A stretch of DNA of 64,000 nt, taken from IMG/VR virus record IMGVR_UViG_3300017989_000002. The stretch is one strand, 5' to 3'. The translations under genes were made by a program, and so were the position numbers. The DNA comes from a virus. This document shows, in pieces, positions 1 through 64,000 of the stretch. The notes beneath the pieces are model-generated. The model was not told the DNA's origin, ran no database searches, and saw only the letters and a program-made list of their open reading frames with translations. Each line of letters begins with the position of its first letter. Within the stretch, counting starts at the first letter, position 1.

Positions 1-212
1 GTGGCCACCCCGCTGATGTAGAAGCGGTCACCCACCTCCACGTCTGCGAAGGCGTCGTTGGCGCCGCTGACGTCGGCCGAGGCCGCCGCCGCCGTGAGGC
101 CCGTGCCGGTGCCCGCGTCGGGCTGGGGGGCGCCTGACGCGACCTTCGTGCCGTTCAGGAAGTCGAGGTAGGCGCGGACGCCTGTGAGGGTCTTGGTCGC
201 GTAGAGGGCCAT
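1..212 (-). CDS. Partial virion structural protein (runs off the left edge)
   Basis: ATG at 210-212 overlaps the upstream stop (TGATG). MALYATKTLTGVRAYLDFLNG...FADVEVGDRFYISG resembles FANVEEGDYFYIQG in 58972..59949. Confidence 0.6.
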   Translation of the reverse strand, partial: MALYATKTLTGVRAYLDFLNGTKVASGAPQPDAGTGTGLTAAAASADVSGANDAFADVEVGDRFYISGVA

Positions 213-784
213 CAGCGTGCTCCGTGAGCCTTGTCGAGCTCGGTGAAGATCCGGTTGAGCAGCACGTCGCGGCCGACGGGGTTGGCGAGCTGCCCCTCGA
301 CCTTGACGTACAGGGTGGGGCGGTAGGGGAGGGCGCCGAGCTCTTCCTCCTCGATGTCGGCCTGGTGAGGACGCACGATCCGCTGCTCGCGGCCCTCCAC
401 CTGCGAGACGGCCTTCTGCTCGTCGACGTCGATGAGCTCGGCGAACACGACGGCCGTGCCGGGGAGGAAGTTCCCGAACACCTCATCGGCCGTCATGGCG
501 AAGGAGGGCACGAGACCCATCTTGGTCTGCTCACGACCGCCTGGGAAGTCGTCCTGGTCGTCCGGCGGCCAGAACTGGTAGATCACGTCGTCCCCGCTCT
601 CCGCGTAGTCGACGTCGAAGGACTCGCCTCGATGGCGCTTCCAGTCGAAGGCGACGGGCTTGACGCCGGCCTTGTCGACCGCTCCCTTCTCCTGCATGTC
701 CTTCACGGCCTCGCGGCCACGGGCGATCTTGTCGAGATGCTCGGGGGTCAGGTCACCCCGCGTCTCCGGCGATGTCTGCTGCAT
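212..784 (-). CDS. Hypothetical protein
   Basis: ATG (MQQTSPE) preceded by GGAGG; normal GC3-rich codons. Confidence 0.65.
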   Translation of the reverse strand: MQQTSPETRGDLTPEHLDKIARGREAVKDMQEKGAVDKAGVKPVAFDWKRHRGESFDVDYAESGDDVIYQFWPPDDQDDFPGGREQTKMGLVPSFAMTADEVFGNFLPGTAVVFAELIDVDEQKAVSQVEGREQRIVRPHQADIEEEELGALPYRPTLYVKVEGQLANPVGRDVLLNRIFTELDKAHGAR

Positions 785-1601
785 CGAGTTCCTCCAGGTC
801 TCCGCCCTGTATATCATCGATGGACGGAATGGCAGGGATGTGGGCCCGGCCGAGCTTGAAGGTGCGTGCCTTCTCCCTCATGTCTGCGCCGGCACCGCCA
901 CGCTGCTTGTCCCTCGCCTCGAGCAGCTTGCCCAGTCCGCCCATGAGCCGGATGGTGCCGGCATCGGGCATGCGGTCGACCTGCCTACGAGCTCGCTCGG
1001 CCAACTGGAGGCTGAGGTCCAGCGCTTCATCGAGGGCATCCTCTGGGGCAGGGAGGTCCGCCATGATGCCCACGGCACCCAGCGCGCTGCGCTCCTGGCC
1101 GTGCAGGGCGAAGTGCAGCTCGGGCCGGTTGTCCCCGTGCTGGGTGATGTAGGAGAACGCCTGCCGCGGCGACATCACCTCGAAGTTCCAGTAGATGTCG
1201 CGGTAGGCGGTGAGGACGGCGGCCGAGGGGACTCGGACGTTCTTCACCTGCTTCAGCAAGGCCCGCGTCTCTGCAGGGTCCGGGTTCAGGAGGAGGACGA
1301 CCTCGACCGCACGGCGGAGGCGGAACGAGGTCAGGATGTCCTTCGCCGAGCGGACCAGCGCAGTGTCGTGCCAGAGGCGCAGGACCTCGAGCTCCCGAAG
1401 CCACCGAGCGAACTCGAGGTCGTACCTGTTCAGGACCGGAGTCCAGCTGAGGGGGTACTCCGGGAAGGCATCACGACGCGCGACGAGCTCATCCTCAGTG
1501 GGGAGGTCCAGCCCGAGGCTCTCGCACTCCGCCCGGATCTGGGCGTCCGTCCACTGCTTCGACAGGAGGTACTTCAGGTACTTCTCGTGGGGGTACAGCA
1601 A
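753..1601 (-). CDS. Hypothetical helical protein (possible small terminase-like subunit, unconfirmed)
   Basis: 282-aa ORF with coding-like composition in the minus-strand operon. Confidence 0.6.
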   Translation of the reverse strand: MLYPHEKYLKYLLSKQWTDAQIRAECESLGLDLPTEDELVARRDAFPEYPLSWTPVLNRYDLEFARWLRELEVLRLWHDTALVRSAKDILTSFRLRRAVEVVLLLNPDPAETRALLKQVKNVRVPSAAVLTAYRDIYWNFEVMSPRQAFSYITQHGDNRPELHFALHGQERSALGAVGIMADLPAPEDALDEALDLSLQLAERARRQVDRMPDAGTIRLMGGLGKLLEARDKQRGGAGADMREKARTFKLGRAHIPAIPSIDDIQGGDLEELDAADIAGDAG

Positions 1602-1604
1602 CGT

Positions 1605-2114
1605 CTACCCCCTGCCGGCAAAGCGCCCCAGCACGCTGCGGATCTTGCCGTCCGGGAAGATGGAGCTGAAGTCCAGGCCGGACCTGACGCCCTTGCCGAA
1701 CGACTCTCCGACCTCCCCGCTCTTGGCCGTGGCGGCGGCCACGATGTCGTCCGCGTGACGCTTGGACGCCGCGGCAGCCACCTCGTCGATGCGCGCGAGG
1801 GTCGGCTCGGCCACGTCGGTGACGAAGCGCTGCGCGCGAGACACGAGGGCCTTGCGCGCAGGAGCCATGCCGAGGCCCACGGCAGCGCCCGTGGCGATTG
1901 CCCCGGCTCCGGCCGTCAGCTTGCGGTTGAGCTCACGTCGCTTGAACTCGTCGGCCGTCATGCCCCGCTGCGCGCGCACGATCTGGTCCGTGCGGTACTG
2001 CGGCTTCTGGTTCGACCGGATGGCCGAGCCGGCCGCCAGGCCGGACAGCAAGGCAGCGCCCAGCGTGGTCTTCACGTTGGCCAGCTTCTCGAGTTCTGCG
2101 CGGAACGGATCCAT
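1605..2114 (-). CDS. Gly/Ala-rich putative internal virion protein with N-terminal ELEKLA motif
   Basis: MDPFRAELEKLAN followed by two glycine-zipper-like hydrophobic segments. Confidence 0.7.
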   Translation of the reverse strand: MDPFRAELEKLANVKTTLGAALLSGLAAGSAIRSNQKPQYRTDQIVRAQRGMTADEFKRRELNRKLTAGAGAIATGAAVGLGMAPARKALVSRAQRFVTDVAEPTLARIDEVAAAASKRHADDIVAAATAKSGEVGESFGKGVRSGLDFSSIFPDGKIRSVLGRFAGRG

Positions 2115-4039
2115 CAGTGCACCTTGTGGTCGAGCTCCCGTAGGTCGGTGACCACGGACTGGAGCTGGGTCATCGCGTTCTTGGCCGACCGCTCCCTGAT
2201 GTCGTCGTACCCGAGTCGGGAGGCAACGAGCAACTCCGCGAGGTGAGACGCCGCCTTCTCGAGGTCCGGGAGGTAGCTGACGTACATGGACGCGTTCTCC
2301 GGCGTCACGAAGTCGAGGGAGAGCAGGCTGCTGGGCGACTGCCCCTTCATTCGCACGCCCGCCGACTTCATCAGCTCCTGGCCGTCCTCGTTGAACAGGT
2401 AGGCCACCGCGTCACGCCAGGTGGTCGAGCGGGGTGCCAGGTCACGCGGCGGCGCAGGAGTCGCCTCCTCGATGTCGCGCACGTTCGAGAACTCGACGGC
2501 TTCCCGGTAGAGGGACGCGTGCTTGAGCATGCCCCGGGCACGGTCTGGGGCGACACCAGCAGCGCCGAGGGCGAACATCACGCCGGCCTCGTCGTACTCG
2601 CCCTGGATGCGGGCGGGTCCCCACAGACGCCACGCCTCGCCGTCGGAGGCGACCTTCACCATCGACGGCATGCGGCGGAGGTCGAAGGCGGCGTCCTGCA
2701 CCATCGCGTCGTCGATGGTCTTCCGGCTGTCGACGTCGGGGTACGGGAGGAAGCCCATGTAGGCACCCGGCACCGGGAAGGCGTACTCGTTGCCGCCTAC
2801 GTGGGCGATCTTCTGCAGTTCGGGGAAGAAGTGGATGACGATGTCCTGTCCGCTACCGAGACGGGTGGCGACGCAGGCGTGCTTCTCGAAGGAGCCGACG
2901 AAGGACTTGATGAGCAGCGGCTCGTAGGCGACGCCTTGACCGTCGACGGGGACGACCCGGCCCGACGGACGGAAGGGCTCGATGCCGGGGTGCATGATCG
3001 TGTTGGCCGCCGCGACCTTCTCCGCCTCCGCGAACCAGCCGTCGCCGAGGACGAGCGTGCCGGGGAGCTGGGTGTGGTGCAGCGTCCGAACCTCCGGGAA
3101 GATGGAGGCGCGGACTCGACGCCCCCCGATGGAGACCTCGCCGACGCTGGCCTCCTGGACTGAAGCCAGCTTCTCGAGCTGGTCGATGTCGTCGACCGGG
3201 TTCGAGACGAGGGTCACGTAGCCGCGCTCCGCGAGCTCGCCCCAGCGATCTCCGACGAGCTTCTGGGCTGCGTCGTCGTCGATGCGCTTCGCGACAGGGG
3301 AGTAGGCCCCGCAGCTCGCGGTCTTGACCATGAGGTTGCCGGGCTTGCCGCTCACCTGCACGACGTCGGCGTCGGAAGGACCCACCGTCCCGGCATCGAC
3401 CGCAGCCGCGACCTCTCGGACGGTGGGCTCGATGCTGTGCGCGACCGGCTTGAGGTAGGCGGCGAGCTTCTCGAGGTCGAGGCGAGGGCCGATGCCCGCC
3501 CACACCGACGCCGTCTTCATCAGGGACCCGCTGCTCTGGTCAGCGCCGCCCATCCCGTAGCCCTGACCGGAGCCCATCGTACCGAAGCGAGAGGGGACGC
3601 TCAGGTCCAGCGCTCCGCGCCCTCCACGACCGGAACGCCTCGGCTCCGGACCCTCGAACAGCTCCGGGCTCTGCAGCGTGCTCTCGATGTCCTCCTGGCT
3701 GGCAGGGTGGGGCGTGCCCTCCTCGCCGCCCATGTACACGTCGAGCGGAGCCATCTCGCGCTCCTTGATGATGATCGGCATGGAGATGACGCGCTGCTTC
3801 GCGGCGGCAGCCTCCTTCGTCATCATCGTCGGGTAGACGATCACCGTGCCTACCGCTGTGCCCGACCCCTCGTCCTTGTCCTTGATGTCGACGTCCACGG
3901 AGTAGGACTTGAGGTAGGGGTGCTCCTTGTAGACCGCGTCGAGGACCTCCATGCCCCAGTCGTTGGGGTTCGAGCCCAGCTTGGTGCGGTAGGCCAGCTT
4001 CTCGAGGGACGTGTCGGGCTTGTGGAAGAGGGGCTTCAT
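2114..4039 (-). CDS. KxA-repeat-rich putative head/scaffold protein
   Basis: 641 aa with about 13 hydrophobic-x-K-x-A motifs (LEKLA x3, MKTAS, VKTAS, VKVAS, LKHAS and others). Confidence 0.7.
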   Translation of the reverse strand: MKPLFHKPDTSLEKLAYRTKLGSNPNDWGMEVLDAVYKEHPYLKSYSVDVDIKDKDEGSGTAVGTVIVYPTMMTKEAAAAKQRVISMPIIIKEREMAPLDVYMGGEEGTPHPASQEDIESTLQSPELFEGPEPRRSGRGGRGALDLSVPSRFGTMGSGQGYGMGGADQSSGSLMKTASVWAGIGPRLDLEKLAAYLKPVAHSIEPTVREVAAAVDAGTVGPSDADVVQVSGKPGNLMVKTASCGAYSPVAKRIDDDAAQKLVGDRWGELAERGYVTLVSNPVDDIDQLEKLASVQEASVGEVSIGGRRVRASIFPEVRTLHHTQLPGTLVLGDGWFAEAEKVAAANTIMHPGIEPFRPSGRVVPVDGQGVAYEPLLIKSFVGSFEKHACVATRLGSGQDIVIHFFPELQKIAHVGGNEYAFPVPGAYMGFLPYPDVDSRKTIDDAMVQDAAFDLRRMPSMVKVASDGEAWRLWGPARIQGEYDEAGVMFALGAAGVAPDRARGMLKHASLYREAVEFSNVRDIEEATPAPPRDLAPRSTTWRDAVAYLFNEDGQELMKSAGVRMKGQSPSSLLSLDFVTPENASMYVSYLPDLEKAASHLAELLVASRLGYDDIRERSAKNAMTQLQSVVTDLRELDHKVH

Positions 4040-4048
4040 GGAGGCATC

Positions 4049-5257
4049 CTAAGCTGGGAAGAGCTCGTCGTAGCTGTCCTGGATGTTCGTGGCTCGGGTT
4101 GTCGCCGTGTCAGCATACGCCGAAGCCTGCATCCCGAGAAGGGACCAGAAGGCCTCGAGCGGCGCCTTCATGTTCCCTGCCGTCGCGAACATCCCTATCC
4201 CGAGGACGATCCCATCGTCTCCGTAGTCCGGCGCTTCGGGGTCCGAAACGGCCTTCGCGATGGCCCCATCGAGGCCCAGCCCGTCTCCGTACTCGGTGTC
4301 GATGACGTAGACGTGGCACTGCGTGAGGAAGTTGATGAGGTCGATGAGCGCCAAGATCGCGGCCTCGATCCGCTCGACGATGTAGCGGATGTACTCGATG
4401 CGAGCGCGGATCGCGGCGAGCAGATCTCCGAGCAGGTCCATCTGCCCCAGAGCGGGACGCAGCCCGTTCAGGATGTTGCGCAGCCCGCCGAAGATGGCCT
4501 CGAGAGGAGGCACCAGCGTCTGCATCGGCACGCTGTACCAGTGGGGGTAGTTGCCCGGCAGGGGCGTGTACCCCTCGGTGTCGGTGACGTTGCCGCCCAC
4601 CTCCTCCCACTTCTCCTGCATCCGCTCGAGCACGTCACTGCGCCCCGTGGCGTCGCGCACGAAGGGGTCCACGAAGGCAGAGCCGAGGCGGGCCAGGCCC
4701 TTGTAGTCCTCGCCGTACTTCTCGATGGCCTCGGCGTCGAAGATGCTGGTGAAGTCCGAGAAGTCGCCGAAGGCACCGGCGGCTTTCGCCATCTCGCCCA
4801 CGGACTCGAAGCCCGGCAGGCCCAGCACGAAGAGCAGGCCCCACACGTTGGTGTCGTCGTCGGTGAGTGGGCGCATCGGGTCGGAGGTGTCGTGGAGGGA
4901 CGACATCACGTCCAGGCCCCATCCAGAGAGGCCAGTCCCTCTCCAGGGCCAGGTGCCCGCATCCTTGTACGTCTCGAGGTCCCACTCCTTGTCCCAGTTC
5001 ACGTTCATGTGCAGGAACGTCGAGACGTTGCACTCCATCGCCTCCTTGATGGAGGCCTCGATGGCGTTGATGGCCTCGTTGAGGGCCACAGCCGCCAGGT
5101 TCTCCGCTCCGAGCAGGAGGACCTGCGCGAGCTCGAGCGCACTGATGGCGAGGTCGGCCACCCCGAGAGCCACGTTGAGCGGCTCCGTGATGGCATCGAT
5201 GACGGCCTCGATCTGGTCCGTCTCGATGGGGTCCAACTCCAGGGAGTGCCAGGACAT
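4049..5257 (-). CDS. Hypothetical acidic/helical structural protein
   Basis: True start is probably MSWHSLELD at 5257 (TGATG coupling). The upstream extension in the ORF track is a shadow frame. Confidence 0.7.
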   Translation of the reverse strand: MSWHSLELDPIETDQIEAVIDAITEPLNVALGVADLAISALELAQVLLLGAENLAAVALNEAINAIEASIKEAMECNVSTFLHMNVNWDKEWDLETYKDAGTWPWRGTGLSGWGLDVMSSLHDTSDPMRPLTDDDTNVWGLLFVLGLPGFESVGEMAKAAGAFGDFSDFTSIFDAEAIEKYGEDYKGLARLGSAFVDPFVRDATGRSDVLERMQEKWEEVGGNVTDTEGYTPLPGNYPHWYSVPMQTLVPPLEAIFGGLRNILNGLRPALGQMDLLGDLLAAIRARIEYIRYIVERIEAAILALIDLINFLTQCHVYVIDTEYGDGLGLDGAIAKAVSDPEAPDYGDDGIVLGIGMFATAGNMKAPLEAFWSLLGMQASAYADTATTRATNIQDSYDELFPA

Positions 5258-6153
5258 CAGACTCCGAACCCGAAGAAGGTCTGGCCCGCGCGTCGGGCAG
5301 CACGTGCACGGTCCGCGGCTTCGGCCAGCGCACCTACACGACGGATGGCGTCGACCTCGTCCTTGGGCAGGCCGCCCTTCTTCAGTGCCGCCGCGGGGTC
5401 CTCGGCGAAGCGGGACGCGTTCCGGACCATCCTCTCGCTCAAGGTCACGGCCTGGTTCGCGTCGCGGAAGCGGGTGCGGGCGGCGTCGTGAGCTCGGCTC
5501 ATCAGGTCCCGCCGACGAGGAACGTCGCGCTGCAGGGTTCCGGCCGCGTGGTCCAAGTCTGTGACCCGCCGGAACAGGACTCGATGCGCGAGGTCTTCCA
5601 TGTGGTCGACGTCGTCCGCCACGTGGCTCGCGGTGTTGCGCGCCGCGTGCCACGCTGCCTGGGCGCGAGCACCAGCATCGCCCATCGCGCTGGCCCCGGA
5701 GCCGTAGCCGGCCATGAGGCGGCGTAGGGCGGCGGCCTCGTCGCGCTGGCCCTGGATGCGGGAGTCGAGCTTGCCGGGCGCGGCCTTGGCGCGGTTCACG
5801 AGCGCGCTCAGCCGGTCTCGCCGCGCCTTCTGCTCCTGCAGCGGAACCGAGTCGACGAACGCCTGCGCTCGCCGCTTCACCTCGTTGTGGGTCGAGGTCT
5901 TGTAGGCCGTGGGATCTGCGAAGCGCCGAGCAGCACCGCCCCGGAGCAGTCCCGCCAGGACCGTGCTCATGGTCGCGCCGCCCAAGGCACCCACCACGGC
6001 GTTGACGCCGCGCTCGTCCGGCTCGACCTCTTCACCGTGGGCGTACCCGACGATGCCGCCGATGCCCGCCCCAGTGGCGGCCTCCGCCGCGCGGAGGAGG
6101 GCGGCCCGGGTGCGCGCGTTGCCGACCTTCTCCATCTCGACGGATACGTTCAC
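5257..6153 (-). CDS. Gly-zipper/coiled-coil putative internal virion protein (EMEKVG leader)
   Basis: GTG start overlapping the upstream stop, RBS GGGAGG; MNVSVEMEKVG then GAGIGGIVG and GALGG segments. Confidence 0.65.
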   Translation of the reverse strand: MNVSVEMEKVGNARTRAALLRAAEAATGAGIGGIVGYAHGEEVEPDERGVNAVVGALGGATMSTVLAGLLRGGAARRFADPTAYKTSTHNEVKRRAQAFVDSVPLQEQKARRDRLSALVNRAKAAPGKLDSRIQGQRDEAAALRRLMAGYGSGASAMGDAGARAQAAWHAARNTASHVADDVDHMEDLAHRVLFRRVTDLDHAAGTLQRDVPRRRDLMSRAHDAARTRFRDANQAVTLSERMVRNASRFAEDPAAALKKGGLPKDEVDAIRRVGALAEAADRARAARRAGQTFFGFGV

Positions 6154-6818
6154 GAGAACCTCCCGGTGCCTACCGAACTCGATGGTGGCACAGGAGATGC
6201 CCCCGTGCCTGTGTAACTGACCGTGGCTGTCAGCGTCTCCAGACCAACAGCCCACGCCTCCACGAAGGCGGGGATGGTCTGGAGGACCTCGGGGTTCGCG
6301 CCCTTGGACACGTCGAAGTCCTTGCAGAAGATGGCCTTGCCCTCGAACGCCTGCTTCAGGAGAGCAGGCGTCGCCCCCTTGAAGGCGGAGACCATGCCCG
6401 AGTTGAGCGCGCCGACGACGCCGACGCCGGTCCCGACACCGGGGTTGGGGTTCATCGTCACCAGCGCCTGCTCGGCGAACCGGGTGAGCAGCTTGTCCAC
6501 GTAGATCATGAGCATGGGCGTCGTCTGCGGCCCTGCCCACTGCGTGATGCCCATGAACACCGGGATGCCGAGAGCCGAGCCCGGGATCTGCGCGGGGACC
6601 GGAGGGGCGTTCCCAGGCGAGTCCGCGGTGCCTGTCGTGTTGTCCATGATGGTGACGGTCTTGATGCCTCCGGTGAAGCCCTCGCAGAGGGCGTCCAGGT
6701 ACTCCTTCGCAGGGACCTTGGGCTGGCCGGCGACGTCGACCGTCACTGACGCCCCCTGCGGGAAGGTCAGCAGGTAGTCGGCGAACAGGACGCCGGCGAG
6801 GGATGTCGCGTCAACCAC
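6150..6818 (-). CDS. Hypothetical baseplate-associated protein
   Basis: 222-aa ORF directly downstream of the spike gene. Confidence 0.6.
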   Translation of the reverse strand: MVDATSLAGVLFADYLLTFPQGASVTVDVAGQPKVPAKEYLDALCEGFTGGIKTVTIMDNTTGTADSPGNAPPVPAQIPGSALGIPVFMGITQWAGPQTTPMLMIYVDKLLTRFAEQALVTMNPNPGVGTGVGVVGALNSGMVSAFKGATPALLKQAFEGKAIFCKDFDVSKGANPEVLQTIPAFVEAWAVGLETLTATVSYTGTGASPVPPSSSVGTGRFS

Positions 6819-6821
6819 AGG

Positions 6822-8360
6822 TCACCCCATCGAAGCGAACGACGAGGGGAGAGCGATGACGTTGGGTGCGCCGCCGGCGCCGACCGAGCCTGTGCCCTTG
6901 ATCGGGATGCCAGTCATGAAGTCGACCGGGTGGGACAGCGTGGTGACCACGGCTCCCGCTGGGCCCGCAGGTCCCTGCACCACGGTCCCGGAGTTGTCCA
7001 CGGAGATCGTACCTCCCGGCGTCGTGATGGACGCCCCCGTGCTGTTGAGCTCCACGACCACGGTCCCGGCCACGCCCTCCATCTTGATCGTGCCGTCGAG
7101 CTTCATCGTCACCTTGGAGAGGAGGGACTCCACGGTGGGTCCGACGCCGAACATGATGTCGTCCAGGGAGGCCTGCAGCAGGAGCTTGCCCTGGGCGACC
7201 TTGTGAACCGACCCGAACTCGTCGCCGTTCATGTTGGAGACGACGACGGACATGGCCCCCGCCACGATGTCCTCACTGTTCTCCCCCACCGTGCGGCTCG
7301 CACTCCCCCCGATCGTGTCCTTGAGGGAGGCGCCCGTAGAACGCACCTGGTTGCCCGCGACCTTGCGCACGGAGTCGCCGCCGACGTCGACGAGCTGCTT
7401 CTCGCCCACGGTCAGGACGTGGTTCCCTCGGGCCTGCCTCACGAGGGTTCCGGCGGACACGGTGTCGGCCTGGCCTGTCGTGACGGTGCGGGTGCGCGTC
7501 ACCTCTCGACGGACGTCGCCGAACTTGTCGATGAGCTTGCCGCGCACGGTCCTCGAGAGCTGGGACGCGAAGGACTGGACGACAGGCCCCTCGAAGGCGT
7601 GCACCGCGCCGCCGTAGACGACGGACGAGACGTTCCCGGCCCGGTCCACCCAGACCTTCGCCCCGTTGTTGATGTTCAGGACGGCGATGATCGAGTCGGT
7701 CTTGCCGAAGGGGAGCTGCTTGGCGTCCTCCTCCTGGACCCGCCCGGCTCGGACCTTGATGATGGGCTCGTCCTCGCTGAACTCCTTGAAGTCCAGCTTG
7801 AACTCGACCGGCGTGCGGTCCTCACCGTGCCGGTCGTCTTCCCGCCTCGAGGTCCAGGACATAGAGCCGGACGCCGCGGACACGAACCAGTTCTCGAAGT
7901 AGTCCCGGATGGTGTTGCGGATGGGGACGTAGAGGCGCTTGGCGAACTGGGTGGCCCCGAACTCGAGGACCCCGCTGGCCCGGAGCACGGCAAACCCTCC
8001 CTGCGCGCTCGACGCCAGCATGTGATCGCCCTCGTTGAGGACAGGACGGTTCTGACGGAAGTCGTTGGGGTCTTCCTGCGCGTCCCCCTCGTCGAGCTGC
8101 CTTGGCGGCGTCTCGCAGGCGAAGATGAAGGGTGTCCGGGCAGTAGAGGGGAACAGCAGCCAGACGACCGTCCCCTGCTCCAGCGTCAAGAACGACCCGG
8201 CACCGTCCGAATTCACGAAGGCGGGCACGTACTTGATGCCACGGTGCATGCCTCCGAACTTGTCCAGGACGTCGTAGTTGTGCGCCAGGGTGTTGACCGC
8301 CTGGACTACGCCCTTCACGACCCGGACGGGACGCAACCTGCCGTCGGTGGGGCCTCTCAT
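6822..8360 (-). CDS. Gp5/VgrG/gpV-like baseplate central spike
   Basis: N-terminal OB-fold-like region (VVKGVVQAVN...GTVVWLLF) and C-terminal 8-residue beta-helix repeats (VGEKQLVD VGGDSVRK VAGNQVRS TGASLKDT IGGSASRT VGENSEDI). Confidence 0.8.
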   Translation of the reverse strand: MRGPTDGRLRPVRVVKGVVQAVNTLAHNYDVLDKFGGMHRGIKYVPAFVNSDGAGSFLTLEQGTVVWLLFPSTARTPFIFACETPPRQLDEGDAQEDPNDFRQNRPVLNEGDHMLASSAQGGFAVLRASGVLEFGATQFAKRLYVPIRNTIRDYFENWFVSAASGSMSWTSRREDDRHGEDRTPVEFKLDFKEFSEDEPIIKVRAGRVQEEDAKQLPFGKTDSIIAVLNINNGAKVWVDRAGNVSSVVYGGAVHAFEGPVVQSFASQLSRTVRGKLIDKFGDVRREVTRTRTVTTGQADTVSAGTLVRQARGNHVLTVGEKQLVDVGGDSVRKVAGNQVRSTGASLKDTIGGSASRTVGENSEDIVAGAMSVVVSNMNGDEFGSVHKVAQGKLLLQASLDDIMFGVGPTVESLLSKVTMKLDGTIKMEGVAGTVVVELNSTGASITTPGGTISVDNSGTVVQGPAGPAGAVVTTLSHPVDFMTGIPIKGTGSVGAGGAPNVIALPSSFASMG

Positions 8361-8965
8361 CAGCGACCCTTCTTGCGGCCGGGCCTGGTGGCGAGGGTCT
8401 TCGATGCCTCGTACGTGGCTGCATTGGTGGCTGCCTTGCCCACCGCCCCGGCGGCAGCCGCCAAGCCCGCGGCTCCGAGCGCCGCGCGACCCCTACGGGC
8501 GAGGACGCGCTTGACGCCGGGCGACGTCAGCGAGTCAGTCGCCGTCTCCGTGACCTTCTTCACCGTCGCGTCCGTGTTGGAGCTCCAGCCCTTCTCCTGC
8601 AATTCCTTCGCTGCCGCAATTCCTCCCTCGAGGGCGGAGTTGACCCCGGCCTTCCGCGCGGCGCCCTTCAGCGTGAGGTAGTCCTTGACCCCCTCCTGGA
8701 CCGCCTTCGCGGTCCCTCCCTTGCGCAGGAGAGAGATCTGCGGCGCCTTCCCTGTCACTGCACCTGTCGCAGCACCCAGGCCGGCACCGGCCGCGCCCGC
8801 CGCGCCGATGCCCTTGGAGTAGGCGAGTCCGCGATCGTCCTTCCCCGTCTTCTTGGCCCGAATCCCGTAGGAGCGGGCGTTGTCGCCCAGCTCCATGCCG
8901 ATGGCGACGGCGCACTTCTCCATCTCGTCGAGGAAGAACGGGACTGCGTCTTGCGGGATGAACAT
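8360..8965 (-). CDS. Basic Gly/Ala-rich putative internal virion protein with FFLDEMEKCA leader
   Basis: N-terminus MFIPQDAVPFFLDEMEKCA is nearly identical to that of 61240..61791; glycine zippers follow. Confidence 0.75.
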   Translation of the reverse strand: MFIPQDAVPFFLDEMEKCAVAIGMELGDNARSYGIRAKKTGKDDRGLAYSKGIGAAGAAGAGLGAATGAVTGKAPQISLLRKGGTAKAVQEGVKDYLTLKGAARKAGVNSALEGGIAAAKELQEKGWSSNTDATVKKVTETATDSLTSPGVKRVLARRGRAALGAAGLAAAAGAVGKAATNAATYEASKTLATRPGRKKGR

Positions 8966-8998
8966 GGGGCCCTCTCGTGCCTGTTGTAGCAGGAAGGC

Positions 8999-11900
8999 TC
9001 AGTACTGGCCGCGCCAGTCCTTGACCTTGCCCTTGGTCTTGCCGAATTCGGAGCCCACCGCCAGCCCTGGGAGGGGATGGAAGCCGTGGATGTTGGACCG
9101 CCAGCCCTCGCGGAACGCCTGGGTCAGCGAAGACCCCAGGTCCTCGAAGTTGAGGCGGGCCAGCCAATCCTCCTTGAGCTCCTTCGGCAGCAGCTTGACA
9201 CCCTTCACCTGGGGCTCGTGAGCCACCGACTTCTTCCCTGCCCGGGCGGCCTTGCGGTTCCACGCGTTGACCTTGGTCACGGGGCGGATGTCGCCGGGCA
9301 CCCAGTCCGGGTGGTCTCCAGGGTCCTCGACGCGGGTGATGTCGGTCATGGCCTTGACCACGACCTCGATGTTGCGCCGCTTCACCGGGGCTGCCTTCTT
9401 GAGCACGCCCTGGATCTGGTCGGTCACGTAGTCCTGCATCTGGTGCAGGCCCCGTAGGTTCAGCACGTCTCGCGGGTTCTGGGGCCCCGTGGAGAGCGCG
9501 GTGCCGCGGGCCACACGCTGGCCCTTCTTCACCTTCAGGTCCTGCCCAGGAGGCACCCACAGCGTGGCGTCGCCCATGTAGACGTTGTGCCCGCCTCGGT
9601 CGGCCTTCTTCACGTCCTTCACCGTCCCCGACTGTGGGGCGAGCGGCGCCGTGAACGGCAGGTTCGTGTTGAGGGTGAGCAGCTCCTCGAGGCGCTTGAA
9701 GGTGCCCATCGAGTCGGAGCCGCGGCCCTTGGCCAGCCCGCCCTGGTGGAAGACGTTGAGGGACAGCTGGGTGCTGGGCTCTCCGACAGCCTGAGAGGCG
9801 ACGACGCCGAGGTTGTCTCCGATGTCGTAGGGACGCCCGTTCTCGGACAGGCCCATGCACTTCTTGCAGATCCCGTCCTCGGACTGGCACCTCGTCGGGG
9901 AGCGGACCTCGATCGCGCCCTTCCGGCCCTTCTTCGCGGCGGCCAGGAGGTGCGGCGTCACGACGGAGCCGCGGCGGTAGGTCTTGCCTCCGACGCGGAG
10001 GGGCTTGGCCAGGTAGCGGTCCAGGGCGTCGTGGTCGTCGACCGAGAGCTTCGTCCCGTCGCCCGTGCCGCAGTCGTCCTCCGTGACGAGCTGGTCCACG
10101 GTGCTGTTGATCATGAGGCGGGTCATGTAGCCTGGCATGGCCACGCCCTGCGTCTTCTGTAGGGTGCCCTTGCGCGCGCCGGCGAGCGTGACCCAGTACG
10201 CACTAGTGTCCAGGCCCTCCGAGTACGAGCTCGGCACCAGGAAGGGCACGACCTCGTCCTTGGCGTTCTTCACGAGCCCAGGCGTCGAGATGATCTGCTT
10301 GAGCTGCTCCGGCTTGCCTCGCGAGCCCGACGTCACCATCTGGTAGATGTTGGTCGGGTCCGCCTTCAGCTTCTGGGTCGTCAAGGCGTCGATGCGGTCG
10401 GTCGCCTTGTCCAAGATCGACAGGACCTCAGCGGACTTGCGCTTCCTGCCCTGCCGCAAGAGTGCGTCGACTTCCCGGTTCGACTCCCCGATGATCCGGT
10501 CCCGCTTGGCCTTGTTCACGACCCGGAAGTCGTCCAGGCCGATGGAGAAGGCCTCCTTGTACGAGTGCTCGTTCCCGAGCATCGTCAGGGCGTTGGTGAC
10601 CTTGCCGTAGTCCTGCTCGTGCTCCCGTCCGAGGCGGGACAGGAGTCCCTTCATCCTCTTGGCGTCGAGCACCGTCATGTCCTTGACCTTCCGCTTCCCC
10701 GTCTCGCGGTACTGCGCGGGGAGGACGGACTCGACGCGAAGGCGGCCCAGCGTCGTCTCCGCGCCACCGACGCGCACGATGTCGTCGAGGTTCAGGTTGC
10801 CCGTCCGGAACGCCTTCTCGGCCTCGGCCTGCGTCTTGAAGGTCTTCGAGGTCTTCTTCCCCGGCTTCGTCATCAGGTACAGGCCGAGCAGCGCCTCGTG
10901 CCCCGGGGTGTGCATGATCGCGCCGGTCGTCGGGCTGAAGAGGTTCTTCGAGGGGAACATCTTGGTGGCTTCGCGAGCCGCCTGGTCCGAGATGGGGACG
11001 TAGACCGACATGGCATCGCCGTCGAAGTCGGCGTTGAAGCCTCCCACGGCCAGGGGGTGCATCTCCAGCGCCGAGCCCTTCACGAGCCTGGGCCGGAACG
11101 CCTGGACGTTGAACTTGTGGAGGGCGGGGTCGCGCTTGAACAGGACCGGGCGCTGGCTCATCGCTCGCTCGAGGGCGTGGCGCGACCTGTCCGACTTCTT
11201 GGCGTACTCCTCCTCGGCGTCGAGGTAGCCCATGCCCTCCCGGACGAGCTCGCGCTCGGCGAAGGGCTGGTAGAGCGTCCACGCGATCTTCTCGGGGATT
11301 CCCAGCTCGTCGAGGTCCTGGCCGGGCTCCACCGTGATGGTCGACCGAGCACTGAAGTCCTGCCGCTTGCGCAGCATGTTCTTGCGGAAGAACCCCTCCT
11401 TCGAGCGGCCCCCGTCGCTGCCGTCGCTGCGCCGCACCTTGCCGGTGATGAGGTCGATGATGCCCTTGTAGCTGTCGTCCTGGCTCGACCGCGCGCGCCG
11501 ACTGATGTTGCCGCCGACGCCAGACAAGGCCTTCACCCCGTCGTAGACGCCCTTGCGGATGGGAGCCATGGACACGTAGTCCATGTGCACGTCCTTGAGC
11601 TTCTGGAGGCCCTCGGCCGTGAACGCGACGTCCTTGTACAGGAAGTTGAGGTCGTTGGTCATGAGCCGGCCGTCGGCCTGGGGCGTGACCGGGCGGAAGC
11701 GTGGCGGGAGGACCGGCACCGACCGCATCATGTAGACCGACGGGTCGAGGCCTCCCTCGTTGAGCGCGCGCACGATCCGGTAGCGCTTGTACGCCTTGTC
11801 CCGAGTCGCACCGGGCTTGAGGGACGACAGCCGCTCCTTGAGGCGCTTCTCCTCGGCCTTCACGTCGATGCCGGAGAGCATCTCCTCGATGGCTTCACCG

Positions 11901-14900
11901 CCGCGCTTGCCGTTGACCTGCGTCTCGCCGCTCACCAACTTGTTGAACTTGGCCTGGTTGATGCCCAGGAGCTTCTTGATGGCGTCCTCGAAGACCGGGT
12001 TCGGGATGGCCTCGGGAAGCTCGAACCGCGACCAGCGGTCGCCGTCGACGCCGCCGGTGATCTCGGGGTCGAACAGGCCGCCCCGGATCGGCTCCGCCGT
12101 GGTGGAGTGGAGCACGAGGCCTGGCTGTGGAAGCGCCTTGGGAGCCAGGGCCTTCACCTGGTCCTCGGTGAAGGGCATGAGCTGGAGGCTGTTGCCGTTG
12201 CGCCGCACGTTGACTCGCACGCCGTTGAGCATGCTGAGGAACTTCTCGTACACGAAGGGCGCCTTCGGGGGAGGCAGGGGCGTTCCTTCCCGAAGGGCGT
12301 CCCACAGAGCCGTGTTCCGCTCGCCCTTGTACGCCTGCATCTCGTGCAGGTTCTCCCGCGCGCCGTGCGCCAGGAGGGCGTAGGTGCCCAGCTCGCCCAG
12401 GGACTGCCCGCCGTGGGGAGCTCCGGAGCTGGGGGCGTGGTTGATGTCGTAGGGGGAGGTGCTGCCGCCCGATGCCGTGCGGCCCGACCCAGAGCCAGAG
12501 CGCGCGCTCACCTTCTTGTCGACCTGGTGGCGCAGCTTGTAGAAGTACTGCTGGCCGACGGCGGCGCGCTGGCGGAACGGCTTCTCCGTCTCAGGGTCGA
12601 ACAGGACCTCCTTGCCGTCCTCGGAGAACCCAGCGGCGCCAAGGTCCTTGGCCACCTGCGCCGTGTAGTCCGAGATCTCGGGATCGAAGTTCTTGACCTT
12701 GTAGACCTGACCCTTCCTGGCCGCGACCTTGCCCGCCGCCGTCTCCTGGACCTGACCGAGGTTGATGCGGCCTGGGATCCCCATCGGGTTCAAGGCGATG
12801 TCGAGGACCTTCTTCTCCCCGTCCTCTTCGACGTAGGGCATCTGAGAGTCGGTCATGATGCGGGTGATGACGCCCTTGTTGCCGTGACGCCCCACGAGCT
12901 TGTCGCCGACCTTGGCGGGCTCGGCCGTGCGGACGTGCACGACGACGCGCTCGACTCCTCGCTCCTTGAGCCGCTGAATGCGGACGACCTCGCCTTCGAC
13001 GTCCTTATCCCAGGTGATGGCACCGGAGACGAAGCGACGGGAGTTCCTCCGGCCTCGCTTCGGACGACCCGGGCGCGCGTCCGTGGGGTCGTGAAGCGCC
13101 AGCAGGAGAGGGTCCCCCTTCGACACACGTGCCCCGACCTTGACCACGCCGTCGTCCTGCACGTTCTCCAGCTGCCCCTTGTTGAACAGGGCTGGGTAGG
13201 AGTTGACGAACTTGCGCCGGTCGACCTGGGAGCTCTTGCCAAGGGTCGTCTCGGGCTTGTGGACGTGCTCGGAGGTGAGCTTGCCCGCCGCCGTCTCCGA
13301 GATGACGATGCCGTCCTCGAAGTTGTAGCCCTTGAGAGGCAGGTACCCGGTGCGGAGGTTGGTGCCGAGGGCCAGGACGCCATCGCGGGTGAAGGTGGTG
13401 TCGGCTACCACGTCCCCGGCCTTCACGGCGTCTCCTGCCTTGACCTTGACCTCCGAGTCGTAGAGCGAATTCGCCTTCGACCCGAAGTTGCGGAATAGGG
13501 CGACCTTGTGGCTCTTGCCTCCCGCGTCCTTGATGACCACGGCGTCCTTCTGGACCTGGGTCACGGTGCCGGCGACCGGGCTGGTTCGAGCCACTCGCTT
13601 GCCGAGCTCCTCCTCGAAGGTCTTGCCCGAGTCCGACAGTACCTGGACCAGAGGGGCTTCCCTGTGCTTGAGCGGCACCGCCTGCTCGGCCTGGCGGGAG
13701 GCCGTCATGGTGCGGTTGCCCTGGTCCGAGGACAGGAAGGGGATGAGGTTCGACGTGATGCCGAACATCTCCCGGGGAGAGGGCATGATGTAGTCGACGC
13801 TGCGAGGAGCGACGTCGGTGATCTCGCCGTCCTTCTGGACCAGGACGCGCTTCTTGCGCGCCACCCGCTTCCGGCCCGACTCCCGGTACTCGTCCGGGAA
13901 GGCCACGGACTTGCCTTGGAGCTGGGTCGGGTCGAGCCAGACCGTCTTGCCGGTCTTCGCGTCGATGAACCGGGACTCGAGCTTCCGCCCCTTCTTGCGC
14001 GTGCCCAGGGGGATGGAGAGCGTGATGCCCAAGCGGGGGCCCTCCGGCGTGTGCACGGGGTCGAGGAACCCGAGCTGGCTCGGGTCGATCATCTTCGCCT
14101 CGTCGGAGACGACGTGCTCCGACCGGATGCCTCCGTGAGGGCCCATGAGCGTCGTGCGGCGCGAGGCCGACAGCGCCTGCAGCGGGTTGATGAGCTCGGT
14201 CTGGTTCGCCAGGGAGGTCGAGAAGAAGCTGTTGAAGGGACGCTGCAGCGCCTCGCTGGGCATCATGGCCCGCACGCCGCCCTTCTCCTTCCGGGCCATC
14301 GCCGACTTCACCCGGCGCTGGATGGCCTTCTTGCTCTTCCGGAGCTGGTCACCGAACAGCTCCGGGGCTCCCGCGATGCGCTGGAACTCCATCGCCTCCT
14401 GGTTGTCCTCCGGGTCTCCCTTCACGATGCCGACCAGCTTCTTGGCACTCTGCAGCAGGACGTCGGGCGTGACCTCCTTGGCGTCCATGCCCAACGTCCG
14501 GCGCGTCGTCTCGGGGTAGAGCTCCGTCTCGGCCAGCTTCTCCTTGAGCACGGACTCCGTCTCGTCGACCTTCACCCCGAGCCACCGCGCCAGTCGAGCA
14601 CGGGACTTCTTGGGCTGGGACGCCTTGAGGCTCGAGGACCACACGCTCTCGGGCAGCACGGCCTTGATCTTCGAGTCGTCGGTTCCTGCCATGCGGAGGA
14701 AGTCCACGAGCGGGATCTTCGACGTCCCCCGCATGACCGCCACTTCCGACGTCGCGGGGTCGTACTGGACCTTCATCCGCCGGCCCGCGAACTGGCTGCG
14801 GTTCGCGAGGTTGAAGTCGGCTACCGCATCGCCGCTCTCGCGCATGCGGTGGTAGACACCGGACTTTCGCGTGAACAGGTTGGAGATGTGGTACTCGTTG

Positions 14901-15202
14901 CCGTTGTAGATGTACGAGCCCCTCTCGGTCATCCGAGGGAGGTCCATCACCTTGAGCCGGCGGCGCGACACGTCCTTGCCATTGCGCGACAGGACCACGT
15001 CGGCCTCGACAGGCACTGCCCACGTCTTCCCGTTGTCGATGGCGTCCGACTGGGCCGTCACGTCGTCGGGGTTCTTGGTGTCGCGGACCGCGACGTTCTC
15101 GAGGCGGATGCTGTCCCGGCCGTTCTCGACGGGGAACACCTCGGTCAGCGCCTCGGCGACCTCACGCTTCACGCTCTCGAAGCTGTCGACTGGGTTGGAC
15201 AC
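8999..15202 (-). CDS. rpoBC: Single-chain fused beta-beta' DNA-directed RNA polymerase
   Basis: Beta motifs GYNFEDG, GDKLVGRHGNKG, LNPMGIPGRINLGQ, YKLRHQVDKK and GGQSLGELG are followed in frame by beta' motifs GLFDPEITG, VPVLPPRFRP, KEGFFRKNMLRKRQDFSARSTI, NADFDGD (11015-11035), SGSRG, GARKG, RSPTRC..ICKKC and GEPSTQLSLNVFH. GTG start with AGGAGG. Confidence 0.97.
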   Translation of the reverse strand: MSNPVDSFESVKREVAEALTEVFPVENGRDSIRLENVAVRDTKNPDDVTAQSDAIDNGKTWAVPVEADVVLSRNGKDVSRRRLKVMDLPRMTERGSYIYNGNEYHISNLFTRKSGVYHRMRESGDAVADFNLANRSQFAGRRMKVQYDPATSEVAVMRGTSKIPLVDFLRMAGTDDSKIKAVLPESVWSSSLKASQPKKSRARLARWLGVKVDETESVLKEKLAETELYPETTRRTLGMDAKEVTPDVLLQSAKKLVGIVKGDPEDNQEAMEFQRIAGAPELFGDQLRKSKKAIQRRVKSAMARKEKGGVRAMMPSEALQRPFNSFFSTSLANQTELINPLQALSASRRTTLMGPHGGIRSEHVVSDEAKMIDPSQLGFLDPVHTPEGPRLGITLSIPLGTRKKGRKLESRFIDAKTGKTVWLDPTQLQGKSVAFPDEYRESGRKRVARKKRVLVQKDGEITDVAPRSVDYIMPSPREMFGITSNLIPFLSSDQGNRTMTASRQAEQAVPLKHREAPLVQVLSDSGKTFEEELGKRVARTSPVAGTVTQVQKDAVVIKDAGGKSHKVALFRNFGSKANSLYDSEVKVKAGDAVKAGDVVADTTFTRDGVLALGTNLRTGYLPLKGYNFEDGIVISETAAGKLTSEHVHKPETTLGKSSQVDRRKFVNSYPALFNKGQLENVQDDGVVKVGARVSKGDPLLLALHDPTDARPGRPKRGRRNSRRFVSGAITWDKDVEGEVVRIQRLKERGVERVVVHVRTAEPAKVGDKLVGRHGNKGVITRIMTDSQMPYVEEDGEKKVLDIALNPMGIPGRINLGQVQETAAGKVAARKGQVYKVKNFDPEISDYTAQVAKDLGAAGFSEDGKEVLFDPETEKPFRQRAAVGQQYFYKLRHQVDKKVSARSGSGSGRTASGGSTSPYDINHAPSSGAPHGGQSLGELGTYALLAHGARENLHEMQAYKGERNTALWDALREGTPLPPPKAPFVYEKFLSMLNGVRVNVRRNGNSLQLMPFTEDQVKALAPKALPQPGLVLHSTTAEPIRGGLFDPEITGGVDGDRWSRFELPEAIPNPVFEDAIKKLLGINQAKFNKLVSGETQVNGKRGGEAIEEMLSGIDVKAEEKRLKERLSSLKPGATRDKAYKRYRIVRALNEGGLDPSVYMMRSVPVLPPRFRPVTPQADGRLMTNDLNFLYKDVAFTAEGLQKLKDVHMDYVSMAPIRKGVYDGVKALSGVGGNISRRARSSQDDSYKGIIDLITGKVRRSDGSDGGRSKEGFFRKNMLRKRQDFSARSTITVEPGQDLDELGIPEKIAWTLYQPFAERELVREGMGYLDAEEEYAKKSDRSRHALERAMSQRPVLFKRDPALHKFNVQAFRPRLVKGSALEMHPLAVGGFNADFDGDAMSVYVPISDQAAREATKMFPSKNLFSPTTGAIMHTPGHEALLGLYLMTKPGKKTSKTFKTQAEAEKAFRTGNLNLDDIVRVGGAETTLGRLRVESVLPAQYRETGKRKVKDMTVLDAKRMKGLLSRLGREHEQDYGKVTNALTMLGNEHSYKEAFSIGLDDFRVVNKAKRDRIIGESNREVDALLRQGRKRKSAEVLSILDKATDRIDALTTQKLKADPTNIYQMVTSGSRGKPEQLKQIISTPGLVKNAKDEVVPFLVPSSYSEGLDTSAYWVTLAGARKGTLQKTQGVAMPGYMTRLMINSTVDQLVTEDDCGTGDGTKLSVDDHDALDRYLAKPLRVGGKTYRRGSVVTPHLLAAAKKGRKGAIEVRSPTRCQSEDGICKKCMGLSENGRPYDIGDNLGVVASQAVGEPSTQLSLNVFHQGGLAKGRGSDSMGTFKRLEELLTLNTNLPFTAPLAPQSGTVKDVKKADRGGHNVYMGDATLWVPPGQDLKVKKGQRVARGTALSTGPQNPRDVLNLRGLHQMQDYVTDQIQGVLKKAAPVKRRNIEVVVKAMTDITRVEDPGDHPDWVPGDIRPVTKVNAWNRKAARAGKKSVAHEPQVKGVKLLPKELKEDWLARLNFEDLGSSLTQAFREGWRSNIHGFHPLPGLAVGSEFGKTKGKVKDWRGQY

Positions 15203-15219
15203 TCATCCCCTCCTGGGCT

Positions 15220-15232
15220 TCTACCCTAGCGC
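15220..15232 (-). promoter_or_regulatory. Candidate -10 element GCGCTAGGGTAGA upstream of the RNAP gene
   Basis: 12/13 identical to GCGATAGGGTAGA at 56576-56588; both are followed by a CAGGAGGGG RBS. Confidence 0.55.
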
Positions 15233-15243
15233 GAGGAGGGCAC

Positions 15244-17151
15244 TCAGACCGCCCCAGCGCGACGTGGGGGCCTCTGGGAAGGCATCGGCCGCATGTCGAC
15301 GACAGCCCCGCCGCCGGACCCCTCTTGCCCTGAAGAGATCATGCCGTCGCCCACTCCCGGGAGATCCTCGTCGGTCGTGCCTTGGTGGGGCGCCTCTGGC
15401 GTGGGGTACGACGCCAAGACGTGGCGCACGCGGCGAGCCATCTCGGGCATCTTCTCGTTCATGCTGGCGAGCACCTGCTCTCGCTTCGCCGGATCGAGCT
15501 GGGCCAGGCGGTAGGCCCAGCCTTCGGCGAGGTCCAGCACGTTGACCTGCCGGTTCGACACGTCATCCTGCACGGGAGGCTCTGCGGCGGCCTGCGCTCG
15601 CGCCTGCTGCCGCATCTGGACCTCGGCCTGGACGTCGGCCTGGGCCTCGACCTGCATCTTCTGCATGGCCAGCTTCTGGCGGAGCTCGTGGCGGATCATC
15701 CGCTGCTCGTCGTCGTAGTCCTTGTCGAACTCGGTGAGCAGCGACTTCGCGCTCAGGTCGCCCATCGTCTTGAGCTGCATCAGCAGCTGCTTGGCCTGCA
15801 CGTCGTCCGCCATCCGGAACTGCTTCATGTGGACCTTGACGGGGCTCCACTTCATGAACATCGAGATGACGGGGATGACGAAGTGCTGCAGGAAGCGGTG
15901 CTGCATGTCCCGGTCGGCCAGGAACATGTTCTCCAGCATGCGGATCGACACGCTCGACCCCGACCAGGTGAGCCCTCCGAAGACGAACTCCTGGGGCACG
16001 TTCATCCCGACCAGGACGTGCTCCGACATCGCCCGGATCTCTTGCGTCAGCATGAGGGACTTGCCCGTGCCTCCGATGCGCTGGTGACCGAGAGGGAGGC
16101 TCATGACGGGCTTGTGGTTCGGGTCCTTGCGCCAGAAGGCGAGCTGCTGCTCGGTGTCCTTCTGCCACTGCCCCAGGTTGGTGTGGACGTAGGGGTCCGC
16201 GTTGGGGCTGGAGGAGGCCGGGAAGAACACGTCGAGGGGCAGCATGTGCTCGAGCAGCACGGCCTCGTTCGCCTTCTTCATGATCTGCAGGTGGTAGCTG
16301 TCCTTCATCGCAGCCAGGATGGGAGGCAGGCCCCAGCCCCGGGCCGACTTCGTGGACGGCGACGGCGCCGCGAAGTGGAACAGGTTGGCGTCCACCAGGC
16401 GGACGGACCTGTTGAGCCTCACCGCCTCGAGGAAGGCCTGCGGCATGTCCGCGATGAACCAGGGGTCCTTCTGACGGATCTTGGCCGCGACGTCGGCGGG
16501 GACCTTGTAGGTGTACCGCTTGTTGGTCGTCACGGGGTTGAAGTCGATGTCGACCTGCTCGGGCTCCCACCGGACGATGCGGATGTCCTTGTGGGAGCGA
16601 ATGGGCTTGTCGAAGGCGCGCGCGCGGCCCGTGTGCCCACAGGAGGGACAAGTCAGGTGGAAGCGGAAGCCCTTGAAGTCCCAGTCCTTCTTGAACTTCA
16701 GCCGCTTGACCCGGTGACTCTCCTTGCAGTGCGAACACTGCAGCATCTTGAGGAAGGGCAGGTAGATCGAGGCGAAGGCGTTGCCGTAGGTGTAGTAGTC
16801 GATGGCCAGCTCGACCTGGACCTTCTGGATGTTCAGCACCCGGTGGAGGAGGTCTTCCCACCGCTGGACGTGGCGGTCGAAGCCCTCCTCTTCGTTGGCG
16901 TCGACCTGGACCTTGGTGACGGGGTAGGCCGCCATCTTCCGGACGCCGGATGAGATGAGCGGGTTCGTCGTGGCGTGGTAGGCCAGGCGCTTGAACAGCT
17001 GCTTGATGTTCTTCGGCAGGTCCATCGAAGCGATGTCCCACCACGGGCTCGGGTACCGGCTGGACTGGTTGCGGTGGTCCAGCGAGCCGTGCTTGAACGA
17101 GCCTGTGAGAGGGGCACCGGAGGTCCCTGCGCTGGACGAGAAGCTACCCAT
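15244..17151 (-). CDS. Portal protein with Zn-ribbon insertion
   Basis: YYTYGNAFAS and WGLPPILAAM resemble the HK97-type portal GNA and G-x-S/P-P motifs. CSHC...CPSC insertion and a Gln-rich coiled-coil C-terminus. Confidence 0.7.
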   Translation of the reverse strand: MGSFSSSAGTSGAPLTGSFKHGSLDHRNQSSRYPSPWWDIASMDLPKNIKQLFKRLAYHATTNPLISSGVRKMAAYPVTKVQVDANEEEGFDRHVQRWEDLLHRVLNIQKVQVELAIDYYTYGNAFASIYLPFLKMLQCSHCKESHRVKRLKFKKDWDFKGFRFHLTCPSCGHTGRARAFDKPIRSHKDIRIVRWEPEQVDIDFNPVTTNKRYTYKVPADVAAKIRQKDPWFIADMPQAFLEAVRLNRSVRLVDANLFHFAAPSPSTKSARGWGLPPILAAMKDSYHLQIMKKANEAVLLEHMLPLDVFFPASSSPNADPYVHTNLGQWQKDTEQQLAFWRKDPNHKPVMSLPLGHQRIGGTGKSLMLTQEIRAMSEHVLVGMNVPQEFVFGGLTWSGSSVSIRMLENMFLADRDMQHRFLQHFVIPVISMFMKWSPVKVHMKQFRMADDVQAKQLLMQLKTMGDLSAKSLLTEFDKDYDDEQRMIRHELRQKLAMQKMQVEAQADVQAEVQMRQQARAQAAAEPPVQDDVSNRQVNVLDLAEGWAYRLAQLDPAKREQVLASMNEKMPEMARRVRHVLASYPTPEAPHQGTTDEDLPGVGDGMISSGQEGSGGGAVVDMRPMPSQRPPRRAGAV

Positions 17152-17812
17152 TTCGTGGTCTCCGCAGGTGCACCGCCTGGTCCATGAGCTCCTGGCGGAA
17201 CTCGGCGAGGTCCTCCCGCACGGCCAACACCTCGTTCAACTGTACCTCGGCGGGACTGTCCGGGTTGGCGAAGGGCCGGCTCCGCGAAGCCAGGAGGTGA
17301 CGCACCTGGTCGAAGGGGAGGTCCAGCTTCTTGTCCTCCACGTACTCGGTGATGACCGGCCGCGAGATGTCCAGTGGGGCCTCGAGGTACCACAGACCGT
17401 CGTGCAGGCAGGCCGCGCCGATGTAGGCCACCACGTCGTAGTGGAAGTCGGGCTGGGCGAGTTCGGCCATGGTCAGGAGCGTCCGGGCCACGTCCTCGGC
17501 CTCGGGCGGCTGCATGTAGGCGAAGTCTGGCATCTCGCCGGCGACGGCAGAGACCACCTTCTCGAACACGCCCCACTCCTCCCACGCCATGTCGTTGGTG
17601 GCCAGGAGGCGCCCTGCCTGCACGCGGTTCCACGCGACGTCGCCGAGGCCTCCGAAGCGCTCGGTGATCTCCTCCCGCAGAGCCGCAGAGTCGAGGTCCC
17701 TGTAGGACGGTCCCAGGTGCGCCAGGAGCAGGCGATGAAGAACGAGGAGGTGGGTGCCTGCCTCGTCATCGAACGGCCCCGGCGCGCGCAGAAGTGGCGC
17801 GGATGCCGTCAT
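17144..17812 (-). CDS. Hypothetical protein (head module)
   Basis: Start MTASAP at 17812 (ATGA overlap); coupled to the portal gene. Confidence 0.65.
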   Translation of the reverse strand: MTASAPLLRAPGPFDDEAGTHLLVLHRLLLAHLGPSYRDLDSAALREEITERFGGLGDVAWNRVQAGRLLATNDMAWEEWGVFEKVVSAVAGEMPDFAYMQPPEAEDVARTLLTMAELAQPDFHYDVVAYIGAACLHDGLWYLEAPLDISRPVITEYVEDKKLDLPFDQVRHLLASRSRPFANPDSPAEVQLNEVLAVREDLAEFRQELMDQAVHLRRPRNG

Positions 17813-18894
17813 CCCCCGACACCCCATCCCATGACGATGCGACCGAGGATGGTGGAGAGGCGGGGAGGCGCGGACTTGTAGGTCGCCACCGGGTCGCGAG
17901 AGAACTTGTCCGCGAAGTCGCTGCCGAACATGTCCCGGATCCGGACCATGACGCTGCTGTTGGCCGCCGCGTCGATGAACTCCTGCTCGGGAACTCCTGC
18001 TCGGTACTCCTTCTGCGTGGCCAGATCGATGCGCTCGACCTTGGCGACCTTCGTCATGCAGGAGTCGTAGGCATCGAACAGCTCGCGTCCCCAGGACTCG
18101 GAGAGCCCGGTGCGCCGGTCGAAGTGGGCCAGGCCCTGTGCGAGCTCGAGCGGGGCGACGTCGCCGGCGACGGAGGCGATCTTCTCGAGGGCCTGCACGT
18201 GCTCGACCGGCGCCTCACGCTCCTCGAGGATGTGCCTGCGGGTCAGGAAGTGGGACTGCCAGGACGGGTTGAGGTCCCGTCCCGCGCTCTTCTCCAGCGA
18301 CTCGGGCACTCGCATGCCGGCGTCTTCCGCCGCCTGGGCGACGTTGAACGCGAACTCGTGCCGGTCCTCGGGGTCCATGCGGACGGCGTTGTCGTCGAAG
18401 TAGTGGACGGCCGCCTTGATCTCCTGGGCCGACGAGAGGGGGAAGCGCTCGCCGAGGGCGTAGCTCTCCTCCCCCGGGGCCTCCGCGACCTTGGTCACCT
18501 CCTGGCCACCCTCCAGCATCACGTAGGGGGTTCCGTGATTCTCCGTGTCGCGGAGATCGTCCAGGAGTGCAGGGACGCCGAGGCCGTACCGCCGGCAGGA
18601 GTACGCCAGCCGAGCGGCAGCCACCTTCTCCGCCTCGGGGGGAAGGTCTCCGTGCGTCTCCCCGAAGTACATCACCGACAGCGCGGTGTGGCCGGGACTG
18701 GACATGAGGAAGCGCGGCTCCCTCTCGCGTCCGTCCGTGAGGACGACAGCGAAGTCGGCGTCCTGGTGACCCTCCCGCTCCGTGGCCTCGGCCGTCTTCA
18801 CGACGTCCGGAAGGGTGGAGGGGTCGGGGAAGTGCTCCTTGAGGAGGGCACCGCCGTCGTCGAACACATCGAGGGTCGCAGGCTGCAGGGTCAT
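17809..18894 (-). CDS. KxA-rich protein with two DUF6582-like repeats
   Basis: Start MTLQPATLD. Repeats RFLMSSPGHTALSVMYF...AARLAYSC and RFPLSSAQEIKAAVHYF...AFNVAQAA; about 8 KxA motifs. Confidence 0.65.
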   Translation of the reverse strand: MTLQPATLDVFDDGGALLKEHFPDPSTLPDVVKTAEATEREGHQDADFAVVLTDGREREPRFLMSSPGHTALSVMYFGETHGDLPPEAEKVAAARLAYSCRRYGLGVPALLDDLRDTENHGTPYVMLEGGQEVTKVAEAPGEESYALGERFPLSSAQEIKAAVHYFDDNAVRMDPEDRHEFAFNVAQAAEDAGMRVPESLEKSAGRDLNPSWQSHFLTRRHILEEREAPVEHVQALEKIASVAGDVAPLELAQGLAHFDRRTGLSESWGRELFDAYDSCMTKVAKVERIDLATQKEYRAGVPEQEFIDAAANSSVMVRIRDMFGSDFADKFSRDPVATYKSAPPRLSTILGRIVMGWGVGG

Positions 18895-18906
18895 CGGAGC
18901 TCCGAC

Positions 18907-18935
18907 GAAGGAGGTGGGCACAATCGTCGCATAAG
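18907..18935 (+). promoter_or_regulatory. Candidate sigma28-like promoter of the replication operon (GAAG-N16-TCGCATAA)
   Basis: CGTCGCATAAG at 18925-18935 is identical to 56613-56623 and lies in the divergent intergenic region. Confidence 0.6.
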
Positions 18936-18977
18936 TAACACGTAGGCAGGCATTTCCGCGCTTGCCAGGAGGTGTGC

Positions 18978-19352
18978 ATGGGGAAGAACTTGTGGGAGGA
19001 GCTCGAAGCCAAGTCCGGCGGCGGGTCTCCTTCCTGGGGAACGAAGAAGGGGTCAAGCCCTTCGTACCGGGCGCCGACCGCCCCGTCGAGCAGCCGAGAA
19101 GCCGTCGTGGGCCGGAAGACCGACCCCGCGAAGACGGCGACCGGCGACCCGACGGACCGGCCGTACGCCTACGTCCAGAACCGACCAGACGGAACCATCG
19201 AGGAGTGGAGACCTCCGACGTTCTGGCAGATCGCGGCCGACATGGGCCTGCGAGCACTCGAGGCCGCGCTCGTCGGAGCGTTCTCCGAGCTGGCGCTGTA
19301 CTTCACTCGTCGCCGGTTCGTGCCCAAGCACCACTGGGACCGGCCGCAGTGA
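18978..19352 (+). CDS. Hypothetical protein
   Basis: ATG with AGGAGG RBS; first gene of the plus-strand operon. Confidence 0.7.
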   Translation: MGKNLWEELEAKSGGGSPSWGTKKGSSPSYRAPTAPSSSREAVVGRKTDPAKTATGDPTDRPYAYVQNRPDGTIEEWRPPTFWQIAADMGLRALEAALVGAFSELALYFTRRRFVPKHHWDRPQ

Positions 19353-19756
19353 AGGTCTACCTCCGCAAGCTCCGCAAGGGCCGACCGCAGTGGGCCTCCA
19401 TCTTGCGCCGACGACGCGGGAAGCTCGGACTGTCCTTCGACGAGGTTGGAGCCCTCGTGGGACGTACCGGGAGAGCCATCCGAGGCTACGAATCCGCCTA
19501 CCGGACACCGGATGTCCCCACCTACCTGCACCTCCTGGACGTCCTGGGTATCCGCGGTCAGTGGAGGGCCGAGGCCTTGGTGGCGTTCGCTCGCGCACGT
19601 CTTGGTGGACTCGACGTGCACGTCAACTCCCGCTCACCCGAGACCTACATCCGGGCGAGCATCCACGCTGCCGGTCTGACCGGCCAAGCCGCAGAGGACG
19701 CAGTCTCTTCGGTGCTGGAACAGCTACCTCTCTGCGATAGGCGAGATCGACGATGA
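19349..19756 (+). CDS. XRE-family helix-turn-helix regulator
   Basis: GTGA-coupled start; LRRRRGKLGLSFDEVGALVGRTGRAIRGYESAYRTP. Confidence 0.8.
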   Translation: MKVYLRKLRKGRPQWASILRRRRGKLGLSFDEVGALVGRTGRAIRGYESAYRTPDVPTYLHLLDVLGIRGQWRAEALVAFARARLGGLDVHVNSRSPETYIRASIHAAGLTGQAAEDAVSSVLEQLPLCDRRDRR

Positions 19757-21138
19757 ACCGAAGCAAGAAGGCGGGCGTGGCCTACCGCGGGGCGAGCCTC
19801 TGGCTCCCCAAGAGCCACGTGGGAGAGGAGGCCGTGAAGGGCTCCCTCTCGTTCCAGACGAAGAAGAGCTCCTCGCTGTTCGAGGCGTTCACCGAGACGC
19901 AGCATCACCTGGTGGTGCCGCGGCACTACATCCCGGTCGAGGACCTGGACGAGCTCGGCTGCGAGATCGTCTTCGACGACCCGCCCGAGTTCTTCCGCAT
20001 CCCCGGGTGGGTGAAGCCCACTCACGAGCTGCGGCGAGGCCTCGAGTTCGGGGAGGGGAAGACCAACCAGGTCGCCATGTGGAAGGCCCTCGTCGAGGGC
20101 GGCGACGGCGTCGGAGTCCTGAAGTGCGGCGGAGGCAAGACCGTCATCGGCATCCACGCGGCCCTCAGCGTGGGGTACGCGGCGATGTTCGTGGCCCACA
20201 ACGGCTCCCTGCTGGGGCAGTGGAAGGAGCGGCTCCTCGAGCACACGAACATCGATGAGGAGCACATCGGGATGATCGGCGACGGCACCCTGGACTGGGA
20301 GGGGAAGCCGTTCTGCATCGCGTCCATCCAGACGCTGTGGCAGGCCATCGAGGCCGGGCGCTTGCCCGAAGAGCTGCGGTGGCACTTCGGGACCGTGGTC
20401 TACGACGAGGTCCACCACATGGCGGCCGAGAAGTTCAACCTCGCGGCGGACCTGTGCCACGGCGTGCGGTGGGGCCTGACCGCGACTCCCGACCGCACCG
20501 ATGGTCTGGAGGGCCTCTACTCGGCCCACATCGGCCCCCAGCTCTACCGGGACCTCGAGCAGGACCTGACGCCTGGCGTGTTCTTCGTCCGTACGGGGCA
20601 GGAGCTCACGGGCGATCAGGAGGACGCCTCCAAGGACAAGCGCGGCGAGTTCAACATCGGGAAGTTCCACACGGCACTTCTCCGCGACCCGGCCCGAGAT
20701 CGCGTCATCGAGAAGTACGTGAACCTCGCGCTCAGCGACGACCACGAGGTCATGGTCCTCACCCCGAGCCGTGACCACCTGACAGATCTGTCGCACAAGT
20801 GGAAGGGAGACAACGTCTCGGTCATCCACGCCGGCGTGAAGCAGAAGGACCGGCCCGAGCTCGTCGACAACTGCAAGCTCCTGCTCGCCATCGAGGAGCT
20901 CGGCATCGAGGGTCTCGACAAGCCGATGCTCTCCGTCGTGGTCATCTCGGTGGCCATGAAGAACCGCAACGCCCTGCAGCAGATCATGGGCCGCATCCAG
21001 CGCGCCGTGGAAGGGAAGCCCGACCCGGTGGTCATCATCATCTTCGACGACAAGATCAAGCGCTGCCGCCGCTGGGCTGCCCGGATGCAGGCTTCCTTCA
21101 CCAGCTGGAACATCCCCTTCCGCATCATCGACGCATGA
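19753..21138 (+). CDS. Superfamily 2 DExH helicase (UvsW/XPB-like)
   Basis: CGGGKT, YDEVHH, GLTATPDRTDG, QIMGRIQR. Confidence 0.9.
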   Translation: MNRSKKAGVAYRGASLWLPKSHVGEEAVKGSLSFQTKKSSSLFEAFTETQHHLVVPRHYIPVEDLDELGCEIVFDDPPEFFRIPGWVKPTHELRRGLEFGEGKTNQVAMWKALVEGGDGVGVLKCGGGKTVIGIHAALSVGYAAMFVAHNGSLLGQWKERLLEHTNIDEEHIGMIGDGTLDWEGKPFCIASIQTLWQAIEAGRLPEELRWHFGTVVYDEVHHMAAEKFNLAADLCHGVRWGLTATPDRTDGLEGLYSAHIGPQLYRDLEQDLTPGVFFVRTGQELTGDQEDASKDKRGEFNIGKFHTALLRDPARDRVIEKYVNLALSDDHEVMVLTPSRDHLTDLSHKWKGDNVSVIHAGVKQKDRPELVDNCKLLLAIEELGIEGLDKPMLSVVVISVAMKNRNALQQIMGRIQRAVEGKPDPVVIIIFDDKIKRCRRWAARMQASFTSWNIPFRIIDA

Positions 21139-21148
21139 GGAGGACCCC

Positions 21149-21874
21149 ATGAGGTCACCAGAAGACAAGAACCTGCTCCTCGGGAGGCTGCACGACGCCT
21201 ACCGAGACTGCGAGCGCTGCCCGCTGGCCCGGCCTACCGGGCGGCGGCGCATGAACGTCGTGCTGGGGGAAGGCAACCCCGGCGCGCGCGTCATGATCGT
21301 GGGCGAGAGCCCCGGCTACTACTCGGACACCACCGGGCGTCCGATGATCGACGAGGACGGTACGGCCATCATCAACCCGCTCCTGGAGGGCATCAACAGC
21401 AGCCGCGACGAGGTCTTCATCACCACGCTCGTCTCGTGCCGCCCCACTGCCGAGGACAGGCCCAACCTCGACCGCGCACCCACGAAGGAGGAGATCCGAC
21501 TCTGCCAGGCGCGGCTCCACTCCCTCATCGACATCGTGGACCCCTACGTCATCATCACGATGGGCCAGGCCGCGATGAAGACGCTCACCGGCTGCAAGCG
21601 GACGCTGCTGCAGGTCGCTCGCGACAAGACGCTGCCGATGCTCTGGGCTGAGACGCCCGGCCACTTCGTACCGGTGAAGCGGACCGCCTACGCCACCTTC
21701 CACCCCGGGTACCTGCTGAAGCAGTTCCGGGACATGGGCGAGGACCGCTTCTACGCGCCCGGCTCCGACATGCACCACACCTTCCTCACCTTCCACCGCG
21801 CGTTCTCGGTCGCCGACCAGCACGCGTTCATGAACTACGGCACCCCACACCCCGACCGCGGAGGCACTTCGTGA
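21149..21874 (+). CDS. Family-4 uracil-DNA-glycosylase-like Fe-S protein (altered pocket)
   Basis: CERCPL, GEGNP, IVGESPG, SCRP, RLC, FHPGYLL. Confidence 0.85.
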   Translation: MRSPEDKNLLLGRLHDAYRDCERCPLARPTGRRRMNVVLGEGNPGARVMIVGESPGYYSDTTGRPMIDEDGTAIINPLLEGINSSRDEVFITTLVSCRPTAEDRPNLDRAPTKEEIRLCQARLHSLIDIVDPYVIITMGQAAMKTLTGCKRTLLQVARDKTLPMLWAETPGHFVPVKRTAYATFHPGYLLKQFRDMGEDRFYAPGSDMHHTFLTFHRAFSVADQHAFMNYGTPHPDRGGTS

Positions 21875-22533
21875 CCTACAAGATCAAGCTCGACCTCACC
21901 CGTGACAACTACACCGCCGACGAGATCGAGGCGGCCCTCCTCGAGCGCCTCAAGGCGAAGAAGCTCAAGAGCGAGGAGCGCGACCTCCTCGTCGAGTACG
22001 CCTTCGACGTGCAGGACTCCGACGACGACGAGCTCGCCGCCGTGAAGCGCAAGCTGCAGGACGCAGTCAAGGCCGTGACCGACAACACCGCGAAGGCCGA
22101 GGCGGCCGAGAAGCGGCTGCGCGAGATCAACCAGCAGGCGTTCGAGTACATCGACGGCGTCGACACCGACCTCGCGGACATCGACGACGAGATCAAGCAG
22201 TTCCTGCTCCGGCAGACGTTCTCGGAGCGCAAGGGCGCCTACGAGTTCAAGTCGCACGGCTTCCGCGTCGCGCGGTCCCGCACCAACAAGGTCGCGGTCA
22301 CCTACGCCGGCGAGGAGGTGCTGGAAGCCCGGCCCGACCTCAAGGACGTCGAGGTGGACGGCGATCGGCTGTTCCGCCTGGTCATCAACGAGGGCCTCGC
22401 CGACCGCCTGCTCGAGGACGACGAGACGCCCGAGGACGTGCGCGAGCTGTTGAAGGCCCACCGCAAGGAGACCTTCAAGCGCAACCCCAGCATCAAGTTC
22501 GCCGTCGCGGACGGGGACGGTTCCGATGTCTGA
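21871..22533 (+). CDS. Hypothetical coiled-coil protein (Gam/Gp157-like architecture, unconfirmed)
   Basis: Long coiled coil followed by a short beta region; strong codon bias. Confidence 0.65.
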   Translation: MTYKIKLDLTRDNYTADEIEAALLERLKAKKLKSEERDLLVEYAFDVQDSDDDELAAVKRKLQDAVKAVTDNTAKAEAAEKRLREINQQAFEYIDGVDTDLADIDDEIKQFLLRQTFSERKGAYEFKSHGFRVARSRTNKVAVTYAGEEVLEARPDLKDVEVDGDRLFRLVINEGLADRLLEDDETPEDVRELLKAHRKETFKRNPSIKFAVADGDGSDV

Positions 22534-22867
22534 GGAGACCGTCATCGCCGAGGCCGACCGGCGCGGGGGCCAGCAGCGCGACATGAAGACCCGTGCCCTG
22601 ATGCCCGACCCCGAGGGCGCGAAGCCCGGAGCCGCGCGCGTCACCATCTCCCGCAAGATCGGCTGGTCGTCCGGCTTCGGGCGCGAGAAGGCGGATGTGG
22701 TGGTGGCGGTGGAGGTTCCGTGTGGTACCTCCACCGAGGCCATCCACCGGGCCATGGACCGTGCCAGCGCGTTGGTCGATGAGCGGCTCCCCCAGGAGCT
22801 CGACGACATGATCAACAAGTACTTCGAGGGCGGCCCCATCACCTTCGGGAACGGAGGTGGTGGATGA
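22526..22867 (+). CDS. Hypothetical protein
   Basis: Overlapping coupled ORF. Confidence 0.65.
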   Translation: MSEETVIAEADRRGGQQRDMKTRALMPDPEGAKPGAARVTISRKIGWSSGFGREKADVVVAVEVPCGTSTEAIHRAMDRASALVDERLPQELDDMINKYFEGGPITFGNGGGG

Positions 22868-23160
22868 AGGACGTACCCGCGGGCGGCATCGTCCGGTGCG
22901 TCTGCGTCAAGGTGGAGGGGTCGACGACCGGGTTGGCCGCGACCCTCCACCTGTACGCGAGCAACGGCGCCCACGTGGGGGAGACCAGGCTGGCTGGCTT
23001 CTCCGAAGAGACCGTGTCCCTGCTGACCCAGCTTCGGGAGAGCATCGAGGGCGACTTTGTCGAGTTCCTGGGGGGCTCGGCACAGCCGTCCGAAGCCTCT
23101 CCCTTCGACATCCAACTGCCCCCAGAGAACGGACCCCGCTCGTTCGGGCCGAACTCCTAG
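22864..23160 (+). CDS. Hypothetical protein
   Basis: ATGA-coupled, GGAGG RBS. Confidence 0.55.
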   Translation: MKDVPAGGIVRCVCVKVEGSTTGLAATLHLYASNGAHVGETRLAGFSEETVSLLTQLRESIEGDFVEFLGGSAQPSEASPFDIQLPPENGPRSFGPNS

Positions 23161-23176
23161 ACGCTCCGAGGCCCTC

Positions 23177-24529
23177 ATGAACTACGACATGGCGTTGATC
23201 TCCCACGTCATCGAGAACCGCAACCTGCAAGACGTCATCCAGCTTGGCCTCACCTCCGACATGCTGAACGAAGAGGCCAAGGCGTACTGGGACTTCCTCC
23301 ACGCGCACTACGCCAAGTTCCATGAGGTGCCGAGCGTCCGGTACTTCCAGGACCACTTCCCGGGGTACGAGCACGACGTGACGTCGGACGGGCTGCCCGC
23401 CATCGTCCACAACATCAAGAGCCTGCTGCTGGCTCACGAGCTGGACGACACGGCACGGAAGGTGGCCGAGCTCGCGATGCAAGACCCCTGGGCGGCCAAA
23501 CAGCTGCTCATGTCGAACGTGTCCGACATCGCGGCACGGCACCAGCAGGAGGACACCGACCTGCTCGCGGGCGACAACATCGACGAGGTGATGACCCTCA
23601 TCCAGAAGGTCAAGGAGACGGGCGGCCTGCTGGGGTACCCCTGGCCGTGGGACCTGTTCAACAGGCACACGCCAGGCCTCTGCGGCGGACACTTCGTCTA
23701 CATCTACGGCCCCGAGAAGAGCAAGAAGTCCTGGCTGCTCACCTTCCTCATCGACTTCTTCGAGGACCTGGGGCTCCGGCTCTCGGTGCACAACCGAGAG
23801 ATGAGCAACCAGGAGTTCAGCCTCCGCCTCTACTGCATGCGCGCCCAGCTCGACTACGGGCGCTGCATCACCGAAGGCAAGATCACGCCGCAGGAGGAGC
23901 ACCGCCTCCGCCTCGTGATCCAGGGCTTCAAGTCGCGCGGCCGCATCCTCTTCACGAACGTCGAGGAGGGCATCACCGGCGTCCAAGCGAAGATGGAGCA
24001 GCACCGTCCGCACATCATCATCCACGACTACATGAAGGCGCTCGCCGACGACGCGATGGCGGGCGCGAAGTCCAACGCTGGGAAGGACCACGCCTTCGTG
24101 GCCAAGGCCGCCGACCACCTGGCGTCCTACTCCAAGCAGAAGGACATCCCCATCATCGCGGTCGGCCACACCAACGCCGATGAGGCGAAGCTGCAAGGCC
24201 GGAGCACGCAGGACGCTGCGCACTCCAAGCACATCGCCCGCCGCCTCGACTACATGTTCCGCGTGGTCAACGACGAGTACCACAACCGCATCGCCCTCAT
24301 CTTGGTTGCAGGCCGTCATGCCAGGAAGTTCCTGGGCCTGACGATGAGCGGCTCCATCTGCAACGGCTTCGGCCACATGATCGAGGAGAACGCGACCTGG
24401 GTGAAGGACTTCGACGTCCTCACGCAAGGCGAAGACGAAGCGAAGAAGGGCAAGCCCAAGGTCGAAGGGTCCGGGGTGAAGGCCAAGATCTCGGCGGCAT
24501 CGTTCGCCACAAGTGCGAGGCGCTCATGA
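23177..24529 (+). CDS. DnaB-like (SF4) replicative helicase, divergent
   Basis: Start MNYDMAL. GYPWPW, YIYGPEKSKKS (Walker A variant), NREMS, IIHDYM; directly upstream of the primase. Confidence 0.8.
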   Translation: MNYDMALISHVIENRNLQDVIQLGLTSDMLNEEAKAYWDFLHAHYAKFHEVPSVRYFQDHFPGYEHDVTSDGLPAIVHNIKSLLLAHELDDTARKVAELAMQDPWAAKQLLMSNVSDIAARHQQEDTDLLAGDNIDEVMTLIQKVKETGGLLGYPWPWDLFNRHTPGLCGGHFVYIYGPEKSKKSWLLTFLIDFFEDLGLRLSVHNREMSNQEFSLRLYCMRAQLDYGRCITEGKITPQEEHRLRLVIQGFKSRGRILFTNVEEGITGVQAKMEQHRPHIIIHDYMKALADDAMAGAKSNAGKDHAFVAKAADHLASYSKQKDIPIIAVGHTNADEAKLQGRSTQDAAHSKHIARRLDYMFRVVNDEYHNRIALILVAGRHARKFLGLTMSGSICNGFGHMIEENATWVKDFDVLTQGEDEAKKGKPKVEGSGVKAKISAASFATSARRS

Positions 24530-25644
24530 GTGAACCGCTCGAACTGTACCGTCCGTACGTCGAGAACATCCAGGAGAGCGGCGACACCCACTACCGAGGC
24601 ACCTGCCCTTGCCCACGCAAGAGCAAGCGCTCCTTCCACTTCCACAAGGACACGGGGTACTACGGCTGCTGGTCGTGCGATGACCACGGCTCGCTGTACA
24701 AGTTCCTCACGTCCAAGGGCATGGACGTCGGCCGAGCGAAGAGCATCTCGCAGGAGGTCCGCGACAGCGCGCCCTCCGAGGTGATCCAGCTCAAGCGCAA
24801 GCAGGCCGCGGCAGTGGCCCGGAACGACATCCTCCCCGACTACGTGCTGGCCGAGTTCCACAACTGCCCGGTGGCGCTGCTCGAAGCAGGGTTCCCTGAG
24901 CAGCTGCTCGAGCGGTACGACGTCGGGTTCGACGTGGCGCGGCAGCGCATCACGTTCGGGATCCGGGACAAGGAGGGGAACCTGGTGGGGGTCAGTGGAC
25001 GTGCCGCCCTCGCCGACCAGGTGCCCAAGTACAAGGTGTACGACGCCAGGCCAGCGGAGCCTCACAGGAACAGGCCGGAGGGGGCGCTGAGGCAGTACAA
25101 GGAGGACTACGTCCCCCGCAACAAGGCGCACCTGTACGGGGCTCATACGTTCTGGGGACTTCGGTCGCATAAGAGGCTGGACGGAGAGGTTCCGATTCCT
25201 GTCGTCATCACGGAGGGGTACAAGTCGACCCTCTGGATGCGGCACCTGGACTTCCAGTACTCGGTCGGCCTTCAAGGCTCGCTCATGACGCGCGAGCAGA
25301 TGGCCGTCCTCCTGGAGCTCGGGGGTCCCTTCGTTGTCCTGCTCGACTACGAGCCGGGGAAGCAGTTCCCCGACCCCGACCAGATGAAGAAGAGGGCGAA
25401 GCTGCTCCTGAACAAGCAGTTCCGGGAAGCGGACAGAACCCGTCCATGTGACGCAGTACAGATTGCTCTGTGGCTGCAGCGCAAGGGAGCGTCCGCCCTC
25501 ATCGGCAAGTACCCGCCCGACAGTCCCGTCGGCACCGCACCAGACGACCTGGCCAAGGACCAGCTCACCTACGCAATCGAGAACGCAGCAACACCCACCA
25601 GCGTCGTCCTTGACGGCGCACGACACGCGAGAACAGGAGGCTGA
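24526..25644 (+). CDS. DnaG-like primase (Zn finger plus TOPRIM)
   Basis: GTCPC...SFHF...GCWSCDDHG, RITFGIRDKEGNLVGVSGR, HLYG, VITEGYK, LLDYE, PDDL. Confidence 0.85.
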   Translation: MSEPLELYRPYVENIQESGDTHYRGTCPCPRKSKRSFHFHKDTGYYGCWSCDDHGSLYKFLTSKGMDVGRAKSISQEVRDSAPSEVIQLKRKQAAAVARNDILPDYVLAEFHNCPVALLEAGFPEQLLERYDVGFDVARQRITFGIRDKEGNLVGVSGRAALADQVPKYKVYDARPAEPHRNRPEGALRQYKEDYVPRNKAHLYGAHTFWGLRSHKRLDGEVPIPVVITEGYKSTLWMRHLDFQYSVGLQGSLMTREQMAVLLELGGPFVVLLDYEPGKQFPDPDQMKKRAKLLLNKQFREADRTRPCDAVQIALWLQRKGASALIGKYPPDSPVGTAPDDLAKDQLTYAIENAATPTSVVLDGARHARTGG

Positions 25645-25645
25645 G

Positions 25646-26869
25646 ATGGCCGGATGGAGTGACTACCGGCAGCGCACCGCTGCCAACATGCGAAGCAAGA
25701 GCAAGCGGAGGTACCCGCCCTGGCAGGCCGGCGTCCTCATGGTGAACGCCGGCGAGGAGTTCCAGGTCGCCCTGGTCGACATGCCGCCGCACCCGCGGCC
25801 GCACCACTGGACCCGCTTCCCGCACGAGTGCACGGCGTCCAACCCCCTCTTCGAGGGCAAGTGCGTCTTCTGCTTCGACGCGGCCGAGAAGGACGCGGAC
25901 AACGAGAAGCTGGAGGCGAAGGGACTCGACCCCGAGCAGTACAAGCACTGGCTGCGCGACGGCCTCGTGCTGCCGGTCGTCGACTACCGGATGCACCACT
26001 TCGTGCCGGACCCGAAGAAGGACGGCAAGTTCATGGTCGCGGCGTGCGCGTACCCGGACAAGGACATCCCCAAGGGCGCCCCGACCGGCATGTGCTCGCA
26101 CTGCAACCACAAGGACCCCTACGTCGCCGAGCGTCGGTTCCTGGGGATGCGGCGCTGGGAGGTCGGGACGACCAGCGAGCTGTGGAACATCATCATCGCC
26201 GCCGACCGCCGGGCGAACCAGGTCTGCATGCACGAGTACAAGGACGGGTCCATCTGCCGCGGGAAGAACTTCCTCACGCAGATCATCTGCCCCGAGTGCG
26301 GCACGGAGTTCATGAACTCCGAGCAGATCCACGCGGACGCGCAGGGCGCTGCGGAGCTCGCCGAGAAGGTCGTGTCCTGCACGAGCTGTGACTGGAAGGG
26401 CAAGCCGTACAGCGCGTACACCTGCATGAACGCGGTGAAGCGCGGCACCGACGACTGTGCCGAGCACATGGCCAGGCCGGGCACGCTGGCCGACGGCGTG
26501 GTGAACATCACCTGCCGCGGCGAGACGCGTCAGGGCGGACAGGTGGTGCGGAAGTACACGGTGGACGCGGTGCTGACCGAGGACAAGGTCGGGCGCCTGG
26601 TGGAGGGCTTCGGGTACGACCCCGATGCCGCCAAGGCCTTGCTGTCCGGCAAGGACATCGACCTCGACCGTCAGTACCTGCCCGAGCGCAAGAACCCCGA
26701 CGACGACGCGTTCAACAAGAACGGCGCGTTCAACAAGGAGGAGTACGTCAAGGCGGTCCTGCAGGCGCAGGCCGAGGACCTCGGCATCAACAACCCCTAC
26801 GTGGCGGGCGGCGGCTCCCACGTTCCCTTCGGCGGCAAGTCGCGCTCCTACGAGGGGGCGCGGGACTGA
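25646..26869 (+). CDS. Multi-zinc-finger protein, putative gp32-like ssDNA-binding protein
   Basis: AGGAGG RBS; HHW..HEC..CVFC, CSHC, CPECG, CTSC; follows the primase; strong codon bias. Confidence 0.6.
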   Translation: MAGWSDYRQRTAANMRSKSKRRYPPWQAGVLMVNAGEEFQVALVDMPPHPRPHHWTRFPHECTASNPLFEGKCVFCFDAAEKDADNEKLEAKGLDPEQYKHWLRDGLVLPVVDYRMHHFVPDPKKDGKFMVAACAYPDKDIPKGAPTGMCSHCNHKDPYVAERRFLGMRRWEVGTTSELWNIIIAADRRANQVCMHEYKDGSICRGKNFLTQIICPECGTEFMNSEQIHADAQGAAELAEKVVSCTSCDWKGKPYSAYTCMNAVKRGTDDCAEHMARPGTLADGVVNITCRGETRQGGQVVRKYTVDAVLTEDKVGRLVEGFGYDPDAAKALLSGKDIDLDRQYLPERKNPDDDAFNKNGAFNKEEYVKAVLQAQAEDLGINNPYVAGGGSHVPFGGKSRSYEGARD

Positions 26870-26887
26870 CCCGCCTCCCTTCATCTC

Positions 26888-26916
26888 GGCGGCCGGGGAC
26901 ACTCTCCCCGGCCGCC
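26888..26916 (+). terminator. Perfect 12-bp hairpin (attenuator or mRNA stabiliser) after the putative SSB
   Basis: GGCGGCCGGGGA-cactc-TCCCCGGCCGCC; no U-tract. Confidence 0.6.
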
Positions 26917-26930
26917 CCAGGAGCGACCTC

Positions 26931-28130
26931 ATGTTCACGATCGACATCCAGCGCAGCCTCATCCAGAACGGCGACGCCATCATCAAGTGCGAAGACGACA
27001 TGCTGTACTTCGGCGGCTCCAACTGGCTCCTCGCCTCCCCCATCCCGGCCACCGACATCATCCCGGCGCAGACGGCCGAGTTCCTCAAGGCGTTCTTCAC
27101 CGACCACCCCACCCGCGGCGCGGACATGGCCGTTCTGACCGCGGACCCGAAGTCGTTCGTCCGCCACGAGACCGGCCACAGCCACGAGTACCTGTTCCAG
27201 CCCGTCGGCGGCTTCCGCCCCACGGAGCTCTCGAACCACGCCTGGCACACCAAGGCCAGCAGCCCTCGCATGAACATCGAGACGGCCTCGCCGTCCCTGT
27301 TCGCGCCCGACCTCGTCGACCTCACCGCTCTGTGGAAGTCCGGCGACGTTCAGCCCTTCTACGGCGAGGCGGACGAGACCCGAAGTCTGAGCAAGCACCA
27401 GGCCGAGACCTTCCTCTTCCGGTTCAAGGCGCCCAGCGGACTGCAGCGCCTCGTGCACGTCGAGGCCGGTCCCTGGAAGGCGCTGCACGCTCTGGGTCTC
27501 CGGGCCTACGTGCCTGCCGACCAGCCGCACGCCGGGATCCCGCCCATCGGGTTCCGTCATGCCGACGACCCCAGCAAGCTGTTCGGCTTCCTCGAGCAGG
27601 TGACGCTGCCGACGACGCACTCCGATGACGGGCGGGACATGCTGTACAGCCCGCTGTCCTGCAGCTGGGCGACCGAGGAGTGGCTGCTCCGCGAGCTGGC
27701 AAAGCACCACGACGTGCGCCTCGACCAGCCGGCGCTCGTCAGCCTGGACCAGATCCTCGAGGCATCCAAGGCAGGCCCCTCCTGCGGCATCATCCCGCGC
27801 CGCTTCCGCGCCGCCGTCGACGTCCTGCGGTGGCGTGGCGTGAGCGAGGAGGAGATCTCCTCGTGGTTCGAGGAGAAGCTGCCTGGCGTCTACTACGAGA
27901 TGGCGCGGGGCGCGGCCAAGACGGCGCTCGACGTCGCCGACAGCCGCTTCCGCTACGTGACGGCGGGGATGCGGGACAACGAGGCGCGCACGAGCATCAT
28001 GCGCACACGCGACGAGCTCGAGCGGTGGTGGGGTTGGATGCCCTACGCAGCAGGTCAGCAGGTCATCAACGACGCCGTGAGCCTCCTCGACCAGAAGCTG
28101 GACGAGGCCCCCGGCGAGCCCACCGAGTAG
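26931..28130 (+). CDS. Hypothetical protein
   Basis: ATG at 26931 with AGGAG RBS. Confidence 0.65.
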   Translation: MFTIDIQRSLIQNGDAIIKCEDDMLYFGGSNWLLASPIPATDIIPAQTAEFLKAFFTDHPTRGADMAVLTADPKSFVRHETGHSHEYLFQPVGGFRPTELSNHAWHTKASSPRMNIETASPSLFAPDLVDLTALWKSGDVQPFYGEADETRSLSKHQAETFLFRFKAPSGLQRLVHVEAGPWKALHALGLRAYVPADQPHAGIPPIGFRHADDPSKLFGFLEQVTLPTTHSDDGRDMLYSPLSCSWATEEWLLRELAKHHDVRLDQPALVSLDQILEASKAGPSCGIIPRRFRAAVDVLRWRGVSEEEISSWFEEKLPGVYYEMARGAAKTALDVADSRFRYVTAGMRDNEARTSIMRTRDELERWWGWMPYAAGQQVINDAVSLLDQKLDEAPGEPTE

Positions 28131-28140
28131 GAGGCACCAC

Positions 28141-30135
28141 ATGAGGTTCATCGAAGACGTGCCGCCCGTGATCGAAGTGGGCGAGCACAACCTGGACGAG
28201 GTGTTCGAGCGGTGCTGGTACTACGACCAGATGGTCGGCCTGGATACCGAGACCCTCGGCAAGGGGCACCTCAAGACCGACGACCAGATCATCTGCATGA
28301 GCCTCTGCCCGGATGCGGAGGCCCGGTACTACGTGCCGCGGCCTCTCATCCGCCGCTTCCAGCCCCTGCTGGAGCGCGAGGACATCACGTGGGCCATCTT
28401 CAACGCCAAGTTCGACGTCCACCGCTTCGCCAACATGGGCATCCATGTCGGGGGGCGGTGGGCGGACGGCAATGTCCTCGACTGGTTGTTCGATGAGGAC
28501 CTCCGCGAGAACCGGCACGGCCTCAAGGAGTGCAGCGACGACTACCTCGGCATCCCGACCCACAGCTTCAAGCACCTGTTCGGCCGGGACAACATGGTGG
28601 ACGTCGCTACGCCAGGACACCCCAAGTACGAGCTCTTCGTCGACTACGCCGCGCTCGATGCCTGGCTGCACCGCGAGTGCTGCCTCCTGCTGTTGGACAA
28701 GCTCTCCGACCTCGTGAAGTGGCACGACAAGCCCGACGAGACCCTCATGTACCAGTACTGGTACGAGGAGGAGCCGCAGCTGCAGACGCTGTACAAGATG
28801 GAGCGCCGCGGCCTGGACACCGACGCAGGCCTCTTCGCCGCGATGCGCAAGAGGGTCGAGGCCGACATGGCCGTGGTCGCTGCTCGCATCAACTCGAAGC
28901 TGGGACGGCCCTTCAACCCGAACAGCACGCCGCAGAAGCAGGAGCTCCTGTACGCAGACCCGCCGCGCGGCCTCGGGCTGCCCGTGAAGCGCAAGACCAA
29001 GTCCGGCAACGGAGGGTCCACCGACGCGAAGACGATGGAGATGTACGCCGGCATGGGCGTCGAGGTCTGCCAGGACCTCGTGGAGTGGTCCGAGCTCGCG
29101 AAGCTCGAGGGCTACGTCAAGGGCCTACCGAAGCACATCTCCAAGAACACGGGACGCATCCACACCAAGTTCAGCCCCATCAAGGTGACCGGACGACTGT
29201 CCAGCGCCGAGCCGAACCTGCAGAACATCCCGCGGAAGGACAACGACAAGTACGGCATCCGAGGACTCCTCGTCGCACCGACCGACATGGGCGAGGAGTA
29301 CGTGCTCATCGTCGCCGACTACGCCCAGCTGGAGATGCGGGTGTTGGCCGACATCAGCGGCGACGAGACGATGATCAAGGGCATCATCGACGGCCTCGAC
29401 ATGCACTCGTACACGGCCGCCAACATGAACGAGATGGACTACGACGAGTTCGTGGCCCACGTGAAGGAGGGCAAGGCCAAGGAGAAGCTGCAGGCCGAGC
29501 TCCGAGACAGCGGCGTCCACGAGAACGACTACCCGGGAGAGGCGCGTCTCCTCGAGCGCGAGGTCTGGGCCATGGGCATGCGGACAGCAGCCAAGGCCAT
29601 CGGCTTCGGCATCGTCTACGGCATCACCGAGCACGGCCTGGCCGTTCAGCTCACCGAAGCCCTCGGACGTCCGGTCTCCAAGGAAGAGGCCCTGTCGATG
29701 ATCGAGATGTACCTGGACACCTTCCCCGGCGTCCGTGGCTACATGGAGACCACGAAGAAGACGGCGCGTCGCAGAGGGCGCGTGCAGACCTACCGTGGCC
29801 GCTTCCGTCGTCTGTCCAAGGCCAAGTCCCACCGCATGAGCGAGGTCCGTCGCGCTCTGCGCCAGGCCATCAACGCGCGCATCCAGGGCAGTGCCCACGA
29901 CATCGTGAAGCGCGCGATGCTGTACTGCGAGTTCGACTCGTACCTCCGGGTCGACCTCAAGGCCGAGATGGTGCTGCAGGTGCACGACGAGCTCATCTGG
30001 CGGTGTCCGCGGCGTACGGCCGACGAGGCCGTCGAGATCATCCAGCACCACATGGAGCACCCGTTCAAGAACCCCCTCCGCGTGCCTCTCATCGCGGAGC
30101 CGTCCATCGTGACCCGATGGTCGGATGCCAAGTGA
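28141..30135 (+). CDS. polA: Family A DNA polymerase with 3'-5' exonuclease, no 5'-3' exonuclease
   Basis: GLDTET, FNAKFD, YAALDA; TGRLSS..PNLQNIP; DYAQLEMR; RTAAKAIGFGIVYG; QVHDEL. Confidence 0.95.
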   Translation: MRFIEDVPPVIEVGEHNLDEVFERCWYYDQMVGLDTETLGKGHLKTDDQIICMSLCPDAEARYYVPRPLIRRFQPLLEREDITWAIFNAKFDVHRFANMGIHVGGRWADGNVLDWLFDEDLRENRHGLKECSDDYLGIPTHSFKHLFGRDNMVDVATPGHPKYELFVDYAALDAWLHRECCLLLLDKLSDLVKWHDKPDETLMYQYWYEEEPQLQTLYKMERRGLDTDAGLFAAMRKRVEADMAVVAARINSKLGRPFNPNSTPQKQELLYADPPRGLGLPVKRKTKSGNGGSTDAKTMEMYAGMGVEVCQDLVEWSELAKLEGYVKGLPKHISKNTGRIHTKFSPIKVTGRLSSAEPNLQNIPRKDNDKYGIRGLLVAPTDMGEEYVLIVADYAQLEMRVLADISGDETMIKGIIDGLDMHSYTAANMNEMDYDEFVAHVKEGKAKEKLQAELRDSGVHENDYPGEARLLEREVWAMGMRTAAKAIGFGIVYGITEHGLAVQLTEALGRPVSKEEALSMIEMYLDTFPGVRGYMETTKKTARRRGRVQTYRGRFRRLSKAKSHRMSEVRRALRQAINARIQGSAHDIVKRAMLYCEFDSYLRVDLKAEMVLQVHDELIWRCPRRTADEAVEIIQHHMEHPFKNPLRVPLIAEPSIVTRWSDAK

Positions 30136-30149
30136 CCCAGGAGACCAGC

Positions 30150-30332
30150 ATGGCTGACATGGAGAAGTACGGCGTCGTCGACACCGAGCAGGAGAAGACG
30201 GCGGCCTCGAAGGCGAAGAAGCAGATCGAGAAGGCTGGCGCCAAGCGCGCCGGGCCGGGTGCTGTTCCGGACGCGGACGCGTTCAAGAACAAGCTCGGCA
30301 AGCCGCCCACCAAGAAGCCCAAGGAGGACTGA
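30150..30332 (+). CDS. Small basic protein (MEKYGV...EKTAA)
   Basis: AGGAG RBS; fills the gap between pol and recA. Confidence 0.6.
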
Positions 30333-30333
30333 C

Positions 30334-31407
30334 ATGGCCGCCCGCAAGACCCCAGAGCATGCCTTCGAGTTCGGAGCCTCCAAGAAGGAGCGCGACGCCC
30401 ACATCAAGAAGCTCATCAAGGACTCGAAGCAGGACCTCGCGGTCCTGGGGAAGATGCCCATCCGAGACGTCACGGTGATCCCGACCGGGAGCATCCGGCT
30501 GGACGTCGGGCTGGGCATCGGCGGGTGGCCCATCCACCGGGTCGTCGAGATCTTCGGAGCGGAGGGCTCGGGCAAGACCACCCTCGCCCTCCAGGCCGCG
30601 GCGAACTGCCAGAAGATGGGCGGCATCGTGGCCTTCGTCGACGCCGAGCACGCGCTCAACGTGGAGTACGCCAAGGACCTCGGCTGCGACCTGGACGAGA
30701 TGCTCATCAAGCAGCCCGACAACGGCGAGCAGGCGATGGAGGTCGTCCTCGAGCTCGTGCCCAAGGTCAACCTCATCGTTGTCGACAGCGTGGCGGCGCT
30801 CACACCCAAGGCCGAGCTCGAGGGAGACATCGGAGACCACCACCCTGGCGCGCAGGCGCGGCTCATGTCGCAGAGCCTCCGCAAGATCACGGCAGCCATC
30901 GGCAGGAGCCAGTGCTGCGTCATCTTCCTCAACCAGACGCGGCAGAAGATCGGCGTGAAGTTCGGCTCTCCGAAGACCACGTCGGGAGGCAACGCCCTGA
31001 AGTTCTACGCCTCCATCCGGTGCGAGGTCGTCCGCATCGGGAACGTGAAGGAGGGGGACATCACCGTCGGACAGCGCGACAAGGTGACCGTCCTGAAGAA
31101 CAAGCTGTCCCCTCCCTACCGAGTCGTGGAGTTCGACCTCATCTTCGGGGAAGGCACCTCCATCCTCGGAGAGTGCATCGACATCGGGCTGGAGATCGGG
31201 GCGCTCGACCGGAGCGGCTCCTGGTACAGCTTCGGCGACGTCTCGGTGCTCGGAACCGAGCTCTCGGCCATCGCAGGGAGTCGCATCGGACAGGGTCGCG
31301 TGCACGCGAAGCACACCCTCAAGAAGCACCCCGAGTTCATCGACCGCATGCGCGAAATCGCGCTGCGTGAGCTGCGCACCAGCCGCGCAGACCCCGAAGA
31401 CGACTGA
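30334..31407 (+). CDS. recA: RecA recombinase
   Basis: [67 protein letters not shown]. Confidence 0.97.
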
Positions 31408-31415
31408 GGTGACTG

Positions 31416-32030
31416 ATGGACTTGCCGCCCGGCGTCTACCGCAAGGTTCGGTGCCGCCACTGCTGCGTGAAGGGGACCGTGACCGTCCACGACGACGGGC
31501 GCGTGACCGAGAACCACAAGCACCGGGGCTGGTGCAAGCACGCTCCGGTGCAGCCCGAGCACTTCAAGAAGCGGAGGAAGCGCGTCCAGCGCCAGGAGGT
31601 CGACCTCGCCGAGGCTGCCGCCGGCCTGGTGCGTCTGACCCCCGCCTCGGGAGCCCTGAACGCCGACAACGACGCCCGCATGGTCGGCGGATGGCGCTTC
31701 GAGGCCAAGAGCACGGAGAAGGAACGCTGGGTGGTGACGCCCAAGTTCTGGTCCACGCTCTGCGAGCGCGGCCTCCGCAACGACGAGGAGCCGATGCTCG
31801 TCGTCGACTTCCTCACCCAGAACAGCTCGACGGAGCGCCTGTCCCTCATCCGCCGCGCGGCGTGGGACGGCGACGTCGGGGCTCCTCTCGAGACGACGGA
31901 CCCGTTGGCTCGAACCACCTACCACATGAAGCCTCTGCCGCGTGAGCCTCGCGCGGTGCCGGGCCTCGAGCCTCCCGCCGTCGTGCTCCCGTTCGACACG
32001 TGGCTCCAGCTCTTCAAGGACTCCCAGTGA
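31416..32030 (+). CDS. PD-(D/E)xK nuclease, Holliday-junction-resolvase-like
   Basis: RLTPASGA..ND...FEAKST; N-terminal CRHC..H..C metal-binding segment. Confidence 0.7.
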   Translation: MDLPPGVYRKVRCRHCCVKGTVTVHDDGRVTENHKHRGWCKHAPVQPEHFKKRRKRVQRQEVDLAEAAAGLVRLTPASGALNADNDARMVGGWRFEAKSTEKERWVVTPKFWSTLCERGLRNDEEPMLVVDFLTQNSSTERLSLIRRAAWDGDVGAPLETTDPLARTTYHMKPLPREPRAVPGLEPPAVVLPFDTWLQLFKDSQ

Positions 32031-33337
32031 AGAACTACTCCAAGCACATCTACGATGCCGCGGTCGGGCACGCTCCGGCCCCGACCGTCCACGAGCTGAT
32101 GACCCGAGATCCTCGAGACCTCGGAGCCGAGCTCGCGGACACGATCCTGCCCACCACCGCGTTCCGCCGCCTCTGCCATGCCGAAATGCGGCCCGTCCTC
32201 GCCACGTGGCTGCGTGCCCACTTCGGGCTGAAGATGACCGACGCGCCGACGATGGTGATGCACGGCCTGGACATGACGGGCCACGGGATCCTCGAGACCG
32301 AGCACGGCCGCTACCTGGTCGACTCCGTGATGATCCCGCTCAAGGGCTGGAACGACGGCATCCTGCAGCAGGCCGTGGCAAGCGCGGCGCTGGTGAAGGC
32401 CCACGCCACCGGCTGCTGCGACGGGGCGTACGTCCTGGTCGTCAACCAGAACAGCCTCAAGTGGGCGCTGTGGGAGGTCGAGGTCCCTCGGCCCAGCTAC
32501 CTCGAGAAGCTGTTCGCCCAGTTCCGGGAGCGTGCGGCGGCCTACGAGGAGGCCTACGAGGGTCACCGCAGGGACCGGGCTCCTGGCGTGGAAGGCTACC
32601 CGGTGGTCTCCACGCGGCACGTGACCGACGAGCAGCGCATGGCGTCCATCGTCAAGGAGCTCGCCCTCGTGGAGAGCGCGAAGCGCCGGGGAGGAGTCAT
32701 CAGCCCCTCCGAGGTCAGCATCACATCATGCGACCGACGCATCGCCTACGCGCTGAAGAAGACGCCCAAGGTGGACCGGTTCCCGACCCACCTGTACCGG
32801 GTGTTCGCCTACGGCACCGCCATCCACAACCTCACCCAGAGGCTCCTGCTCGACGCTCTGCCCGACCTGGTCGACGAGATGACGGTCGAGAACAAGAGCC
32901 TGCGCATCTACGGCAGCGCCGACGTCGGGGACCTAGCCGACATGGTGATGCTCGAGATCAAGAGCATGTCCACCCACCAGCACAAGAAGCTCCGCTCGCC
33001 GAAGAGCGACCACTGCGTCCAGGCCACCATCTACGCCCGGGCCGGGTCGCTCATCTTCAAGGTGGTCATCTACCTGTACGTGGACAAGGAGCTCTACACC
33101 ATCAAGGAGCTCCCCACGAAGGCTGACAGCTCGGAGTGGCACCGCATCGCCTCGCGCTGCAAGGGCATCAACGAGACGCTCAAGGCCGGCGACATGCCGC
33201 CTCGAACAGACAAGACGAGCGAGTGCGACAACTGCCCCGTCGCCTACGTCTGCAAGCCCGATGAGTTCGGCCACCTCGCCCCGGTGTCCCGAGTCATCAC
33301 CGCATCCCAGAAACGCCGCATGAGGAGGCCCGCATGA
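32027..33337 (+). CDS. Cas4/AddB-like PD-(D/E)xK exonuclease with degenerate N-terminal duplicate
   Basis: SPS..CDR, GTAIH, GSAD, LEIKS, QATIY, CDNCPVAYVC. Confidence 0.85.
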   Translation: MKNYSKHIYDAAVGHAPAPTVHELMTRDPRDLGAELADTILPTTAFRRLCHAEMRPVLATWLRAHFGLKMTDAPTMVMHGLDMTGHGILETEHGRYLVDSVMIPLKGWNDGILQQAVASAALVKAHATGCCDGAYVLVVNQNSLKWALWEVEVPRPSYLEKLFAQFRERAAAYEEAYEGHRRDRAPGVEGYPVVSTRHVTDEQRMASIVKELALVESAKRRGGVISPSEVSITSCDRRIAYALKKTPKVDRFPTHLYRVFAYGTAIHNLTQRLLLDALPDLVDEMTVENKSLRIYGSADVGDLADMVMLEIKSMSTHQHKKLRSPKSDHCVQATIYARAGSLIFKVVIYLYVDKELYTIKELPTKADSSEWHRIASRCKGINETLKAGDMPPRTDKTSECDNCPVAYVCKPDEFGHLAPVSRVITASQKRRMRRPA

Positions 33338-33960
33338 GCGAGATCCCCAAGGGAACGAGCCTCGACGTCGACGAGATCCTGGACCGCTACTCCAACATCA
33401 TGGAGATGGTCGAGCAGGAGCTCCATGACGCCGGAGTCCAGACCACCCCAGTACCTCCGAGCCTGTCGGGCGACCTGGAGGGGTACGTCACCTACGACGA
33501 CTCCTCCGGAGCGCCGCTGACGCCCAACGACCTGACCGAGTTCAGCCCGGTCATCCTGGGCAAGTTGGCGTCGTACTGGGGCGCCTGGACCAACTACTAC
33601 GAGACCCTGCTGTCTGCGGGCGAGGCGCGGGTCGACATCCTCGACGAGAAGACCAAGGTCATCAAGTCGGCGCTCACGCTCTACTACCGGGAGGACCACA
33701 ACCTCCCTGTCGACCTCATCAGCGACAAGGTCACCACCGACAACCGCTACGCCGAGTGGGTGAAGGAGCTCAACAAGGCGAAGCAGTTCAAGCGTGGGGT
33801 GATGCGCCAGCACGCCGCCTTCAAGCGCACCGGCAACCAGCTCAGCCGGGAGCAGACGCGCCGGAAGGACGAGATGGAGCGACACGGTGTCGGAGGGGGC
33901 TACAACCCCGGCAAGGGACCGCGCCCAGGGCCCAAGGCCGGCAGCTGGGGGAGGGACTGA
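33334..33960 (+). CDS. Helical protein (possible UvsY-like recombination mediator)
   Basis: Coiled-coil ORF inside the recombination cluster; function inferred from context only. Confidence 0.55.
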   Translation: MSEIPKGTSLDVDEILDRYSNIMEMVEQELHDAGVQTTPVPPSLSGDLEGYVTYDDSSGAPLTPNDLTEFSPVILGKLASYWGAWTNYYETLLSAGEARVDILDEKTKVIKSALTLYYREDHNLPVDLISDKVTTDNRYAEWVKELNKAKQFKRGVMRQHAAFKRTGNQLSREQTRRKDEMERHGVGGGYNPGKGPRPGPKAGSWGRD

Positions 33961-34475
33961 TGATCGTGCTGTGGACCACCGAGTTCCCTCCCTCGGTCAA
34001 CAACCTGTACTTCTTCCAGGGAGGCCGCTTCCGTCTCAAGACGGCGGGGAAGCGCTGGAAGAACAGGTTCAAGGAGAGCCGCGGCAACCTACGGCCCGCG
34101 CGCTTCGCCAAGATCCGCTGCGACCCCCACAAGGACTGGGCCATCATCATGTGCTTCTTCAAGCGCTTCGATGAGGTCTACAACGAGCGCCACGAGAGCA
34201 TCGTCGGGTACGAGAAGCGGGACAAGCGGGTGAAGCACCGCCACAAGGGCTGGGACGAGGACGGCCTCATCAAGGTCACGAAGGACGCGACCGCAGAGCT
34301 CCTGGGCTTCAACGACCGCAGCTTCATGACCACCCAGGCCAGCAAGCGACCCATCCAACCTGGCGGAGAGCGGGGTGTCGTGATCGCCGTCATGGAGCTC
34401 AACCTCCAGGGCGGCTTCGACCCCTTCGAGTTCGACCCCGAGCTCCTCTACGCCGCCATCCACGGGGAGGCCTGA
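33960..34475 (+). CDS. RusA-like Holliday junction resolvase
   Basis: PPSVNNLY...KRWK...DEDGLIKVTKDA...FNDR. Confidence 0.75.
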   Translation: MIVLWTTEFPPSVNNLYFFQGGRFRLKTAGKRWKNRFKESRGNLRPARFAKIRCDPHKDWAIIMCFFKRFDEVYNERHESIVGYEKRDKRVKHRHKGWDEDGLIKVTKDATAELLGFNDRSFMTTQASKRPIQPGGERGVVIAVMELNLQGGFDPFEFDPELLYAAIHGEA

Positions 34476-34834
34476 TGGCCACCGCCAGACGCTACCGCAG
34501 GCTCCGCAAGGACCCTGAACTGGACCCCACCCGACTGGGCGAGTGCTCGGACAGCGAGCTCGTCGCCATCTGCCGGAAGCTGGGGTTCCTCACCGCATCG
34601 CGGGCCATGCACCGTGACGACCTCATCAGCCTCGCTCGCATGGAAATCGAGGCCCCACCGGATCTGCTGCACGAGATCCGACTGAAGACGCACAAGAAGG
34701 TGCGGGGCAAGCAGCTGCTCCGCACCGTCATGAACTGCGACCTGCACTGCCCCACTTGTCCGCACGACAAGGTGGTCCAGTGCTACGCCATCAACCACGA
34801 CAGAGTCGACCCGATCCAGCTGGAGGAACCGTGA
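34475..34834 (+). CDS. Small Cys-rich protein (CxxxCxxC...C)
   Basis: NCDLHCPTCPHDKVVQCY. Confidence 0.65.
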   Translation: MATARRYRRLRKDPELDPTRLGECSDSELVAICRKLGFLTASRAMHRDDLISLARMEIEAPPDLLHEIRLKTHKKVRGKQLLRTVMNCDLHCPTCPHDKVVQCYAINHDRVDPIQLEEP

Positions 34835-36069
34835 AGAAGAAGGAAGTCCTGGACATCATCGAGGGGGTCACCCCCGAGAGCACCACCGAGGAGGCCCAGG
34901 AGGCCTACAAGACCCTCACCGAGACGAAGGGGGTGAACAAGGTCTACGTCGTCAACGCGGCGCAGAAGGTGTTCGACCTCGGGACGGTGAGCGGCATGAA
35001 GGTGCTGTCCTCGTTCGATCGCGCGGACCTGGTGCGCGTCACCGTTGCGGCACGCCATGGCGTGTTCGACTTCGGCGCGCTCGTGTTCCCGCGCAAGACG
35101 CCCGACGGCAAGGAGGAGGGCACCTACACCTACCCCAAGCCCGAGAAGATCATGGCCGCCATCGAGGCCGCCTACGACGAGGAGTACGAGAAGATCGACA
35201 TCGATGACCTCCTCCCCCCGGCCAACGAGGTCGGAGGGAAGGTGCCGAAGGTGTCGTTCAAGAAGGTCGTGCCGAAGGGCAAGGCCCCCCGCAAGTCCTC
35301 GTCCTCGAAGAAGGAGGACAAGCCCAAGCCCGCCGCTGCCGAGACCCCCACCCCACAGGAGGAGCCCGTGGCCGACAAGCCCGCGCCCGACAAGGACACC
35401 CGTCCGCACCCCACCGCCCACGTCGACCTCGACCTCGAGGGCCTGTCCGACGACGTGGCGACCAAGGTCGCGCATCTCCTCGCCCCCGGCATCCAGCGCT
35501 CGTTCGCGGTCGTCGGCAAGGGCCAGCACGCCGCGGCGCACGTCTTCACCTCCATCCTGCAGCGTCAGGACGCGCTCGCCGAGACGCTCGAAGTCCTCGG
35601 CTGCTACCTCGACCCCGAGTTCGAGGGCGCGGAGTTCCCCGAGGCCCCCGTGAACGCGCTGCAGAGCCTCATCGCCTCCGCGCGCACGCTGGTCGGCGAG
35701 GAGAACGTGGTCGACGCCGAGGTTCCGGACGAGAAGCCGGTGAAGGCCCCGCCGAAGGAGGAGGTCGAGGAGAAGCCGGTGAAGGCCCCGCCGAAGGAGG
35801 AGGCCTCGACGAAGGAGGAGGCCCCCGAGAAGAAGAAGGCCGAGCCCTCCGGCGACCTCTACTCCTCGGCGGACCTCGAGGACATCGACGCCGGCGACAT
35901 CGACCTGCGCCGCGTGAACTTCAGCGAGGACATGCTGCGCGCCGAGTACGGCGTGCCGGTGCTCAAGAAGATCATCGAGGCCTTCGGCGAGGTTCCGGGC
36001 GCTCCGACCCGCGGCCTGCTCGTCAACCGGGTGCTGTCGCTCGCGAAGCGCGACCAGCTGCTCGACTGA
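34831..36069 (+). CDS. Hypothetical acidic, low-complexity protein
   Basis: GTG start with GGAGG; last gene of the plus-strand operon. Confidence 0.7.
   Translation: MKKKEVLDIIEGVTPESTTEEAQEAYKTLTETKGVNKVYVVNAAQKVFDLGTVSGMKVLSSFDRADLVRVTVAARHGVFDFGALVFPRKTPDGKEEGTYTYPKPEKIMAAIEAAYDEEYEKIDIDDLLPPANEVGGKVPKVSFKKVVPKGKAPRKSSSSKKEDKPKPAAAETPTPQEEPVADKPAPDKDTRPHPTAHVDLDLEGLSDDVATKVAHLLAPGIQRSFAVVGKGQHAAAHVFTSILQRQDALAETLEVLGCYLDPEFEGAEFPEAPVNALQSLIASARTLVGEENVVDAEVPDEKPVKAPPKEEVEEKPVKAPPKEEASTKEEAPEKKKAEPSGDLYSSADLEDIDAGDIDLRRVNFSEDMLRAEYGVPVLKKIIEAFGEVPGAPTRGLLVNRVLSLAKRDQLLD
35731..35803 (+). repeat. 34-bp direct repeat, 39-bp period, in frame (EKPVKAPPKEE x2)
   Basis: gagaagccggtgaaggccccgccgaaggaggagg at 35731 and 35770. 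Confidence 0.9.
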
Positions 36070-36084
36070 CGTCGCCTGCCCACC

Positions 36085-36139
36085 CGACCCCGTCTCCCGT
36101 TCAGGGGGGCGGGGTCGTCCCGGCCGGCCCTTCTTCGCT
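36085..36139 (+). terminator. Hairpin plus CTTCTTCGCT end signal of the replication operon
   Basis: CGACCCCGTCTCCC-gttca-GGGGGGCGGGGTCG (the G-U pairs work only on the + strand), then 12 nt, then CTTCTTCGCT. Confidence 0.65.
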
Positions 36140-36439
36140 CAGACCCACCTGTCGCACCAAGATCTGGAGCAAGGCCTTCACGGCAGGGTCCTGCACCATT
36201 CCGAGGTGGTGCTTCACGGCGGCGATGTCCTGCTGGTGCTGCGTCTCGTGGGGAGCCGGAGCCGTGTCAGAAGACCGCGGACGGTAGCGGAGGAACGCGC
36301 CGTCCACGTAGCGCCACTCCCGGAGAGCGAGGTCTCGGTCACTCTCGACCACGAGGGAGCGCTTGTAGACGGAGTCGCGAGGCTTCGCGGTCAGCTTCTG
36401 CCGGATCAGGCCGTTGGAGTTGATGACGTAGTAGAACAC
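36101..36439 (-). CDS. Small tail-fibre-associated protein
   Basis: GTG start with GAGG; last gene of the tail operon. Confidence 0.6.
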   Translation of the reverse strand: MFYYVINSNGLIRQKLTAKPRDSVYKRSLVVESDRDLALREWRYVDGAFLRYRPRSSDTAPAPHETQHQQDIAAVKHHLGMVQDPAVKALLQILVRQVGLSEEGPAGTTPPP

Positions 36440-36446
36440 GGAGACC

Positions 36447-37742
36447 TCAGTAGAAGACCACGACGCGCGCTTCCTGGTTCTGCAGACTTGAGCCCACGGC
36501 GGCGGCCCCGCTGTAGTCCCCGGAGATGATCACGTCCTTGGCCGTCGGGTCGAAGAGGAGGAAGAAGTCTCCGCCGGCGTTCTGACCGGCGGCGAGCTCG
36601 GCGCTGTACCACTTCGTCTGGGCACCGTTGTAGGCAGAGCAGAGAGCACCCTTGAAGTTGTCGGCCACCTCGTCGGCCAAGGCGATCTCCGTGGGACCCG
36701 AGTTGTCGAGGATGACCGTGTAGTAGGCGGCGCGCAGGGGGCCATCACTGGCCACGTCGTCCGGTGTGAAGGTGGCGCCGTCGGAGGTGCCGAACCGGAC
36801 GCCGTTGACGGGGTCCAGGAGGATGGCGCGGTCCGTCGCGGTCTCCCGGACGACCACCGTGGCGCCCTCGTAGTGGATGTAGGTGTCGGCCCCCATCTGC
36901 AGAGCCTGCATGAGGAAGGCGCCTGCCGCAGAGACCCGGGCGTTGTCCGGCGTACCGGGGGTGCCCCACGTCTGGACGACCTCGCTGCCTGTCGCGTGGA
37001 CGACCTCCAGGGGCATCCCCGTGTCGACGACGATGCGCCGGTCGACCCCGAGGCCGAACTCGGTGTAGGACTCCTGCAGGTTGTTGCCCACGCCAGAAGG
37101 CCCCTGCGACCCGTTCAGGTTCATGAAGACGATGCGCTCGCCCGAGCTCGGGGTGTACAGCGGATCGAATGCGACCTCTCCTGGACTCCCTGCCGTCTCG
37201 GAGTAGTGCCGGCCCAACTCTTGGACGATGCCGCCGACCACGACGAGGAGCTGGCCCGTGCCCACCACATAGTCGAACCCGACGAGCACATCCTCGACTC
37301 CGGCAGAGACGACGACGTTGCGACTCACGCCCGGGCTGGAGGTACCCAGCCGGACCGTCTGCCCGTCGTCGATCACGGTGCCGTCGCGCCAATGCAGACG
37401 GTCGTCGGAGCCGCGGACGCAGAGCACGAAGATGTTGTCCTCGAGCAGGTCCGCGTCGTTCATGTTGGCGATGACGGGGGTCGCGGCGCCGCCGACCAGT
37501 CGGTTGATGTCGACGTAGACGCACTGATCGGACGAGACCGTGGCTACGCCTCCACCGTCGTTGACCGTCGCGATCCCGACACCAGGCAGGTAGAGCACCA
37601 GGTTGGAGGACCACGTGATGGTGCCTCCGGCCACCGAGGTGTCCCAGCCGATGAGGCCGCCGGCGGAGAGGGTGGCGTTGCGGTCCTGCCTCGTGTGGAA
37701 GCTGGCCTCGATGCCGTTGAGCTGGTCGCGGTTGATGCCCAT
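36447..37742 (-). CDS. Tail fibre/baseplate-associated protein, paralogous to 37742..40327
   Basis: Shares GG.I/LxW...TW...VYVD...DG...LG and Y.VG.G.L.V..G..Q modules with its neighbour. Confidence 0.7.
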   Translation of the reverse strand: MGINRDQLNGIEASFHTRQDRNATLSAGGLIGWDTSVAGGTITWSSNLVLYLPGVGIATVNDGGGVATVSSDQCVYVDINRLVGGAATPVIANMNDADLLEDNIFVLCVRGSDDRLHWRDGTVIDDGQTVRLGTSSPGVSRNVVVSAGVEDVLVGFDYVVGTGQLLVVVGGIVQELGRHYSETAGSPGEVAFDPLYTPSSGERIVFMNLNGSQGPSGVGNNLQESYTEFGLGVDRRIVVDTGMPLEVVHATGSEVVQTWGTPGTPDNARVSAAGAFLMQALQMGADTYIHYEGATVVVRETATDRAILLDPVNGVRFGTSDGATFTPDDVASDGPLRAAYYTVILDNSGPTEIALADEVADNFKGALCSAYNGAQTKWYSAELAAGQNAGGDFFLLFDPTAKDVIISGDYSGAAAVGSSLQNQEARVVVFY

Positions 37743-40327
37743 CAGGCGCTCCTGGCGGCGGCCGCAGCCGACGCGGTGGGCTCGTCGTAGCCGACCAGGT
37801 AGACGTCGGGGGACCCTGTGTACAAGGTGTCCGGTACGCTGATCTCGAAGGCCCCGTTACCGTCGAGGACAGCCTCGAACTCGAACTCGACGAAGTCCTC
37901 GTCGACGCGAGAACCGTCCTCGGTGCGCTGGGAGCCCATGACGGACGTGAAGCGCCGGTACCCCGGAGCCCCGGTGGCCCGCACGTACAGAGGCATCAAG
38001 TTCCCCCGGTCTGCCACGGGGTCGTTGGCTTCGATGCGCATCCGGAGTCGGACGACGGCTCCGGCCGTGAGAGGCAGGGATGGAGTGACGGGCTGCCAGG
38101 CGAACCCTGCGCTGGGCGTCCCGATGGCGGCCGAGAAGTTTGGCGAGACGTCCAGCTCCCGGCCCAGCGTGACCGTGCCTCTCTGCTTGGCGAATGGGTA
38201 GAGGTTCCCCGTCCCGTCGAACCAGGCGCTCGCCAGGAAGGCGTGCTGCGAGCTCGAGGGGTGGTGACCGTAGCCCACCGACCGGTCAGGAGCGTCGGCG
38301 GACCACAAGATCTCGGGCTCAGCCCCGTCGTGCGCGGCGTAGGCGTAGATCCAGTTGTTGACGACCGGAGGACCTCCGTAGTGCGGGTCTGCGGTGGAGC
38401 CCTCGAGCACGTTGTTGGTCGCGGTGGTCGCGTGCTGGGACGTGAGGCCTGCGCGGTTGAGGGAGCCTCCCGCCGCCCGGACCAGAGTGGAGCCGGGGCT
38501 CCAGACCACGTCGAAGCCCTGGAGCGCCTCCACGGCGTTCGCGGTCAGCGCCGCGTTCGTGCTCGACGGGTCGTGCAGCGCCTCCACCGAGTTCTCGATG
38601 TTCTCGGACAGGCCGACGATGTCGCGGAGACGCGCCGTGAGGTTGAAGAGCAGCTCGCCCGCAGTCGAGTCGTCCACCTCGAGGCCAGCGCCCGTCTTGA
38701 GGACGAGCGACCCTCCCTGAGCGCCCGCGCCACCTCCGTCCACCTCGAGGGAGACGACGTGTCCGCCCGAGACGGATGTGCGGATGCGGATGCGTCCGGA
38801 GTCGTACTCCACGACGATGCCGGTTCCGCCCTCCAGCTCCACGTGCCCGTCCAGGCGGTCGGCCGGGTCGCCGCCCATGACGCCGATGCTTTCGACCGGG
38901 CTCGGGCCGTCGCCTTGGACACCGATGAACGCCTCTACCCAGTCCCCATCTCCAGGCCAGGACCGCTCGGGGTCGTTGGCGTTGCCGTCGGTGGTGCCGT
39001 CGAGGGGGTCCGTGTCGCCGGACCACCGGGTCACCAGGCTCGTGTTCTCGTCGCCGTCGCGGTCTCCTGGGAGGATGTCGCGTACCCACAAGATCTGCGT
39101 ACCGGAGCCCGTGCCGTCGTCGTACTCGAGGTAGTCGTCGTCGACGGCGATGGTGCCCGTCAGGGAGCCGCCAGGCCACGCGCCGGACCACACGGCCGAG
39201 CTAGCCTTCTGCTTGACGCCGTTCCTGAACACCATCAGGGCGCCGGAGCCGACCGGGTAGGTGTTGCCCAGGTCCAGGAGCTGCTCTGCAGGGTTGGGTC
39301 CGTGATCGGCGTACCTCCACTGCAGGCCGGTGGCGGCGCCACCGAGGACGGCAGTGTCGCCGTCGCCCAGGGACTGGCCGTTCATCAGGTAGAGGCGGCT
39401 GTCCGTCGAGTGGTAGTAGGCGATGACGAGCTTGTCGCGGAGGCTGCCAACGGCAGCAAAGGCCGTCGCGTAGGCCACGACGGGTCGGAGGACCGTCGGA
39501 CCCGTTCCCACACCTCCAGTCCCGGGGTCTCGAGTGGAGAGGTCGACGTACAGGACCTCTCCAGGCTCCAGGTCCTCGTTCCCGGCCGCGATCACGTAGT
39601 CCGCGCTCTGGTCCGTGCCTGCAGCAGGCTCCGGCCCGGAGACCATGACGTGCAGGTCTGCGTCCCACGTCCACGTGCCTGTCGGAGCTCCAACACTCCA
39701 CTGCAGGGTGCCTCCTCCGATGAGCCGGAGGTTGTGGTTCTGGCCCTGCCGGCGCTGGACCTCCGTGAACTCCGACTGGAGGGCGTACTGGCTGTCGCGC
39801 CCGCGCTCCAGGGTGAGGCTGTGGTTCTGCTGGAGTCGGAGGCCGTCCGCGAAGATGACGGTGGAGCCGGAGCGGAAGGCCAAGAGGAAGATGTCGGCCC
39901 GGGTCTGCGCCCCCACCATGACGGTCCTGAGCGCCGTCATCGAGGCTGCGTAGGAGACCGTGACCGTCGCGCCGTCCGAGGTCTTGTCCAATACCAGGTA
40001 GGCCACGCCGCCGTCGTCAGGGAACGCCTGGCTGCCTCCTGCGACGACATTGGAGACGACCGCCGTCCCCATCTCCGCCCACCTCACCTGGAACTGGCCC
40101 GACCACGTGAGGGTGTTGCCTGCGTAGGACCACGTGGTGCCGCCCGTCAGGAACGAGTTGGCCGTGGCCTGCACGGCCCCGAAGAGCGCGTCGTCGTTGA
40201 CGGCGAGCCGCTCGAGCAGCCTGTTGATGCCCTCGCCGGCACCCAACGACCCGGACTTCAGCTCCTCGAGGAGCTGAACCCAGGTGTCTTCCGAGCCGAT
40301 CTCGGTCTTGAGCTTGAACGTGGTCAT
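37742..40327 (-). CDS. Tail fibre-like structural protein with internal domain duplication
   Basis: Beta-rich, Gly/Thr/Asp-rich; duplicated N-terminal module. Confidence 0.7.
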   Translation of the reverse strand: MTTFKLKTEIGSEDTWVQLLEELKSGSLGAGEGINRLLERLAVNDDALFGAVQATANSFLTGGTTWSYAGNTLTWSGQFQVRWAEMGTAVVSNVVAGGSQAFPDDGGVAYLVLDKTSDGATVTVSYAASMTALRTVMVGAQTRADIFLLAFRSGSTVIFADGLRLQQNHSLTLERGRDSQYALQSEFTEVQRRQGQNHNLRLIGGGTLQWSVGAPTGTWTWDADLHVMVSGPEPAAGTDQSADYVIAAGNEDLEPGEVLYVDLSTRDPGTGGVGTGPTVLRPVVAYATAFAAVGSLRDKLVIAYYHSTDSRLYLMNGQSLGDGDTAVLGGAATGLQWRYADHGPNPAEQLLDLGNTYPVGSGALMVFRNGVKQKASSAVWSGAWPGGSLTGTIAVDDDYLEYDDGTGSGTQILWVRDILPGDRDGDENTSLVTRWSGDTDPLDGTTDGNANDPERSWPGDGDWVEAFIGVQGDGPSPVESIGVMGGDPADRLDGHVELEGGTGIVVEYDSGRIRIRTSVSGGHVVSLEVDGGGAGAQGGSLVLKTGAGLEVDDSTAGELLFNLTARLRDIVGLSENIENSVEALHDPSSTNAALTANAVEALQGFDVVWSPGSTLVRAAGGSLNRAGLTSQHATTATNNVLEGSTADPHYGGPPVVNNWIYAYAAHDGAEPEILWSADAPDRSVGYGHHPSSSQHAFLASAWFDGTGNLYPFAKQRGTVTLGRELDVSPNFSAAIGTPSAGFAWQPVTPSLPLTAGAVVRLRMRIEANDPVADRGNLMPLYVRATGAPGYRRFTSVMGSQRTEDGSRVDEDFVEFEFEAVLDGNGAFEISVPDTLYTGSPDVYLVGYDEPTASAAAAARSA

Positions 40328-40347
40328 GGAGTCCTACAGCGAGACGC

Positions 40348-40800
40348 TCAGAGGGAGTAGACCTGGCCGGTGCTGGGGTTGCGGATGAACTTGCCGCCCT
40401 TGGCGCGCAGGGCCGCGGCGTGGCGCTGCAGGGCGGGGGGCGCGTCCGAGATGGGCTTGGCCTTGGCCTTCATGAGCTTGACGCGGACGTCGGCAGGCAG
40501 GGCGGCGAACTGCTGCGCGCGTCCGGCCGTGTGTGCGCGACGCGCGACGCTGGCCGTGAAGCGGGCCTCCTTGGGCGACAGCCGGTTCTGCTCGAGCTTG
40601 TAGCCTCCGACCGCGCCGGCGCCGGCGCCGACAGCCAGACCGCCGGCCAGGCCCACCTTGCCGCGGTGGCGAGAGGCGAAGGACTTGCCGCCCTTCCAGG
40701 CCGCACCGATCCGGTCCTTGACGCCGGCGAGCTTCTGCAGCTCATCGACCTGGGCTCGGGCCATGATGCGGCTGTACATGTCTTCACGGGTGGGGTTCAT
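40348..40800 (-). CDS. Basic Gly-zipper putative internal virion protein (DELQKLAG)
   Basis: GGAG RBS; AQVDELQKLAG then GLAGGLAVGAGAGAVGG. Confidence 0.7.
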   Translation of the reverse strand: MNPTREDMYSRIMARAQVDELQKLAGVKDRIGAAWKGGKSFASRHRGKVGLAGGLAVGAGAGAVGGYKLEQNRLSPKEARFTASVARRAHTAGRAQQFAALPADVRVKLMKAKAKPISDAPPALQRHAAALRAKGGKFIRNPSTGQVYSL

Positions 40801-40817
40801 GGGGGTCTCCCTGGAGG

Positions 40818-41420
40818 TCAGAGGCGAAGTGTGTAGCGGACCTGCAAGGCGAAGTCCGAGGTCTTGGTGAATGCACCGAAGGTCTTGCGAGCGAACACGT
40901 CCTTGTCCGGGCTTCGGTCAGACAGGATGACGAGCTCGCGGAAGGTCGTGTTCACCTCGGTCTGGTCGTAGACGAAGACGAAGGTGACGTAGGGGTTCGT
41001 GGGATCGAACTCGACCTCTGAGACCTGCTTCAGCGACGACGGAACAAGGGCGGCTCCCAGGCCAGTGTCGGCGGCGCTCTCAGTCGTGCCGTCCGTGCCG
41101 AGCTCGCACCACTGGATGACCACGTCGTTGTCGTCCGCCAGAGAGCCCGTGATGCCCGTGATGTCGGCGGGCACGAGCTTGCGCCGGATCATGTCTCGCC
41201 CGCCCGTGGGAGCGCTACCGCTGCCGTTCAGCAGAGACGTGACCACGTTGCGGCCGACGAAGGCGCGCTTGGCGACCTGCCCCTTCTTCGGGCCCGTGGC
41301 GTGGATGAGCCGGAACTCGACGTACGCGCGCGGCTTGAAGATGTCGACGAAGTCGCCGCCGACCTTCAGGAGCCCGCGCCACCACCTCACCATCGCGTTG
41401 TAGCGGTCTCGCAGGGTCAC
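40818..41420 (-). CDS. Baseplate/tail-collar attachment protein
   Basis: NVVT...ELGTDGT...DTGL...NTTFRELVI...FARKTF...KTSD, typical of tail-fibre N-terminal or collar-type domains. Confidence 0.65.
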   Translation of the reverse strand: MTLRDRYNAMVRWWRGLLKVGGDFVDIFKPRAYVEFRLIHATGPKKGQVAKRAFVGRNVVTSLLNGSGSAPTGGRDMIRRKLVPADITGITGSLADDNDVVIQWCELGTDGTTESAADTGLGAALVPSSLKQVSEVEFDPTNPYVTFVFVYDQTEVNTTFRELVILSDRSPDKDVFARKTFGAFTKTSDFALQVRYTLRL

Positions 41421-41602
41421 GGCTTCGGCTCCTGTACTGGAGATCGTACCTCCCCGCGGGGGGAGGAGTAGAGGGCAGGCCCTCGCTGGTCTCCCTTCAC
41501 GGGAATGAGACGAAGGTGGAGCGCCTCGGTTGAGGGGAGGTCGTCGACGAGTCCCTTCGTACCACGGAGGGATCGAATCAGCCTTCGGAGCTTGCGGATC
41601 AT
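41417..41602 (-). CDS. Small hypothetical protein
   Basis: Coupled by ATGA/GTGA overlaps on both sides. Confidence 0.5.
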   Translation of the reverse strand: MIRKLRRLIRSLRGTKGLVDDLPSTEALHLRLIPVKGDQRGPALYSSPRGEVRSPVQEPKP

Positions 41603-44600
41603 GGCTCTGGCTCCTCGACGGTGCTGCTCATGCTGGAGCCCGTGGCAGGGAAGAAGTCGGTGAAGTCCTGGCTAACCACGTCAGCCTCCTCTCTCCCGTC
41701 TGGGAGGTCCTGGGACATGGGGAACTGCGTCGTGTCACCCCGGTTGATGACCTTCGTGCCGGCGTTGGTCAACCCCGGGTAGTTCGCAGCGAGGGTGATG
41801 GTCAGGCCGTCTCCTGCATCGATGGCCAGGACCTCGACGGGCGGGTTGTCGTCCACGGGCGTCGTGCCCAAGGCAGGAACCGCCTGGATGTAGTCCCCGA
41901 CCTCGATGACGCCGCGCATGTCGTTGGTGCAGGGGACCGAGGCGGAGCCGTTCGTGAAGTCGAAGGTGCCATCGTACGCCTTGGCCGAGAGGTAGAGCAC
42001 GCACCCGTCGTACTCCTCCTCGATGGGCTGGATGAGGCTCACCTCGATCGTGTCCACGACCTCGTCGATCTGGTACCAGCGCCCGCGAGGGTCGCACAGG
42101 TACCTCTCCGTGACGGGGCCCACGGGACCGATGTCCGATACCGCATCGTCGAACTGCTGGATGAAGCTGTTGCCGAGGCCAAGCTCGTGGAAGTTGTCCG
42201 GCAGCAACGTCGTCCCGAACAGGCCGGCGCCGAGCGTGGCCACGAACTCCAGCTCCTCCTCGGGGCAGTTCTCGTCCTGCCAGTCGTAGTAGACGTTCAT
42301 GACTGCCAGGTCGATGAGCGAGAGGCAGTAGGTCCCAGGATCCCCCGTGAAGGTCTCGGCGAAGCGGAGGGAGTTGTCGTCCACGACGGTCGCGATCTGC
42401 CCACGTAGGAAGGCGTCGTTGACCGCCGCCCAGGGGTACCCGGTCCCGCTGAAGTCGAACGGGGTCTTCAGCGTGAGCGTGCTGCCCGAGACACCCGTCA
42501 CGAGACGCGTCTGACCACCGCACTGAACTCGCGCGCCGACCTGGACGTCGTCCATCGCGCCCGGCGTGGCGTCGACGAAGGAGAGGGAGCCGTCGACGAC
42601 CTCGCCCTCCGTCCCGGTGATGTACCGAGAAGCGGCCACGTACTTGCGCGACACCGCGCCTGGGCCGCCCACTTGGGACAAGAGGGCTCCGTCTACGCCC
42701 TCGACCAGAGGGAGCTGGGTGAAGCTGCCCGCCGGCTCCCCCCGCTCCTCGGAGACCCTGTAGTGGAAGCGGACGTGGAAGCCCTCGGCCCACACGCCCG
42801 TGGGGTCCCGGAGGGCGTCCGTGCCCAGCTGCACGGCCAGGTACCCGCCAGACGCCGGGGACGTGTTGGAGTCCGACGTCGTGCCTGCCTCAGGGCCCTC
42901 GTGGGAGTCGTAGCCGATGGCGTGTGTCTCGATGGCGGAGGCGGACGCTGCATCCACGTAGCCGTAGGCAGAGGCTCCGTCAGGCACGGCGAAGCTGGTC
43001 TTGTTGGCGGCGTTGTTCCAGACGTGCACCTTGGGAGAGGTCCCGAGCTCCACCCCAATCATGGAGTGCTTGCCCGCGCCGTTGGGAAGGCCGTTGGACT
43101 CCACGACGCCTATCCACGCATGGTAGCGGGTTGCGGGGTCGGGGCACGTCTCCACGACCTCGATGTACCACTCGATGCGGTTGTTGGAGCCCCAGAAGTC
43201 CGCCACAACGACGCCGTCGGAGTCCAAGATCTCGAGGATCCAGGTGTGCAACTGCTGGGTGTCGTCCGGGTACTTGCGGGTGAAGAACTTCGAGGCCGCC
43301 AGCCGCACGTAGTAGACGTCGTCGCCCTCATCCGCGATGTCGTCGCTCTGGCCAGAAAGGTCGGTGTCGAACTCGGTGATGGCGTCGGCCAGGTCCACGG
43401 TTCGCCAGTCCGACTCGGCAGACGGGTCGAGGTCCCACTTCCCGTCAAGGTCGGTGAGCCAGTCCCGGACCCCCGGGTTCTGGGGGTGGCGCTGGGTGCC
43501 CGCCGTGGTTGCCCAGGAAGGACCCTCCACCTGGTCGTAGCGCCAGTCCGTGACGTGCTGCTGGTAGTCGTAGCTGTCGTACCGAGGGATGGTGACGTCG
43601 CAGGGGAGGTCCCACAGCTCCAATTGGGCCACGAACTCCAGGGCATCGGAGATGTCGAGGTCATCGAAGTGGCGGCTCACCGCCAGGAAGTAGGCCTGCT
43701 TCCAGGTGGGCTTGATCCTCGAGAGGAACGATAGGGCGAAGGGCAGGGCTTCGAGGTCGGGGCTGTCTGCCTCTGCTGCGATCTCGAAGGAGTGGTACTT
43801 CTGGAGCTCGTGCACGTTCGCGTGGCGCTCGAACCAGAATGGGTCCGTGGTCCAGTCCACGACGTCGACGCCGTAGCAGAGGGGCTGGAACGTCGAGACG
43901 GCGTCGCCCACGGACAAGGGCGTGCCGATGGTCCGCGGGAAGGTGTAGTCGACGCCGGCGACGCGGATACGGGACAGCGCGCCCGTGTAGGTCAGCTCCA
44001 GCTCCTCCACGACGCCGTCCTGCCCGCTCACGGGAAGGCCCAGCAGCAGGTGAACTCCCGTGCGGATGGCGCCGCGCGCCGGCCCGCGGAAGTACGCGTA
44101 GTAGAGGCCTTGGAGCCGGAGCTTGTACGTCTCCGTGGAGTCCCCGTCGAGGCCGATGTTCCGTCCGTAGATGGAGGCGAGCAGGTGCTCGTCGTAGGCC
44201 ACGTGCTCGGCCCACACTCGGTCTGGAGGAAGCGTCTGGAACTCCAGGACCGTGCCGGTTCCGGGGTAGTGCAGGTGCACGTCCAGACCCCCCACCCAGG
44301 TCTGCGTCGCGTTCTTCACCTTGTCGACGAGGCTCGGAACCTCCCTGATGCGGTAGGGGGAGCTCGGGTCGAAGTAGGCCCACGCCGACGTCGAGCCTCT
44401 CATCTGCTGGTCCCACGCGGTGACGACGACGCCGAGCCCAGTCGTGTACTGCAGGGGGTACAGGTCGTCGACGAGGTCGCCTGACCGGACGTTCGAGGTC
44501 CCGAAGTACGCGAGACGATGGGCTGTGTCCCCCGTCCGTGCCTCTACGTCCAGGGTCACGCTGGCGACGAGGACCTCGCCACGAACGTCGAACTCGAGGG

Positions 44601-45561
44601 CCGCTGCGTCCGCCGGGAAGATGTAAGCCTGCACCGTGAGCTGATCGCCCGCGATGGAGGTGACGGGCGTCTCCTTGCCCTCGTAGACGACGAGGTCCCC
44701 CTCCACCACCCCGGCGCCCGCCCAGTCGAAGCCAGGGACCTCGACGCGGTTGACGTAGGGCAGGGACCCCGTCGAGGCGTCTGTCTGTCCTACAGACGTC
44801 GTGTACTTGAGCGCGCGGAGCTCCCACGCATCGCAGGACAGCGTGGCCGTGACCGCCTCGTATTCGTTGTCGATGCGGTAGCGAACACCGGGCAGCAGGA
44901 CGCCACCGCCCTGCTCGAGCACCACGGTCCCGCCGGTCCCTTCGTGGCCTGCGTACAGGACGGCCTGGTCGGTGTCTTCGTCGATGCGGCGCGTGATCCC
45001 GGAGTACAGACCGCCGTCGCCCTCCTCACCGAAGTAGCCGACGCGACACGCACCAGCCCTGTCCGAGCTCGTGTACAGGACCTCGTAGCTCCACCGCAAG
45101 GATGCCCTCTCGGACACCTCGGAGGAGAGGGCGAACCAGTGCGGTGTGGCGTCGACGCTCGTCCTCCACAGAGCCGTCAGGTCGCCGCTTGCGTACGAGT
45201 AGCGATCGGACGTGAGGCTCCGCCCGCCCGCTTCGGCAGGAGCCGGAGACTTGCTGAAGTCCAGGCGCTTCGTGAGGTCGAAAGCCACCCACCTCCGCGG
45301 CGAGAGGAGCGGGGTCTCGTCGAGACTCGTGGTCGCGTCCTGGATGTACGCCTGCAGGAGATCTCCAGCCCCGAGCTCGATCATCGCAGTCCAGAACTCC
45401 TCGATGATGTCGCGGTCCTCCATGTAGGCGTACGCGTCGTCGAGGAGCTGCCAGAAGATGGGCGTGTCTACGCGGTCCTGCTGTACAGGGTCGAAGTCCG
45501 AGGCGGCGGGCTGGACTTCGTAGACGAGGGCGCCGTCCACGGTCCCGAACAAGAGAGGCAT
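41599..45561 (-). CDS. Large baseplate wedge protein (P2 gpI-like core with insertions)
   Basis: YKLRLQGLYYAYFRGP..AIR and FLSRIKPTWK motifs; acidic beta-rich modules. Confidence 0.7.
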   Translation of the reverse strand: MPLLFGTVDGALVYEVQPAASDFDPVQQDRVDTPIFWQLLDDAYAYMEDRDIIEEFWTAMIELGAGDLLQAYIQDATTSLDETPLLSPRRWVAFDLTKRLDFSKSPAPAEAGGRSLTSDRYSYASGDLTALWRTSVDATPHWFALSSEVSERASLRWSYEVLYTSSDRAGACRVGYFGEEGDGGLYSGITRRIDEDTDQAVLYAGHEGTGGTVVLEQGGGVLLPGVRYRIDNEYEAVTATLSCDAWELRALKYTTSVGQTDASTGSLPYVNRVEVPGFDWAGAGVVEGDLVVYEGKETPVTSIAGDQLTVQAYIFPADAAALEFDVRGEVLVASVTLDVEARTGDTAHRLAYFGTSNVRSGDLVDDLYPLQYTTGLGVVVTAWDQQMRGSTSAWAYFDPSSPYRIREVPSLVDKVKNATQTWVGGLDVHLHYPGTGTVLEFQTLPPDRVWAEHVAYDEHLLASIYGRNIGLDGDSTETYKLRLQGLYYAYFRGPARGAIRTGVHLLLGLPVSGQDGVVEELELTYTGALSRIRVAGVDYTFPRTIGTPLSVGDAVSTFQPLCYGVDVVDWTTDPFWFERHANVHELQKYHSFEIAAEADSPDLEALPFALSFLSRIKPTWKQAYFLAVSRHFDDLDISDALEFVAQLELWDLPCDVTIPRYDSYDYQQHVTDWRYDQVEGPSWATTAGTQRHPQNPGVRDWLTDLDGKWDLDPSAESDWRTVDLADAITEFDTDLSGQSDDIADEGDDVYYVRLAASKFFTRKYPDDTQQLHTWILEILDSDGVVVADFWGSNNRIEWYIEVVETCPDPATRYHAWIGVVESNGLPNGAGKHSMIGVELGTSPKVHVWNNAANKTSFAVPDGASAYGYVDAASASAIETHAIGYDSHEGPEAGTTSDSNTSPASGGYLAVQLGTDALRDPTGVWAEGFHVRFHYRVSEERGEPAGSFTQLPLVEGVDGALLSQVGGPGAVSRKYVAASRYITGTEGEVVDGSLSFVDATPGAMDDVQVGARVQCGGQTRLVTGVSGSTLTLKTPFDFSGTGYPWAAVNDAFLRGQIATVVDDNSLRFAETFTGDPGTYCLSLIDLAVMNVYYDWQDENCPEEELEFVATLGAGLFGTTLLPDNFHELGLGNSFIQQFDDAVSDIGPVGPVTERYLCDPRGRWYQIDEVVDTIEVSLIQPIEEEYDGCVLYLSAKAYDGTFDFTNGSASVPCTNDMRGVIEVGDYIQAVPALGTTPVDDNPPVEVLAIDAGDGLTITLAANYPGLTNAGTKVINRGDTTQFPMSQDLPDGREEADVVSQDFTDFFPATGSSMSSTVEEPEP

Positions 45562-47171
45562 CAGACCTCCCGCGGGGTGGTGGCGAGCCGAGTCACGTGC
45601 CCTCGGACCCTCGTGGTCTTGAGGACCGTCTTCCGCGCGAGATCGACCTCGACGATGTTGGTGAAGTCGCCGTCGCGCACGGCCACGCCCAAGGTACGTG
45701 CCGACGCATCCCAGGCCAAGGCCATCACGTCGTTACCCGGCAAGATCGGGTACAGGTACGACTCGCCCGCCCCGTAGGCAGCCTCGCCGACGGCACCCTC
45801 CTCGATGCGGAACTGCATCACCCCGCCGTCCGTGGCCACGAACACCGTGTTCTCTTCGGGCCAGTGAACCATGTCTCGCACGTTCGTGACCATGCCAGCA
45901 GGCCAGGCTCGGACCGTGACCTCATTCAGAGCAGCGGCGGGGTCTTCCAGCCAGGAGGGGTCCTGCGTCCAGGCGAACCCTAGGGCCGATGAGAGGGCGA
46001 GGCCACTCGTAGGGAATCCGATGCCCATCAGCGGCTCGTGCACCTCGTAGTCATCGGAGAAGCCGAAGGGCGCGGCGTTGTGGACCTCGAGGTAGGTCTC
46101 CTGCACCGCAACCACCCGCTGTGTCCAGAGGTCCTGGGTCACGATCTTGTCGCCGACATTGAAGTGGTCTCGGAGGTCCACCGGAACTTGGTCTCCTTGC
46201 ACGGGCTGGTACAGGAACTCCATCCAAGGGACTCCAGGAGGAGGGAAGTAGTCCTCTCCCCGGTCCTCGAAGCCGGTCTGAAGGCCGAAGGGAGGCTGCC
46301 TCGCCTCCGTGTTCGAGTGCAGGTAGTTGGGCTGCCCGTCCGTCTTGGAGCGCGCGCGAAGAACGACGATCCCGTTGGATGACGAGAGGATGAACGTGGG
46401 CTCGTACGCATCCTCCCCGTAGTTGCGCGCCACCCGCATCGCGCTGACCTTGTAGGTCCGCAGCCAGAGGTATCCCTTGTTCTCTCCGGTGAGAGGGGTG
46501 CCCGTGCCTTGGAAGTCGGGCACCGGCCCGTCGTAGACGACCGAGCCCCGGTAGGTGGGGTCGTTGCGGTTCGTCATCCCCTGCCAGTAGAGCAGACCGC
46601 CCGGCAAGGTCCAGTAGACGACGTCGAAGCCGAAGTCGAGGGTCAGCACGCCGCGCGGCGTGCCCAGGACCAAGATCCCGTCGATGAAGTCGAAGTCCTG
46701 CACGGTCGAGGTCCAGCCCACCGGCCCGAGGGCGGTGCCGAGGCTGCCTCCCGCCAAGAACCTCATCCACACCTCGTAGTTCGAGGCGTTGATGATGCAG
46801 AGCTCTTCTCGCGTCGCAACGACGATGATGCGGCGGGGGAAGGACGCTGCGTCTCCCCGGTGGGGCCCCGCGGCCTCGAGGGCCCAGCTCGCTTCCGGGC
46901 GGGGGTGGCCGGGGTCCAGCTCGCCGTCGGTGTACCAGAACCCGTCGGCCCCGTACCCGCTGTAGTGCCTGTCCGGCCGACGGAATCGACTGGAGCCGGT
47001 GTCGTACGCCTTCACGAGCTGGATGCGGTCAGACACCAGCCTGGGGTTGCCTGCCGCATCGACCTTGGAGGAGTGCAGAGGCGTCTCCGGCGCGGGACCG
47101 ACGTCCTCGACGAGGGGCCTCGGGCTCAACGCGAACGGCGCGACATTGGTCATCCACGTCGAGATCATCAC
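45561..47171 (-). CDS. Beta-propeller-like structural protein
   Basis: ILVLGTPRGV, VFVATDGGV, LAWDASA blade-like repeats. Confidence 0.6.
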   Translation of the reverse strand: MMISTWMTNVAPFALSPRPLVEDVGPAPETPLHSSKVDAAGNPRLVSDRIQLVKAYDTGSSRFRRPDRHYSGYGADGFWYTDGELDPGHPRPEASWALEAAGPHRGDAASFPRRIIVVATREELCIINASNYEVWMRFLAGGSLGTALGPVGWTSTVQDFDFIDGILVLGTPRGVLTLDFGFDVVYWTLPGGLLYWQGMTNRNDPTYRGSVVYDGPVPDFQGTGTPLTGENKGYLWLRTYKVSAMRVARNYGEDAYEPTFILSSSNGIVVLRARSKTDGQPNYLHSNTEARQPPFGLQTGFEDRGEDYFPPPGVPWMEFLYQPVQGDQVPVDLRDHFNVGDKIVTQDLWTQRVVAVQETYLEVHNAAPFGFSDDYEVHEPLMGIGFPTSGLALSSALGFAWTQDPSWLEDPAAALNEVTVRAWPAGMVTNVRDMVHWPEENTVFVATDGGVMQFRIEEGAVGEAAYGAGESYLYPILPGNDVMALAWDASARTLGVAVRDGDFTNIVEVDLARKTVLKTTRVRGHVTRLATTPREV

Positions 47172-49174
47172 TCACCGAAGGTCTGGGGCCCGTACACGCC
47201 GAGGAGATCCGAACCCCCACCGAGGGTGGCCTTGGTCCAGCCATCGCCCACGGAGAGGGGCAGGCTCTGACGCGCCGTCAGGCTGGCGTCGCCCACGACC
47301 AGGAACTGCGAGAGCGGAGTGTCGCCGCCCGTCTCGCCCCACTTGATGCGACGAGCCACCTGACCTGGCGTCGGGGCACCGGTGTCGCTCCAGTTCGCTC
47401 CGTCGTCACCAGAAGCACGCGACCAGGAAGCCAGGGTGTCGCCTCCGACGGCGCACAGCGTCCCGTCAGGAGCAACATCGACGTCGCGGCAGTGCGTGGG
47501 CAGGCCGGTGCCCCGTGCCCCGAACGCGGTGGGTGTCGTTCCGGTGCTCTGCGCCTCGACGACACCAGCCTGGGAGATGATGATCCACTCGCCGCCCCCA
47601 CCGAGGTTGGCGTCGTGCGTGACCGCCCACACAGGAGCGACGGCAGAGTTCATCGTGCACTGGGCCCAAGAGGACAGATCTCCGGTGTTCGCCCAGTAGG
47701 GCCCGTCCGAACCCGTGGCGATGAACGCCTCGACGCCGTCTGTGTCGATCGAGGTGAAGTCGGGGTTGCCGGCCACCGTGGTGCTGTTCCACGACGCTGC
47801 GTTGGCGACCTCGTTGACGGCACACCACGCGACGAGGCCGTTGTCGCCCACGGCCACGACGTAGCCGGAGCCCATCCCGTCATCGAGGACGGCGATGTCG
47901 TTGAACGTGTCTGTCTCACCCAGGAGACCGGACACCACGGACCAGGAGGACAGGTCTCCGCCGGCCGCGGTCTGGGCCACGACACCGTTGATGCCTGCCA
48001 TGACGTAGAGGCCGTAGTCCCCGCCCCCGCTGGGGACGTGGTCGGCGGCGCGCATGCTGTCTATGCCTATGCCGGACGCCGAGAAGGCGACTCCGTCCTC
48101 GGAGAAGAACGTCTCGGTCACGTCGGAGCGTGGGACGAGCCACACAGTACCCGCGATGCCACCGCCGCCATCGCCCCCGTCGCCGCCATCACCGCCTCCG
48201 GCGAACTGCGACAAGTAGGCGAACAGCGCGGCCTGGTTCGTCTCGTCCAAGGTGCGCGACTGCGAAGAGAGTCTCCCCATGCCGTCATACTCGAAGGACA
48301 CGTCCGTCGAGTAGATGAGGCGTTCGGCGTCGCGGTCGTCAGCCGCTGTCGCGTCCATGTACGTGTCCAGGCGGCCCGACGTGGGGTTGCCGTCGGCGGC
48401 GAAGGAGGTGTACTCGTAGACGCCGTTGGTCCCGGAGAACAGCTGGAGCATGAGGGCGAAGACCCCGATGAAGTCACCATCATCACCGCCTCCGCCGCTG
48501 CTGCTGCTGCTGCCGTCTCCGTTCATCGACCAGACGTGGGTGAGGCCCGTGTCGGCCGTGAGGCGGATCGAGACGTAGTGGTGGCGTGCTCCGCCCAGAT
48601 CTCCTGCGCCGCCGTTGTTGTTGTCCAGCCGGAAGCTGTACATGCCGGGGAAGGCGGCCCCGATCTCACCCCAGCTGACTGCGGTGGGGTCGATGGACCT
48701 GGTGATCTGGGCCGACATCTCGCCCAGACCGAGCCACTCGAGGGTCTCCAAGTCTCCGTCTGTGACTCCGGTCAGGGGCTCGCCGTCGCGGCCCTCGAGG
48801 TAGACGTAGCAGGTGTAGTGCCCCTCCGCGCTACCCGCGTCGAAGATGCCCCGAGGCTCTCCACGGGGATGCGCCCAGCGCACCATCGGTCCGAGGTTGT
48901 GGTCCGTGAGCAAGATCTGGAACGTGGTGTACCGCTCGGCAGCCGGGATGCCCGTCGACCCGCCCGGATCGTTGTCGATGACGTAGACGGCGTCGGCATC
49001 GAGGTCGGCGGGGACCTCGAACGTGTAGATGCCGTTCCCGACCTCGGCGACGACGGGAGCGGAGGGCGCGGGCGGGTTGCCGTCCGACTTGACCCACAGG
49101 TAGGACCCAGGAGACTGGCCCGTGGCGGGGGTCCCTGCGTTGGTCACCATGTAGAACTTGCGGCGTGAGCTCAC
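47168..49174 (-). CDS. Putative receptor-binding/tail protein with C-terminal beta-propeller
   Basis: Ig-like N-terminus, Gly/Ser linkers, VAVGDNG / S.DG..W repeats. Confidence 0.65.
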   Translation of the reverse strand: MSSRRKFYMVTNAGTPATGQSPGSYLWVKSDGNPPAPSAPVVAEVGNGIYTFEVPADLDADAVYVIDNDPGGSTGIPAAERYTTFQILLTDHNLGPMVRWAHPRGEPRGIFDAGSAEGHYTCYVYLEGRDGEPLTGVTDGDLETLEWLGLGEMSAQITRSIDPTAVSWGEIGAAFPGMYSFRLDNNNGGAGDLGGARHHYVSIRLTADTGLTHVWSMNGDGSSSSSGGGGDDGDFIGVFALMLQLFSGTNGVYEYTSFAADGNPTSGRLDTYMDATAADDRDAERLIYSTDVSFEYDGMGRLSSQSRTLDETNQAALFAYLSQFAGGGDGGDGGDGGGGIAGTVWLVPRSDVTETFFSEDGVAFSASGIGIDSMRAADHVPSGGGDYGLYVMAGINGVVAQTAAGGDLSSWSVVSGLLGETDTFNDIAVLDDGMGSGYVVAVGDNGLVAWCAVNEVANAASWNSTTVAGNPDFTSIDTDGVEAFIATGSDGPYWANTGDLSSWAQCTMNSAVAPVWAVTHDANLGGGGEWIIISQAGVVEAQSTGTTPTAFGARGTGLPTHCRDVDVAPDGTLCAVGGDTLASWSRASGDDGANWSDTGAPTPGQVARRIKWGETGGDTPLSQFLVVGDASLTARQSLPLSVGDGWTKATLGGGSDLLGVYGPQTFGE

Positions 49175-49205
49175 GAGACGACCCTCCTGCGCGTTAGGCT
49201 ACCGC

Positions 49206-49427
49206 ATGAACGATAACCGCCCGAGGGGTACCGGCGCCCGCCTACTGGACGTCGGCACTGTACTGAAGCTGGTGGAAGGACGCCAGGGCTTCACCGAAGC
49301 GCGCACCTGTCCTTCCTGCGAGAGGCACCTGTCCCCCCACCCCACCGTGCGTCAGGGAGTGAAGTGGCGGTGCCCGTGGTGCGATGAGGAGACTCCCTCC
49401 GAGGGTCACTCCGAGACCGAGATGTAG
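49206..49427 (+). CDS. Small Zn-ribbon protein (opposite strand, inside the tail module)
   Basis: CPSC...WRCPWC; fills the intergenic gap and overlaps the end of the baseplate J gene by 22 nt. Confidence 0.5.
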   Translation: MNDNRPRGTGARLLDVGTVLKLVEGRQGFTEARTCPSCERHLSPHPTVRQGVKWRCPWCDEETPSEGHSETEM

Positions 49428-52006
49428 TCCGCGTCGGGCAGGAAGTTGTGCGCCTCGTCGGAACCTACCTCCGTCTCACTGGCCTGCAGGGAGATCGACC
49501 TGTCGTCGTTGTGGCGAAGGACGAGGAGGGGGAGGGGCAGCACGGTGTACGTGGCTCCGGAGGCCGACAAGACGTCCACCAGGTCGCTGCCCTGGAGGGG
49601 GTCGCCCGACGACAGGCCGAGAAGATGCTGCTCGAGGTCGCTCTGCCCCTGCTCCGGAGCGTCCGACACGATGTCCAGCCGGACGTAGGAGGGCAGGAAG
49701 TGGCGTAGGAGGAGGTCTTCGCCTACGGGCGCGTTCTCGTCGTCCTCCACGAACTCCTGCGCCTCAGCGATGTAGGCCGCCGAGGCGTAGGTGATGCGGA
49801 CCGCGAACGACGCCTCGTCGTCGATCAGGTACGTGTCGTCGTCGGGCCATGCCGAGAACGACAGGTAGGGCGTGTCCCTCGACGAGAAGGACTCGTGCTG
49901 CGAGGGCGACCGAAGCTGCCACCCATCAGCCGAGATACCTTCCAAGTCGAGGTAGACCCCCCGGTCGAGGTTGCCTCCGGCGCCGACGGCTGTCGCCTCG
50001 ACGTGGAGGTCGATGTAGGCCAGGCCGTTCGAGTCCACGAGGGCGTCCCCGCTGAGGACCCCCGGGCAGATGACCACGTCCTCGAAGGCGGGCGTCGCGG
50101 CAGCGAACCAGTCGCCCCCCTCCTCACGCACGGTGAGGTGGGTGTTGCCTCCGGTCTCGGCGACGTTGGTGATGGCGTAGGTGCCCAGGAACGCGCTACC
50201 CAAGAGCCTGTCGCCTGCCTGGATGCGGTCGGCGTACTCGCCGGACACCACGATGCGGAGGGTCCCGCCTCCGACGTCCTGCACCTGGGCTGTCACGTTG
50301 ACGTAGCCGCGCGTCTCCTCGACCGCGTCGTAGTCCTTGACGGCGTAGGACCAGGAGCCCAGGGTGAAGCGCGCGTCCGGCGTCGCGTAGGCCGAGCACG
50401 GGTCCAAGAAGTAGACGCGCACCACACCCGCTGCCTTGGAGGCGGCGCCTCCCCCCTCGAGGTCTTCCACGACACGGCAACCCACCGCCCGGGCGTGAGG
50501 GAACACGATGCCGGTCGGTGCGAGGGTCGTCGAGTTGAGCAGCTCGATCTGCCGGATGCGCAGAAGCGGGAGCGGCACGTTCGAGCGGGCGATGTTGGAG
50601 GAGGCGAGGACCGAGACCCCGCCCTCGACCAGAGGCTCCTTGCTCGAAGACCCGGGGAGTGCGGCGAGCGGCTCGTCGTCGCTCGAGAAGGCGGCCTCCC
50701 CCTCGACCTCACCGACCAGGTCGTAGAGGGGGATGGACATGCGCTCGCTGTCGCGTCGCGTGATCTCGTAGGTGCGCGAGTACATGCCGCCGGGCAGGGG
50801 GTCCCCGGAGAGGTCGAGGGAGTAGGCGCCGACCGTGGAGATCTGCCGCTCCTCGCTGCCCACCCGCAGCCAGTCTCCTGCCTTCACGCCGTTGACGACG
50901 TAGTTGCCGGTGGCGTCCTCCCACAGGCTGGTGTCGGGGCCGCCGGCGGTGAACCCGCGGTCCGACCGCCACACGCGGTACCCCACGTCACGGAGGTCCT
51001 TGATGTCCAGCGAAGACAGGACGGGCTCCCCGCGGCGCAGGTAGACGTCGGTGTGGCCTCCGAGGTGCAGGGACTGCCCTCCCGTGAGGTCTGGGCTCGT
51101 CTTCCCCCGCACACCCCCCGGGATGCCGGACAAGGAGGTGGGTCCCCGCAGAAGGTCGCGCTGCATGAGGGGGTGCCCGGAGTCGACGACCCGGAGGTCG
51201 TCGTAGGTGCCCAGGGACTCGGGCAACGTCACTCGGACGCCTCGCGTCGTCGTCAGGGTGCGCTGCGTGATGGAGTCCTGCGCGCGCTCGACGCCCTCGG
51301 CCTTCGTCTCGTCGTCCTGCACGACCTCGGCCGAGACGAGGTTGGTGACGCGCACCACGCCCGCGATGCCGTCGACGCCGATGATGGCGCCCGCCTCGAC
51401 GACGTACTCGCTGCCTGCTCCGTCGGCACGCACGGTCACGTCGACGAAGTACTGCCCGTTCTCGACCTGGAAGGACATCTCGGCCTGAGAGATGGACTGC
51501 GTGGTCGTCGGGTAGAAGCTCAGCCCGCCTCCGGTGAAGAAGCGCGTCGAGGGCGTGAAGGTCCGGGACTGCGCGGCGGAGAAGTAGACGCGGACGGGGA
51601 GCTGCACCGTCCCACCGTCCCGCAGCGTGATGAAGAAGTCCGAGAGGCGGGCACTCAGCTCGGCCCTCGTCATCAACTCGTAGTCCTCGAGCGCGCGCGT
51701 TGCGCGATTCTCGCTCGCCTCCCTGCGCCACGCCTTCACCACCACGGCCAGGGGCCGGATGAGGAGCTGCCGAAGGTCGGAGACAGGGCTGGTGTCGAGC
51801 TCGTCCCCGAACTCCGCATCCAGGACCGCGGCCACGAACTCCTCGGCATCCCCCGACAGGGGGTCCGGCCCGACGCGTGTCAGGAGCGGCCTCATGACCG
51901 AGGAGTAGAAGGCCGAGTCGCGCCCGGTGTCGATGTCGGGGTCGTAGGACGCCATGAGCTCACGGAACAGCGTGAGCAGCGTGTCGTCGATGAGGTTGAT
52001 CGCCAT
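49406..52006 (-). CDS. Baseplate J-like protein
   Basis: LLIRP, VRVYFS, FFTGGGLSF, VRADGAGSEY, RVTN....DETK...R..SITQR, GGHTDVY. Confidence 0.85.
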   Translation of the reverse strand: MAINLIDDTLLTLFRELMASYDPDIDTGRDSAFYSSVMRPLLTRVGPDPLSGDAEEFVAAVLDAEFGDELDTSPVSDLRQLLIRPLAVVVKAWRREASENRATRALEDYELMTRAELSARLSDFFITLRDGGTVQLPVRVYFSAAQSRTFTPSTRFFTGGGLSFYPTTTQSISQAEMSFQVENGQYFVDVTVRADGAGSEYVVEAGAIIGVDGIAGVVRVTNLVSAEVVQDDETKAEGVERAQDSITQRTLTTTRGVRVTLPESLGTYDDLRVVDSGHPLMQRDLLRGPTSLSGIPGGVRGKTSPDLTGGQSLHLGGHTDVYLRRGEPVLSSLDIKDLRDVGYRVWRSDRGFTAGGPDTSLWEDATGNYVVNGVKAGDWLRVGSEERQISTVGAYSLDLSGDPLPGGMYSRTYEITRRDSERMSIPLYDLVGEVEGEAAFSSDDEPLAALPGSSSKEPLVEGGVSVLASSNIARSNVPLPLLRIRQIELLNSTTLAPTGIVFPHARAVGCRVVEDLEGGGAASKAAGVVRVYFLDPCSAYATPDARFTLGSWSYAVKDYDAVEETRGYVNVTAQVQDVGGGTLRIVVSGEYADRIQAGDRLLGSAFLGTYAITNVAETGGNTHLTVREEGGDWFAAATPAFEDVVICPGVLSGDALVDSNGLAYIDLHVEATAVGAGGNLDRGVYLDLEGISADGWQLRSPSQHESFSSRDTPYLSFSAWPDDDTYLIDDEASFAVRITYASAAYIAEAQEFVEDDENAPVGEDLLLRHFLPSYVRLDIVSDAPEQGQSDLEQHLLGLSSGDPLQGSDLVDVLSASGATYTVLPLPLLVLRHNDDRSISLQASETEVGSDEAHNFLPDADYISVSE

Positions 52007-52662
52007 CAGAGCACCACGGGAACTTGGTAGGAGCCGCCGGAGTAGTCCTTGAGTCGGACCAGCGCGACGGCCTGATTGTCTTCGTAGAGGATGCCCTCGA
52101 AGGAGAAGGAGCGCAGCCTCTCGTTGGCCGGGATCTTCTGTCCGCGCTGCCTGGAGGTGAAGTACGCCTGCGTGGCGTCCACGGCCTGGGCGACCGCCGC
52201 CGCGGGGTCTGTGCCGTTGGAGATGCTGTTCGTGATCTCCTCACCGAGCCCGCCTCCGCTCGACCGGTCGAACTTGTTGGACCTCGGCCCAGACAGCATC
52301 ACCCGAACAACCTGCTGGATGAGCTTCTGGAGCCCGCTCTGTGCCCGGGGGCGGCGGGTGATGGCGTGGATGAGCCGGACCCGGTGCCTGCCCGTGGCGA
52401 ACGAGCCGTAGACCACGAAGACCATGTTCGTGAGCGGCGCATCGTCCAGCGTGGACGGGAGGCGCAGCAAGACCTCGTAGTCGTTGACGATGGTGAAGTC
52501 GTCGATCCCGAGGTCGTTGACGAGGACGCGCGTTGCTGCTCCGAGGCCTCCACCGCTGGCCTCGAGCAGCAACGTCCGGGGCTCGCCGGAGAAGGTCTCC
52601 ACCTCGGAAGCACCGGTGACCGTGAAGTCGTCCACCAGTTGCATGGTCTGCAAGTCCCTCAT
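52006..52662 (-). CDS. gp25/GPW-like baseplate wedge protein with Ig/TIG-like N-terminus
   Basis: GLQKLIQQVVRVMLSGP....GGGL...ERL; immediately upstream of baseplate J. Confidence 0.7.
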   Translation of the reverse strand: MRDLQTMQLVDDFTVTGASEVETFSGEPRTLLLEASGGGLGAATRVLVNDLGIDDFTIVNDYEVLLRLPSTLDDAPLTNMVFVVYGSFATGRHRVRLIHAITRRPRAQSGLQKLIQQVVRVMLSGPRSNKFDRSSGGGLGEEITNSISNGTDPAAAVAQAVDATQAYFTSRQRGQKIPANERLRSFSFEGILYEDNQAVALVRLKDYSGGSYQVPVVL

Positions 52663-55600
52663 CCCACCTCCGTGAACTCGTCAGGGTGGTCGATGATGTA
52701 CTGCAGAGCTGCCTTGGCGCCCTCGATGTCTCTGTTGATGCGGTCCACCTTCGACCCGGTCTGTGCCAGCCAAGGCAGCGTGTCGTCTTGCTCCGACACC
52801 GCGTCCGTGACCGGCGTGCCCACCAACTCGTACACCGCCCGGTTCCTCTCGTCTTCCGGACTCACCTCGGACACCCTCTTGGCGTGCTCGTCTGCGCCCA
52901 GCCGGAGAGCGGCCTGGCCCATGCCCGCATGCGCGCCCCCCAGGGCCCCCAGCGCGGCCGCTCCGTCGCCGCGGGCCAGGTTCCCGTCTCCAGGACGCCC
53001 CCGGCCGGCGCTGTCGACGGAGCCGCCTGCCGAGCGGAGGGCGGAGGCTGCGTTGCCCAAGTACGAGGCTGCCTCTCTCGACAGCGAAGACAGGCCCGGG
53101 AGGTTGCCGCTGCGGAGGGTGTCGGAGGCCCGGTCGAGCCCGGACTCCACCAAGAGAGCAAGAGCCGCGCGTACGGACTCCGACGGCGCTACCTCGTACT
53201 GGTCCAGGAGAGCCGCGATCTCCCGAAGCCGGGAGTCGATGACGCTCGTGCGGTACAGGGCCTCGCTGATGGAGGTCCGCTCCATCGCCCAGGATGCCAC
53301 GACCAGAGCGACGTCCACCTCGGGGGTGATGGAGACGCGGTCGCTGTCCACCTGCGTGATGTAGTGGCGGCTGCGCGCGCCGCCGGCGTGCGTGAGGGTG
53401 ATGAGCTCGCCGTACCGCGCACCAGCGAGCTCGACGTCGACGTCGAGCTCCAGTAGGGGCGTGAGGTCGTCGTCGTCGCCGTCGTTGCGCACAACGACAG
53501 GACCGCCAGAGGCCACGGAGTCCCCTTCCTCTCCTCCGTCCTGGAAGGCGCGCGCCAAGAAGGCGGAGAGCTGGGTGAGGTCGCTGCCCGGGACAGGCAG
53601 GGCCTCAAGCTGGTGGTCGAAGAGAAGCCAGCGACCGTACTCGTTGCTACCGCCCCGGGTCACAACGGCCAGGGCGCCTGCCACGCCGGCGGGGATGACT
53701 TCCGTGAGGCTCACCTCGGTGTAGCCACCTGTGGGGTCCTCGGACACGACTGCGCGGGTTGCCGGAACAGTCCAGAGCGTCAGGAGGTCCCCCTCCTCGG
53801 CCCCTACCGCAGCCCCGGGAAGCCGCAGTTCCGTCGTGCGGCCCTCCACCTCGGCCCACACCTCGTAGGGCACCCGTGACCGCCCCACGTTGAACTTGGT
53901 CCGGACCGTCAAGGTGTCGTTCACGCCGTCGCCGTCCAGGTCGATGACCTCAAGGACAGGGACCTTGTAGGTCGGCGTGGAGTTGATCTTGAGCAGCGTC
54001 CCCACGAGCTCCTGCCCGAAGCCTCCGACGGCGTCGTACTCGAGAGCACCGTCTTCGTCGGTCAGGCGGTCCGACACGTCGGAGCTTGTCGGCTCCACGA
54101 TGAAGTAGTCGAGGTCGATGCCGACGGCGGGCGGGACCGGGCGGGACAGGCGCAGCCTGCCGTCCACGATCTGGTCGATGGGGTACCGGACGCCCTCGTA
54201 GAGGAGCTCGTGCCGGGGGTAGACCGGGTCGTACAGGGCGTAGGGGATGCCGGACACTCCCTGGGGGATGCGCCCGGATACGCGCACCTCGCTCGCCCCG
54301 TAGATCTCGAGGACCTGCACCCTCTGCTCGTTGGCCTCCCCCGGCCAGAGCGCCAAGGTCGTGCCGAGGGGTAGGCCATCGAACGGGCTGTTGGCGAAGT
54401 CGGAGAACCTGTCCGTCCAGTCCCCGGCGCGCACGCTCCACTCCAGCAGAGGCGCGTCATCGTAGGGGACGCCTGCACGCAGGTCGAGGGCAGTGCTGCG
54501 GCCCGGCGTGGGCCTCGACCATGGCACGTCCGACCCCGCCACGCGGAGGGCCACGGGGTAGCCGTTGACCACCGGAGGGAGGAGGGACAGGTCGATGCCG
54601 TCGTCCTGGTCGAAGGACTGGGACACTGCATCGTCCCGGTAGGTGAGCCACTCGTGTCCCGAGACGAAGTCCGTCTGGACCCAGGATGAGGTGAGGCGCA
54701 GCCTGGTCTGGCTCAAGACCTCGTCCACCGCGTGAGGGGAGCCGTCGAGGTACACGACGTCACCCGCGGTGATGCCATCCGACAAGAACGCGGCGTCCGT
54801 GTCTACGACCTCGTCGTCGGGCAGAAGGACTCGCCACCCCATCCCTGTCTCGTGCAGCAGCGTAGAGTCCAGCCGGACTGCATCGTCCGACAGAACCTCC
54901 ACCACCGAGTAGAGCCCGTCGTTGGATGCTGTCCCGTAGATCTCGACGACAGACCCCACCTGCACATTCGCCGTGAGGAAGCCCGCGCCGGGCTGCGAGA
55001 GAACCCTGTCGTTCGACGGCCACCGCACGATGCGCCAGTTGGGGTACACGTCCACCGTGAACGGGGGGTCCACGACAAGGTAGTCCTCCGAGAGGGCGTA
55101 CTGGATGGTGAGGACGGTCGACGCCCCGTCCCCAAGCTCCAGGTCCCATCCCGGAGCAACGCCATCGGTGATGAAGGACGCTCCGAGGTAGGTGAAGTAG
55201 TAGCCGGGGATGATCAGAGCGCCGTCCGGCGGTCCCGACAAGAACCACGGGTCACCCTCCCCTGCGGCGCCGGCAAGCAGCACACGCGTCGCGCCGCTGC
55301 CCGAGGCCTCGACGGTGCGGGGGTAGAAGCCCTTCGTGCCTGACGAGATGACCGACGAGGCCGTCTGCCCATCCTCGTACTTGACCCAGAAGTCGACGTT
55401 GGGGTCCTCGAAGTACGTCCCGGCGGGCTCCCTCGTCACGAACCACTTCGTGTCGGCGATGTTCTTCGAGATCTCGGGCACCACGCGCAGGTGGTCGACC
55501 GTGGTCGCAGGGTCCGAGACGACGCGGTGCGTGACGCCTGTGGCGTAGAGGAACAGGCTGTCGCCCACGCTCAGCCCGAGCACAGACCAGTCCGGCGTGG

Positions 55601-56558
55601 ACGTGTCCTGGAACTTGGGGGTGGTCAGGTCGCCGTCGAGGTCGTCTTGAGCAAAGCCCTGCGTACCCAAGACGAGCGGGTCCACGTAGACCCGACCGTT
55701 GAATCCTGCCAGGACTGCCGCAGGAGGCGCTACGGCGGCAAGGCCCGTCGCCGCCTTGAAGGCCCGCTCCGTGTAGGCGTCGTCGCGAGGACCAGTCACG
55801 ACCTCGCCCAGAGGTGTCTGCGCGGTCCCGACGGCGCCCATCGCGGCGTAGGCCGCTGCGAGCTCGGTCGCGATGCTCTCCATCCGGGCTGCTTGATCTT
55901 CGTCGTTGAGGAGAGGGACCTCCTGCTCGAGGGCCCGCAGCAAGGTCGCACACGCAGTGCTCACGCGCGCCGAGATGAGCGTCCGGAGGTCGAGGGCAGC
56001 TCCCTCATCCACGCTGGCCCTGACCGATGCCTTCCCGCCCTCCAGGCGGGCGAGGCCGCGCTCCAGGGAGGGGAGAACTCCTCGCAGGAGTGCGCGAGCC
56101 CCCGTGCGAGATCCGCCACTGCGCAGGTTCGGAGCCACAGCGTCTTGCAGGTACTCCTTCACCTGCTGCCTGAAGGCCGACACCTGCTCGTCGGCGTAGG
56201 CCCCCGTCACCAGGTGGGCGTCCAGGCGGCCGAGCGACGCCCTGGCCGAGGACAGGCCCTCGGTGGTCACGATGCGCGTGAGCTCCGGGTTCTCCAGCGC
56301 TCGGATGCCGCCGTCCGACAGCATCGTCTCCGTGAGCGCCAGGACAGACTCGATGTCGGTCCTGAAGCGCGTCGCAGCGAGGTAGGCGAGGTAGAACACG
56401 GCGCGGTCATCGGCGTGCATGGCCGCCAGGACCGTGTTCGACAGCTGGCTGTAGTAGCGGTCGGGCGCCTCGGATGCGTCCGGTCTGCGCGCGAAGTTCG
56501 TGGTCGTCGGGATGACCTTCCCGACTGCATCCACAACATCGTCGCGCTCAATCGCCAA
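52659..56558 (-). CDS. Large tail structural protein with about 10 beta-module repeats
   Basis: TTG start with AGGAGG; helical ends flank repeats of the F-x3-G-V-x2-G-D type. Confidence 0.75.
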   Translation of the reverse strand: MAIERDDVVDAVGKVIPTTTNFARRPDASEAPDRYYSQLSNTVLAAMHADDRAVFYLAYLAATRFRTDIESVLALTETMLSDGGIRALENPELTRIVTTEGLSSARASLGRLDAHLVTGAYADEQVSAFRQQVKEYLQDAVAPNLRSGGSRTGARALLRGVLPSLERGLARLEGGKASVRASVDEGAALDLRTLISARVSTACATLLRALEQEVPLLNDEDQAARMESIATELAAAYAAMGAVGTAQTPLGEVVTGPRDDAYTERAFKAATGLAAVAPPAAVLAGFNGRVYVDPLVLGTQGFAQDDLDGDLTTPKFQDTSTPDWSVLGLSVGDSLFLYATGVTHRVVSDPATTVDHLRVVPEISKNIADTKWFVTREPAGTYFEDPNVDFWVKYEDGQTASSVISSGTKGFYPRTVEASGSGATRVLLAGAAGEGDPWFLSGPPDGALIIPGYYFTYLGASFITDGVAPGWDLELGDGASTVLTIQYALSEDYLVVDPPFTVDVYPNWRIVRWPSNDRVLSQPGAGFLTANVQVGSVVEIYGTASNDGLYSVVEVLSDDAVRLDSTLLHETGMGWRVLLPDDEVVDTDAAFLSDGITAGDVVYLDGSPHAVDEVLSQTRLRLTSSWVQTDFVSGHEWLTYRDDAVSQSFDQDDGIDLSLLPPVVNGYPVALRVAGSDVPWSRPTPGRSTALDLRAGVPYDDAPLLEWSVRAGDWTDRFSDFANSPFDGLPLGTTLALWPGEANEQRVQVLEIYGASEVRVSGRIPQGVSGIPYALYDPVYPRHELLYEGVRYPIDQIVDGRLRLSRPVPPAVGIDLDYFIVEPTSSDVSDRLTDEDGALEYDAVGGFGQELVGTLLKINSTPTYKVPVLEVIDLDGDGVNDTLTVRTKFNVGRSRVPYEVWAEVEGRTTELRLPGAAVGAEEGDLLTLWTVPATRAVVSEDPTGGYTEVSLTEVIPAGVAGALAVVTRGGSNEYGRWLLFDHQLEALPVPGSDLTQLSAFLARAFQDGGEEGDSVASGGPVVVRNDGDDDDLTPLLELDVDVELAGARYGELITLTHAGGARSRHYITQVDSDRVSITPEVDVALVVASWAMERTSISEALYRTSVIDSRLREIAALLDQYEVAPSESVRAALALLVESGLDRASDTLRSGNLPGLSSLSREAASYLGNAASALRSAGGSVDSAGRGRPGDGNLARGDGAAALGALGGAHAGMGQAALRLGADEHAKRVSEVSPEDERNRAVYELVGTPVTDAVSEQDDTLPWLAQTGSKVDRINRDIEGAKAALQYIIDHPDEFTEVG

Positions 56559-56575
56559 GGGCCCCTCCTGCCGGA

Positions 56576-56588
56576 TCTACCCTATCGC
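56576..56588 (-). promoter_or_regulatory. Candidate -10 element GCGATAGGGTAGA
   Basis: Matches 15220-15232. Confidence 0.55.
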
Positions 56589-56594
56589 ACGCCG

Positions 56595-56623
56595 TGAAAC
56601 CGTGCCCTGCGGCGTCGCATAAG
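56595..56623 (+). promoter_or_regulatory. Candidate sigma28-like promoter TGAAA-N13-CGTCGCATAAG
   Basis: Same spacing as 58165-58193; -10 box identical to 18925-18935. Confidence 0.65.
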
Positions 56624-56630
56624 GGCTTGG

Positions 56631-56770
56631 TGGAGAGGGCCCCTCGGCGTCCCCCACCGAGCGGCAGGAGGTTGGTCTCTCTGCCCTCCGAGGTTCTCCA
56701 TTGACCGCGGCCCTGGAGGCCCGAGCGCGCAGCTCGGGCCTCCAGGTGTCGCACCTCGTGCTTCTTCGCT
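56631..56770 (+). ncRNA. Candidate structured small RNA
   Basis: Bounded by the plus-strand promoter motif and the hairpin+CTTCTTCGCT signal. TGGAGAG/TTCTCCA closing stem and inner GGCAG/CTGCC hairpin; no convincing ORF. Confidence 0.45.
56712..56770 (+). terminator. Perfect 15-bp hairpin plus CTTCTTCGCT
   Basis: CCTGGAGGCCCGAGC-gcgca-GCTCGGGCCTCCAGG, 14 nt, CTTCTTCGCT. Confidence 0.7.
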
Positions 56771-57407
56771 ACGAGACGACGACGCCGAAGGCCGCGGGAA
56801 GCGTGGGGTCCGGCAGGCTGATGTGCTCCAGGACCTCCCCCTCGCTGGTCTGGTTCGTCCCGACGAAGCCCTGGTCGATGGCCGTGACCTCGAGGGACGC
56901 CGCACCCACGCTCTCGGCACACAGGCCGGAGGTCCCGTGCAGAGCCACCGCCTCGTCGTCAGAGGCCACGGTCGCGTACTGTGGAGGGATCTCCGCCTCC
57001 GTCCCATCCGACATCTCGGCCACCAGGTCGAGAACGGCGACCTCGCCGACGTCCAGGAGGAGGGGGTCGTCCCCGTCGTACCGCACCACCTTGACGTAGG
57101 GGAACAGCCAGTCGATGAGGACGGCCTCGTCCTGGGCCGGGACCGTACGACGGAGCGTGATGTCCGAGCGGAACGGGTGGTCGATCTGCACCGTCGCGCC
57201 TTGGATGAGCTGGAAGGCCACGAGGCCGCTCCCGTCGCTCGTCGCCTCGACTCCCTGTCCCGTGACCCAGTTCATGGCGTCCGTCGTCATCGGAACCTCG
57301 AGGTTCCGGATGCGGAGAGGGATCCCCACGCGCGGGCGGCCGCTCACGTCCAGCAGGTAGCCGGCGATGGTGCAGAGGGCGGGAGGTACGGGGTCGGGAA
57401 GGGGCAT
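56769..57407 (-). CDS. Structural protein, beta-sandwich plus Ig-like (Big) domain; paralog of 59946..60245
   Basis: CTIAGYLLD...SDGSGLVAFQLIQG...VPAQD; C-terminal ASDDEAVA...AESVGAASLEV. Confidence 0.7.
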   Translation of the reverse strand: MPLPDPVPPALCTIAGYLLDVSGRPRVGIPLRIRNLEVPMTTDAMNWVTGQGVEATSDGSGLVAFQLIQGATVQIDHPFRSDITLRRTVPAQDEAVLIDWLFPYVKVVRYDGDDPLLLDVGEVAVLDLVAEMSDGTEAEIPPQYATVASDDEAVALHGTSGLCAESVGAASLEVTAIDQGFVGTNQTSEGEVLEHISLPDPTLPAAFGVVVS

Positions 57408-58129
57408 CAGGTCTTGACCTTGGCGAGAGCCCCCGAGGGCGAGGAAGACACGAGCTTTGGCGGCTTCGGGGCCTTGATCTTCGTGGTCCCGAAGCTGCCC
57501 ACGGACGCCTTGGGTAGAGTGGGCGGCTTCATCTTGACCTTGAAGGAGGGCGTCTTCGGCTTCGCCAGGGGCTTGAGCAGCTTCAGGGCCATCTTCGCGG
57601 CACCCGCCTGCTTGGACATGCCCTGCCGGCGGTAGAACTGGCCTCTGGCGGTGTTGTCCGGGTGAGGGCCCAGCACCCGACGGGTCTGACGGTCCACCAT
57701 CGCGCTCTGGCCGCCGAAGACGTGCCTCGCGCGGGACGCCCGGGCGGCCTCGATGGCGTCCACGAGGTGCTGCGACGGGACGTGGGTCACGCCGGCAGCG
57801 ACCTCGGGCTTGCCCAGCCCGAACATGCGAGACAGGACCTTCGCGTCAGCAAGGTCCGCTCGGCGAGCCATGACCTCTCGGCCCCGGCCTCCCCCCACCG
57901 CGGCAGTGCCGCCGAGCGCCGCCCCCAGCGCAGCGCCCCGGAGCATGCGCCCGATGCGCTCACGAACTTCGGGGCGCGTGAGGTTCCGGCCCTGGACCTG
58001 CCCTGTGTGGTCGCGCCAGAACTGCTCCTCCGAGGGCTCGTAGGTGGCGGCGCCCGTAGCGGCCCCGGCGGCCGCCCCTGGGGCAGCACCGAGAAGGAAC
58101 TCGAGGGCTCGGGCAGCCGCTGGCTTCAT
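57407..58129 (-). CDS. Basic Gly-zipper putative internal virion protein (MSKQAG)
   Basis: GGAGG RBS; GAAPGAAAGAATG and GAALGAALGG; Lys/Pro-rich tail after MSKQA. Confidence 0.65.
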   Translation of the reverse strand: MKPAAARALEFLLGAAPGAAAGAATGAATYEPSEEQFWRDHTGQVQGRNLTRPEVRERIGRMLRGAALGAALGGTAAVGGGRGREVMARRADLADAKVLSRMFGLGKPEVAAGVTHVPSQHLVDAIEAARASRARHVFGGQSAMVDRQTRRVLGPHPDNTARGQFYRRQGMSKQAGAAKMALKLLKPLAKPKTPSFKVKMKPPTLPKASVGSFGTTKIKAPKPPKLVSSSPSGALAKVKT

Positions 58130-58164
58130 GGGCAGACCTCCGTCGGGATACTAGCGTGGGAGGA

Positions 58165-58193
58165 TGAAATCCGCGAGACGAGCGGCGCACAAG
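58165..58193 (+). promoter_or_regulatory. Candidate sigma28-like promoter TGAAA-N13-CGGCGCACAAG
   Basis: Same spacing as 56595-56623; the downstream AGCTTG also resembles GGCTTG. Confidence 0.55.
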
Positions 58194-58216
58194 AGCTTGA
58201 GACCCAAGGAGGTTCC

Positions 58217-58915
58217 ATGCGTACCCTGACCATCATCATCCCGGCCGTCCTGCTCACCGGGTGCCTCGCCTCTCGAGGTACCGTCACCGTCGAGGACACC
58301 GGCCCCGAGGCCGCGGACACCTCGGAGGACATCGTCGACACCGGAGGGGCGGACACAGGCCTGCCTGAGGACAGCGACGAGGTCGAGCCGTGGATCATCA
58401 CGGGCGACCTGACCATCGAGAACAGCCGCGACCTCGAAGGCCTGGAGGGGCTCGCCGCAATCAACGGAGACCTGACCGTCCGCAACGTGGACTCCCTCCC
58501 CACGTTGGCAGATCTCCGTCAGGTCCGTGGCATGGTCGCGTTCGAGTTCACGCGCCTGCGGGACCTCGACGACCTGTCCAGCCTCGAGGACGTCGAAGGA
58601 CTGCGCTTCCGCTCGAACGATGACCTGGAGGACATCAGCGGCCTCGACGGCCTGCTGTCCCTCGGCCGCGTCGAGATGACGGACAACGACTCGCTCGAGG
58701 CGTTCTCCGCGGCAGTGCCGGGCCACCTGGACGTCCTCTTGGTGGTCGACAACGATGCTCTACGAGACCTCGGGACGCTGGAGGGCCTCGTCTCCGCCAC
58801 CGACATCCTGGTGACGGACAACGTCGGCCTCTGCCAGACCTACGCGTTCACCGCGTTGGCGGGACTCGCCGACGGCTTCTACGTCATCGAGGACAACGAG
58901 GGCGCCTGCCCTTGA
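58217..58915 (+). CDS. Lipoprotein with receptor L-domain/LRR-like repeats
   Basis: MRTLTIIIPAVLLTGC lipobox, DTG-rich linker, ITGDLTIEN / LEGLAAINGDLTV / N..L..L..L repeats; AAGGAGG RBS. Confidence 0.85.
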   Translation: MRTLTIIIPAVLLTGCLASRGTVTVEDTGPEAADTSEDIVDTGGADTGLPEDSDEVEPWIITGDLTIENSRDLEGLEGLAAINGDLTVRNVDSLPTLADLRQVRGMVAFEFTRLRDLDDLSSLEDVEGLRFRSNDDLEDISGLDGLLSLGRVEMTDNDSLEAFSAAVPGHLDVLLVVDNDALRDLGTLEGLVSATDILVTDNVGLCQTYAFTALAGLADGFYVIEDNEGACP

Positions 58916-58921
58916 GGACGA

Positions 58922-58973
58922 GCGCCGGCAGCAACGTGCTGCCGGCGCCTGAGCCTACGTCGCCTTCTTCGCT
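58922..58973 (+). terminator. Perfect 12-bp hairpin plus CTTCTTCGCT
   Basis: GCGCCGGCAGCA-acg-TGCTGCCGGCGC, 15 nt, CTTCTTCGCT. Confidence 0.7.
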
Positions 58974-59949
58974 ACGCGCCGGCGTACTGACGCAAGACCA
59001 GGCGCACCGCGTCCAGGGACGCCGGGGTCTGGTACCCCGCAGGTCCCGCCCCGATGTCCTCGAGGTCGCCCGTGGCGCAGAACAGCTCGAGGACGTACGC
59101 GTACGCGTACGGAATCAGATCCTGCAGAGGCGAGAAGGTGTGCGAGCTCCCTGCAGAATCGATCTCCAGTAGAACGTCCCGGCTCCCACTCGAAGACACC
59201 CGCACCAAGCGCAGCTTGAGACCTGTGGCCGAGTCGCCCCACTGCGGGTCGATCTCGACGAACTTCCAGTGCGCCGTCGCGTTGTTGAATCCGTCCAGCT
59301 TGTAGAGGATGTGACTCAGGTCGAGGCGAGCATACAGGTCCGTCTTCACCCCCGTGGTGTTCCACTGGATGACCCTCAGAGCACCAGAGGGCACCCAGTC
59401 TGCGGCCATCTGCACGACGATGGGCAAGCCTTCCAGGATGATGGGAAGGATGGGCTGGAAGGCCGACGCTGCGAACATCATCTCCACGTTGACGCCAGGC
59501 GTCGCGCTGCGCCAAGTACCGGACCCGGCGCGGTCGACGCTGACGTTGGTGCTGAGGATGAGGTTCTCGTCGTCCGTCTTCGTGCTCACCGTGAACGGAG
59601 TCTCGTCCCCTTGGATGTAGAAGTAGTCGCCTTCCTCCACATTGGCGAACTGCCCGGAAGGTCCACTGACGTTCGGAGAACCCGACGTGCAGGTCAGGGA
59701 GGAGCCGTCATCCGAGGCCGTCGAGTACTCCGTCCCGAACAGGTCACTGCCCGTGTCGGTTTCCGTGCGCACACCCAGGTGGGGCTGCAGGACTCCTCCT
59801 GAGCGGATGGCGACGTCAGGGAAGCCCTCCCAGGCGTATGCCCCTCGCGCGAACTCCAGAACGCCCAAGCCCTGGACCCGGGTCAGGCGGCTGGAGAATG
59901 CCTTGAAAGACCCGTCCATGAACCTGGAGATGGTGTCGCGAATGCTCAT
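58972..59949 (-). CDS. Structural protein with a VxxGD beta module
   Basis: 325-aa ORF in the coupled operon. Confidence 0.65.
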   Translation of the reverse strand: MSIRDTISRFMDGSFKAFSSRLTRVQGLGVLEFARGAYAWEGFPDVAIRSGGVLQPHLGVRTETDTGSDLFGTEYSTASDDGSSLTCTSGSPNVSGPSGQFANVEEGDYFYIQGDETPFTVSTKTDDENLILSTNVSVDRAGSGTWRSATPGVNVEMMFAASAFQPILPIILEGLPIVVQMAADWVPSGALRVIQWNTTGVKTDLYARLDLSHILYKLDGFNNATAHWKFVEIDPQWGDSATGLKLRLVRVSSSGSRDVLLEIDSAGSSHTFSPLQDLIPYAYAYVLELFCATGDLEDIGAGPAGYQTPASLDAVRLVLRQYAGA

Positions 59950-60245
59950 GTTGCCGCCACGGTGAAGGGATCGGGTACGTCGGACAGTAACGTGAAGAGG
60001 TCAGCCGTGTCCTCCGCAGGAACGTCGAACTCCCGCGACAGTCCGCGCTGCAGGATGGAGACTCGGACACGGATGCCCTGCACCAGGTCGAAGGACACCA
60101 GGCCGGCGTCATCGGACTCGTAGGTCCGCTCCTGGGCAGCGACGGACGTCACCGGCGTCGGAGGCACGTAGACCGAGACACGGACACCCTCGAGGGGTGC
60201 CTCCGCCTGGTCCGTGAACGTGCCGGTGATCGTGCAGGTGGCCAT
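59946..60245 (-). CDS. Small beta-sandwich structural protein
   Basis: TCTITGTFTD...SDDAGLVSFDLVQG...VPAED; paralog of 56769..57407. Confidence 0.7.
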   Translation of the reverse strand: MATCTITGTFTDQAEAPLEGVRVSVYVPPTPVTSVAAQERTYESDDAGLVSFDLVQGIRVRVSILQRGLSREFDVPAEDTADLFTLLSDVPDPFTVAAT

Positions 60246-60451
60246 CAGGAGCTCAAGACCTCGTTGAGGAGGGCAGACGCATCATCTGCTGCTACCTCTA
60301 CCACGTCTGGAACGACCTGCTGGGTGCCCAGCTTGATGCGGCGCAGCGCGTCCGCATCGGCCTCCACCTCCGCGACCCGGGCCACGCGGTACTCCTCCAG
60401 GGCAGCGACGGTGTCCTGCATCTGCGCGGTGGTCTCGGGAGACAGCGGCAT
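60245..60451 (-). CDS. Small helical protein coupled to the sigma gene
   Basis: MPLSPETTAQ; TGATG overlaps on both sides. Confidence 0.6.
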   Translation of the reverse strand: MPLSPETTAQMQDTVAALEEYRVARVAEVEADADALRRIKLGTQQVVPDVVEVAADDASALLNEVLSS

Positions 60452-61236
60452 CACATCCCCCGGCGCTTCATGCGCTCGTCGATCTTGCCCTGGATGCTGT
60501 TCCGGATGCGCGACACCGTGGGCGCGCTCACGCCCATCTTCTTCGCCGTCTGCGTGCCGTTGAGCTGGGGGCGCCCGTACATGCCGTGCTGGTACTCGAA
60601 GACGGTGCGCTCCCGCGGAGAGAGGTCCTGGTAGATGTACCGCATGATCTCGCGCTGGGTTCCGGAGCGCATGTCCTCGAGCTTGTCCGGCTCGGTGGCC
60701 GCCAAGGACTCGATGTGGTCGGCCCGGTTCACGTCGATGCGCATCTTGTCCACGTGAGAGGGGGTCCACTGGTTGGTGGCTCGAAGCCTGCCGGCCTCCG
60801 CGAGGCTGGTGTTCATCCTCTCGGCGATGGTCTGCGTGTCGGGCTCGTGGCCGAGCTCCTCCTCGAGCCCGGAGACGACCTCTCGGAACAGGCCGATCTG
60901 CCTGCTGCGCCGGTAGGGGATGCGCCCGATGTTGGCGTGCTTCGACACGTCGGAGTGCACGCCCTGGAGGTACTTGTAGACCCACGACTTCAGCTGGGTG
61001 TTGTGTCCAGGCTTGTAGGTCTGCAGGCCCTTCATGGCGTGGTGGTGCGCCGCCGCCAGAACCGCGGGCTCCGGGACCGGGCTGGTGCTGTACTTCGACA
61101 CCCGCTGATGGATGAGAGGCCTGATCTGCTCCATGAGCGGGATCAGCTTCTCCTCCGTGGGATCTTCTTTCCACGCCTGCCAGAGCTCGAGGTCTCGCTG
61201 GGCCTGCTGGAGCTTCTCCTTGCGGGACCACGCCAT
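60451..61236 (-). CDS. Sigma-70 family group-3 (FliA/WhiG/SigF-like) sigma factor
   Basis: Region 2 (PLIHQRVSKY...KGLQTYKP..TQLKSWV), RIP motif, region 3 (LEEELGHEPDTQTIAERM), region 4 (LSPRERTVF..HGMYG...QTAKKMGVSAPTVSRI). Confidence 0.88.
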   Translation of the reverse strand: MAWSRKEKLQQAQRDLELWQAWKEDPTEEKLIPLMEQIRPLIHQRVSKYSTSPVPEPAVLAAAHHHAMKGLQTYKPGHNTQLKSWVYKYLQGVHSDVSKHANIGRIPYRRSRQIGLFREVVSGLEEELGHEPDTQTIAERMNTSLAEAGRLRATNQWTPSHVDKMRIDVNRADHIESLAATEPDKLEDMRSGTQREIMRYIYQDLSPRERTVFEYQHGMYGRPQLNGTQTAKKMGVSAPTVSRIRNSIQGKIDERMKRRGM

Positions 61237-61239
61237 GCG

Positions 61240-61791
61240 TCAGTACCCCATCGACTGCGTCTTCTTGGGACGGGTGCCGAGGTAGAGCGCCCCGAGGCCG
61301 GCTGCGCCGAGACCTACGCCAGCCTTCGTGCGGAACTTGGAGGCCGACGCCTGCTGGGCCTTGGCCTGGGCCTCCTCCTCGGCCTTCTTCTTGGCCGCCT
61401 CGGCGGCCGCCTTGGCCTGGGCCTTCTCGGCGGGCGACTTCATGGCCGAGACGTCCCCGCCTCGACGAGCCCACCGGGCGGCGCCCACGGTGGCAGCAGC
61501 CTCGGCGTTGTCGCCCAGGTTGGCCGCCTGCCGGCGCGCATCGGCCTCGATTCCTCCGACCTCGCTCTTGAACTTCGCGCGCGCGCCCTTGAGCTTCGTC
61601 TTGGCGTTCTTGGCGTCGGTCCACGCCTGGGAGAAGGGGTTCCACCGGCTCATGCCGGCCCCCGCCTTGAACCGGCTGTGCGCAGCCTCCGCTCCCCGGA
61701 GCGCGGCCTGGGCGGAGCGCACCTTGGCGAACGAGGCGCACTTCTCCATCTCTGCGAGGAAGAACGGGGCAGCGTCGGGCGGGACGATCAT
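61240..61791 (-). CDS. Basic Ala/Lys-rich putative internal virion protein with FFLAEMEKCA leader
   Basis: True start MIVPPDAAPFF at 61791 (ATGA overlap, GAGG RBS); C-terminal GVGLGAAGLGALYLG. Confidence 0.75.
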   Translation of the reverse strand: MIVPPDAAPFFLAEMEKCASFAKVRSAQAALRGAEAAHSRFKAGAGMSRWNPFSQAWTDAKNAKTKLKGARAKFKSEVGGIEADARRQAANLGDNAEAAATVGAARWARRGGDVSAMKSPAEKAQAKAAAEAAKKKAEEEAQAKAQQASASKFRTKAGVGLGAAGLGALYLGTRPKKTQSMGY

Positions 61792-63386
61792 CGGGACCTC
61801 TCTCGGGCCTCCCGCGCCTTGGCGCGGAGCTGGCCTGCAGCAACGAAGGGGAGCGCCAGAGGCGCGGCGTAGGTGGCGAACGCGGGGATCTGCCGGGCCA
61901 GGGAGTGCATGAGCACTTTGCGTCCCGCGCCGGCGACGTCGCCGCCCACACGCTGAAGGTACTGCGCGGCCTTGTAGGAGGCCATCGCCTCCTCCGCGAG
62001 CTTCGGGCTGGCCACCAGGGCCGAGATCTTGCCCATGCTCTCCAGCCACGCCGCGCGCGCCTCAACGTCCTCGGGCGTCGCGAAGTCCTTCTCCGTGGTC
62101 GAGAGGAAGACCGCCAGCGGCAGCAGAGTCGAGGTGAGGGCGGCTGCGCGGTGGGCCTTGAGGGCGGTCTGGCTGCCGATGGTCGCCTGACGTACCCGCC
62201 CTGCCGTCGCGTGCCCGAGCTCGTGAGCGGCTACGCCGGCCGGGGAGTCGGGGGCCAGGAACATCTGCCCGGGCAGCGCCGCCTCGGATCCCTTCTCGCC
62301 CAGGTGGAGCGACACGGCCTTGGAGACCGCCAGCCGGTCGATGCCTTCCCGGAGGAGGATGTCTCGCTTGTCGACGGGCAAGCCTTCCAGGGCCTCGAGC
62401 GCGAGGTGGGGAGCGCCGAGCACCATGCCGAGGACGGCGACGTCCGCGATGCCCGGGCGCTGGGGCGCTACGGGAGGAGCTCCTTGAGCTCCGTCGACGA
62501 TGCCTCGGTACGTCGCCCGACGCATCGGCCCCATGCGCGCCTCCGACGACAGCGTCATCGCCTTCTTCGCTGCGACGTGAGTGGGCTGGGAGCCAGCCCA
62601 CTCGTAGGCGGCCAGATAGGCCCCGTAGGAGTCGCCCATCTGCTCGGCGGCCTTCTTCTCCATGCCCTTCTTCCGGGTGCCCGCCTTGGCGATCTCCTTC
62701 AGGAGCGCCGTGCCGACCACGCCGCCGGCGGCACGTCCGAGGCCCTTGGACATGGCCGCCCGACGTGCTCCCTTGGAGCGCAGGCCCTTGGCCAGCGCGG
62801 ACTCGCCCGCGCCCTCCGCAAGGCCGATGGCGCCGCCCACCGCGTAGGGCTTGACGGCGTCCTTCTTCCGCTGGGACTCGCTCTTGGGCTTGCGGTCCAG
62901 GGACTTGGCGATGGCCTTGGCGGTGAGGAGACCCCCTGCCGCCCCGGTGACCATGCGCGCACCGAACGCGCCCTTCACGGCCTTCCCGACCTGGGGCGAC
63001 CTGATGCCCTTGTCGATCGCCGCCTCGAGGCCGCCCTTGGTGGCGCTGAACGCGGTTCCGGCGCCCACCACCTTGGCTGCGCCTTCCCGCTTCTTCTTCT
63101 TGTCCTTGCTCTGCAGGTCCTCGATGCCCGAGAGGAACATCGGGGTCGTGACGGCCCCTACGCCGAGCCGGCTGATCGACTTCGCCTTCCCGAGACGGAG
63201 AGCGTCCTTGAGGCGGGGCTTCTTGCCCATCGCCGCCTGCTCTGTTCCCCTCTCGATGGCGCCCTTGGGGATGTCGCCGATCGCCTGCGCCGCCGCAAGA
63301 GGCAACGCAGCCACGGCCTTGTGGGCGTAGCTACGCTGCTTCTCTTCAGCGACCTTGACCATCGCTTCCGCTACCGGAAGGGCCAT
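61788..63386 (-). CDS. Gly-zipper protein with C-terminal HExxH zinc metallopeptidase
   Basis: GVAAHELGHA...LAEEAMAS..A...AFATYA resembles the neutral Zn peptidase (Zn_peptidase_2) pattern; MVKVA and MEKKAA motifs. Confidence 0.75.
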   Translation of the reverse strand: MALPVAEAMVKVAEEKQRSYAHKAVAALPLAAAQAIGDIPKGAIERGTEQAAMGKKPRLKDALRLGKAKSISRLGVGAVTTPMFLSGIEDLQSKDKKKKREGAAKVVGAGTAFSATKGGLEAAIDKGIRSPQVGKAVKGAFGARMVTGAAGGLLTAKAIAKSLDRKPKSESQRKKDAVKPYAVGGAIGLAEGAGESALAKGLRSKGARRAAMSKGLGRAAGGVVGTALLKEIAKAGTRKKGMEKKAAEQMGDSYGAYLAAYEWAGSQPTHVAAKKAMTLSSEARMGPMRRATYRGIVDGAQGAPPVAPQRPGIADVAVLGMVLGAPHLALEALEGLPVDKRDILLREGIDRLAVSKAVSLHLGEKGSEAALPGQMFLAPDSPAGVAAHELGHATAGRVRQATIGSQTALKAHRAAALTSTLLPLAVFLSTTEKDFATPEDVEARAAWLESMGKISALVASPKLAEEAMASYKAAQYLQRVGGDVAGAGRKVLMHSLARQIPAFATYAAPLALPFVAAGQLRAKAREARERSR

Positions 63387-63401
63387 GCGACCCTCCAGGC
63401 A

Positions 63402-64000
63402 TCAGACGCCGAGGCGGTTGTCGACGTTCGGGACGATGGTGAGGGCGGGAGCGTCCGTCCACTCGAAGGCGGCCGCCCACATCCACGCGGTCCAGCCGTC
63501 GTGCACGCCGGTCGAGGCGTCGAGGGCGTTCTGGATCTGCCGGGAGGTGATGGGGGTGGTGTCGCCCGTGGTCGGGGTGCCCAGGACGAGCAGCGCCTTG
63601 TGGGAGATGTTGGCGCCGACGGCGTCGCCCGACCCGTCGCTGTTGGTGTAGATCAGCGCACCAGCCACCTTCTCGCCAGCACCCAGCGTGACGCCACTGG
63701 CATCGGAGCCGTCGAGGTTGATCGGCTGGGACACCTCGCCGCCGGCGGTCAGCATGTCGATGTCGGCGTCGTCGTCGGGAGCCAGGAGGACCCCGACGCC
63801 CTCGACGCGGGCCTGGCCGAGCGAGGAGCTGCTGAAGTCGAAGTGCAGAGCATCGGCGGCGAGGGAGGCACCGGCGGTGAGGCCGGCCACTCCGCCCAGG
63901 ATCTCGGTGCGCGCCGCGTAGGCACGCAGCGTCGCGTCGCGCAGCGCGGCGTCGTTCTTCTTCCAGAAGCCATGAGCGTCGGGATCGAAGCCGACGAGGC
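63402..64000 (-). CDS. Partial structural protein (start lies beyond the right edge)
   Basis: The frame stays open to the window end (LVGFDPDAHGFWKKNDAALRDATLRAY...). Confidence 0.65.
   Translation of the reverse strand, partial: LVGFDPDAHGFWKKNDAALRDATLRAYAARTEILGGVAGLTAGASLAADALHFDFSSSSLGQARVEGVGVLLAPDDDADIDMLTAGGEVSQPINLDGSDASGVTLGAGEKVAGALIYTNSDGSGDAVGANISHKALLVLGTPTTGDTTPITSRQIQNALDASTGVHDGWTAWMWAAAFEWTDAPALTIVPNVDNRLGV

Follow-up and report, generated by a model that had tools for sequence, protein, structure and literature searches.

A single-chain beta-beta' RNA polymerase and a sigma70-family factor encoded together in an uncultured phage lineage: a candidate packaged system for early transcription

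A tailed, uncultured phage from marine sediment or seawater metagenomes encodes both a complete bacterial-type RNA polymerase (RNAP) core, as a single beta-beta' chain, and a divergent sigma70-family factor, and carries a promoter-like motif before its early genes. The best-supported reading of this arrangement, which we hold at a probability of roughly 0.55, is that RNAP and sigma are made late, packaged and injected, and that they read the early promoters. Within this reading, we infer both the packaging and the assignment of the sigma factor to the promoters. The genome is ~175 kb with a GC content of 67%, and we covered 118.8 kb of it: the window (the whole 64-kb stretch of DNA analysed) and 55 kb beyond. 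The phage belongs to a lineage that is frequent in aquatic metagenomes, with over 540 contigs in IMG/VR, and has distant cultured members in Salmonella phage Arash and Vibrio phages D69, D148 and D181. This lineage is widespread and almost unstudied. A megablast search with 22 kb of the source phage against deposited phages gave zero matches, and RecA (50–56% identity across many phyla) was uninformative as a clue to the host.

A single-chain RNA polymerase beside the portal gene

The polymerase, the sigma factor and the virion genes used as landmarks are as follows:
8999–15202, minus strand: single-chain beta-beta' RNAP core, 2,067 aa (P0001), one open frame
15244–17151, minus strand: portal homolog (BLASTP E 5e-91 to the annotated Arash portal gp204)
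49406–52006, minus strand: baseplate wedge protein, gp6/Baseplate_J-like (phrog_6, 1e-8; homolog of Arash structural gp13)
60451–61236, minus strand: divergent sigma70-family factor, 261 aa (P0002), sigma2-sigma3-sigma4 (profiles, structure model; Arash Gp10 ortholog)

The first-pass annotation had described a fused rpoBC beside a portal gene, and both parts of this description hold: the polymerase is a single frame and its neighbor is a portal homolog, which by itself had zero Pfam or PHROG matches. Pfam domains along the polymerase run in the order Rpb2_3, Rpb2_6 (1e-57), then Rpb1_1 to Rpb1_5 (Rpb1_2, 6e-25). The translation contains both catalytic motifs, NADFDGD of beta' and GDKLVGRHGNKG (the lysine-rich GxKxxxRHGNKG of beta), each invariant across 22 homologs, as expected of the two double-psi beta-barrels of a bacterial-type core. 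Against the PDB, residues 16–999 align to bacterial beta (E 8e-86), and the rest of the chain matches bacterial beta' (E 2e-108), starting near beta' residue 170 and continuing to the end. Specifically, residues 16–999 pair with T. thermophilus beta 45–922+, 239–999 with 392–1156, and 1095–2041 with bacterial beta' 170–1132. By these alignments, the chain is collinear with bacterial beta and beta' from end to end.

The four-cysteine Zn ribbon at the beta' N-terminus is absent; residues 1000–1160 contain zero cysteines, and PDB alignments start at beta' residue ~160–175. The second Zn site is present, with its residues C1711/C1772/C1779/C1782 unchanged across 22 homologs. Natural beta-beta' fusions are found in Helicobacter and Wolbachia, and the phage protein shares their order of beta then beta'. 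In comparison with E. coli beta plus beta', it is ~680 residues shorter and lacks the beta' N-terminal Zn ribbon. The single-chain form is found here and in hundreds of relatives. The best PHROG matches are two families of unknown function (1e-85 to 1e-114), with phiKZ-type families reaching only ~1e-19.

A divergent sigma factor that accompanies the polymerase

The product of the 60451–61236 gene has sigma2, sigma3 and sigma4 helical domains, which place it in the sigma70 family. Profile comparison with solved sigma factors in the PDB gave RpoS at 1e-9 over residues 68–257 and FliA at 8e-4. The structure model (pLDDT 90.9) matched sigmaA, sigmaS and sigmaB in holoenzymes with a Foldseek probability of 1.0. 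NCBIfam models for SigB/F/G, the ECF superfamily and FliA/WhiG all matched below their cut-offs, SigB/F/G being the best. An earlier designation as a group-3, FliA-like sigma thus stands in part: group-3-like is a fair description, while FliA is not specifically supported, the score against TIGR02479 (FliA/WhiG) being 34 bits where the curated cut-off is 189.6. Promoters read by sigma28 have the form TAAA-N15-GCCGATAA. We rejected the FliA/sigma28 subfamily on its score and because no conserved TAAA lies 15 nt upstream of the early motif described below, only the ATAA core being common.

The sigma gene lies inside a baseplate/tail (virion) operon, where ATGA overlaps couple it to downstream genes. 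We take the gene block around 49406–52006 to be virion genes because a baseplate wedge protein is encoded there, and this gp6-like protein hints, on similarity, at a contractile tail. PHROG searches with ~30 virion-block genes gave no match except phrog_6 and phrog_5417.

In a model of the complex, sigma residues 26–72 sit on RNAP residues 1186–1222 with a score of 0.75 (best control, 0.00); since similar complexes have been solved, the score may reflect those known holoenzymes and shows likeness only. As a benchmark for this score, 58 of 80 solved complexes and 2 of 110 mismatched pairs attained the mark used. Runs of the sigma-RNAP complex agreed in at least 60% of contacts with a partner pLDDT of at least 70. 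The predicted interface is of the canonical sigma2 to beta' clamp-helix type; the model did not bear out an earlier suggestion that the clamp-helix docking surface is remodelled. The pair resembles a bacterial group-3 holoenzyme in catalytic motifs, domain order and modelled sigma2 to clamp-helix contact. In contrast to such a holoenzyme, no alpha2/omega is encoded in relatives and the sigma scores under the curated cut-off of each subfamily.

Sigma and RNAP occur together in 3/3 records of the lineage and in 16/20 large contigs; of the 8 large contigs with at least 90% completeness, 7 have both. Alpha was seen at first pass to be missing from the window; none of the window genes scanned had a Pfam match to it, and the absence extends to relatives. 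Searches for alpha (PF01000, PF01193) and omega (PF01192) found neither in the 3 records, and PF01000 was found in 0/20 large contigs, although a very divergent alpha-like scaffold would slip past Pfam models; positive controls were recovered in 14/14 genomes. The phage core may use host alpha. In about half of the relatives there is a further sigma factor, whose region 2 is canonical.

Two classes of promoter-like motif

Class A elements, and the unit headed by the first of them, are:
18926–18942, plus strand: class A element GTCGCATAAGTAACACG (motif copy at 18928) in a divergent intergenic region, heading unit 18978–36069
18978–36069, plus strand: early/middle unit (Pfam; GC3 frame plot)
25164–25173, plus strand: class A copy (25166) within the primase ORF, towards its 3' end; 25448–26869 lies downstream
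56614–56623, plus strand: class A copy (56616), back-to-back with the class B box at 56579–56587
58184–58948, plus strand: variant class A motif (GGCGCACAAG / GGCGCACAAGagcTTGAGA) preceding gene 58217–58915, with a hairpin

The class A consensus is gtCGCATAAGg.cTTGGAGg, with a -10-like core of (C/T)ATAAG. The sequence CGCATAAG occurs three times in the window, always on the plus strand, where 0.3 copies are expected; GTCGCATAAG has three copies in the window and 11 in the 118.8 kb. All 11 exact copies in the 118.8 kb are co-oriented with the downstream gene and stand before early/middle operons, 9 of them 17–49 nt before a Shine-Dalgarno sequence and start codon. Two copies, at 98515(−) and 98553(+), form a back-to-back divergent pair.

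Raw copy number is weak evidence because many coding 10-mers recur at least three times in codon-biased DNA, and the motif with up to two mismatches is not enriched (32 matches, 33 expected). The class A argument is instead carried by position, orientation and conservation. The 17-mer at 18926 is identical in relatives whose RNAPs are 70% and 81% identical, while its flanks have diverged. At 56.6 kb, the block CTTATGCGAC is identical in relative L101 and has one change (CTTATGCGCC) in relative L102, and the adjacent GGCTTGGTGGA is also kept. The exact class A 17-mer had no IMG/VR match, and a generic scan for sigma70 promoters and terminators was uninformative. Judged from sequence, class A is a putative phage-specific promoter-like class before early genes that is conserved in relatives.

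The first-pass annotation proposed that plus-strand units share a start motif, and CGCATAAG does stand at 18928, 25166 and 56616, with a variant at 58184. Its division of motifs by plus and minus strand fails. Motif class follows operon type and direction, and one copy outside the window, on the minus strand, heads a minus-strand early operon. By Pfam, unit 18978–36069(+) encodes a small protein, an HTH_31 protein, an SF2 helicase, UDG, a DnaB-like protein, DnaG primase, PolA, RecA and unknowns. The early/middle operons of the phage as a whole contain nucleotide-metabolism and replication genes and a Gad2-domain protein (candidate anti-defence).

The class B boxes of the window, on the minus strand, are:
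15223–15231, minus strand: CGCTAGGGT, in the 41 bp separating the portal and RNAP genes, with AGGAGG next
49196–49204, minus strand: CGGTAGCCT, 7 nt before the Shine-Dalgarno of 47168–49174
56579–56587, minus strand: CGATAGGGT, before the 1,299-aa gene 52659–56558
58148–58156, minus strand: CGCTAGTAT, before 57407–58129

A TAGNNT-type box had been reported for the minus-strand operons. Indeed, 4/5 of their leaders contain TA(G/C)NNT, ending 18–22 nt before the start codon. The tight form, CGnTAGnnT followed 6–9 nt later by a Shine-Dalgarno sequence, is found at 15231, 49204, 56587 and 58156; with its short leader it precedes virion operons and the RNAP gene. The box of the RNAP gene reads CGCTAGAGT in L009 (the 81% relative) and is degenerate in L010 (the 70% relative). 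At the 56.58-kb box, two relatives with a ~60% identical protein keep the block GCGTGCGATAGGGTAG unchanged. The 56.58- and 58.15-kb sites additionally have (G/A)TTTCA 10–11 nt upstream of TAGnnT, a combination that, as sequence, loosely resembles the sigmaB/F promoter GTTT-N-GGGTAT. The class B box before the RNAP gene, together with the virion-operon context, supports a predicted late expression of RNAP and sigma. Separately, the position of the RNAP gene next to the portal and behind a late-type box is consistent with packaging.

Comparison with Arash and with known transcription systems

Arash (OQ632216; PMC10585845) has a homologous RNAP (~30% identity) with the portal directly upstream, so that the order portal then RNAP is common to both phages. 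It also has the orthologous sigma Gp10 (E 2e-18) at the head of its baseplate module and no alpha or omega, and an ATAAG-type motif lies in intergenic DNA ahead of its early genes. Whereas the source phage makes one chain, Arash and the Vibrio phages have two polymerase genes, separated by others, with the break falling within beta'. The source phage has a GC content of 67% and the motif GTCGCATAAG, whereas the Arash motif is TGGTATAAGTAA. The Arash paper is descriptive; promoters, the absence of alpha and the pairing of sigma with RNAP lie outside its analysis (PMC10585845).

Top intergenic 8-mers were GGTATAAG and ATAAGTAA in Arash and GTTATAAG in Vibrio D69 (15/19 copies intergenic), and the intergenic promoter core of both phages is (T/C)ATAAG. 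GGTATAAG ranked second among intergenic 8-mers in the IMG/VR genome G017. These motifs appeared in intergenic-only counts; whole-genome 9-mer counts in G017 and Vibrio D69 gave no motif. Across the lineage, the (C/T)ATAAG core is conserved alongside the sigma ortholog. Because TGnTATAAG resembles a host extended -10 except for its last base, host RNAP may read the Arash/D69 motif.

LC-MS of Arash virions recorded 3,516 and 1,210 spectra for the two RNAP pieces, Gp206 and Gp216, and 467, at 100% coverage, for sigma Gp10 (PMC10585845). By our own arithmetic, this amounts to ~2.3, ~2.0 and ~2.0 spectra per residue, respectively (major capsid protein, 4.3), which is compatible with a roughly 1:1:1 complex. 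Altogether, 116 proteins were present in this preparation, among them the clearly non-structural primase (932 spectra), ribonucleotide reductase and ligase (PMC10585845), so that carry-over is possible. For the source phage, RNAP packaging is supported only indirectly, by analogy.

The proposed logic would be that of N4, in which the polymerase is made late, packaged and injected, and reads phage-specific early promoters. The N4 vRNAP is a T7-like single-subunit enzyme that uses hairpin promoters; the source phage differs in having a bacterial-type core plus sigma and a linear -10-like motif. T4 gp55 and SPO1 gp28/gp33-34 are likewise phage sigma70-family proteins with their own promoter class. 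However, those phages encode no RNAP, whereas the source-phage sigma co-occurs with a phage core.

Phages phiKZ and AR9 also have a two-barrel RNAP without alpha or omega, and one phiKZ/AR9 set is packaged and transcribes early genes. Their RNAPs consist of 4–5 polypeptides in two paralogous sets, with gp68 and gp226 in place of a sigma70 homolog (PMC7598289, PMC13282480). In contrast, the source-phage enzyme is one gene, is far closer to bacterial beta/beta' (1e-86 to 1e-108) and has a true sigma70-family partner. Membership in the phiKZ/AR9 type was rejected on the single chain, the presence of sigma and matches to phiKZ PHROGs of only ~1e-19. The 'moraphage' lineage was rejected as an instance of this system, being without RNAP (PMC12619734), as was PaBG, which has sigma only (PMC7412058). 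In the literature, of which our coverage is incomplete, we found no single-chain phage beta-beta' with sigma beyond the descriptive Arash paper.

Proposed mechanism and alternative explanations

In the mechanism we favor, RNAP and sigma would be produced late in infection and would form an alpha-less, two-polypeptide holoenzyme through the sigma2 to clamp-helix contact. This holoenzyme would be packaged in the capsid, enter the cell with the DNA and start transcription from class A promoters with no need of the host polymerase. For class B late promoters, the reader would be either host RNAP or this core joined to a second phage sigma. In a broader version, the alpha-less beta-beta' plus sigma would run the whole gene programme, with the packaged sigma serving early (C/T)ATAAG promoters and a second sigma or sigma-independent initiation serving late ones; we advance this version only tentatively.

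Reviews from 2020, 2021 and 2026 divide large phages into those with sigma-less, split multisubunit RNAPs and those with sigma factors that borrow the host core; sigma-encoding phages are without RNAPs and RNAP-encoding phages without sigma (PMC7598289, PMC7824862, PMC13282480). The present lineage has both core and sigma, and in a simpler form: the core is one chain, and alpha and omega are both absent. If the broader version is true, it would break the rule that phages encode RNAP or sigma but never both, and would provide the first sigma70-dependent viral RNAP and the smallest known bacterial-type holoenzyme. If our model is true, it would give structural and mechanistic studies a bacterial-type holoenzyme of two proteins, provide synthetic biology with an orthogonal set of sigma, core and promoter, and add a new case of early transcription that is independent of the host. 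It would also raise the questions of how assembly proceeds without alpha and how G is read where sigma70 reads T-7. Cultured relatives in Salmonella and Vibrio make the model directly testable.

The alternative that survives best, though we consider it unlikely, reverses the roles: phage RNAP and sigma would be the late transcriptase of class B, class A would be read by host RNAP or another phage factor, and presence in the virion would be incidental. The location of the sigma gene inside a late operon fits such a role, as do SigB/F/G as its best NCBIfam match, the (G/A)TTTCA of the 56.58- and 58.15-kb class B sites (loosely like GTTT-N-GGGTAT) and the many non-structural proteins in the Arash preparation. 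However, sigma70 strongly prefers T at the last position of the -10 element, where (C/T)ATAAG has a conserved G that is kept, with the sigma ortholog, across very different hosts. Additionally, the second sigma in half of the relatives, with its canonical region 2, would be a better fit to TAnnnT boxes, and few proteins of the Arash particle are more abundant than RNAP and Gp10.

Less probable still is that the sigma partners the host core, as do T4 gp55 and SPO1 gp28/gp34, and redirects it to phage promoters while the beta-beta' enzyme acts without this sigma or with a factor that has escaped recognition. Such redirection is what textbooks describe for phage sigma factors, and it agrees with reviews in which sigma phages are without RNAP and vice versa (PMC7598289, PMC7824862, PMC13282480). 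Against it stand the co-occurrence of sigma and single-chain RNAP across the lineage, their similar normalised abundance in Arash particles and the confident model of sigma2 on the clamp helices of the phage enzyme, a confidence that may reflect holoenzymes already solved.

Finally, the CGCATAAG block could serve as an operator, bound by a phage regulator, and not as a promoter. The candidate regulator is the HTH_31 protein, whose gene follows the first class A copy, and the 56.6-kb block does lie ~30 nt upstream of an opposite-strand class B box, a frequent activator position. We regard this as very unlikely given that the motif is not palindromic, that 11/11 copies are co-oriented and 9 lie 17–49 nt from a start codon, the divergent pair included, and that the analogous Arash and Vibrio D69 motif is shaped as a -10 element.

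Hairpin end signals and a candidate transcript

Four hairpins were found, one of them within a candidate transcript:
26888–26916, plus strand: 12-bp perfect hairpin without CTTCTTCGC, between 25448–26869 and 26931–28130
36085–36138, no strand assigned: 14-bp hairpin (36085–36117) between convergent units, CTTCTTCGC at 36130
56629–56750, plus strand: ORF-less, strongly folded candidate transcript (z = -5.3), ending in hairpin 56712–56746
56712–56746, plus strand: 15-bp hairpin, CTTCTTCGC at 56761
58922–58948, plus strand: 12-bp hairpin, CTTCTTCGC at 58964

The end signal said to be shared by these units was recovered at three sites, where strong GC-rich hairpins (36085, 56712 and 58922) are each followed 13–16 nt later by CTTCTTCGC; the fourth hairpin is without it. 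A U-tract is absent from all four. The 56629–56750 candidate transcript matched no Rfam family, and a small ORF in the 56.6-kb unit was rejected since the relatives' indels are not multiples of 3. The 56.6-kb RNA has 10 nt of complementarity to a neighboring RBS, which by eye is not kept in L101 or L102. Its hairpin is kept in relatives through compensatory changes.

Layout and gene content of the window

The window has a GC content of 67%, is almost wholly coding and holds no tRNA genes. In a GC3 frame plot, its many spurious ORFs sort into four parts:

1-18894, minus strand: block of genes
18978-36069, plus strand: block of genes, replication module
36101-58129, minus strand: block of genes
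58217-58915, plus strand: single gene; a minus-strand block fills the remainder, 58972 to the window end

The plus-strand block encodes an HTH_31 protein, an SF2 helicase, UDG, a DnaB-like ATPase, DnaG primase, PolA and RecA. The minus-strand blocks consist of the virion genes of a very divergent phage, in which PHROGs recognise only one virion protein, a gp6-like baseplate protein. Local tblastn against the cultured Salmonella phage Arash (OQ632216) added homologs of the portal, two structural proteins, PolA, the RNA polymerase (RNAP) and a sigma factor. The window is a new, high-GC member of an Arash-like lineage, whose genomes mostly fall slightly under the 200-kb 'jumbo' limit; public runs containing window DNA are sediment and seawater metagenomes.

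The window's own contig (ena:ERZ27256770:k141_711587, 174.6 kb) added 55 kb past the window, giving 118.8 kb examined in all. Adding 2,804 to a contig position gives the window position, and thus the window begins (positions 1-2803) ahead of the contig's first base. A second assembly has 174,750 nt, and the two assemblies appear circularly permuted or terminally redundant.

A single-chain RNA polymerase next to the portal gene

The polymerase gene at 8999-15202 (minus strand) is one frame of 2,067 aa with Pfam domains in the order Rpb2_3, Rpb2_6, then Rpb1_1 to Rpb1_5. Its beta half aligns over nearly its full length with bacterial beta (E 8e-86, against only ~1e-23 for archaeal and eukaryotic enzymes), and its beta' half with bacterial beta' from residue ~170 on (E 2e-108). 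NADFDGD, GDKLVGRHGNKG and the second Zn site (C1711/C1772/C1779/C1782) are intact and do not vary across 22 homologs; beta' lacks its N-terminal Zn ribbon, with no Cys at residues 1000-1160. The gene upstream (15244-17151, minus strand) is without a family hit and is a homolog of the Arash portal gp204 (E 5e-91), confirming the first-pass annotation of a fused rpoBC adjoining the portal gene. The portal-to-RNAP order is common to the window and Arash, where gp204 directly precedes the RNAP. Two genes downstream of the polymerase, a 512-aa protein (6822-8360, minus strand) gives a weak hit, under the cut-off at E 4e-4, to the C-terminal trimerisation domain of T4 gp5 and may, on that match, belong to the cell-puncturing device.

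A word-seeded search with the polymerase returned 857 relatives; the best 120 are mostly ~2,050-2,100 aa, on contigs of at most 215 kb, some with inteins or LAGLIDADG inserts. More than 540 IMG/VR contigs carry such a gene; among them are complete, terminally repeated genomes of 178-198 kb. Among PHROGs, phiKZ-type matches are weak (~1e-19), and hits at 1e-85 and 1e-114 go to two families of unknown function. In Arash and the Vibrio phages D69, D148 and D181 the gene is split within beta', with other genes, including homing endonucleases, between the pieces; the beta-to-beta' junction is fused in these phages as well. Inteins or LAGLIDADG endonucleases are inserted in many of the homologs (among them proteins P0083, P0085-P0087, P0099, P0105 and P0113), and selfish elements have a hotspot in this gene.

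A divergent three-domain sigma factor

The product of 60451-61236 (minus strand) has 261 aa and, in Pfam, only a sub-threshold match to sigma region 4. A profile built from nine close homologs was compared with solved sigma factors over residues 68-257 and matched RpoS at 1e-9, SigA at 1e-6 and FliA at 8e-4. NCBIfam ranked SigB/F/G, the ECF superfamily and FliA/WhiG, every one far under its cut-off. An AlphaFold model (53 homologs) is all-helical with a pLDDT of 90.9, and Foldseek matched it at probability 1.0 to sigmaA, sigmaS and sigmaB in holoenzymes. Because of these profile, NCBIfam and Foldseek results, we regard the protein as a true but very divergent three-domain sigma. The earlier label 'FliA-like' finds no specific support.

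A full HMMER scan with the sigma found 151 cluster representatives at E < 1e-30. The protein is orthologous to Arash Gp10 (E 2e-18) and not to the second Arash sigma, gp196. A canonical region-2 sigma at another locus occurs in 7 of 14 relatives, gp196 included; no second sigma was seen in the 118.8 kb of this phage. On its own contig the sigma gene belongs to a single run of co-directional genes, between an upstream SNF2 helicase and downstream structural genes, and ATGA overlaps couple it to the next genes, placing it inside a minus-strand virion operon as first annotated.

Probable pairing of sigma and core

The sigma profile was positive in Arash, Vibrio phage D69 and a 133-kb IMG/VR contig (3 of 3). 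Among RNAP-bearing contigs of 100 kb or more it was positive in 16 of 20, and in 7 of the 8 with a completeness of 90% or higher, so the co-occurrence with a fused RNAP that had been proposed as a check is seen in related contigs. A complex model of RNAP residues 1000-1420 with the sigma scored 0.75, the best control 0.00. Of solved complexes, 58 of 80 attain this mark, as against 2 of 110 mismatched pairs; the runs share at least 60% of contacts, and the pLDDT of the partner is 70 or higher. The modelled interface sets sigma residues 26-72 on RNAP residues 1186-1222, the equivalent of the beta' clamp helices. Since bacterial holoenzymes are already solved, the pass indicates that the canonical interface is compatible, not that this pair binds. 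We consider it likely that the sigma pairs with the phage core.

Models for RNA_pol_A_bac, RNA_pol_L and Rpb6/omega had no match in Arash, Vibrio phage D69 or the 133-kb IMG/VR contig, and RNA_pol_A_bac had none in the 20 large contigs; controls for these searches were positive in 14 of 14 genomes. Among the window genes, too, searches of the alpha and omega families gave no match, in keeping with the earlier remark that no alpha gene is visible. The enzyme may use host alpha, or may have a scaffold of its own too divergent to recognise.

Reviews describe RNAP-encoding phages (phiKZ, AR9) with split enzymes and without homologs of alpha, omega or sigma, and sigma-encoding phages without an RNAP that presumably use the host core (PMC7598289, PMC7824862, PMC13282480). 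In contrast to phiKZ and AR9, the present lineage has a bacterial-type single-chain core plus a sigma70-family factor; unlike the sigma-encoding phages of the reviews, it has its own core besides the sigma. Our literature search, incomplete in coverage, found no analysis of the lineage beyond the descriptive Arash paper.

A promoter-like signal before early and middle operons

The class A motif CGCATAAG occurs three times in the window, always on the plus strand, against 0.3 copies expected, and the 10-mer GTCGCATAAG is common to all three. Because many coding 10-mers recur in window DNA and relaxed matches are not enriched, raw recurrence counts for little, and the case is carried by position, conservation at two loci and genome-wide behaviour. 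Two copies fall in divergent intergenic regions, part of the little non-coding DNA present. At 18.9 kb, the 17-mer GTCGCATAAGTAACACG is unchanged in phages with 70% and 81% identical RNAPs and its flanks have diverged; at 56.6 kb, the block is identical in one relative and differs by one change in the other (the neighbouring protein is ~60% identical in both).

Across 118.8 kb of the same genome there are 11 exact copies, each directed into downstream genes, and 9 of them lie 17-49 nt ahead of a Shine-Dalgarno sequence and start codon. The extended consensus is gtCGCATAAGg.cTTGGAGg, and a variant, GGCGCACAAGagcTTGAGA, stands ahead of 58217-58915. The start motif first described as shared by plus-strand units is thereby upheld in the window and in relatives. 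The accompanying division of motifs by plus and minus strand is not, since a back-to-back pair at 98515 (minus strand) and 98553 (plus strand) heads two divergent operons. Genes behind class A sites are of early or middle type (an HTH protein with the replication module, ThyX-like, dNMP-kinase, Gad2-domain and HD proteins, small-ORF runs), and therefore the rule is one of operon class and direction, not of genome strand. The first gene behind the copy at 108881 (L107:9105-9845 on a further stretch of the contig, window coordinates ~108.9-109.7 kb) has a Gad2 (anti-Gabija) domain, which supports class A operons being early, anti-defence genes.

A core shared across hosts

In Arash, the 10-mer GGTATAAGTA (16 copies) is among the most over-represented, and by the annotation tables nearly every copy stands 11-60 nt ahead of a co-oriented early-region gene or tRNA. 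With 8-mer counts limited to intergenic DNA, GGTATAAG and ATAAGTAA came top in Arash, and GTTATAAG (15 of 19 copies intergenic) and ATAAGTAA in Vibrio phage D69; GGTATAAG ranked second in G017, a complete IMG/VR genome. The candidate early-promoter motif of Arash and D69 would read TGGTATAAG or GTTATAAG. These ranks indicate a core, (C/T)ATAAG, common to phages of Salmonella, Vibrio and a high-GC marine host, and the Gp10-type sigma is common to the same phages. The final G of the core occupies the position of the best-conserved T of the housekeeping -10 element. This sharing of both core and sigma across hosts is the best argument that class A would be read by a phage factor rather than by differing host sigmas. 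Whether that reader is the holoenzyme itself we judge to be evenly balanced.

Arash also has five copies of a ~150-bp inverted-repeat element (~26.6, 66.4, 100.2, 138.5 and 173.3 kb; loci L004-L008), in which GGTTACAACGTTTG ... CAAACGTTGTAACC flank a central TTTTTCTAAAAA; the element has no relation to the promoter motif.

End signals of transcription units

The three longest perfect hairpins of the window and a near-perfect one at 36085-36117 all lie at gene ends. Three of these four unit-end hairpins are followed, 13-16 nt later, by a common sequence:

36130: CTTCTTCGC
56761: CTTCTTCGC
58964: CTTCTTCGC

On the opposite strand it reads GCGAAGAAG, directly after the stop codons of converging genes. 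At 56.7 kb, relatives retain the stem through compensatory changes, with GCGAAGAAG invariant. A U-tract is found in none of the four. The shared end signal claimed for plus-strand units is thus present, and the hairpins probably terminate transcription, perhaps in both directions.

The fourth hairpin, a 12-bp perfect GC stem at 26888-26916, lies between two co-directional replication-module genes, downstream of the class A copy that falls within the primase ORF, and delimits a unit of one gene (25448-26869, function not assigned). Bounded by a class A motif and a 15-bp hairpin, 56629-56750 (plus strand) is an ORF-less, strongly folded (z = -5.3) candidate small RNA. Its AGGGCCCCTC repeats the plus-strand sequence that covers the RBS and start of the adjacent 1,299-aa gene (56558-567), a complementarity that, by eye, two relatives do not retain.

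A second signal before virion operons and the polymerase gene

TA(G/C)NNT ends 18-22 nt before the start codon in four of five minus-operon leaders. A tighter class B form, CGnTAGnnT followed by AGGAGG 6-9 nt later, occurs five times:

15231, minus strand: class B box before the RNAP gene
Class B box before 47168-49174
Class B box before the 1,299-aa gene at 56558
Class B box before 57407-58129
Class B box before one gene beyond the window

The different, TAGNNT-type box ascribed to minus-strand operons is confirmed. The 56.58-kb box belongs to the block GCGTGCGATAGGGTAG, which two relatives share unchanged, and the box of the RNAP gene is retained in the relative with the 81% identical enzyme. 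Through this box the RNAP gene shares the signal of the baseplate and tail operons, an arrangement that would fit late synthesis of the polymerase.

Possible packaging of the polymerase

We place the probability that the gene identities and both signal classes hold at about 0.9 or more. The observations of the first-pass annotation thus stand; its interpretation, a polymerase and sigma made late, packaged and injected to transcribe early units, stands in part, with sigma pairing, packaging and the reading of class A at lower confidence.

LC-MS of Arash particles detected the RNAP piece Gp206 more than any other protein (3,516 spectra), along with the piece Gp216 (1,210 spectra) and the sigma Gp10 (467 spectra, 100% coverage) (PMC10585845). 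A total of 116 proteins came from this preparation, among them primase, ligase and ribonucleotide reductase, and its authors allow for carry-over (PMC10585845). Calculated here from those data, spectra per residue are ~2.3, 2.0 and 2.0 for Gp206, Gp216 and Gp10 versus 4.3 for the major capsid protein, values compatible with the RNAP pieces and Gp10 forming a stoichiometric complex. By analogy with Arash, packaging of the holoenzyme is somewhat favoured.

The helicase of the sigma's co-directional run (L095:5053-6744, ~4 kb past the window end, on the sigma strand) is of the SNF2 family (SNF2-rel_dom and Helicase_C). In Arash, a helicase (gp217) encoded after the beta' piece was likewise among the proteins detected in particles; the SNF2 helicase here may act with the phage RNAP as a RapA-like partner.

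What the first reader, a model, noticed from the sequence alone, without database searches (positions are those of the whole stretch)
8999..15202. Minimal fused beta-beta' polymerase (2067 aa) lacking the beta' N-terminal zinc finger
Beta and beta' are joined by a very short linker (NGVRVNV-RRNG-NSLQLMPF, about 12191-12205). The total length is far below E. coli beta plus beta' (about 2750 aa). After GLFDPEITG the sequence runs GVDGDRWSRFELP with no CxC...CxxC, so the first beta' Zn-binding domain is deleted. NADFDGD, the second Zn site, the bridge helix and the trigger loop are kept. Cellular rpoBC fusions (Helicobacter, Wolbachia) are full length and sit in ribosomal-protein operons, unlike this one.
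Basis: partly seen in the sequence, partly recalled or inferred. Interest (0 to 1): 0.85.

Follow-up and report, generated by a model that had tools for sequence, protein, structure and literature searches.

The report
Single-chain phage RNA polymerase, beta-beta' fused
A roughly 175-kb tailed phage encodes both large subunits of a bacterial-type RNA polymerase as one slimmed 2067-residue protein beside its portal gene; hundreds of uncultured phages share this design, no paper I found describes it, and it probably works with a phage sigma factor and travels in the virus particle.

Summary
ORF 8999-15202 (minus strand) is one 2067-aa chain with a complete bacterial-type beta module followed by a beta' module. 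A length-invariant 21-residue junction joins them, and AlphaFold2 models it as a tight beta-hairpin. The beta' N-terminal zinc-binding domain is cleanly deleted: the protein has only four cysteines, and all four form the second Zn site.

The gene is not unique. At least 857 homologues exist, mostly 2030-2130 aa, on phage contigs of up to about 215 kb. The identical protein occurs in three independent assemblies, and dN/dS is 0.18 across the junction. Cultured relatives (Salmonella phage Arash, Vibrio phages D69/D148/D181) keep the beta-beta' junction and the portal-polymerase gene order. In Arash, the polymerase and a sigma factor were detected in virion preparations.

The window encodes the orthologous sigma. 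Four related phage records, three of them full phage records, have no recognisable alpha or omega gene. In a beta' tree the family lies outside a clade of 12 bacterial beta' sequences.

Most likely reading: an alpha/omega-less single-chain core that uses the phage sigma and is packaged for early transcription. The published mReC phage polymerases are all split, and I found no paper describing the fused form.

This scan has already found the same family on at least eight other genomes.

The parts
8999..15202 (-). Fused beta-beta' RNA polymerase gene (2067 aa plus stop); GTG start at 15202
   Evidence: GC3 0.93
12197..15202 (-). Beta module (residues 1 to about 1002). The protrusion, fork, flap wall and clamp part are kept, and so is the GDK...GRHGNKG barrel motif (residues 766-777). 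The N-terminal 40 aa, most of the lobe/SI1, SI2 and part of E. coli 1131-1210 are missing.
12173..12214 (-). Beta/beta' junction (residues 997-1010, VNVRRNGNSLQLMP). It is modelled as a beta-hairpin with an RNG turn.
   Evidence: 21-aa segment, no indel in 63 of 63; pLDDT above 90; dN/dS 0.18
9002..12187 (-). Beta' module (residues 1006-2067)
12032..12055 (-). Site of the deleted beta' N-terminal zinc-binding domain (residues 1050-1057, GGVDGD|RW). E. coli 67-98 has no counterpart here.
11537..11647 (-). Beta' clamp helices (residues 1186-1222), the predicted docking site of sigma region 2
11015..11035 (-). NADFDGD catalytic Mg-binding motif (residues 1390-1396)
9857..10072 (-). Second beta' Zn site (C1711, C1772, C1779, C1782), the only cysteines in the protein
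14141..14215 (-). Rifampicin cluster I equivalent (residues 330-354). E. coli D516, H526 and S531 are replaced by E336, A346 and T351.
   Evidence: the hot-spot positions come from established knowledge
13031..13087 (-). Flap-tip region (residues 706-724). It is an Arg/Pro-rich loop here, and no helix is predicted.
15203..15243 (-). The 41-nt portal-polymerase spacer, with GCGCTAGGGTA (15222-15232) and AGGAGG (15210-15215)
15244..17151 (-). Portal protein gene directly upstream (635 aa)
   Evidence: 28% identity to Arash portal gp204, E 5e-91
60451..61236 (-). Phage sigma-70-family factor (261 aa), orthologue of Arash gp10
6822..8965 (-). Two genes directly downstream: 201 aa of unknown function, and 512 aa with a weak gp5 C-terminal spike-like match

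Best explanation
The gene encodes the catalytic core of the phage's own bacterial-type RNA polymerase as a single polypeptide. The beta C-terminal strand and the beta' N-terminal strand are joined by a tight turn, so no separate assembly of two subunits is needed. The lineage has no recognisable alpha or omega subunit.

The enzyme keeps both catalytic barrels, the bridge helix, the trigger loop, the lid, the clamp helices and the second Zn site. It has lost the beta' zinc-binding domain, most of the beta lobe and all lineage-specific inserts.

Promoter recognition most likely comes from the phage sigma-70-family factor at 60451-61236, docking on the clamp helices.

The gene lies in the virion-gene block directly after the portal gene, and the orthologous polymerase and sigma were detected in Arash virion preparations. 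The enzyme is therefore probably made late, packaged, and delivered with the DNA to transcribe early genes without host polymerase.

What is shown: the architecture, the family, the genomic context and the conservation. What is inferred, with my odds: catalytic activity (about 0.9), use of the phage sigma (about 0.7), and packaging with early transcription (about 0.55). The confidence given is for the whole chain of statements taken together.
For: - Domain order and motifs.
- AF2 models: pLDDT 88.4 and 84.7, matching solved bacterial beta' and beta at TM 0.75-0.79. The junction is modelled as a hairpin with pLDDT above 90.
- Family: at least 857 homologues, and 103 of the 120 listed are 2030-2130 aa.
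- The junction is length-invariant in 63 of 63 relatives.
- dN/dS is 0.18 over the whole gene and at the junction, measured against an 81%-identical relative.
- The identical protein occurs in three assemblies.
- The portal gene is upstream, and the portal-polymerase order is shared with Arash, D69 and D181.
- A baseplate wedge gene and the sigma gene lie in the same strand block.
- Arash virion mass spectrometry: gp206 gave the most spectra, and gp216 and sigma gp10 were also detected (PMC10585845).
- The window's sigma matches the SigB/F/G model end to end (E 8e-10) and Arash gp10 (E 2e-18).
- No alpha (PF01000, PF01193) or omega (PF01192) was found in four related phage records, while the controls hit in 14 of 14 genomes. 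Sigma region 2 was found in 4 of 4.
- Complex prediction for beta' 1006-1424 with sigma scored 0.77, against 0.00 for the best of 3 controls. That mark was reached by 58 of 80 solved complexes and by 2 of 110 mismatched pairs. The runs agree in at least 35% of their contacts, and the partner's pLDDT is at least 67. The interface is clamp helices 1186-1222 with sigma residues 26-72. Sigma-clamp-helix complexes have been solved, so this pass may only reflect likeness to them.
Against: - No experiment exists on this protein.
- The Arash preparation yielded 116 'virion' proteins, including ribonucleotide reductases. The authors themselves allow that abundant non-structural proteins were carried over, so packaging is not proven.
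- The flap tip, which anchors sigma region 4 in bacteria, is an Arg/Pro-rich loop of low confidence here. The sigma could instead serve the host polymerase.
- Only 64 kb of the roughly 175-kb genome was available, so a divergent alpha-like or accessory subunit cannot be excluded for this phage.
- Profile searches could also miss a very divergent alpha or omega in the relatives.
Confidence: 0.55

Rival explanations
1. The enzyme is a non-virion polymerase. Host RNA polymerase transcribes the early genes, and eventually this gene too. The single-chain enzyme then takes over middle and late transcription and is not injected. On this reading its detection in Arash particles is carry-over.
For: The Arash 'virion' list holds 116 proteins, including metabolic enzymes, and the authors mention carry-over. 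The window and its relatives show only one polymerase set, so that one enzyme must in any case serve the late genes. Other notes on this genome report host-type sigma-70 promoters at the tRNA cassettes (not tested here).
Against: In this phage and in Arash, D69 and D181 the gene sits directly after the portal gene, inside the virion block. That is an odd place for an enzyme needed before late expression. Arash gp206 gave the highest spectral count of all proteins, and the sigma had 100% coverage.
Confidence: 0.3
2. The polymerase is sigma-independent or uses another phage factor, as phiKZ and AR9 enzymes do. The phage sigma instead redirects the host polymerase.
For: The flap-tip helix is not recognisable in this phage, and the beta' zinc-binding domain is gone. 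Many phages without a polymerase of their own encode sigma factors for the host enzyme (PMC7824862).
Against: Sigma genes are present in all four related phage records searched, each of which carries this polymerase. Both clamp helices are kept and are predicted to bind sigma region 2. Sigma and polymerase were found together in Arash particles.
Confidence: 0.15
3. The fusion is an artefact: a mis-assembly or sequencing error has hidden a stop or frameshift between two separate genes.
For: Read-level support could not be obtained. A few metagenomic relatives do show separate or fragmented beta and beta' genes.
Against: The identical 2067-aa protein occurs in three independent assemblies. Hundreds of relatives have the same length. 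The junction shows no indel in 63 of 63 sequences. Purifying selection extends across it. Cultured phages, sequenced as isolates, keep the same junction.
Confidence: 0.01
4. It is a cellular rpoBC fusion, either on a bacterial chromosome or recently captured from one.
For: Helicobacter and Wolbachia have fused rpoBC genes, and the best-scoring NCBIfam model is the fused one.
Against: The score is 517 bits against a cut-off of 5372. Identity to bacterial beta and beta' is about 25-30%. The 12 bacterial beta' sequences form one clade (support 100) that excludes this family. The context is that of a phage: portal, baseplate and a replication module.
Confidence: 0.01

Closest known systems
Salmonella phage Arash gp206 + gp216 with sigma gp10 (OQ632216.1; PMC10585845)
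   Same: Homologous along the whole length (32% identity over residues 2-1483). It has the same beta-beta' junction, the same portal-then-polymerase gene order and an orthologous sigma. It has no alpha or omega.
   Different: In Arash the chain is cut after the catalytic barrel of beta', giving a 1525-aa beta-beta'N protein and a separate beta'C, with about 5 kb of other genes between them. Here it is one uninterrupted chain. The paper annotates the proteins as beta and beta' and does not comment on the fusion or on the missing zinc finger.
Vibrio phages D69, D148 and D181 (OZ195729.1, OZ196545.1, OZ196140.1)
   Same: They cover 99% of the query at 28% identity. In D69 and D181 the portal-like gene lies upstream and the beta-beta'N protein is fused.
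   Different: They are split into beta-beta'N (1527 aa) plus beta'C (609 aa). D181 is further interrupted by a homing endonuclease. All of these genes are annotated as hypothetical proteins.
mReC: multisubunit-RNAP-encoding Caudovirales (Weinheimer and Aylward 2020, PMC7481178)
   Same: These are tailed-phage contigs with bacterial-like beta and beta' that carry NADxDGD and branch outside the cellular enzymes. The subunits are similarly small (beta about 1000 aa, beta' about 900-1000 aa). Some split metagenomic beta' proteins fall next to or inside the fused clade in my tree.
   Different: Every mReC entry I read in the paper's table has beta and beta' as two proteins. The words fused and fusion are used there only for crAssphage. 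I could not compare sequences directly with the published contigs.
Cellular RpoBC fusions of Helicobacter and Wolbachia (NCBIfam NF007172, NF011417)
   Same: Beta and beta' form one polypeptide, joined C-terminus to N-terminus.
   Different: The cellular fusions are about 2840-2890 aa and full length, and from general knowledge they carry the zinc-binding domain and sit in the ribosomal-protein/rpoBC operon. This protein scores at a tenth of their cut-offs, is about 800 aa shorter and lies in a phage virion block.
Virion RNA polymerases of phiKZ/AR9 jumbo phages and of N4 (functional analogues)
   Same: These are phage-encoded polymerases made late, packaged and injected to transcribe early genes. 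The phiKZ/AR9 enzymes are also two-barrel enzymes without alpha or omega (PMC7598289).
   Different: The phiKZ/AR9 enzymes are split into four or five polypeptides, are very divergent and use no sigma. The N4 enzyme is of the single-subunit T7 type. The protein here is one chain, aligns easily with bacterial beta and beta', and travels with a sigma-70-family factor.
crAss-like phage gp66 and YonO-type single-chain two-barrel polymerases
   Same: Both barrels lie in one polypeptide of a phage.
   Different: Those are so divergent that the standard beta and beta' profiles do not detect them (PMC7481178). This protein matches Pfam, NCBIfam and PDB beta and beta' along its full length.

Membership tests
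Bacterial-type two-barrel RNAP catalytic core (beta + beta') | Beta' barrel with the NADFDGD Mg-binding motif | tested here: met
   Residues 1390-1396. The D-F-D-G-D columns are invariant in 63 relatives.
Bacterial-type two-barrel RNAP catalytic core (beta + beta') | Beta barrel with the conserved GDK...GRHGNKG lysines | tested here: met
   Residues 766-777. G766, D767, K768, R772, N775 and K776 are invariant.
Bacterial-type two-barrel RNAP catalytic core (beta + beta') | Bridge helix, trigger loop, lid and clamp helices | tested here: met
   Alignment to E. coli beta'. The helices appear in the AF2 model, which matches solved beta' at TM 0.75-0.79.
Bacterial-type two-barrel RNAP catalytic core (beta + beta') | Beta' N-terminal zinc-binding domain (CxC...CxxC) | tested here: not met
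   E. coli residues 67-98 have no counterpart. The region holds no cysteine in 63 of 63 relatives.
Bacterial-type two-barrel RNAP catalytic core (beta + beta') | Second beta' Zn site (four Cys) | tested here: met
   C1711, C1772, C1779 and C1782, invariant across the family.
Bacterial-type two-barrel RNAP catalytic core (beta + beta') | Alpha dimer and omega as partner subunits | tested here: inconclusive
   None was found in four related phage records, while the controls hit in 14 of 14 genomes. No Pfam hit was found in the window. Only 64 kb of this roughly 175-kb genome could be searched.
Cellular RpoBC fusion (Helicobacter/Wolbachia type) | Score above the NCBIfam equivalog cut-off (NF007172, NF011417) | tested here: not met
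   516.7 bits against 5372, and 478.1 against 4632.
Cellular RpoBC fusion (Helicobacter/Wolbachia type) | Location in the ribosomal-protein/rpoBC operon of a cellular genome | tested here: not met
   The portal gene is upstream and virion genes are downstream. A phage replication module lies in the same window.
mReC phage RNAP lineage (PMC7481178) | Tailed-phage contig encoding COG0085/COG0086-type beta and beta' with NADxDGD | tested here: met
mReC phage RNAP lineage (PMC7481178) | Branches outside cellular beta' | tested here: met
   The 12 bacterial beta' sequences form one clade (SH-aLRT 100). The fused family lies on the other side with split phage beta' (support 92). The tree is small and unrooted, with no archaeal or eukaryotic rows.
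mReC phage RNAP lineage (PMC7481178) | Beta and beta' as two separate proteins, as in every entry I read in the paper's table | tested here: not met
   One chain here; the paper's table shows two proteins per entry.
mReC phage RNAP lineage (PMC7481178) | Direct clustering with the published mReC sequences | not tested
Arash-like phage polymerase system | Homology over the full length, with the beta-beta' junction kept | tested here: met
Arash-like phage polymerase system | Portal gene directly upstream, and an orthologous sigma (gp10) | tested here: met
Arash-like phage polymerase system | Split into beta-beta'N and beta'C | tested here: not met
   The 2067-aa frame is uninterrupted here and in its closer relatives.
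Arash-like phage polymerase system | Polymerase and sigma present in virions | not testable with these tools
   Known only for Arash, from mass spectrometry.
phiKZ/AR9-type jumbo-phage RNAPs | Beta and beta' each split into two or more polypeptides, with no sigma factor in the genome | tested here: not met
   A single chain, with a sigma gene present; the family description is from PMC7598289 and PMC7824862.

The most novel reading that the evidence does not exclude
The single chain plus the 261-aa phage sigma form a complete, self-sufficient two-protein transcription system of the cellular type. It would need no alpha, no omega and no beta' zinc finger. It would be packaged into the capsid, injected, and resistant to rifampicin. 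That would make it the simplest known sigma-dependent multisubunit-type RNA polymerase and a natural orthogonal expression system.
Probability: 0.4. Interest if true: 0.75.

Novelty: new variant of a known kind. Interest (0 to 1): 0.55.

Why it matters
Bacterial RNA polymerase is normally assembled from five subunits on an alpha-dimer platform, and its beta' zinc-binding domain is treated as part of the conserved core. This phage lineage shows, in hundreds of independent genomes under purifying selection, that the two large subunits can be a single chain. That chain is about 680 residues shorter than E. coli beta plus beta', lacks the zinc domain, and has no recognisable alpha or omega partner, yet it keeps the sigma-docking clamp helices and a sigma factor.

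If the enzyme is active with only its sigma, it would define the minimal sigma-dependent polymerase. It would also be an easy target for structural work and a compact orthogonal transcription module, probably insensitive to rifampicin. It further links the published split mReC phage polymerases to cultured phages (Arash and Vibrio D69/D148/D181) in which the biology can be tested.

For this particular window the gain is modest, because it is one more member of a family that this scan has now met on many genomes.

Tried and rejected
I used three independent assemblies and family conservation instead.
- Whole genome: none is held for this window, so alpha and omega could be sought only in related phage records.
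- Literature: searches for rpoBC + phage + fusion, for K13797, and for phage-encoded multisubunit RNAP + fused + sigma + virion returned nothing on this family. The jumbo-phage reviews and the marine jumbo-phage paper do not mention it. The 'moraphage' paper concerns phages without a polymerase.
- Neighbour annotation: Pfam and PHROGs gave no hit for most flanking genes.
- Regular expressions for the junction and the zinc-finger site missed a third to a half of the relatives. I replaced them with column counts on the alignment.
- Motifs: my first pattern, GCGCAYAAG, was mis-specified and gave chance-level matches. TAGGGT and GCGNTAGNNT are not enriched in total count; only their positions before start codons are notable.
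- Second sigma: the second sigma type of Arash and its relatives has no tblastn match in this window.
- Cobetia phage Carin-5 beta' sits on a very long branch (4.4) in the tree, so its placement is not interpretable.

Full report
**1. The observation.**
The window has 65-70% GC and dense, strand-blocked ORFs. Frame 8999-15202 on the minus strand is open for 2067 codons and has GC3 of 0.93. It starts at GTG 15202, with AGGAGG 6 nt upstream. An 81%-identical relative starts at the equivalent position.

Pfam places Rpb2_3 and Rpb2_6 in the first half and Rpb1_1 to Rpb1_5 in the second half. Sequence searches of solved structures align residues 13-999 with bacterial beta and residues 1095-2041 with bacterial beta'.

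**2. Anatomy against E. coli, beta' module.**
MAFFT alignments with RpoB and RpoC of E. coli K-12 (fetched) give the following map. Domain names and E. coli numbering come from established knowledge of bacterial RNAP.
- The beta C-terminus (E. coli LGINIELE) corresponds to LNGVRVNV (992-999).
- Six residues (RRNGNS) follow, and then LQLMPFT corresponds to E. coli beta' 20-28. The first roughly 18 residues of beta' are therefore absent.
- E. coli beta' 67-98, the CxC...CxxC zinc-binding domain, is replaced by nothing between D1055 and R1056.
- E. coli 145-175 and two smaller stretches are missing, SI3 is absent and the jaw is reduced.
- The lid, both clamp helices, NADFDGD (1390-1396), the bridge helix, the trigger loop and the C-terminal conserved region are kept.
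- The protein has only four cysteines (1711, 1772, 1779, 1782), exactly the second Zn site.

**3. Anatomy against E. coli, beta module.**
- The first 40 residues, most of the lobe/SI1 region (E. coli 225-420) and SI2 are missing, and E. coli 1131-1210 is shortened.
- At the rifampicin cluster I positions, E. coli D516, H526 and S531 are E336, A346 and T351. These are the classical resistance hot spots, so I infer that the enzyme is insensitive to rifampicin.
- The flap tip is an Arg/Pro-rich loop in this phage.

**4. Structure models.**
AlphaFold2 with a 63-row family alignment gave pLDDT 88.4 and pTM 0.87 for residues 880-2067, and pLDDT 84.7 and pTM 0.80 for residues 1-1010. Foldseek matches them to solved bacterial beta' (TM 0.75-0.79) and beta (TM 0.74-0.77).

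The junction is modelled with pLDDT above 90 as two antiparallel strands (997-1002 and 1005-1010) joined by the RNG turn. The fusion therefore closes a hairpin between the last strand of beta and the first strand of beta'.

The lobe region is a small helical bundle (165-260). The flap tip (710-720) is disordered in the model, with no helix.

**5. Real and conserved.**
A word-indexed search found 857 homologues, and 103 of the 120 listed are 2030-2130 aa. They sit on contigs of up to about 215 kb, and one is named 'uncultured Caudovirales phage'. The longer members carry intein or LAGLIDADG domains.

In a 63-sequence alignment spanning 38-83% identity:
- the 21-residue junction segment has no indel in any row;
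- the zinc-finger-equivalent segment has no cysteine in any row;
- the four Zn2 cysteines are invariant.

Of 104 non-intein members, 89 have exactly four cysteines.

The identical protein is encoded in three independent assemblies: ERZ27256770 (174,625 bp), SRR6963479 and SRR14699969. Against the 81%-identical gene of another assembly there is no indel, and dN/dS is 0.18 over both the whole gene and codons 980-1030. An artefact is excluded for practical purposes, although raw reads could not be examined.

**6. Context.**
The window is phage DNA.
- The gene upstream (15244-17151) is 28% identical to the portal protein of Salmonella phage Arash, E 5e-91.
- Downstream lie small and spike-like genes.
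- The plus-strand block 19753-33337 holds an SF2 helicase, UDG, a DnaB-like ATPase, a primase, PolA, RecA and a PD-(D/E)XK nuclease.
- The minus-strand block from 36447 holds a baseplate-wedge gene and large ORFans.

**7. Cultured relatives.**
tblastn against phage genomes finds Vibrio phages D181, D148 and D69 (99% coverage) and Arash. In Arash and D69 the portal gene lies just upstream, and the polymerase is a 1525-1527-aa beta-beta'N protein plus a separate beta'C of about 606-609 aa (the Arash beta'C length is taken from another scan report). D181 is further interrupted next to a homing endonuclease.

The Arash paper (PMC10585845) reports gp206 as the protein with the most spectra in virion mass spectrometry. 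gp216 and the sigma gp10 were detected too. It also lists 116 'virion' proteins in all and concedes possible carry-over.

**8. Partner subunits.**
ORF 60451-61236 matches the SigB/SigF/SigG model end to end (E 8e-10, below the curated cut-off). It also matches phage sigma PHROGs and solved sigma factors, and it is homologous to Arash gp10 (E 2e-18).

In Arash, D69, D181 and a 133-kb IMG/VR relative, profile searches find sigma region 2 in 4 of 4. They find no alpha (PF01000, PF01193) and no omega (PF01192), while the same searches hit in all 14 control genomes.

A complex prediction of beta' 1006-1424 with the sigma scored 0.77, against 0.00 for the best of 3 controls. That mark was reached by 58 of 80 solved complexes and by 2 of 110 mismatched pairs. 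The runs agree in at least 35% of their contacts, and the partner's pLDDT is at least 67. The interface is clamp helices 1186-1222 against sigma residues 26-72 and 99-103. Sigma-clamp-helix complexes are textbook structures, so this pass may come from likeness. It shows that the docking surface is still sigma-like, not that this pair binds.

**9. Place among polymerases.**
NCBIfam scores are far below every equivalog cut-off, including the Helicobacter-type fused model (517 against 5372).

A maximum-likelihood tree of 38 beta' sequences (945 columns, LG+G4, SH-aLRT) puts the 12 bacterial sequences in one clade (support 100). Rhizobium phage RHph_Y65 and Vibrio phage Va2 are their sisters. The fused family lies on the other side (support 92), together with Vibrio phage D69 and several separate metagenomic beta' proteins. 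The window's protein pairs with its 81% relative.

Loci of two of those separate beta' proteins show beta and beta' as adjacent or fragmented genes. Fusion and splitting have therefore both occurred within the clade, unless some of these are assembly damage.

The zinc-binding domain is absent from all members of this clade, split or fused, and from Cobetia phage Carin-5, whose placement in the tree is not interpretable. It is present in RHph_Y65, Va2 and E. coli. Its loss is therefore a clade trait, independent of the fusion.

**10. Literature.**
Weinheimer and Aylward (PMC7481178) described multisubunit-RNAP-encoding Caudovirales (mReC). In the part of their table that I read, every entry has beta and beta' as different proteins, with beta about 900-1560 aa and beta' about 900-1390 aa. 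'Fused' refers only to crAssphage. Reviews of jumbo-phage polymerases do not mention a fused bacterial-like enzyme. I found no paper describing the single-chain, zinc-finger-less form, but the library does not hold all journals.

**11. Mechanism.**
- Shown: a conserved, selected, single-chain core with all catalytic elements; a co-inherited sigma; no detectable alpha or omega in relatives; and a position in the virion block after the portal gene.
- Inferred: the hairpin junction replaces the alpha-dependent assembly of beta with beta'.
- Inferred: the sigma supplies promoter recognition through the clamp helices. The region-4 contact is altered, because the flap tip is remodelled.
- Inferred: the enzyme is made late, packaged and injected to start early transcription, as in N4 and phiKZ.
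- The main rival is a non-packaged middle/late enzyme.

**12. Verdict.**
The gene is one member of a large phage family with cultured representatives, and this scan has already met the family on at least eight other genomes, with follow-up reports on most of them reaching the same closest relatives. I rate it a new variant of a known kind: phage-encoded bacterial-type polymerase, here fused and zinc-finger-less. Its interest is moderate and lies mainly in what the family offers for experiments.

Noticed in passing
window 15222-15232, 49195-49205, 56578-56588 (all minus strand); also upstream of 58129: A GCGnTAGnnTA box (GCGCTAGGGTA, GCGGTAGCCTA, GCGATAGGGTA; TAGTAT before 58129) lies 21-27 nt before the start codons of minus-strand genes that follow an intergenic gap, just ahead of AGGAGG. 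One of these genes is the polymerase gene. The total count is not above chance (5 against 3.4 expected); only the placement is striking. It is a candidate late promoter -10 element.
   Followed up: partly
window 18927-18935, 20791-20799, 25165-25173, 56615-56623 (all plus strand): TCGCAYAAG occurs four times, always on the plus strand, against 0.49 expected (0 of 100 shuffles reach 4). One copy lies 27 nt before the HTH gene at 18962. Two copies lie inside the helicase and primase genes.
   Followed up: partly
window 19753-33337 (+): A compact replication and recombination module: SF2 helicase, uracil-DNA glycosylase family protein, DnaB-like ATPase, DnaG-type primase, family A DNA polymerase with a 3'-5' exonuclease domain, RecA, and a PD-(D/E)XK nuclease.
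   Followed up: no
window 41599-45561 (-) and 52659-56558 (-): Two giant ORFs (1320 and 1299 aa) in the virion block have no Pfam or PHROG match at all. Gene 49406-52006 between them is a gp6-like baseplate wedge protein and resembles Arash structural protein gp13.
   Followed up: partly
relatives P0111, P0035, P0080, P0082, P0084; L004 (Vibrio phage D181) 4791-5408: Many family members carry inteins or LAGLIDADG/HNH homing endonucleases inside the polymerase gene. In P0111 the insert sits inside the catalytic beta motif, between GDKL and RHGNKG.
   Followed up: partly
supplement of PMC7481178: Several published mReC contigs (for example 3300002053_SMTZ23_10000005 and 3300017987_Ga0180431_10000006) encode two different beta/beta' sets on one contig: about 1365+1005 aa and about 1000+900 aa. 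This resembles the virion and non-virion pairs of jumbo phages.
   Followed up: no
L012 (Cobetia phage Carin-5) 2541-9366: A cultured marine phage has sigma, beta (1083 aa) and beta' (927 aa, no zinc finger, four Cys) as three adjacent genes. This is a split counterpart of the system described here, though it sits on a very long branch in the tree.
   Followed up: partly

Follow-up and report, generated by a model that had tools for sequence, protein, structure and literature searches.

Promoters specific to a phage are an established type of element. Among the classes that depend on phage sigma factors are those of Bacillus phage SPO1 (gp28, gp33/34) and the gp55 late promoter of T4, TATAAATA; the SPO1 and T4 sigmas redirect the core enzyme of the host and mainly activate middle or late genes. 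On the bacterial side, the FliA/WhiG/SigD consensus is TAAA-N15-GCCGATAA, and the base most strongly conserved for primary sigmas is the T that closes the -10. Jumbo phages of the phiKZ/AR9 type have early promoters for virion-packaged multisubunit polymerases (PMC7598289, PMC5312081), and the group 1 (PhiKZ-type) jumbo phages that encode an RNA polymerase encode no sigma factor (PMC7824862). Virions of the Salmonella phage Arash contain the sigma gp10 together with both polymerase subunits (PMC10585845). We found no promoter described for the combination of a bacterial-type polymerase and a sigma encoded by the same phage.

Our analysis indicates that a word repeated in the genome of an uncultured 175-kb phage is almost certainly the core of this phage's own promoter for non-structural genes. 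The promoter reading proposed in the initial annotation is strongly supported by position, orientation, two-block form, conservation in a relative and the presence of the core in three sister phages. Probably, the word is a phage-specific -10-type core read by the phage's own sigma and fused polymerase (Table 1); we infer the reading enzyme, the transcript starts and their timing from the sequence.

Table 1. Features discussed, with coordinates in the 64-kb window.
Feature	Position	Strand	Basis or remark
Fused beta-beta' RNA polymerase, 2067 aa, candidate catalytic partner	8999..15202	-	tblastn
Site 1, conserved block ATCGTCGCATAAGTAACACG	18922..18941	+	exact word search and alignment with relative
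Site 1 core CGCATAAG	18928-18935	+	42 nt 5' of ATG 18978, replication operon
Site-1 operon	18978..36069	+	gene model, Pfam
Site 2: TGAAA 56595-56599, 16 nt, CGCATAAG 56616-56623	56595..56623	+	word search
24-codon GTG frame	56630..56704	+	read from sequence; starts 7 nt after site-2 core
Perfect 15-bp hairpin, extendable to about 56707-56751	56712..56746		fold
Site 3: TGAAA 58165-58169, 16 nt, CGCACAAG 58186-58193	58165..58193	+	word search
Site-3 gene, single, lipoprotein-like	58217..58915	+	N-terminus reads as signal peptide with Cys
Sigma-70-family protein, 261 aa, candidate motif reader	60451..61236	-	profile searches

The motif and the genes behind it

The initial annotation covered a window of 64,000 nt and reported an 11-mer at three sites, all of which were borne out, on the plus strand: CGTCGCATAAG occurs exactly at 18925-18935 and 56613-56623, and CGGCGCACAAG at 58183-58193. 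Its spacings are also correct, with TGAAA lying exactly 13 nt before the 11-mer at sites 2 and 3, and with GAAG (18907-18910), 16 nt and then TCGCATAA at site 1, which has no TGAAA box. ATAA is as rare as it had stated: base composition predicts about 92 occurrences over the two strands of the window, and there are five, three of which are intergenic. The word CGCAYAAG has six copies in the window, all on the plus strand, three of them in its non-coding 1.9% (p = 1e-4). An AGGAGG ribosome-binding site lies between core and ATG at sites 1 and 3, the site 3 ATG (58217) being 23 nt downstream of the core. Rfam gave no match in the window, nor did a sigma-70 consensus scan around sites 2 and 3.

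Beyond the window, the analysis took in 118.8 of the 174.6 kb of the same ENA contig, with gene calls from a crude caller made for this analysis and a non-coding share of 2.8%. There, CGCATAAG is the top intergenic-enriched 8-mer, with 10 of 11 copies intergenic (p = 9e-16), and intergenic CGCAYAAG is co-oriented with a gene in 10/11 cases, 17-49 nt before a ribosome-binding site and start codon. The annotation had placed the motif at the start of plus-strand units; this is right for sites 1 and 3 and wrong for site 2, which lies between minus-strand genes. Over the 118.8 kb the motif precedes 9 of 15 plus-strand unit starts, 1 of 24 minus-strand unit starts and no virion-block gene.

The geometry fits that of a -10 element. 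At 86772, the copy closest to its gene, the ribosome-binding site begins 6 nt 3' of the motif; no second -10 would fit into this gap, hence that position must be taken by the motif itself, and the arrangement is compatible with a start spacing of 5-9 nt. Position 2 of the core hexamer is invariably A, and position 6 is G in 11/11 copies rather than the T of sigma-70. GAAA-N15-TCGCATAA was found at 56596, 58166 and 98533. TGAAA itself is rare (6 in 237 kb, counting both strands), and three of the six stand exactly 16 nt upstream of a core, which gives xTGAAA, 18 nt and CATAAG in three copies, boxes that fit the 16-18 nt spacing of the sigma-70 family. At the FliA offset, three of the 11 copies have GAAA and a fourth has CAAA; no such word stands there in the remaining seven, and copies lacking an upstream box look -10-only.

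The site-1 operon comprises genes for a 124-aa orphan protein, an HTH protein, a helicase, a UDG-family protein, a DnaB-like ATPase, a primase, a family A DNA polymerase, RecA and a PD-(D/E)XK nuclease. The first genes behind the motif received no function from PHROGs, and the reading of the 116-aa protein behind the copy at 98553 as a sigma region-4 protein was unsupported (Pfam E = 0.12). Site 2 falls within a 210-nt gap flanked by its two minus-strand genes, with no plus-strand gene downstream. The GTG frame begins where the transcript from site 2 would be expected to start; it may represent a leaderless mini-ORF or belong to a small RNA. The fold of 56630-56775 reaches -84.2 kcal/mol (z = -5.3), and its hairpin would end a plus-strand transcript of about 120 nt from site 2; it also lies 3' of the stop of the minus-strand gene 56769-57407.

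Conservation and the candidate sigma-polymerase pair

In relative L046 the site 1 block is identical at 20/20 positions while about half of the rest of the aligned stretch is identical, and in relative L024 TGAAATC-N15-CGCATGAG keeps both boxes of site 3 at the homologous place; for the close relative keeping the site 1 block and the site 3 boxes, the sigma is 69% and the flanking protein 51% identical. Three further relatives (L021, L026 and L028; sigma 80%, 63% and 42% identical) have contigs that end short of the homologous promoter region. The word CACATAAG in L047 was rejected as a motif copy: it is coding sequence, and the contig is cut inside the flanking gene. In a distant IMG/VR relative, exact CGCAYAAG occurs only inside genes, and its most enriched word, considered as a promoter, proved to be an iteron cluster. 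Viral contigs, scanned for the exact sequence and for the sigma, gave no match, a helicase scan of metagenome contigs found no relative, and an 18-nt motif scan of metagenome contigs gave 17 matches, all unrelated chance occurrences.

The phage sigma matches PHROG 351 sigma (6e-11) and Arash gp10 (2e-11). Its NCBIfam matches (SigBFG 8e-10, FliA_WhiG 2e-8, RpoD C-terminus 9e-8) are all far below the cut-offs, FliA_WhiG scoring 34 bits against a cut-off of 190 and no better than SigBFG, ECF or RpoD, and the family profile compared with the PDB finds RpoS (1e-9) and SigA/RpoD (1e-6 to 1e-4) ahead of FliA (8e-4). Judged by these profiles, the encoded sigma is a true sigma-70-family protein, nearer to RpoS/RpoD than to FliA. 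The earlier suggestion that the motif fits the sigma-28 class of this protein is not supported, since the profiles favour RpoS, RpoD and SigA over FliA. Because the gene sits inside a minus-strand, late-looking morphogenesis block, the sigma must either travel in the virion or be made ahead of the genes it is proposed to control. In tblastn the polymerase matches the RNA polymerase genes of Vibrio phages D69, D181 and D148 (99% coverage) and of Arash, and an IMG/VR relative has it at 32% identity; upstream of the polymerase gene stands a TAGGGT box, not the motif.

Arash, D69 and an IMG/VR contig (G001) carry homologues of both the sigma and the polymerase; the sigmas are only 22-26% identical. 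Word enrichment in these sister phages was unbiased, while the common pattern was partly defined after viewing the four phages. In Arash the top intergenic motif is TGGTATAAG, with a (C/T)ATAAG core, which the Arash paper does not describe (PMC10585845); GGTATAAG is intergenic in 24 of 31 occurrences (p = 3.5e-17), and at 4/5 sites checked the motif lies 12-24 nt before an annotated gene or tRNA start. In D69, too, the top intergenic motif has this core: intergenic shares are 18/19 for GTTATAAG and 13/13 for TGTTATAAG, and TATAAG reaches p = 1e-15 there versus 0.05 for TATAAT. The G001 motif is CGCAAAAC-N13-TGG[CT]ATAAG. Directly before YATAAG the sister phages have TGG or TGT, not GCCG, and their counterparts of TCGCATAA read TGGTATAA and TGTTATAA. 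A first combined pattern, TNGYATAAG, failed in D69 (13 matches versus 24 in the control), and YATAAG is not enriched in the control phage BRock; of the patterns tried, only the YATAAG core holds as a general one in these genomes. From this co-occurrence in four phages, a tie between the motif and the phage-encoded sigma is plausible.

In its fullest form the promoter would read TGAAA(Y)-N15-TCGCATAAG-GaCTTGGAG, with CATAAG in the place of the -10 hexamer, TGAAA as an optional -35 box 18 nt upstream, and transcription starting about 7 nt past the final G of the motif. Motifs of this class head the non-structural operons, which cover replication and nucleotide metabolism as well as small orphan genes, and are absent from the virion-gene blocks, where the polymerase and sigma genes sit. 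Its reader would most likely be the phage's own sigma, of the Arash gp10 family, with the fused beta-beta' polymerase.

Alternative readings of the motif

The host primary sigma (sigma-70/SigA) might read the motif as an unusual extended -10, possibly aided by a phage activator such as an HTH protein. TCGCATAAG, TGGTATAAG and TGTTATAAG do resemble TGnTATAAT, the xTGAAA, 18 nt, CATAAG arrangement suits sigma-70 spacing, and a related specificity is expected either way, given that the phage sigma is itself RpoS/RpoD-like. We nevertheless consider this unlikely: every copy in all four phages ends its -10 in G, the T-ending forms TNGYATAAT and YATAAT are missing from these genomes or scarcely enriched in them, and a separate TAGNNT class before the structural genes fits the -10 of a high-GC primary sigma.

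It is highly unlikely that the motif is instead an operator for a phage DNA-binding regulator, or an RNA-level element in 5' leaders. HTH genes do occur in or beside motif-headed units (19349-19756, and a 75-aa HTH_17 protein), and the conserved block runs past the core, as GaCTTGGAG or TAACACG. Yet the motif is asymmetric and strictly oriented, is accompanied by an upstream box at a fixed distance, and lies at 17-49 nt from start codons, a range unsuited to a translational operator. Moreover, plus-strand genes at divergent gaps of 83-87 nt have no other promoter candidate, and the phages sharing the motif have no obvious regulator in common except the sigma and the polymerase.

We regard as very improbable that a host FliA/sigma-28-type factor, or another host alternative sigma, reads the promoter. 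GAAA-N15-TCGCATAA parallels TAAA-N15-GCCGATAA, with an A-rich -35 and a long -10 ending in ATAA. The annotation had called this a mirror of the FliA consensus, which stands for the 15-nt gap but not for the -10, where only 5/8 positions match and GCA replaces the CGA core; in addition, no more than 3-4 of the 11 copies have GAAA. The same YATAAG core, there preceded by TGG or TGT, occurs in phages of Salmonella, of Vibrio and of a further host of 49% GC, a pattern for which one host-specific alternative sigma cannot account. The resemblance to flagellar sigma-28 promoters thus appears superficial only. An ECF-type reading (TGAAAC ... CGTC) was rejected because its spacing is 12 nt where 16-17 would be needed. 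That a rare word merely recurs by chance, with which the 11-mer count at two mismatches in the window would agree (20 versus 13.6 expected from shuffles, not significant), is refuted by the intergenic enrichment, the fixed TGAAA offset and the block kept in a relative.

Returning to a promoter read by the phage's own sigma and polymerase, we tentatively extend it to the whole lineage, which takes in this phage, Arash, the D69-like Vibrio phages and a large number of uncultured relatives: (C/T)ATAAG may mark promoters used early by a holoenzyme that the virion delivers and that consists of the phage polymerase, here fused beta-beta', and the phage sigma-70-family protein. The lineage would then start its non-structural programme without the host polymerase, with a bacterial-style sigma whose -10 pocket would prefer G at the position for which cellular primary sigmas require T. 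The (C/T)ATAAG core, common to four phages that differ widely in host and base composition, is a concrete rule, borne also by phages in culture (Arash on Salmonella, D69 on Vibrio); with it, operons and temporal classes could be annotated in uncultured relatives by the hundred. It also raises the structural question of how a sigma-70-family protein prefers G at the last -10 position.

Comparison with known promoter systems

Like sigma-28 promoters, the motif has two blocks, with an A-rich -35, a 15-nt gap and GC-rich -10 bases followed by ATAA; unlike them, it has an TCGCATAAG -10 with GCA for CGA, an invariant G after ATAA and an optional -35, and in sister phages TATAAG follows TGG or TGT. 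The extended -10 (TGnTATAAT) aligns with T(C/G)(G/T)-(C/T)ATAAG, with an 18-nt spacer to xTGAAA, and the motif's distance to start codons is that of this phage's TAGNNT boxes before other genes (the same 15-22 nt), but the last base is always G and the first is C in this phage.

With SPO1 and T4 the phage shares a phage-encoded sigma-family protein and a phage-wide word, distinct from the host consensus, at the head of one gene class. Unlike them, it also encodes the catalytic enzyme, its motif heads non-structural genes, and its sigma gene lies among virion genes. The phiKZ/AR9-type phages likewise have a beta/beta'-type polymerase, carried in the virion as is known for the relative Arash (PMC10585845), and an AT-rich phage-specific word before early genes, whereas the lineage described here pairs its polymerase with a sigma-70-family protein and a bacterial-style -35/-10 layout. 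The Arash and D69 motifs have this (C/T)ATAAG core too, and TAA often comes next, as it does at site 1; they likewise stand 12-60 nt before gene starts and show the same strand bias to the non-structural region. The flanks differ, tracking the base composition of each genome (TCGC here), as does the upstream box, which is TGAAA here, CGCAAAAC in G001 and CCAATAA-like in Arash.

Motif copies and gene context in the window

The 11-mer described in the initial annotation is present at the three plus-strand positions claimed for it, twice as CGTCGCATAAG and once as CGGCGCACAAG. A TGAAA box does lie exactly 13 nt upstream of the 11-mer at sites 2 and 3 (boxes at 56595 and 58165), and site 1 is preceded by GAAG-N16. 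The asserted rarity of ATAA also proved correct: counting both strands, the 67% G+C window has 5 copies where about 92 would be expected, three of the five being intergenic. A/T runs are thus extremely avoided across the window, which makes the few existing copies highly informative.

The gene layout, obtained with a codon-bias gene model and Pfam, indicates a phage genome with minus-strand virion blocks and plus-strand replication and accessory genes.

Features of the window and the basis of each call
Feature	Coordinates	Strand	Basis
Site 1 11-mer CGTCGCATAAG	18925 (core 18928-18935)	+	exact match
Site 2 11-mer CGTCGCATAAG	56613 (core 56616-56623)	+	exact match
Site 3 11-mer CGGCGCACAAG	58183 (core 58186-58193)	+	exact match
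Second-class promoter-like boxes	15223-15228, 56579-56584, 58148-58153; also ahead of gene starts 41420, 49174	-	
Virion blocks	3-18894, 36101-58129, 58972 onwards	-	gene model + Pfam
Fused polymerase, 2067 aa, within virion block	8999-15202	-	gene model + Pfam
Replication operon (HTH protein, helicase, UDG, primase, PolA, RecA)	18978-36069	+	gene model + Pfam
Lone lipoprotein-like gene	58217-58915	+	gene model + Pfam
Sigma-70-family protein, regions 2 to 4, 261 aa	60451-61236	-	NCBIfam, profile search

The proposal that the motif starts plus-strand units holds for sites 1 and 3, which occupy gaps of 83 and 87 nt between divergent genes, with the 8-mer core 42 and 23 nt from the plus-strand ATG and an AGGAGG in between. 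It does not hold for site 2, located in a 210-nt gap between the end of one minus-strand gene (56769-57407) and the start of another (52659-56558), where it heads no called gene in the gene model of the window. Site 2 is followed by a 24-codon GTG frame, whose first codon coincides with the predicted transcript start, and by a perfect 15-bp hairpin (segment fold z = -5.3). Site 2 may give rise to either a structured short RNA or the transcript of a mini-ORF, antisense to the end of a virion operon. On the minus strand, CGAAGAAG (56759-56768 and 58964-58971) immediately follows the stop codons of two genes and is itself followed, after about 15 nt, by a strong hairpin (56712-56746; 58924-58946), which looks like a 3'-end module common to both genes.

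Intergenic enrichment and a putative -10 element

The window matches ENA contig k141_711587 (174,625 bp) at 100% identity, and walking rightward extended the survey to 118.8 kb in window coordinates. CGCAYAAG occurs 14 times in this stretch, 11 of them in non-coding DNA, which makes up 2.8% of the total. The enrichment expected of a promoter motif was indeed seen in an unbiased test over the 118.8 kb, where CGCATAAG ranked first among all 8-mers for intergenic location (10/11 copies, p = 9e-16). A co-oriented gene start lies 17-49 nt downstream of 10 of the 11 intergenic copies, with a ribosome-binding site in between. The association with plus-strand unit starts covers 9 of 15 in the 118.8 kb; the motif precedes 1 of 24 minus-strand unit starts and no virion-block gene. 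The consensus of the aligned copies is gTCGCATAAG-G-a-CTTGGAG. In 237 kb (both strands), GAAA occurs 39 times and TGAAA six times, three of these exactly 16 nt 5' of the core; a fourth motif copy has TGCAAAT as its upstream word. Two copies stand back to back with 30 nt between them (minus, 98515-98522; plus, 98553-98560; 20866-20911 in L008, a stretch of the same genome), the intervening DNA carrying the TGAAA box that belongs to the plus copy, and this pair is predicted to drive divergent units.

At the copy at 86772, a ribosome-binding site follows the motif by 6 nt and an ATG by 17 nt, leaving no space for a separate -10 box downstream, so transcription would begin no more than a few bases from the motif, itself the putative -10 element. 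The alternative of a dimeric operator is disfavoured by the asymmetry and strict orientation of the motif. A second promoter-like class (TAGGGT, TAGTAT, TAGCCT or TACGAT) lies 15-22 nt ahead of the start codon in minus-strand virion genes, the polymerase gene among them; in close cases CATAAG is found at the same distance from its start codon. These boxes fit the TAnnnT pattern of the -10 of high-GC primary sigmas, and a relative that keeps both site 3 boxes (L024) has TAGGCT at the matching position.

The phage sigma and conservation of its candidate promoters

End-to-end NCBIfam alignments of the phage sigma gave SigB/F/G (8e-10), FliA/WhiG (2e-8) and the RpoD C-terminus (9e-8), all far under the cut-offs and spread over at most 7 bits, and a profile of nine homologues placed RpoS first (1e-9) and SigA/RpoD next, with FliA at just 8e-4. 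The assignment of the sigma to the FliA class is therefore unsupported. In the ESM Atlas the sigma falls closest to viral clusters; among cultured phages it best matches gp10 of Arash (22% identity, 2e-11) and then Vibrio phages D69, D181 and D148, all four of which also have a homologue of the polymerase. Purified Arash virions contain the sigma and both polymerase subunits, and promoter analysis is absent from that study (PMC10585845).

From these sequence comparisons, we propose that TGAAA-N16-CGCATAAG is recognised by the phage sigma, probably acting with the phage's own polymerase, that transcription would begin about 7 nt 3' of CGCATAAG, and that the replication and accessory operons would be driven from such promoters. 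Since the sigma and polymerase genes are located in virion blocks devoid of the motif, and Arash packages its homologues in the virion, it is plausible, though less likely than not, that the holoenzyme is delivered together with the DNA and that these promoters are used early.

Only nine sigma homologues were found in a 5.8-billion-protein set, all on short contigs. One relative (run SRR12358675; sigma 69% and flanking protein 51% identical) covers two homologous gaps. At site 1, all 20 positions match in a 20-nt block with the motif at its centre, and the remaining aligned stretch is only about half identical; at site 3, both TGAAATC and CGCA..AG persist with their spacing unchanged, and the spacer sequence has diverged.

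Related motifs in other phages and known promoter classes

Other genomes were put through the same gene calling and word-enrichment analysis. The top specific words in Arash (53% GC) were GGTATAAG (24/31 intergenic, p = 3.5e-17) and TGGTATAAG (15/18), all copies sharing the strand of the non-structural region; of five sites compared with the GenBank annotation, four lie 12-24 nt ahead of an annotated gene or tRNA. One TGGTATAAG copy (OQ632216.1, 59089-59095, minus) lies 12 nt 5' of an annotated tRNA-Asn gene, so phage tRNA genes may be among those driven by this motif class. Arash additionally carries five identical dispersed repeats of about 60 nt (OQ632216.1, ~26740, 66487, 100243, 138590 and 173364), with the palindrome CTTATATAAG at the centre, flanking GTTGTAACC words and a TATAAG core on both strands. 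In D69 (45% GC), TGTTATAAG was intergenic in 13/13 copies and GTTATAAG in 18/19, with TATAAG enriched at p = 1e-15 versus p = 0.05 for TATAAT. The IMG/VR contig IMGVR_UViG_3300025674_000019 (G001; 49% GC; polymerase 32% and sigma 26% identical to ours) has about 8-10 copies of CGCAAAAC-N13-TGG[CT]ATAAG; the words TCGCATAAG of our phage and TGGCATAAG of G001 differ by one base. G001 also has, at 62.9-64.1 kb (loci L016/L017), some 20 copies of palindromic TACTTTCCGGAAAGTA (or ...AAAATA) within about 1 kb, an iteron-like array and perhaps a replication origin.

A first combined pattern failed on D69. The feature common to the four phages, a pattern partly set after seeing these genomes, is (C/T)ATAAG with G in last position; the T-ending version was not enriched in any of the four, nor was YATAAG in the control Streptomyces phage BRock. 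TAA directly follows the site 1 core, as in the Arash and D69 motifs.

A literature search found no paper on the motif in this sense, and RNAP-encoding group 1 (PhiKZ-type) jumbo phages are described in a comparative review as lacking a sigma (PMC7824862); the polymerase-sigma pairing and its promoter thus appear to be undescribed so far. The resemblance to sigma-28 promoters put forward in the initial annotation stands for the geometry (an A-rich -35 word separated by 15 nt from GC-rich bases that run into ATAA), but not for the -10 core, which differs, the -35 box, which is optional in the phage, or the class of the sigma. The extended -10 (TGnTATAAT) is a more natural fit to the four-phage motif, except that its final base is replaced by G.
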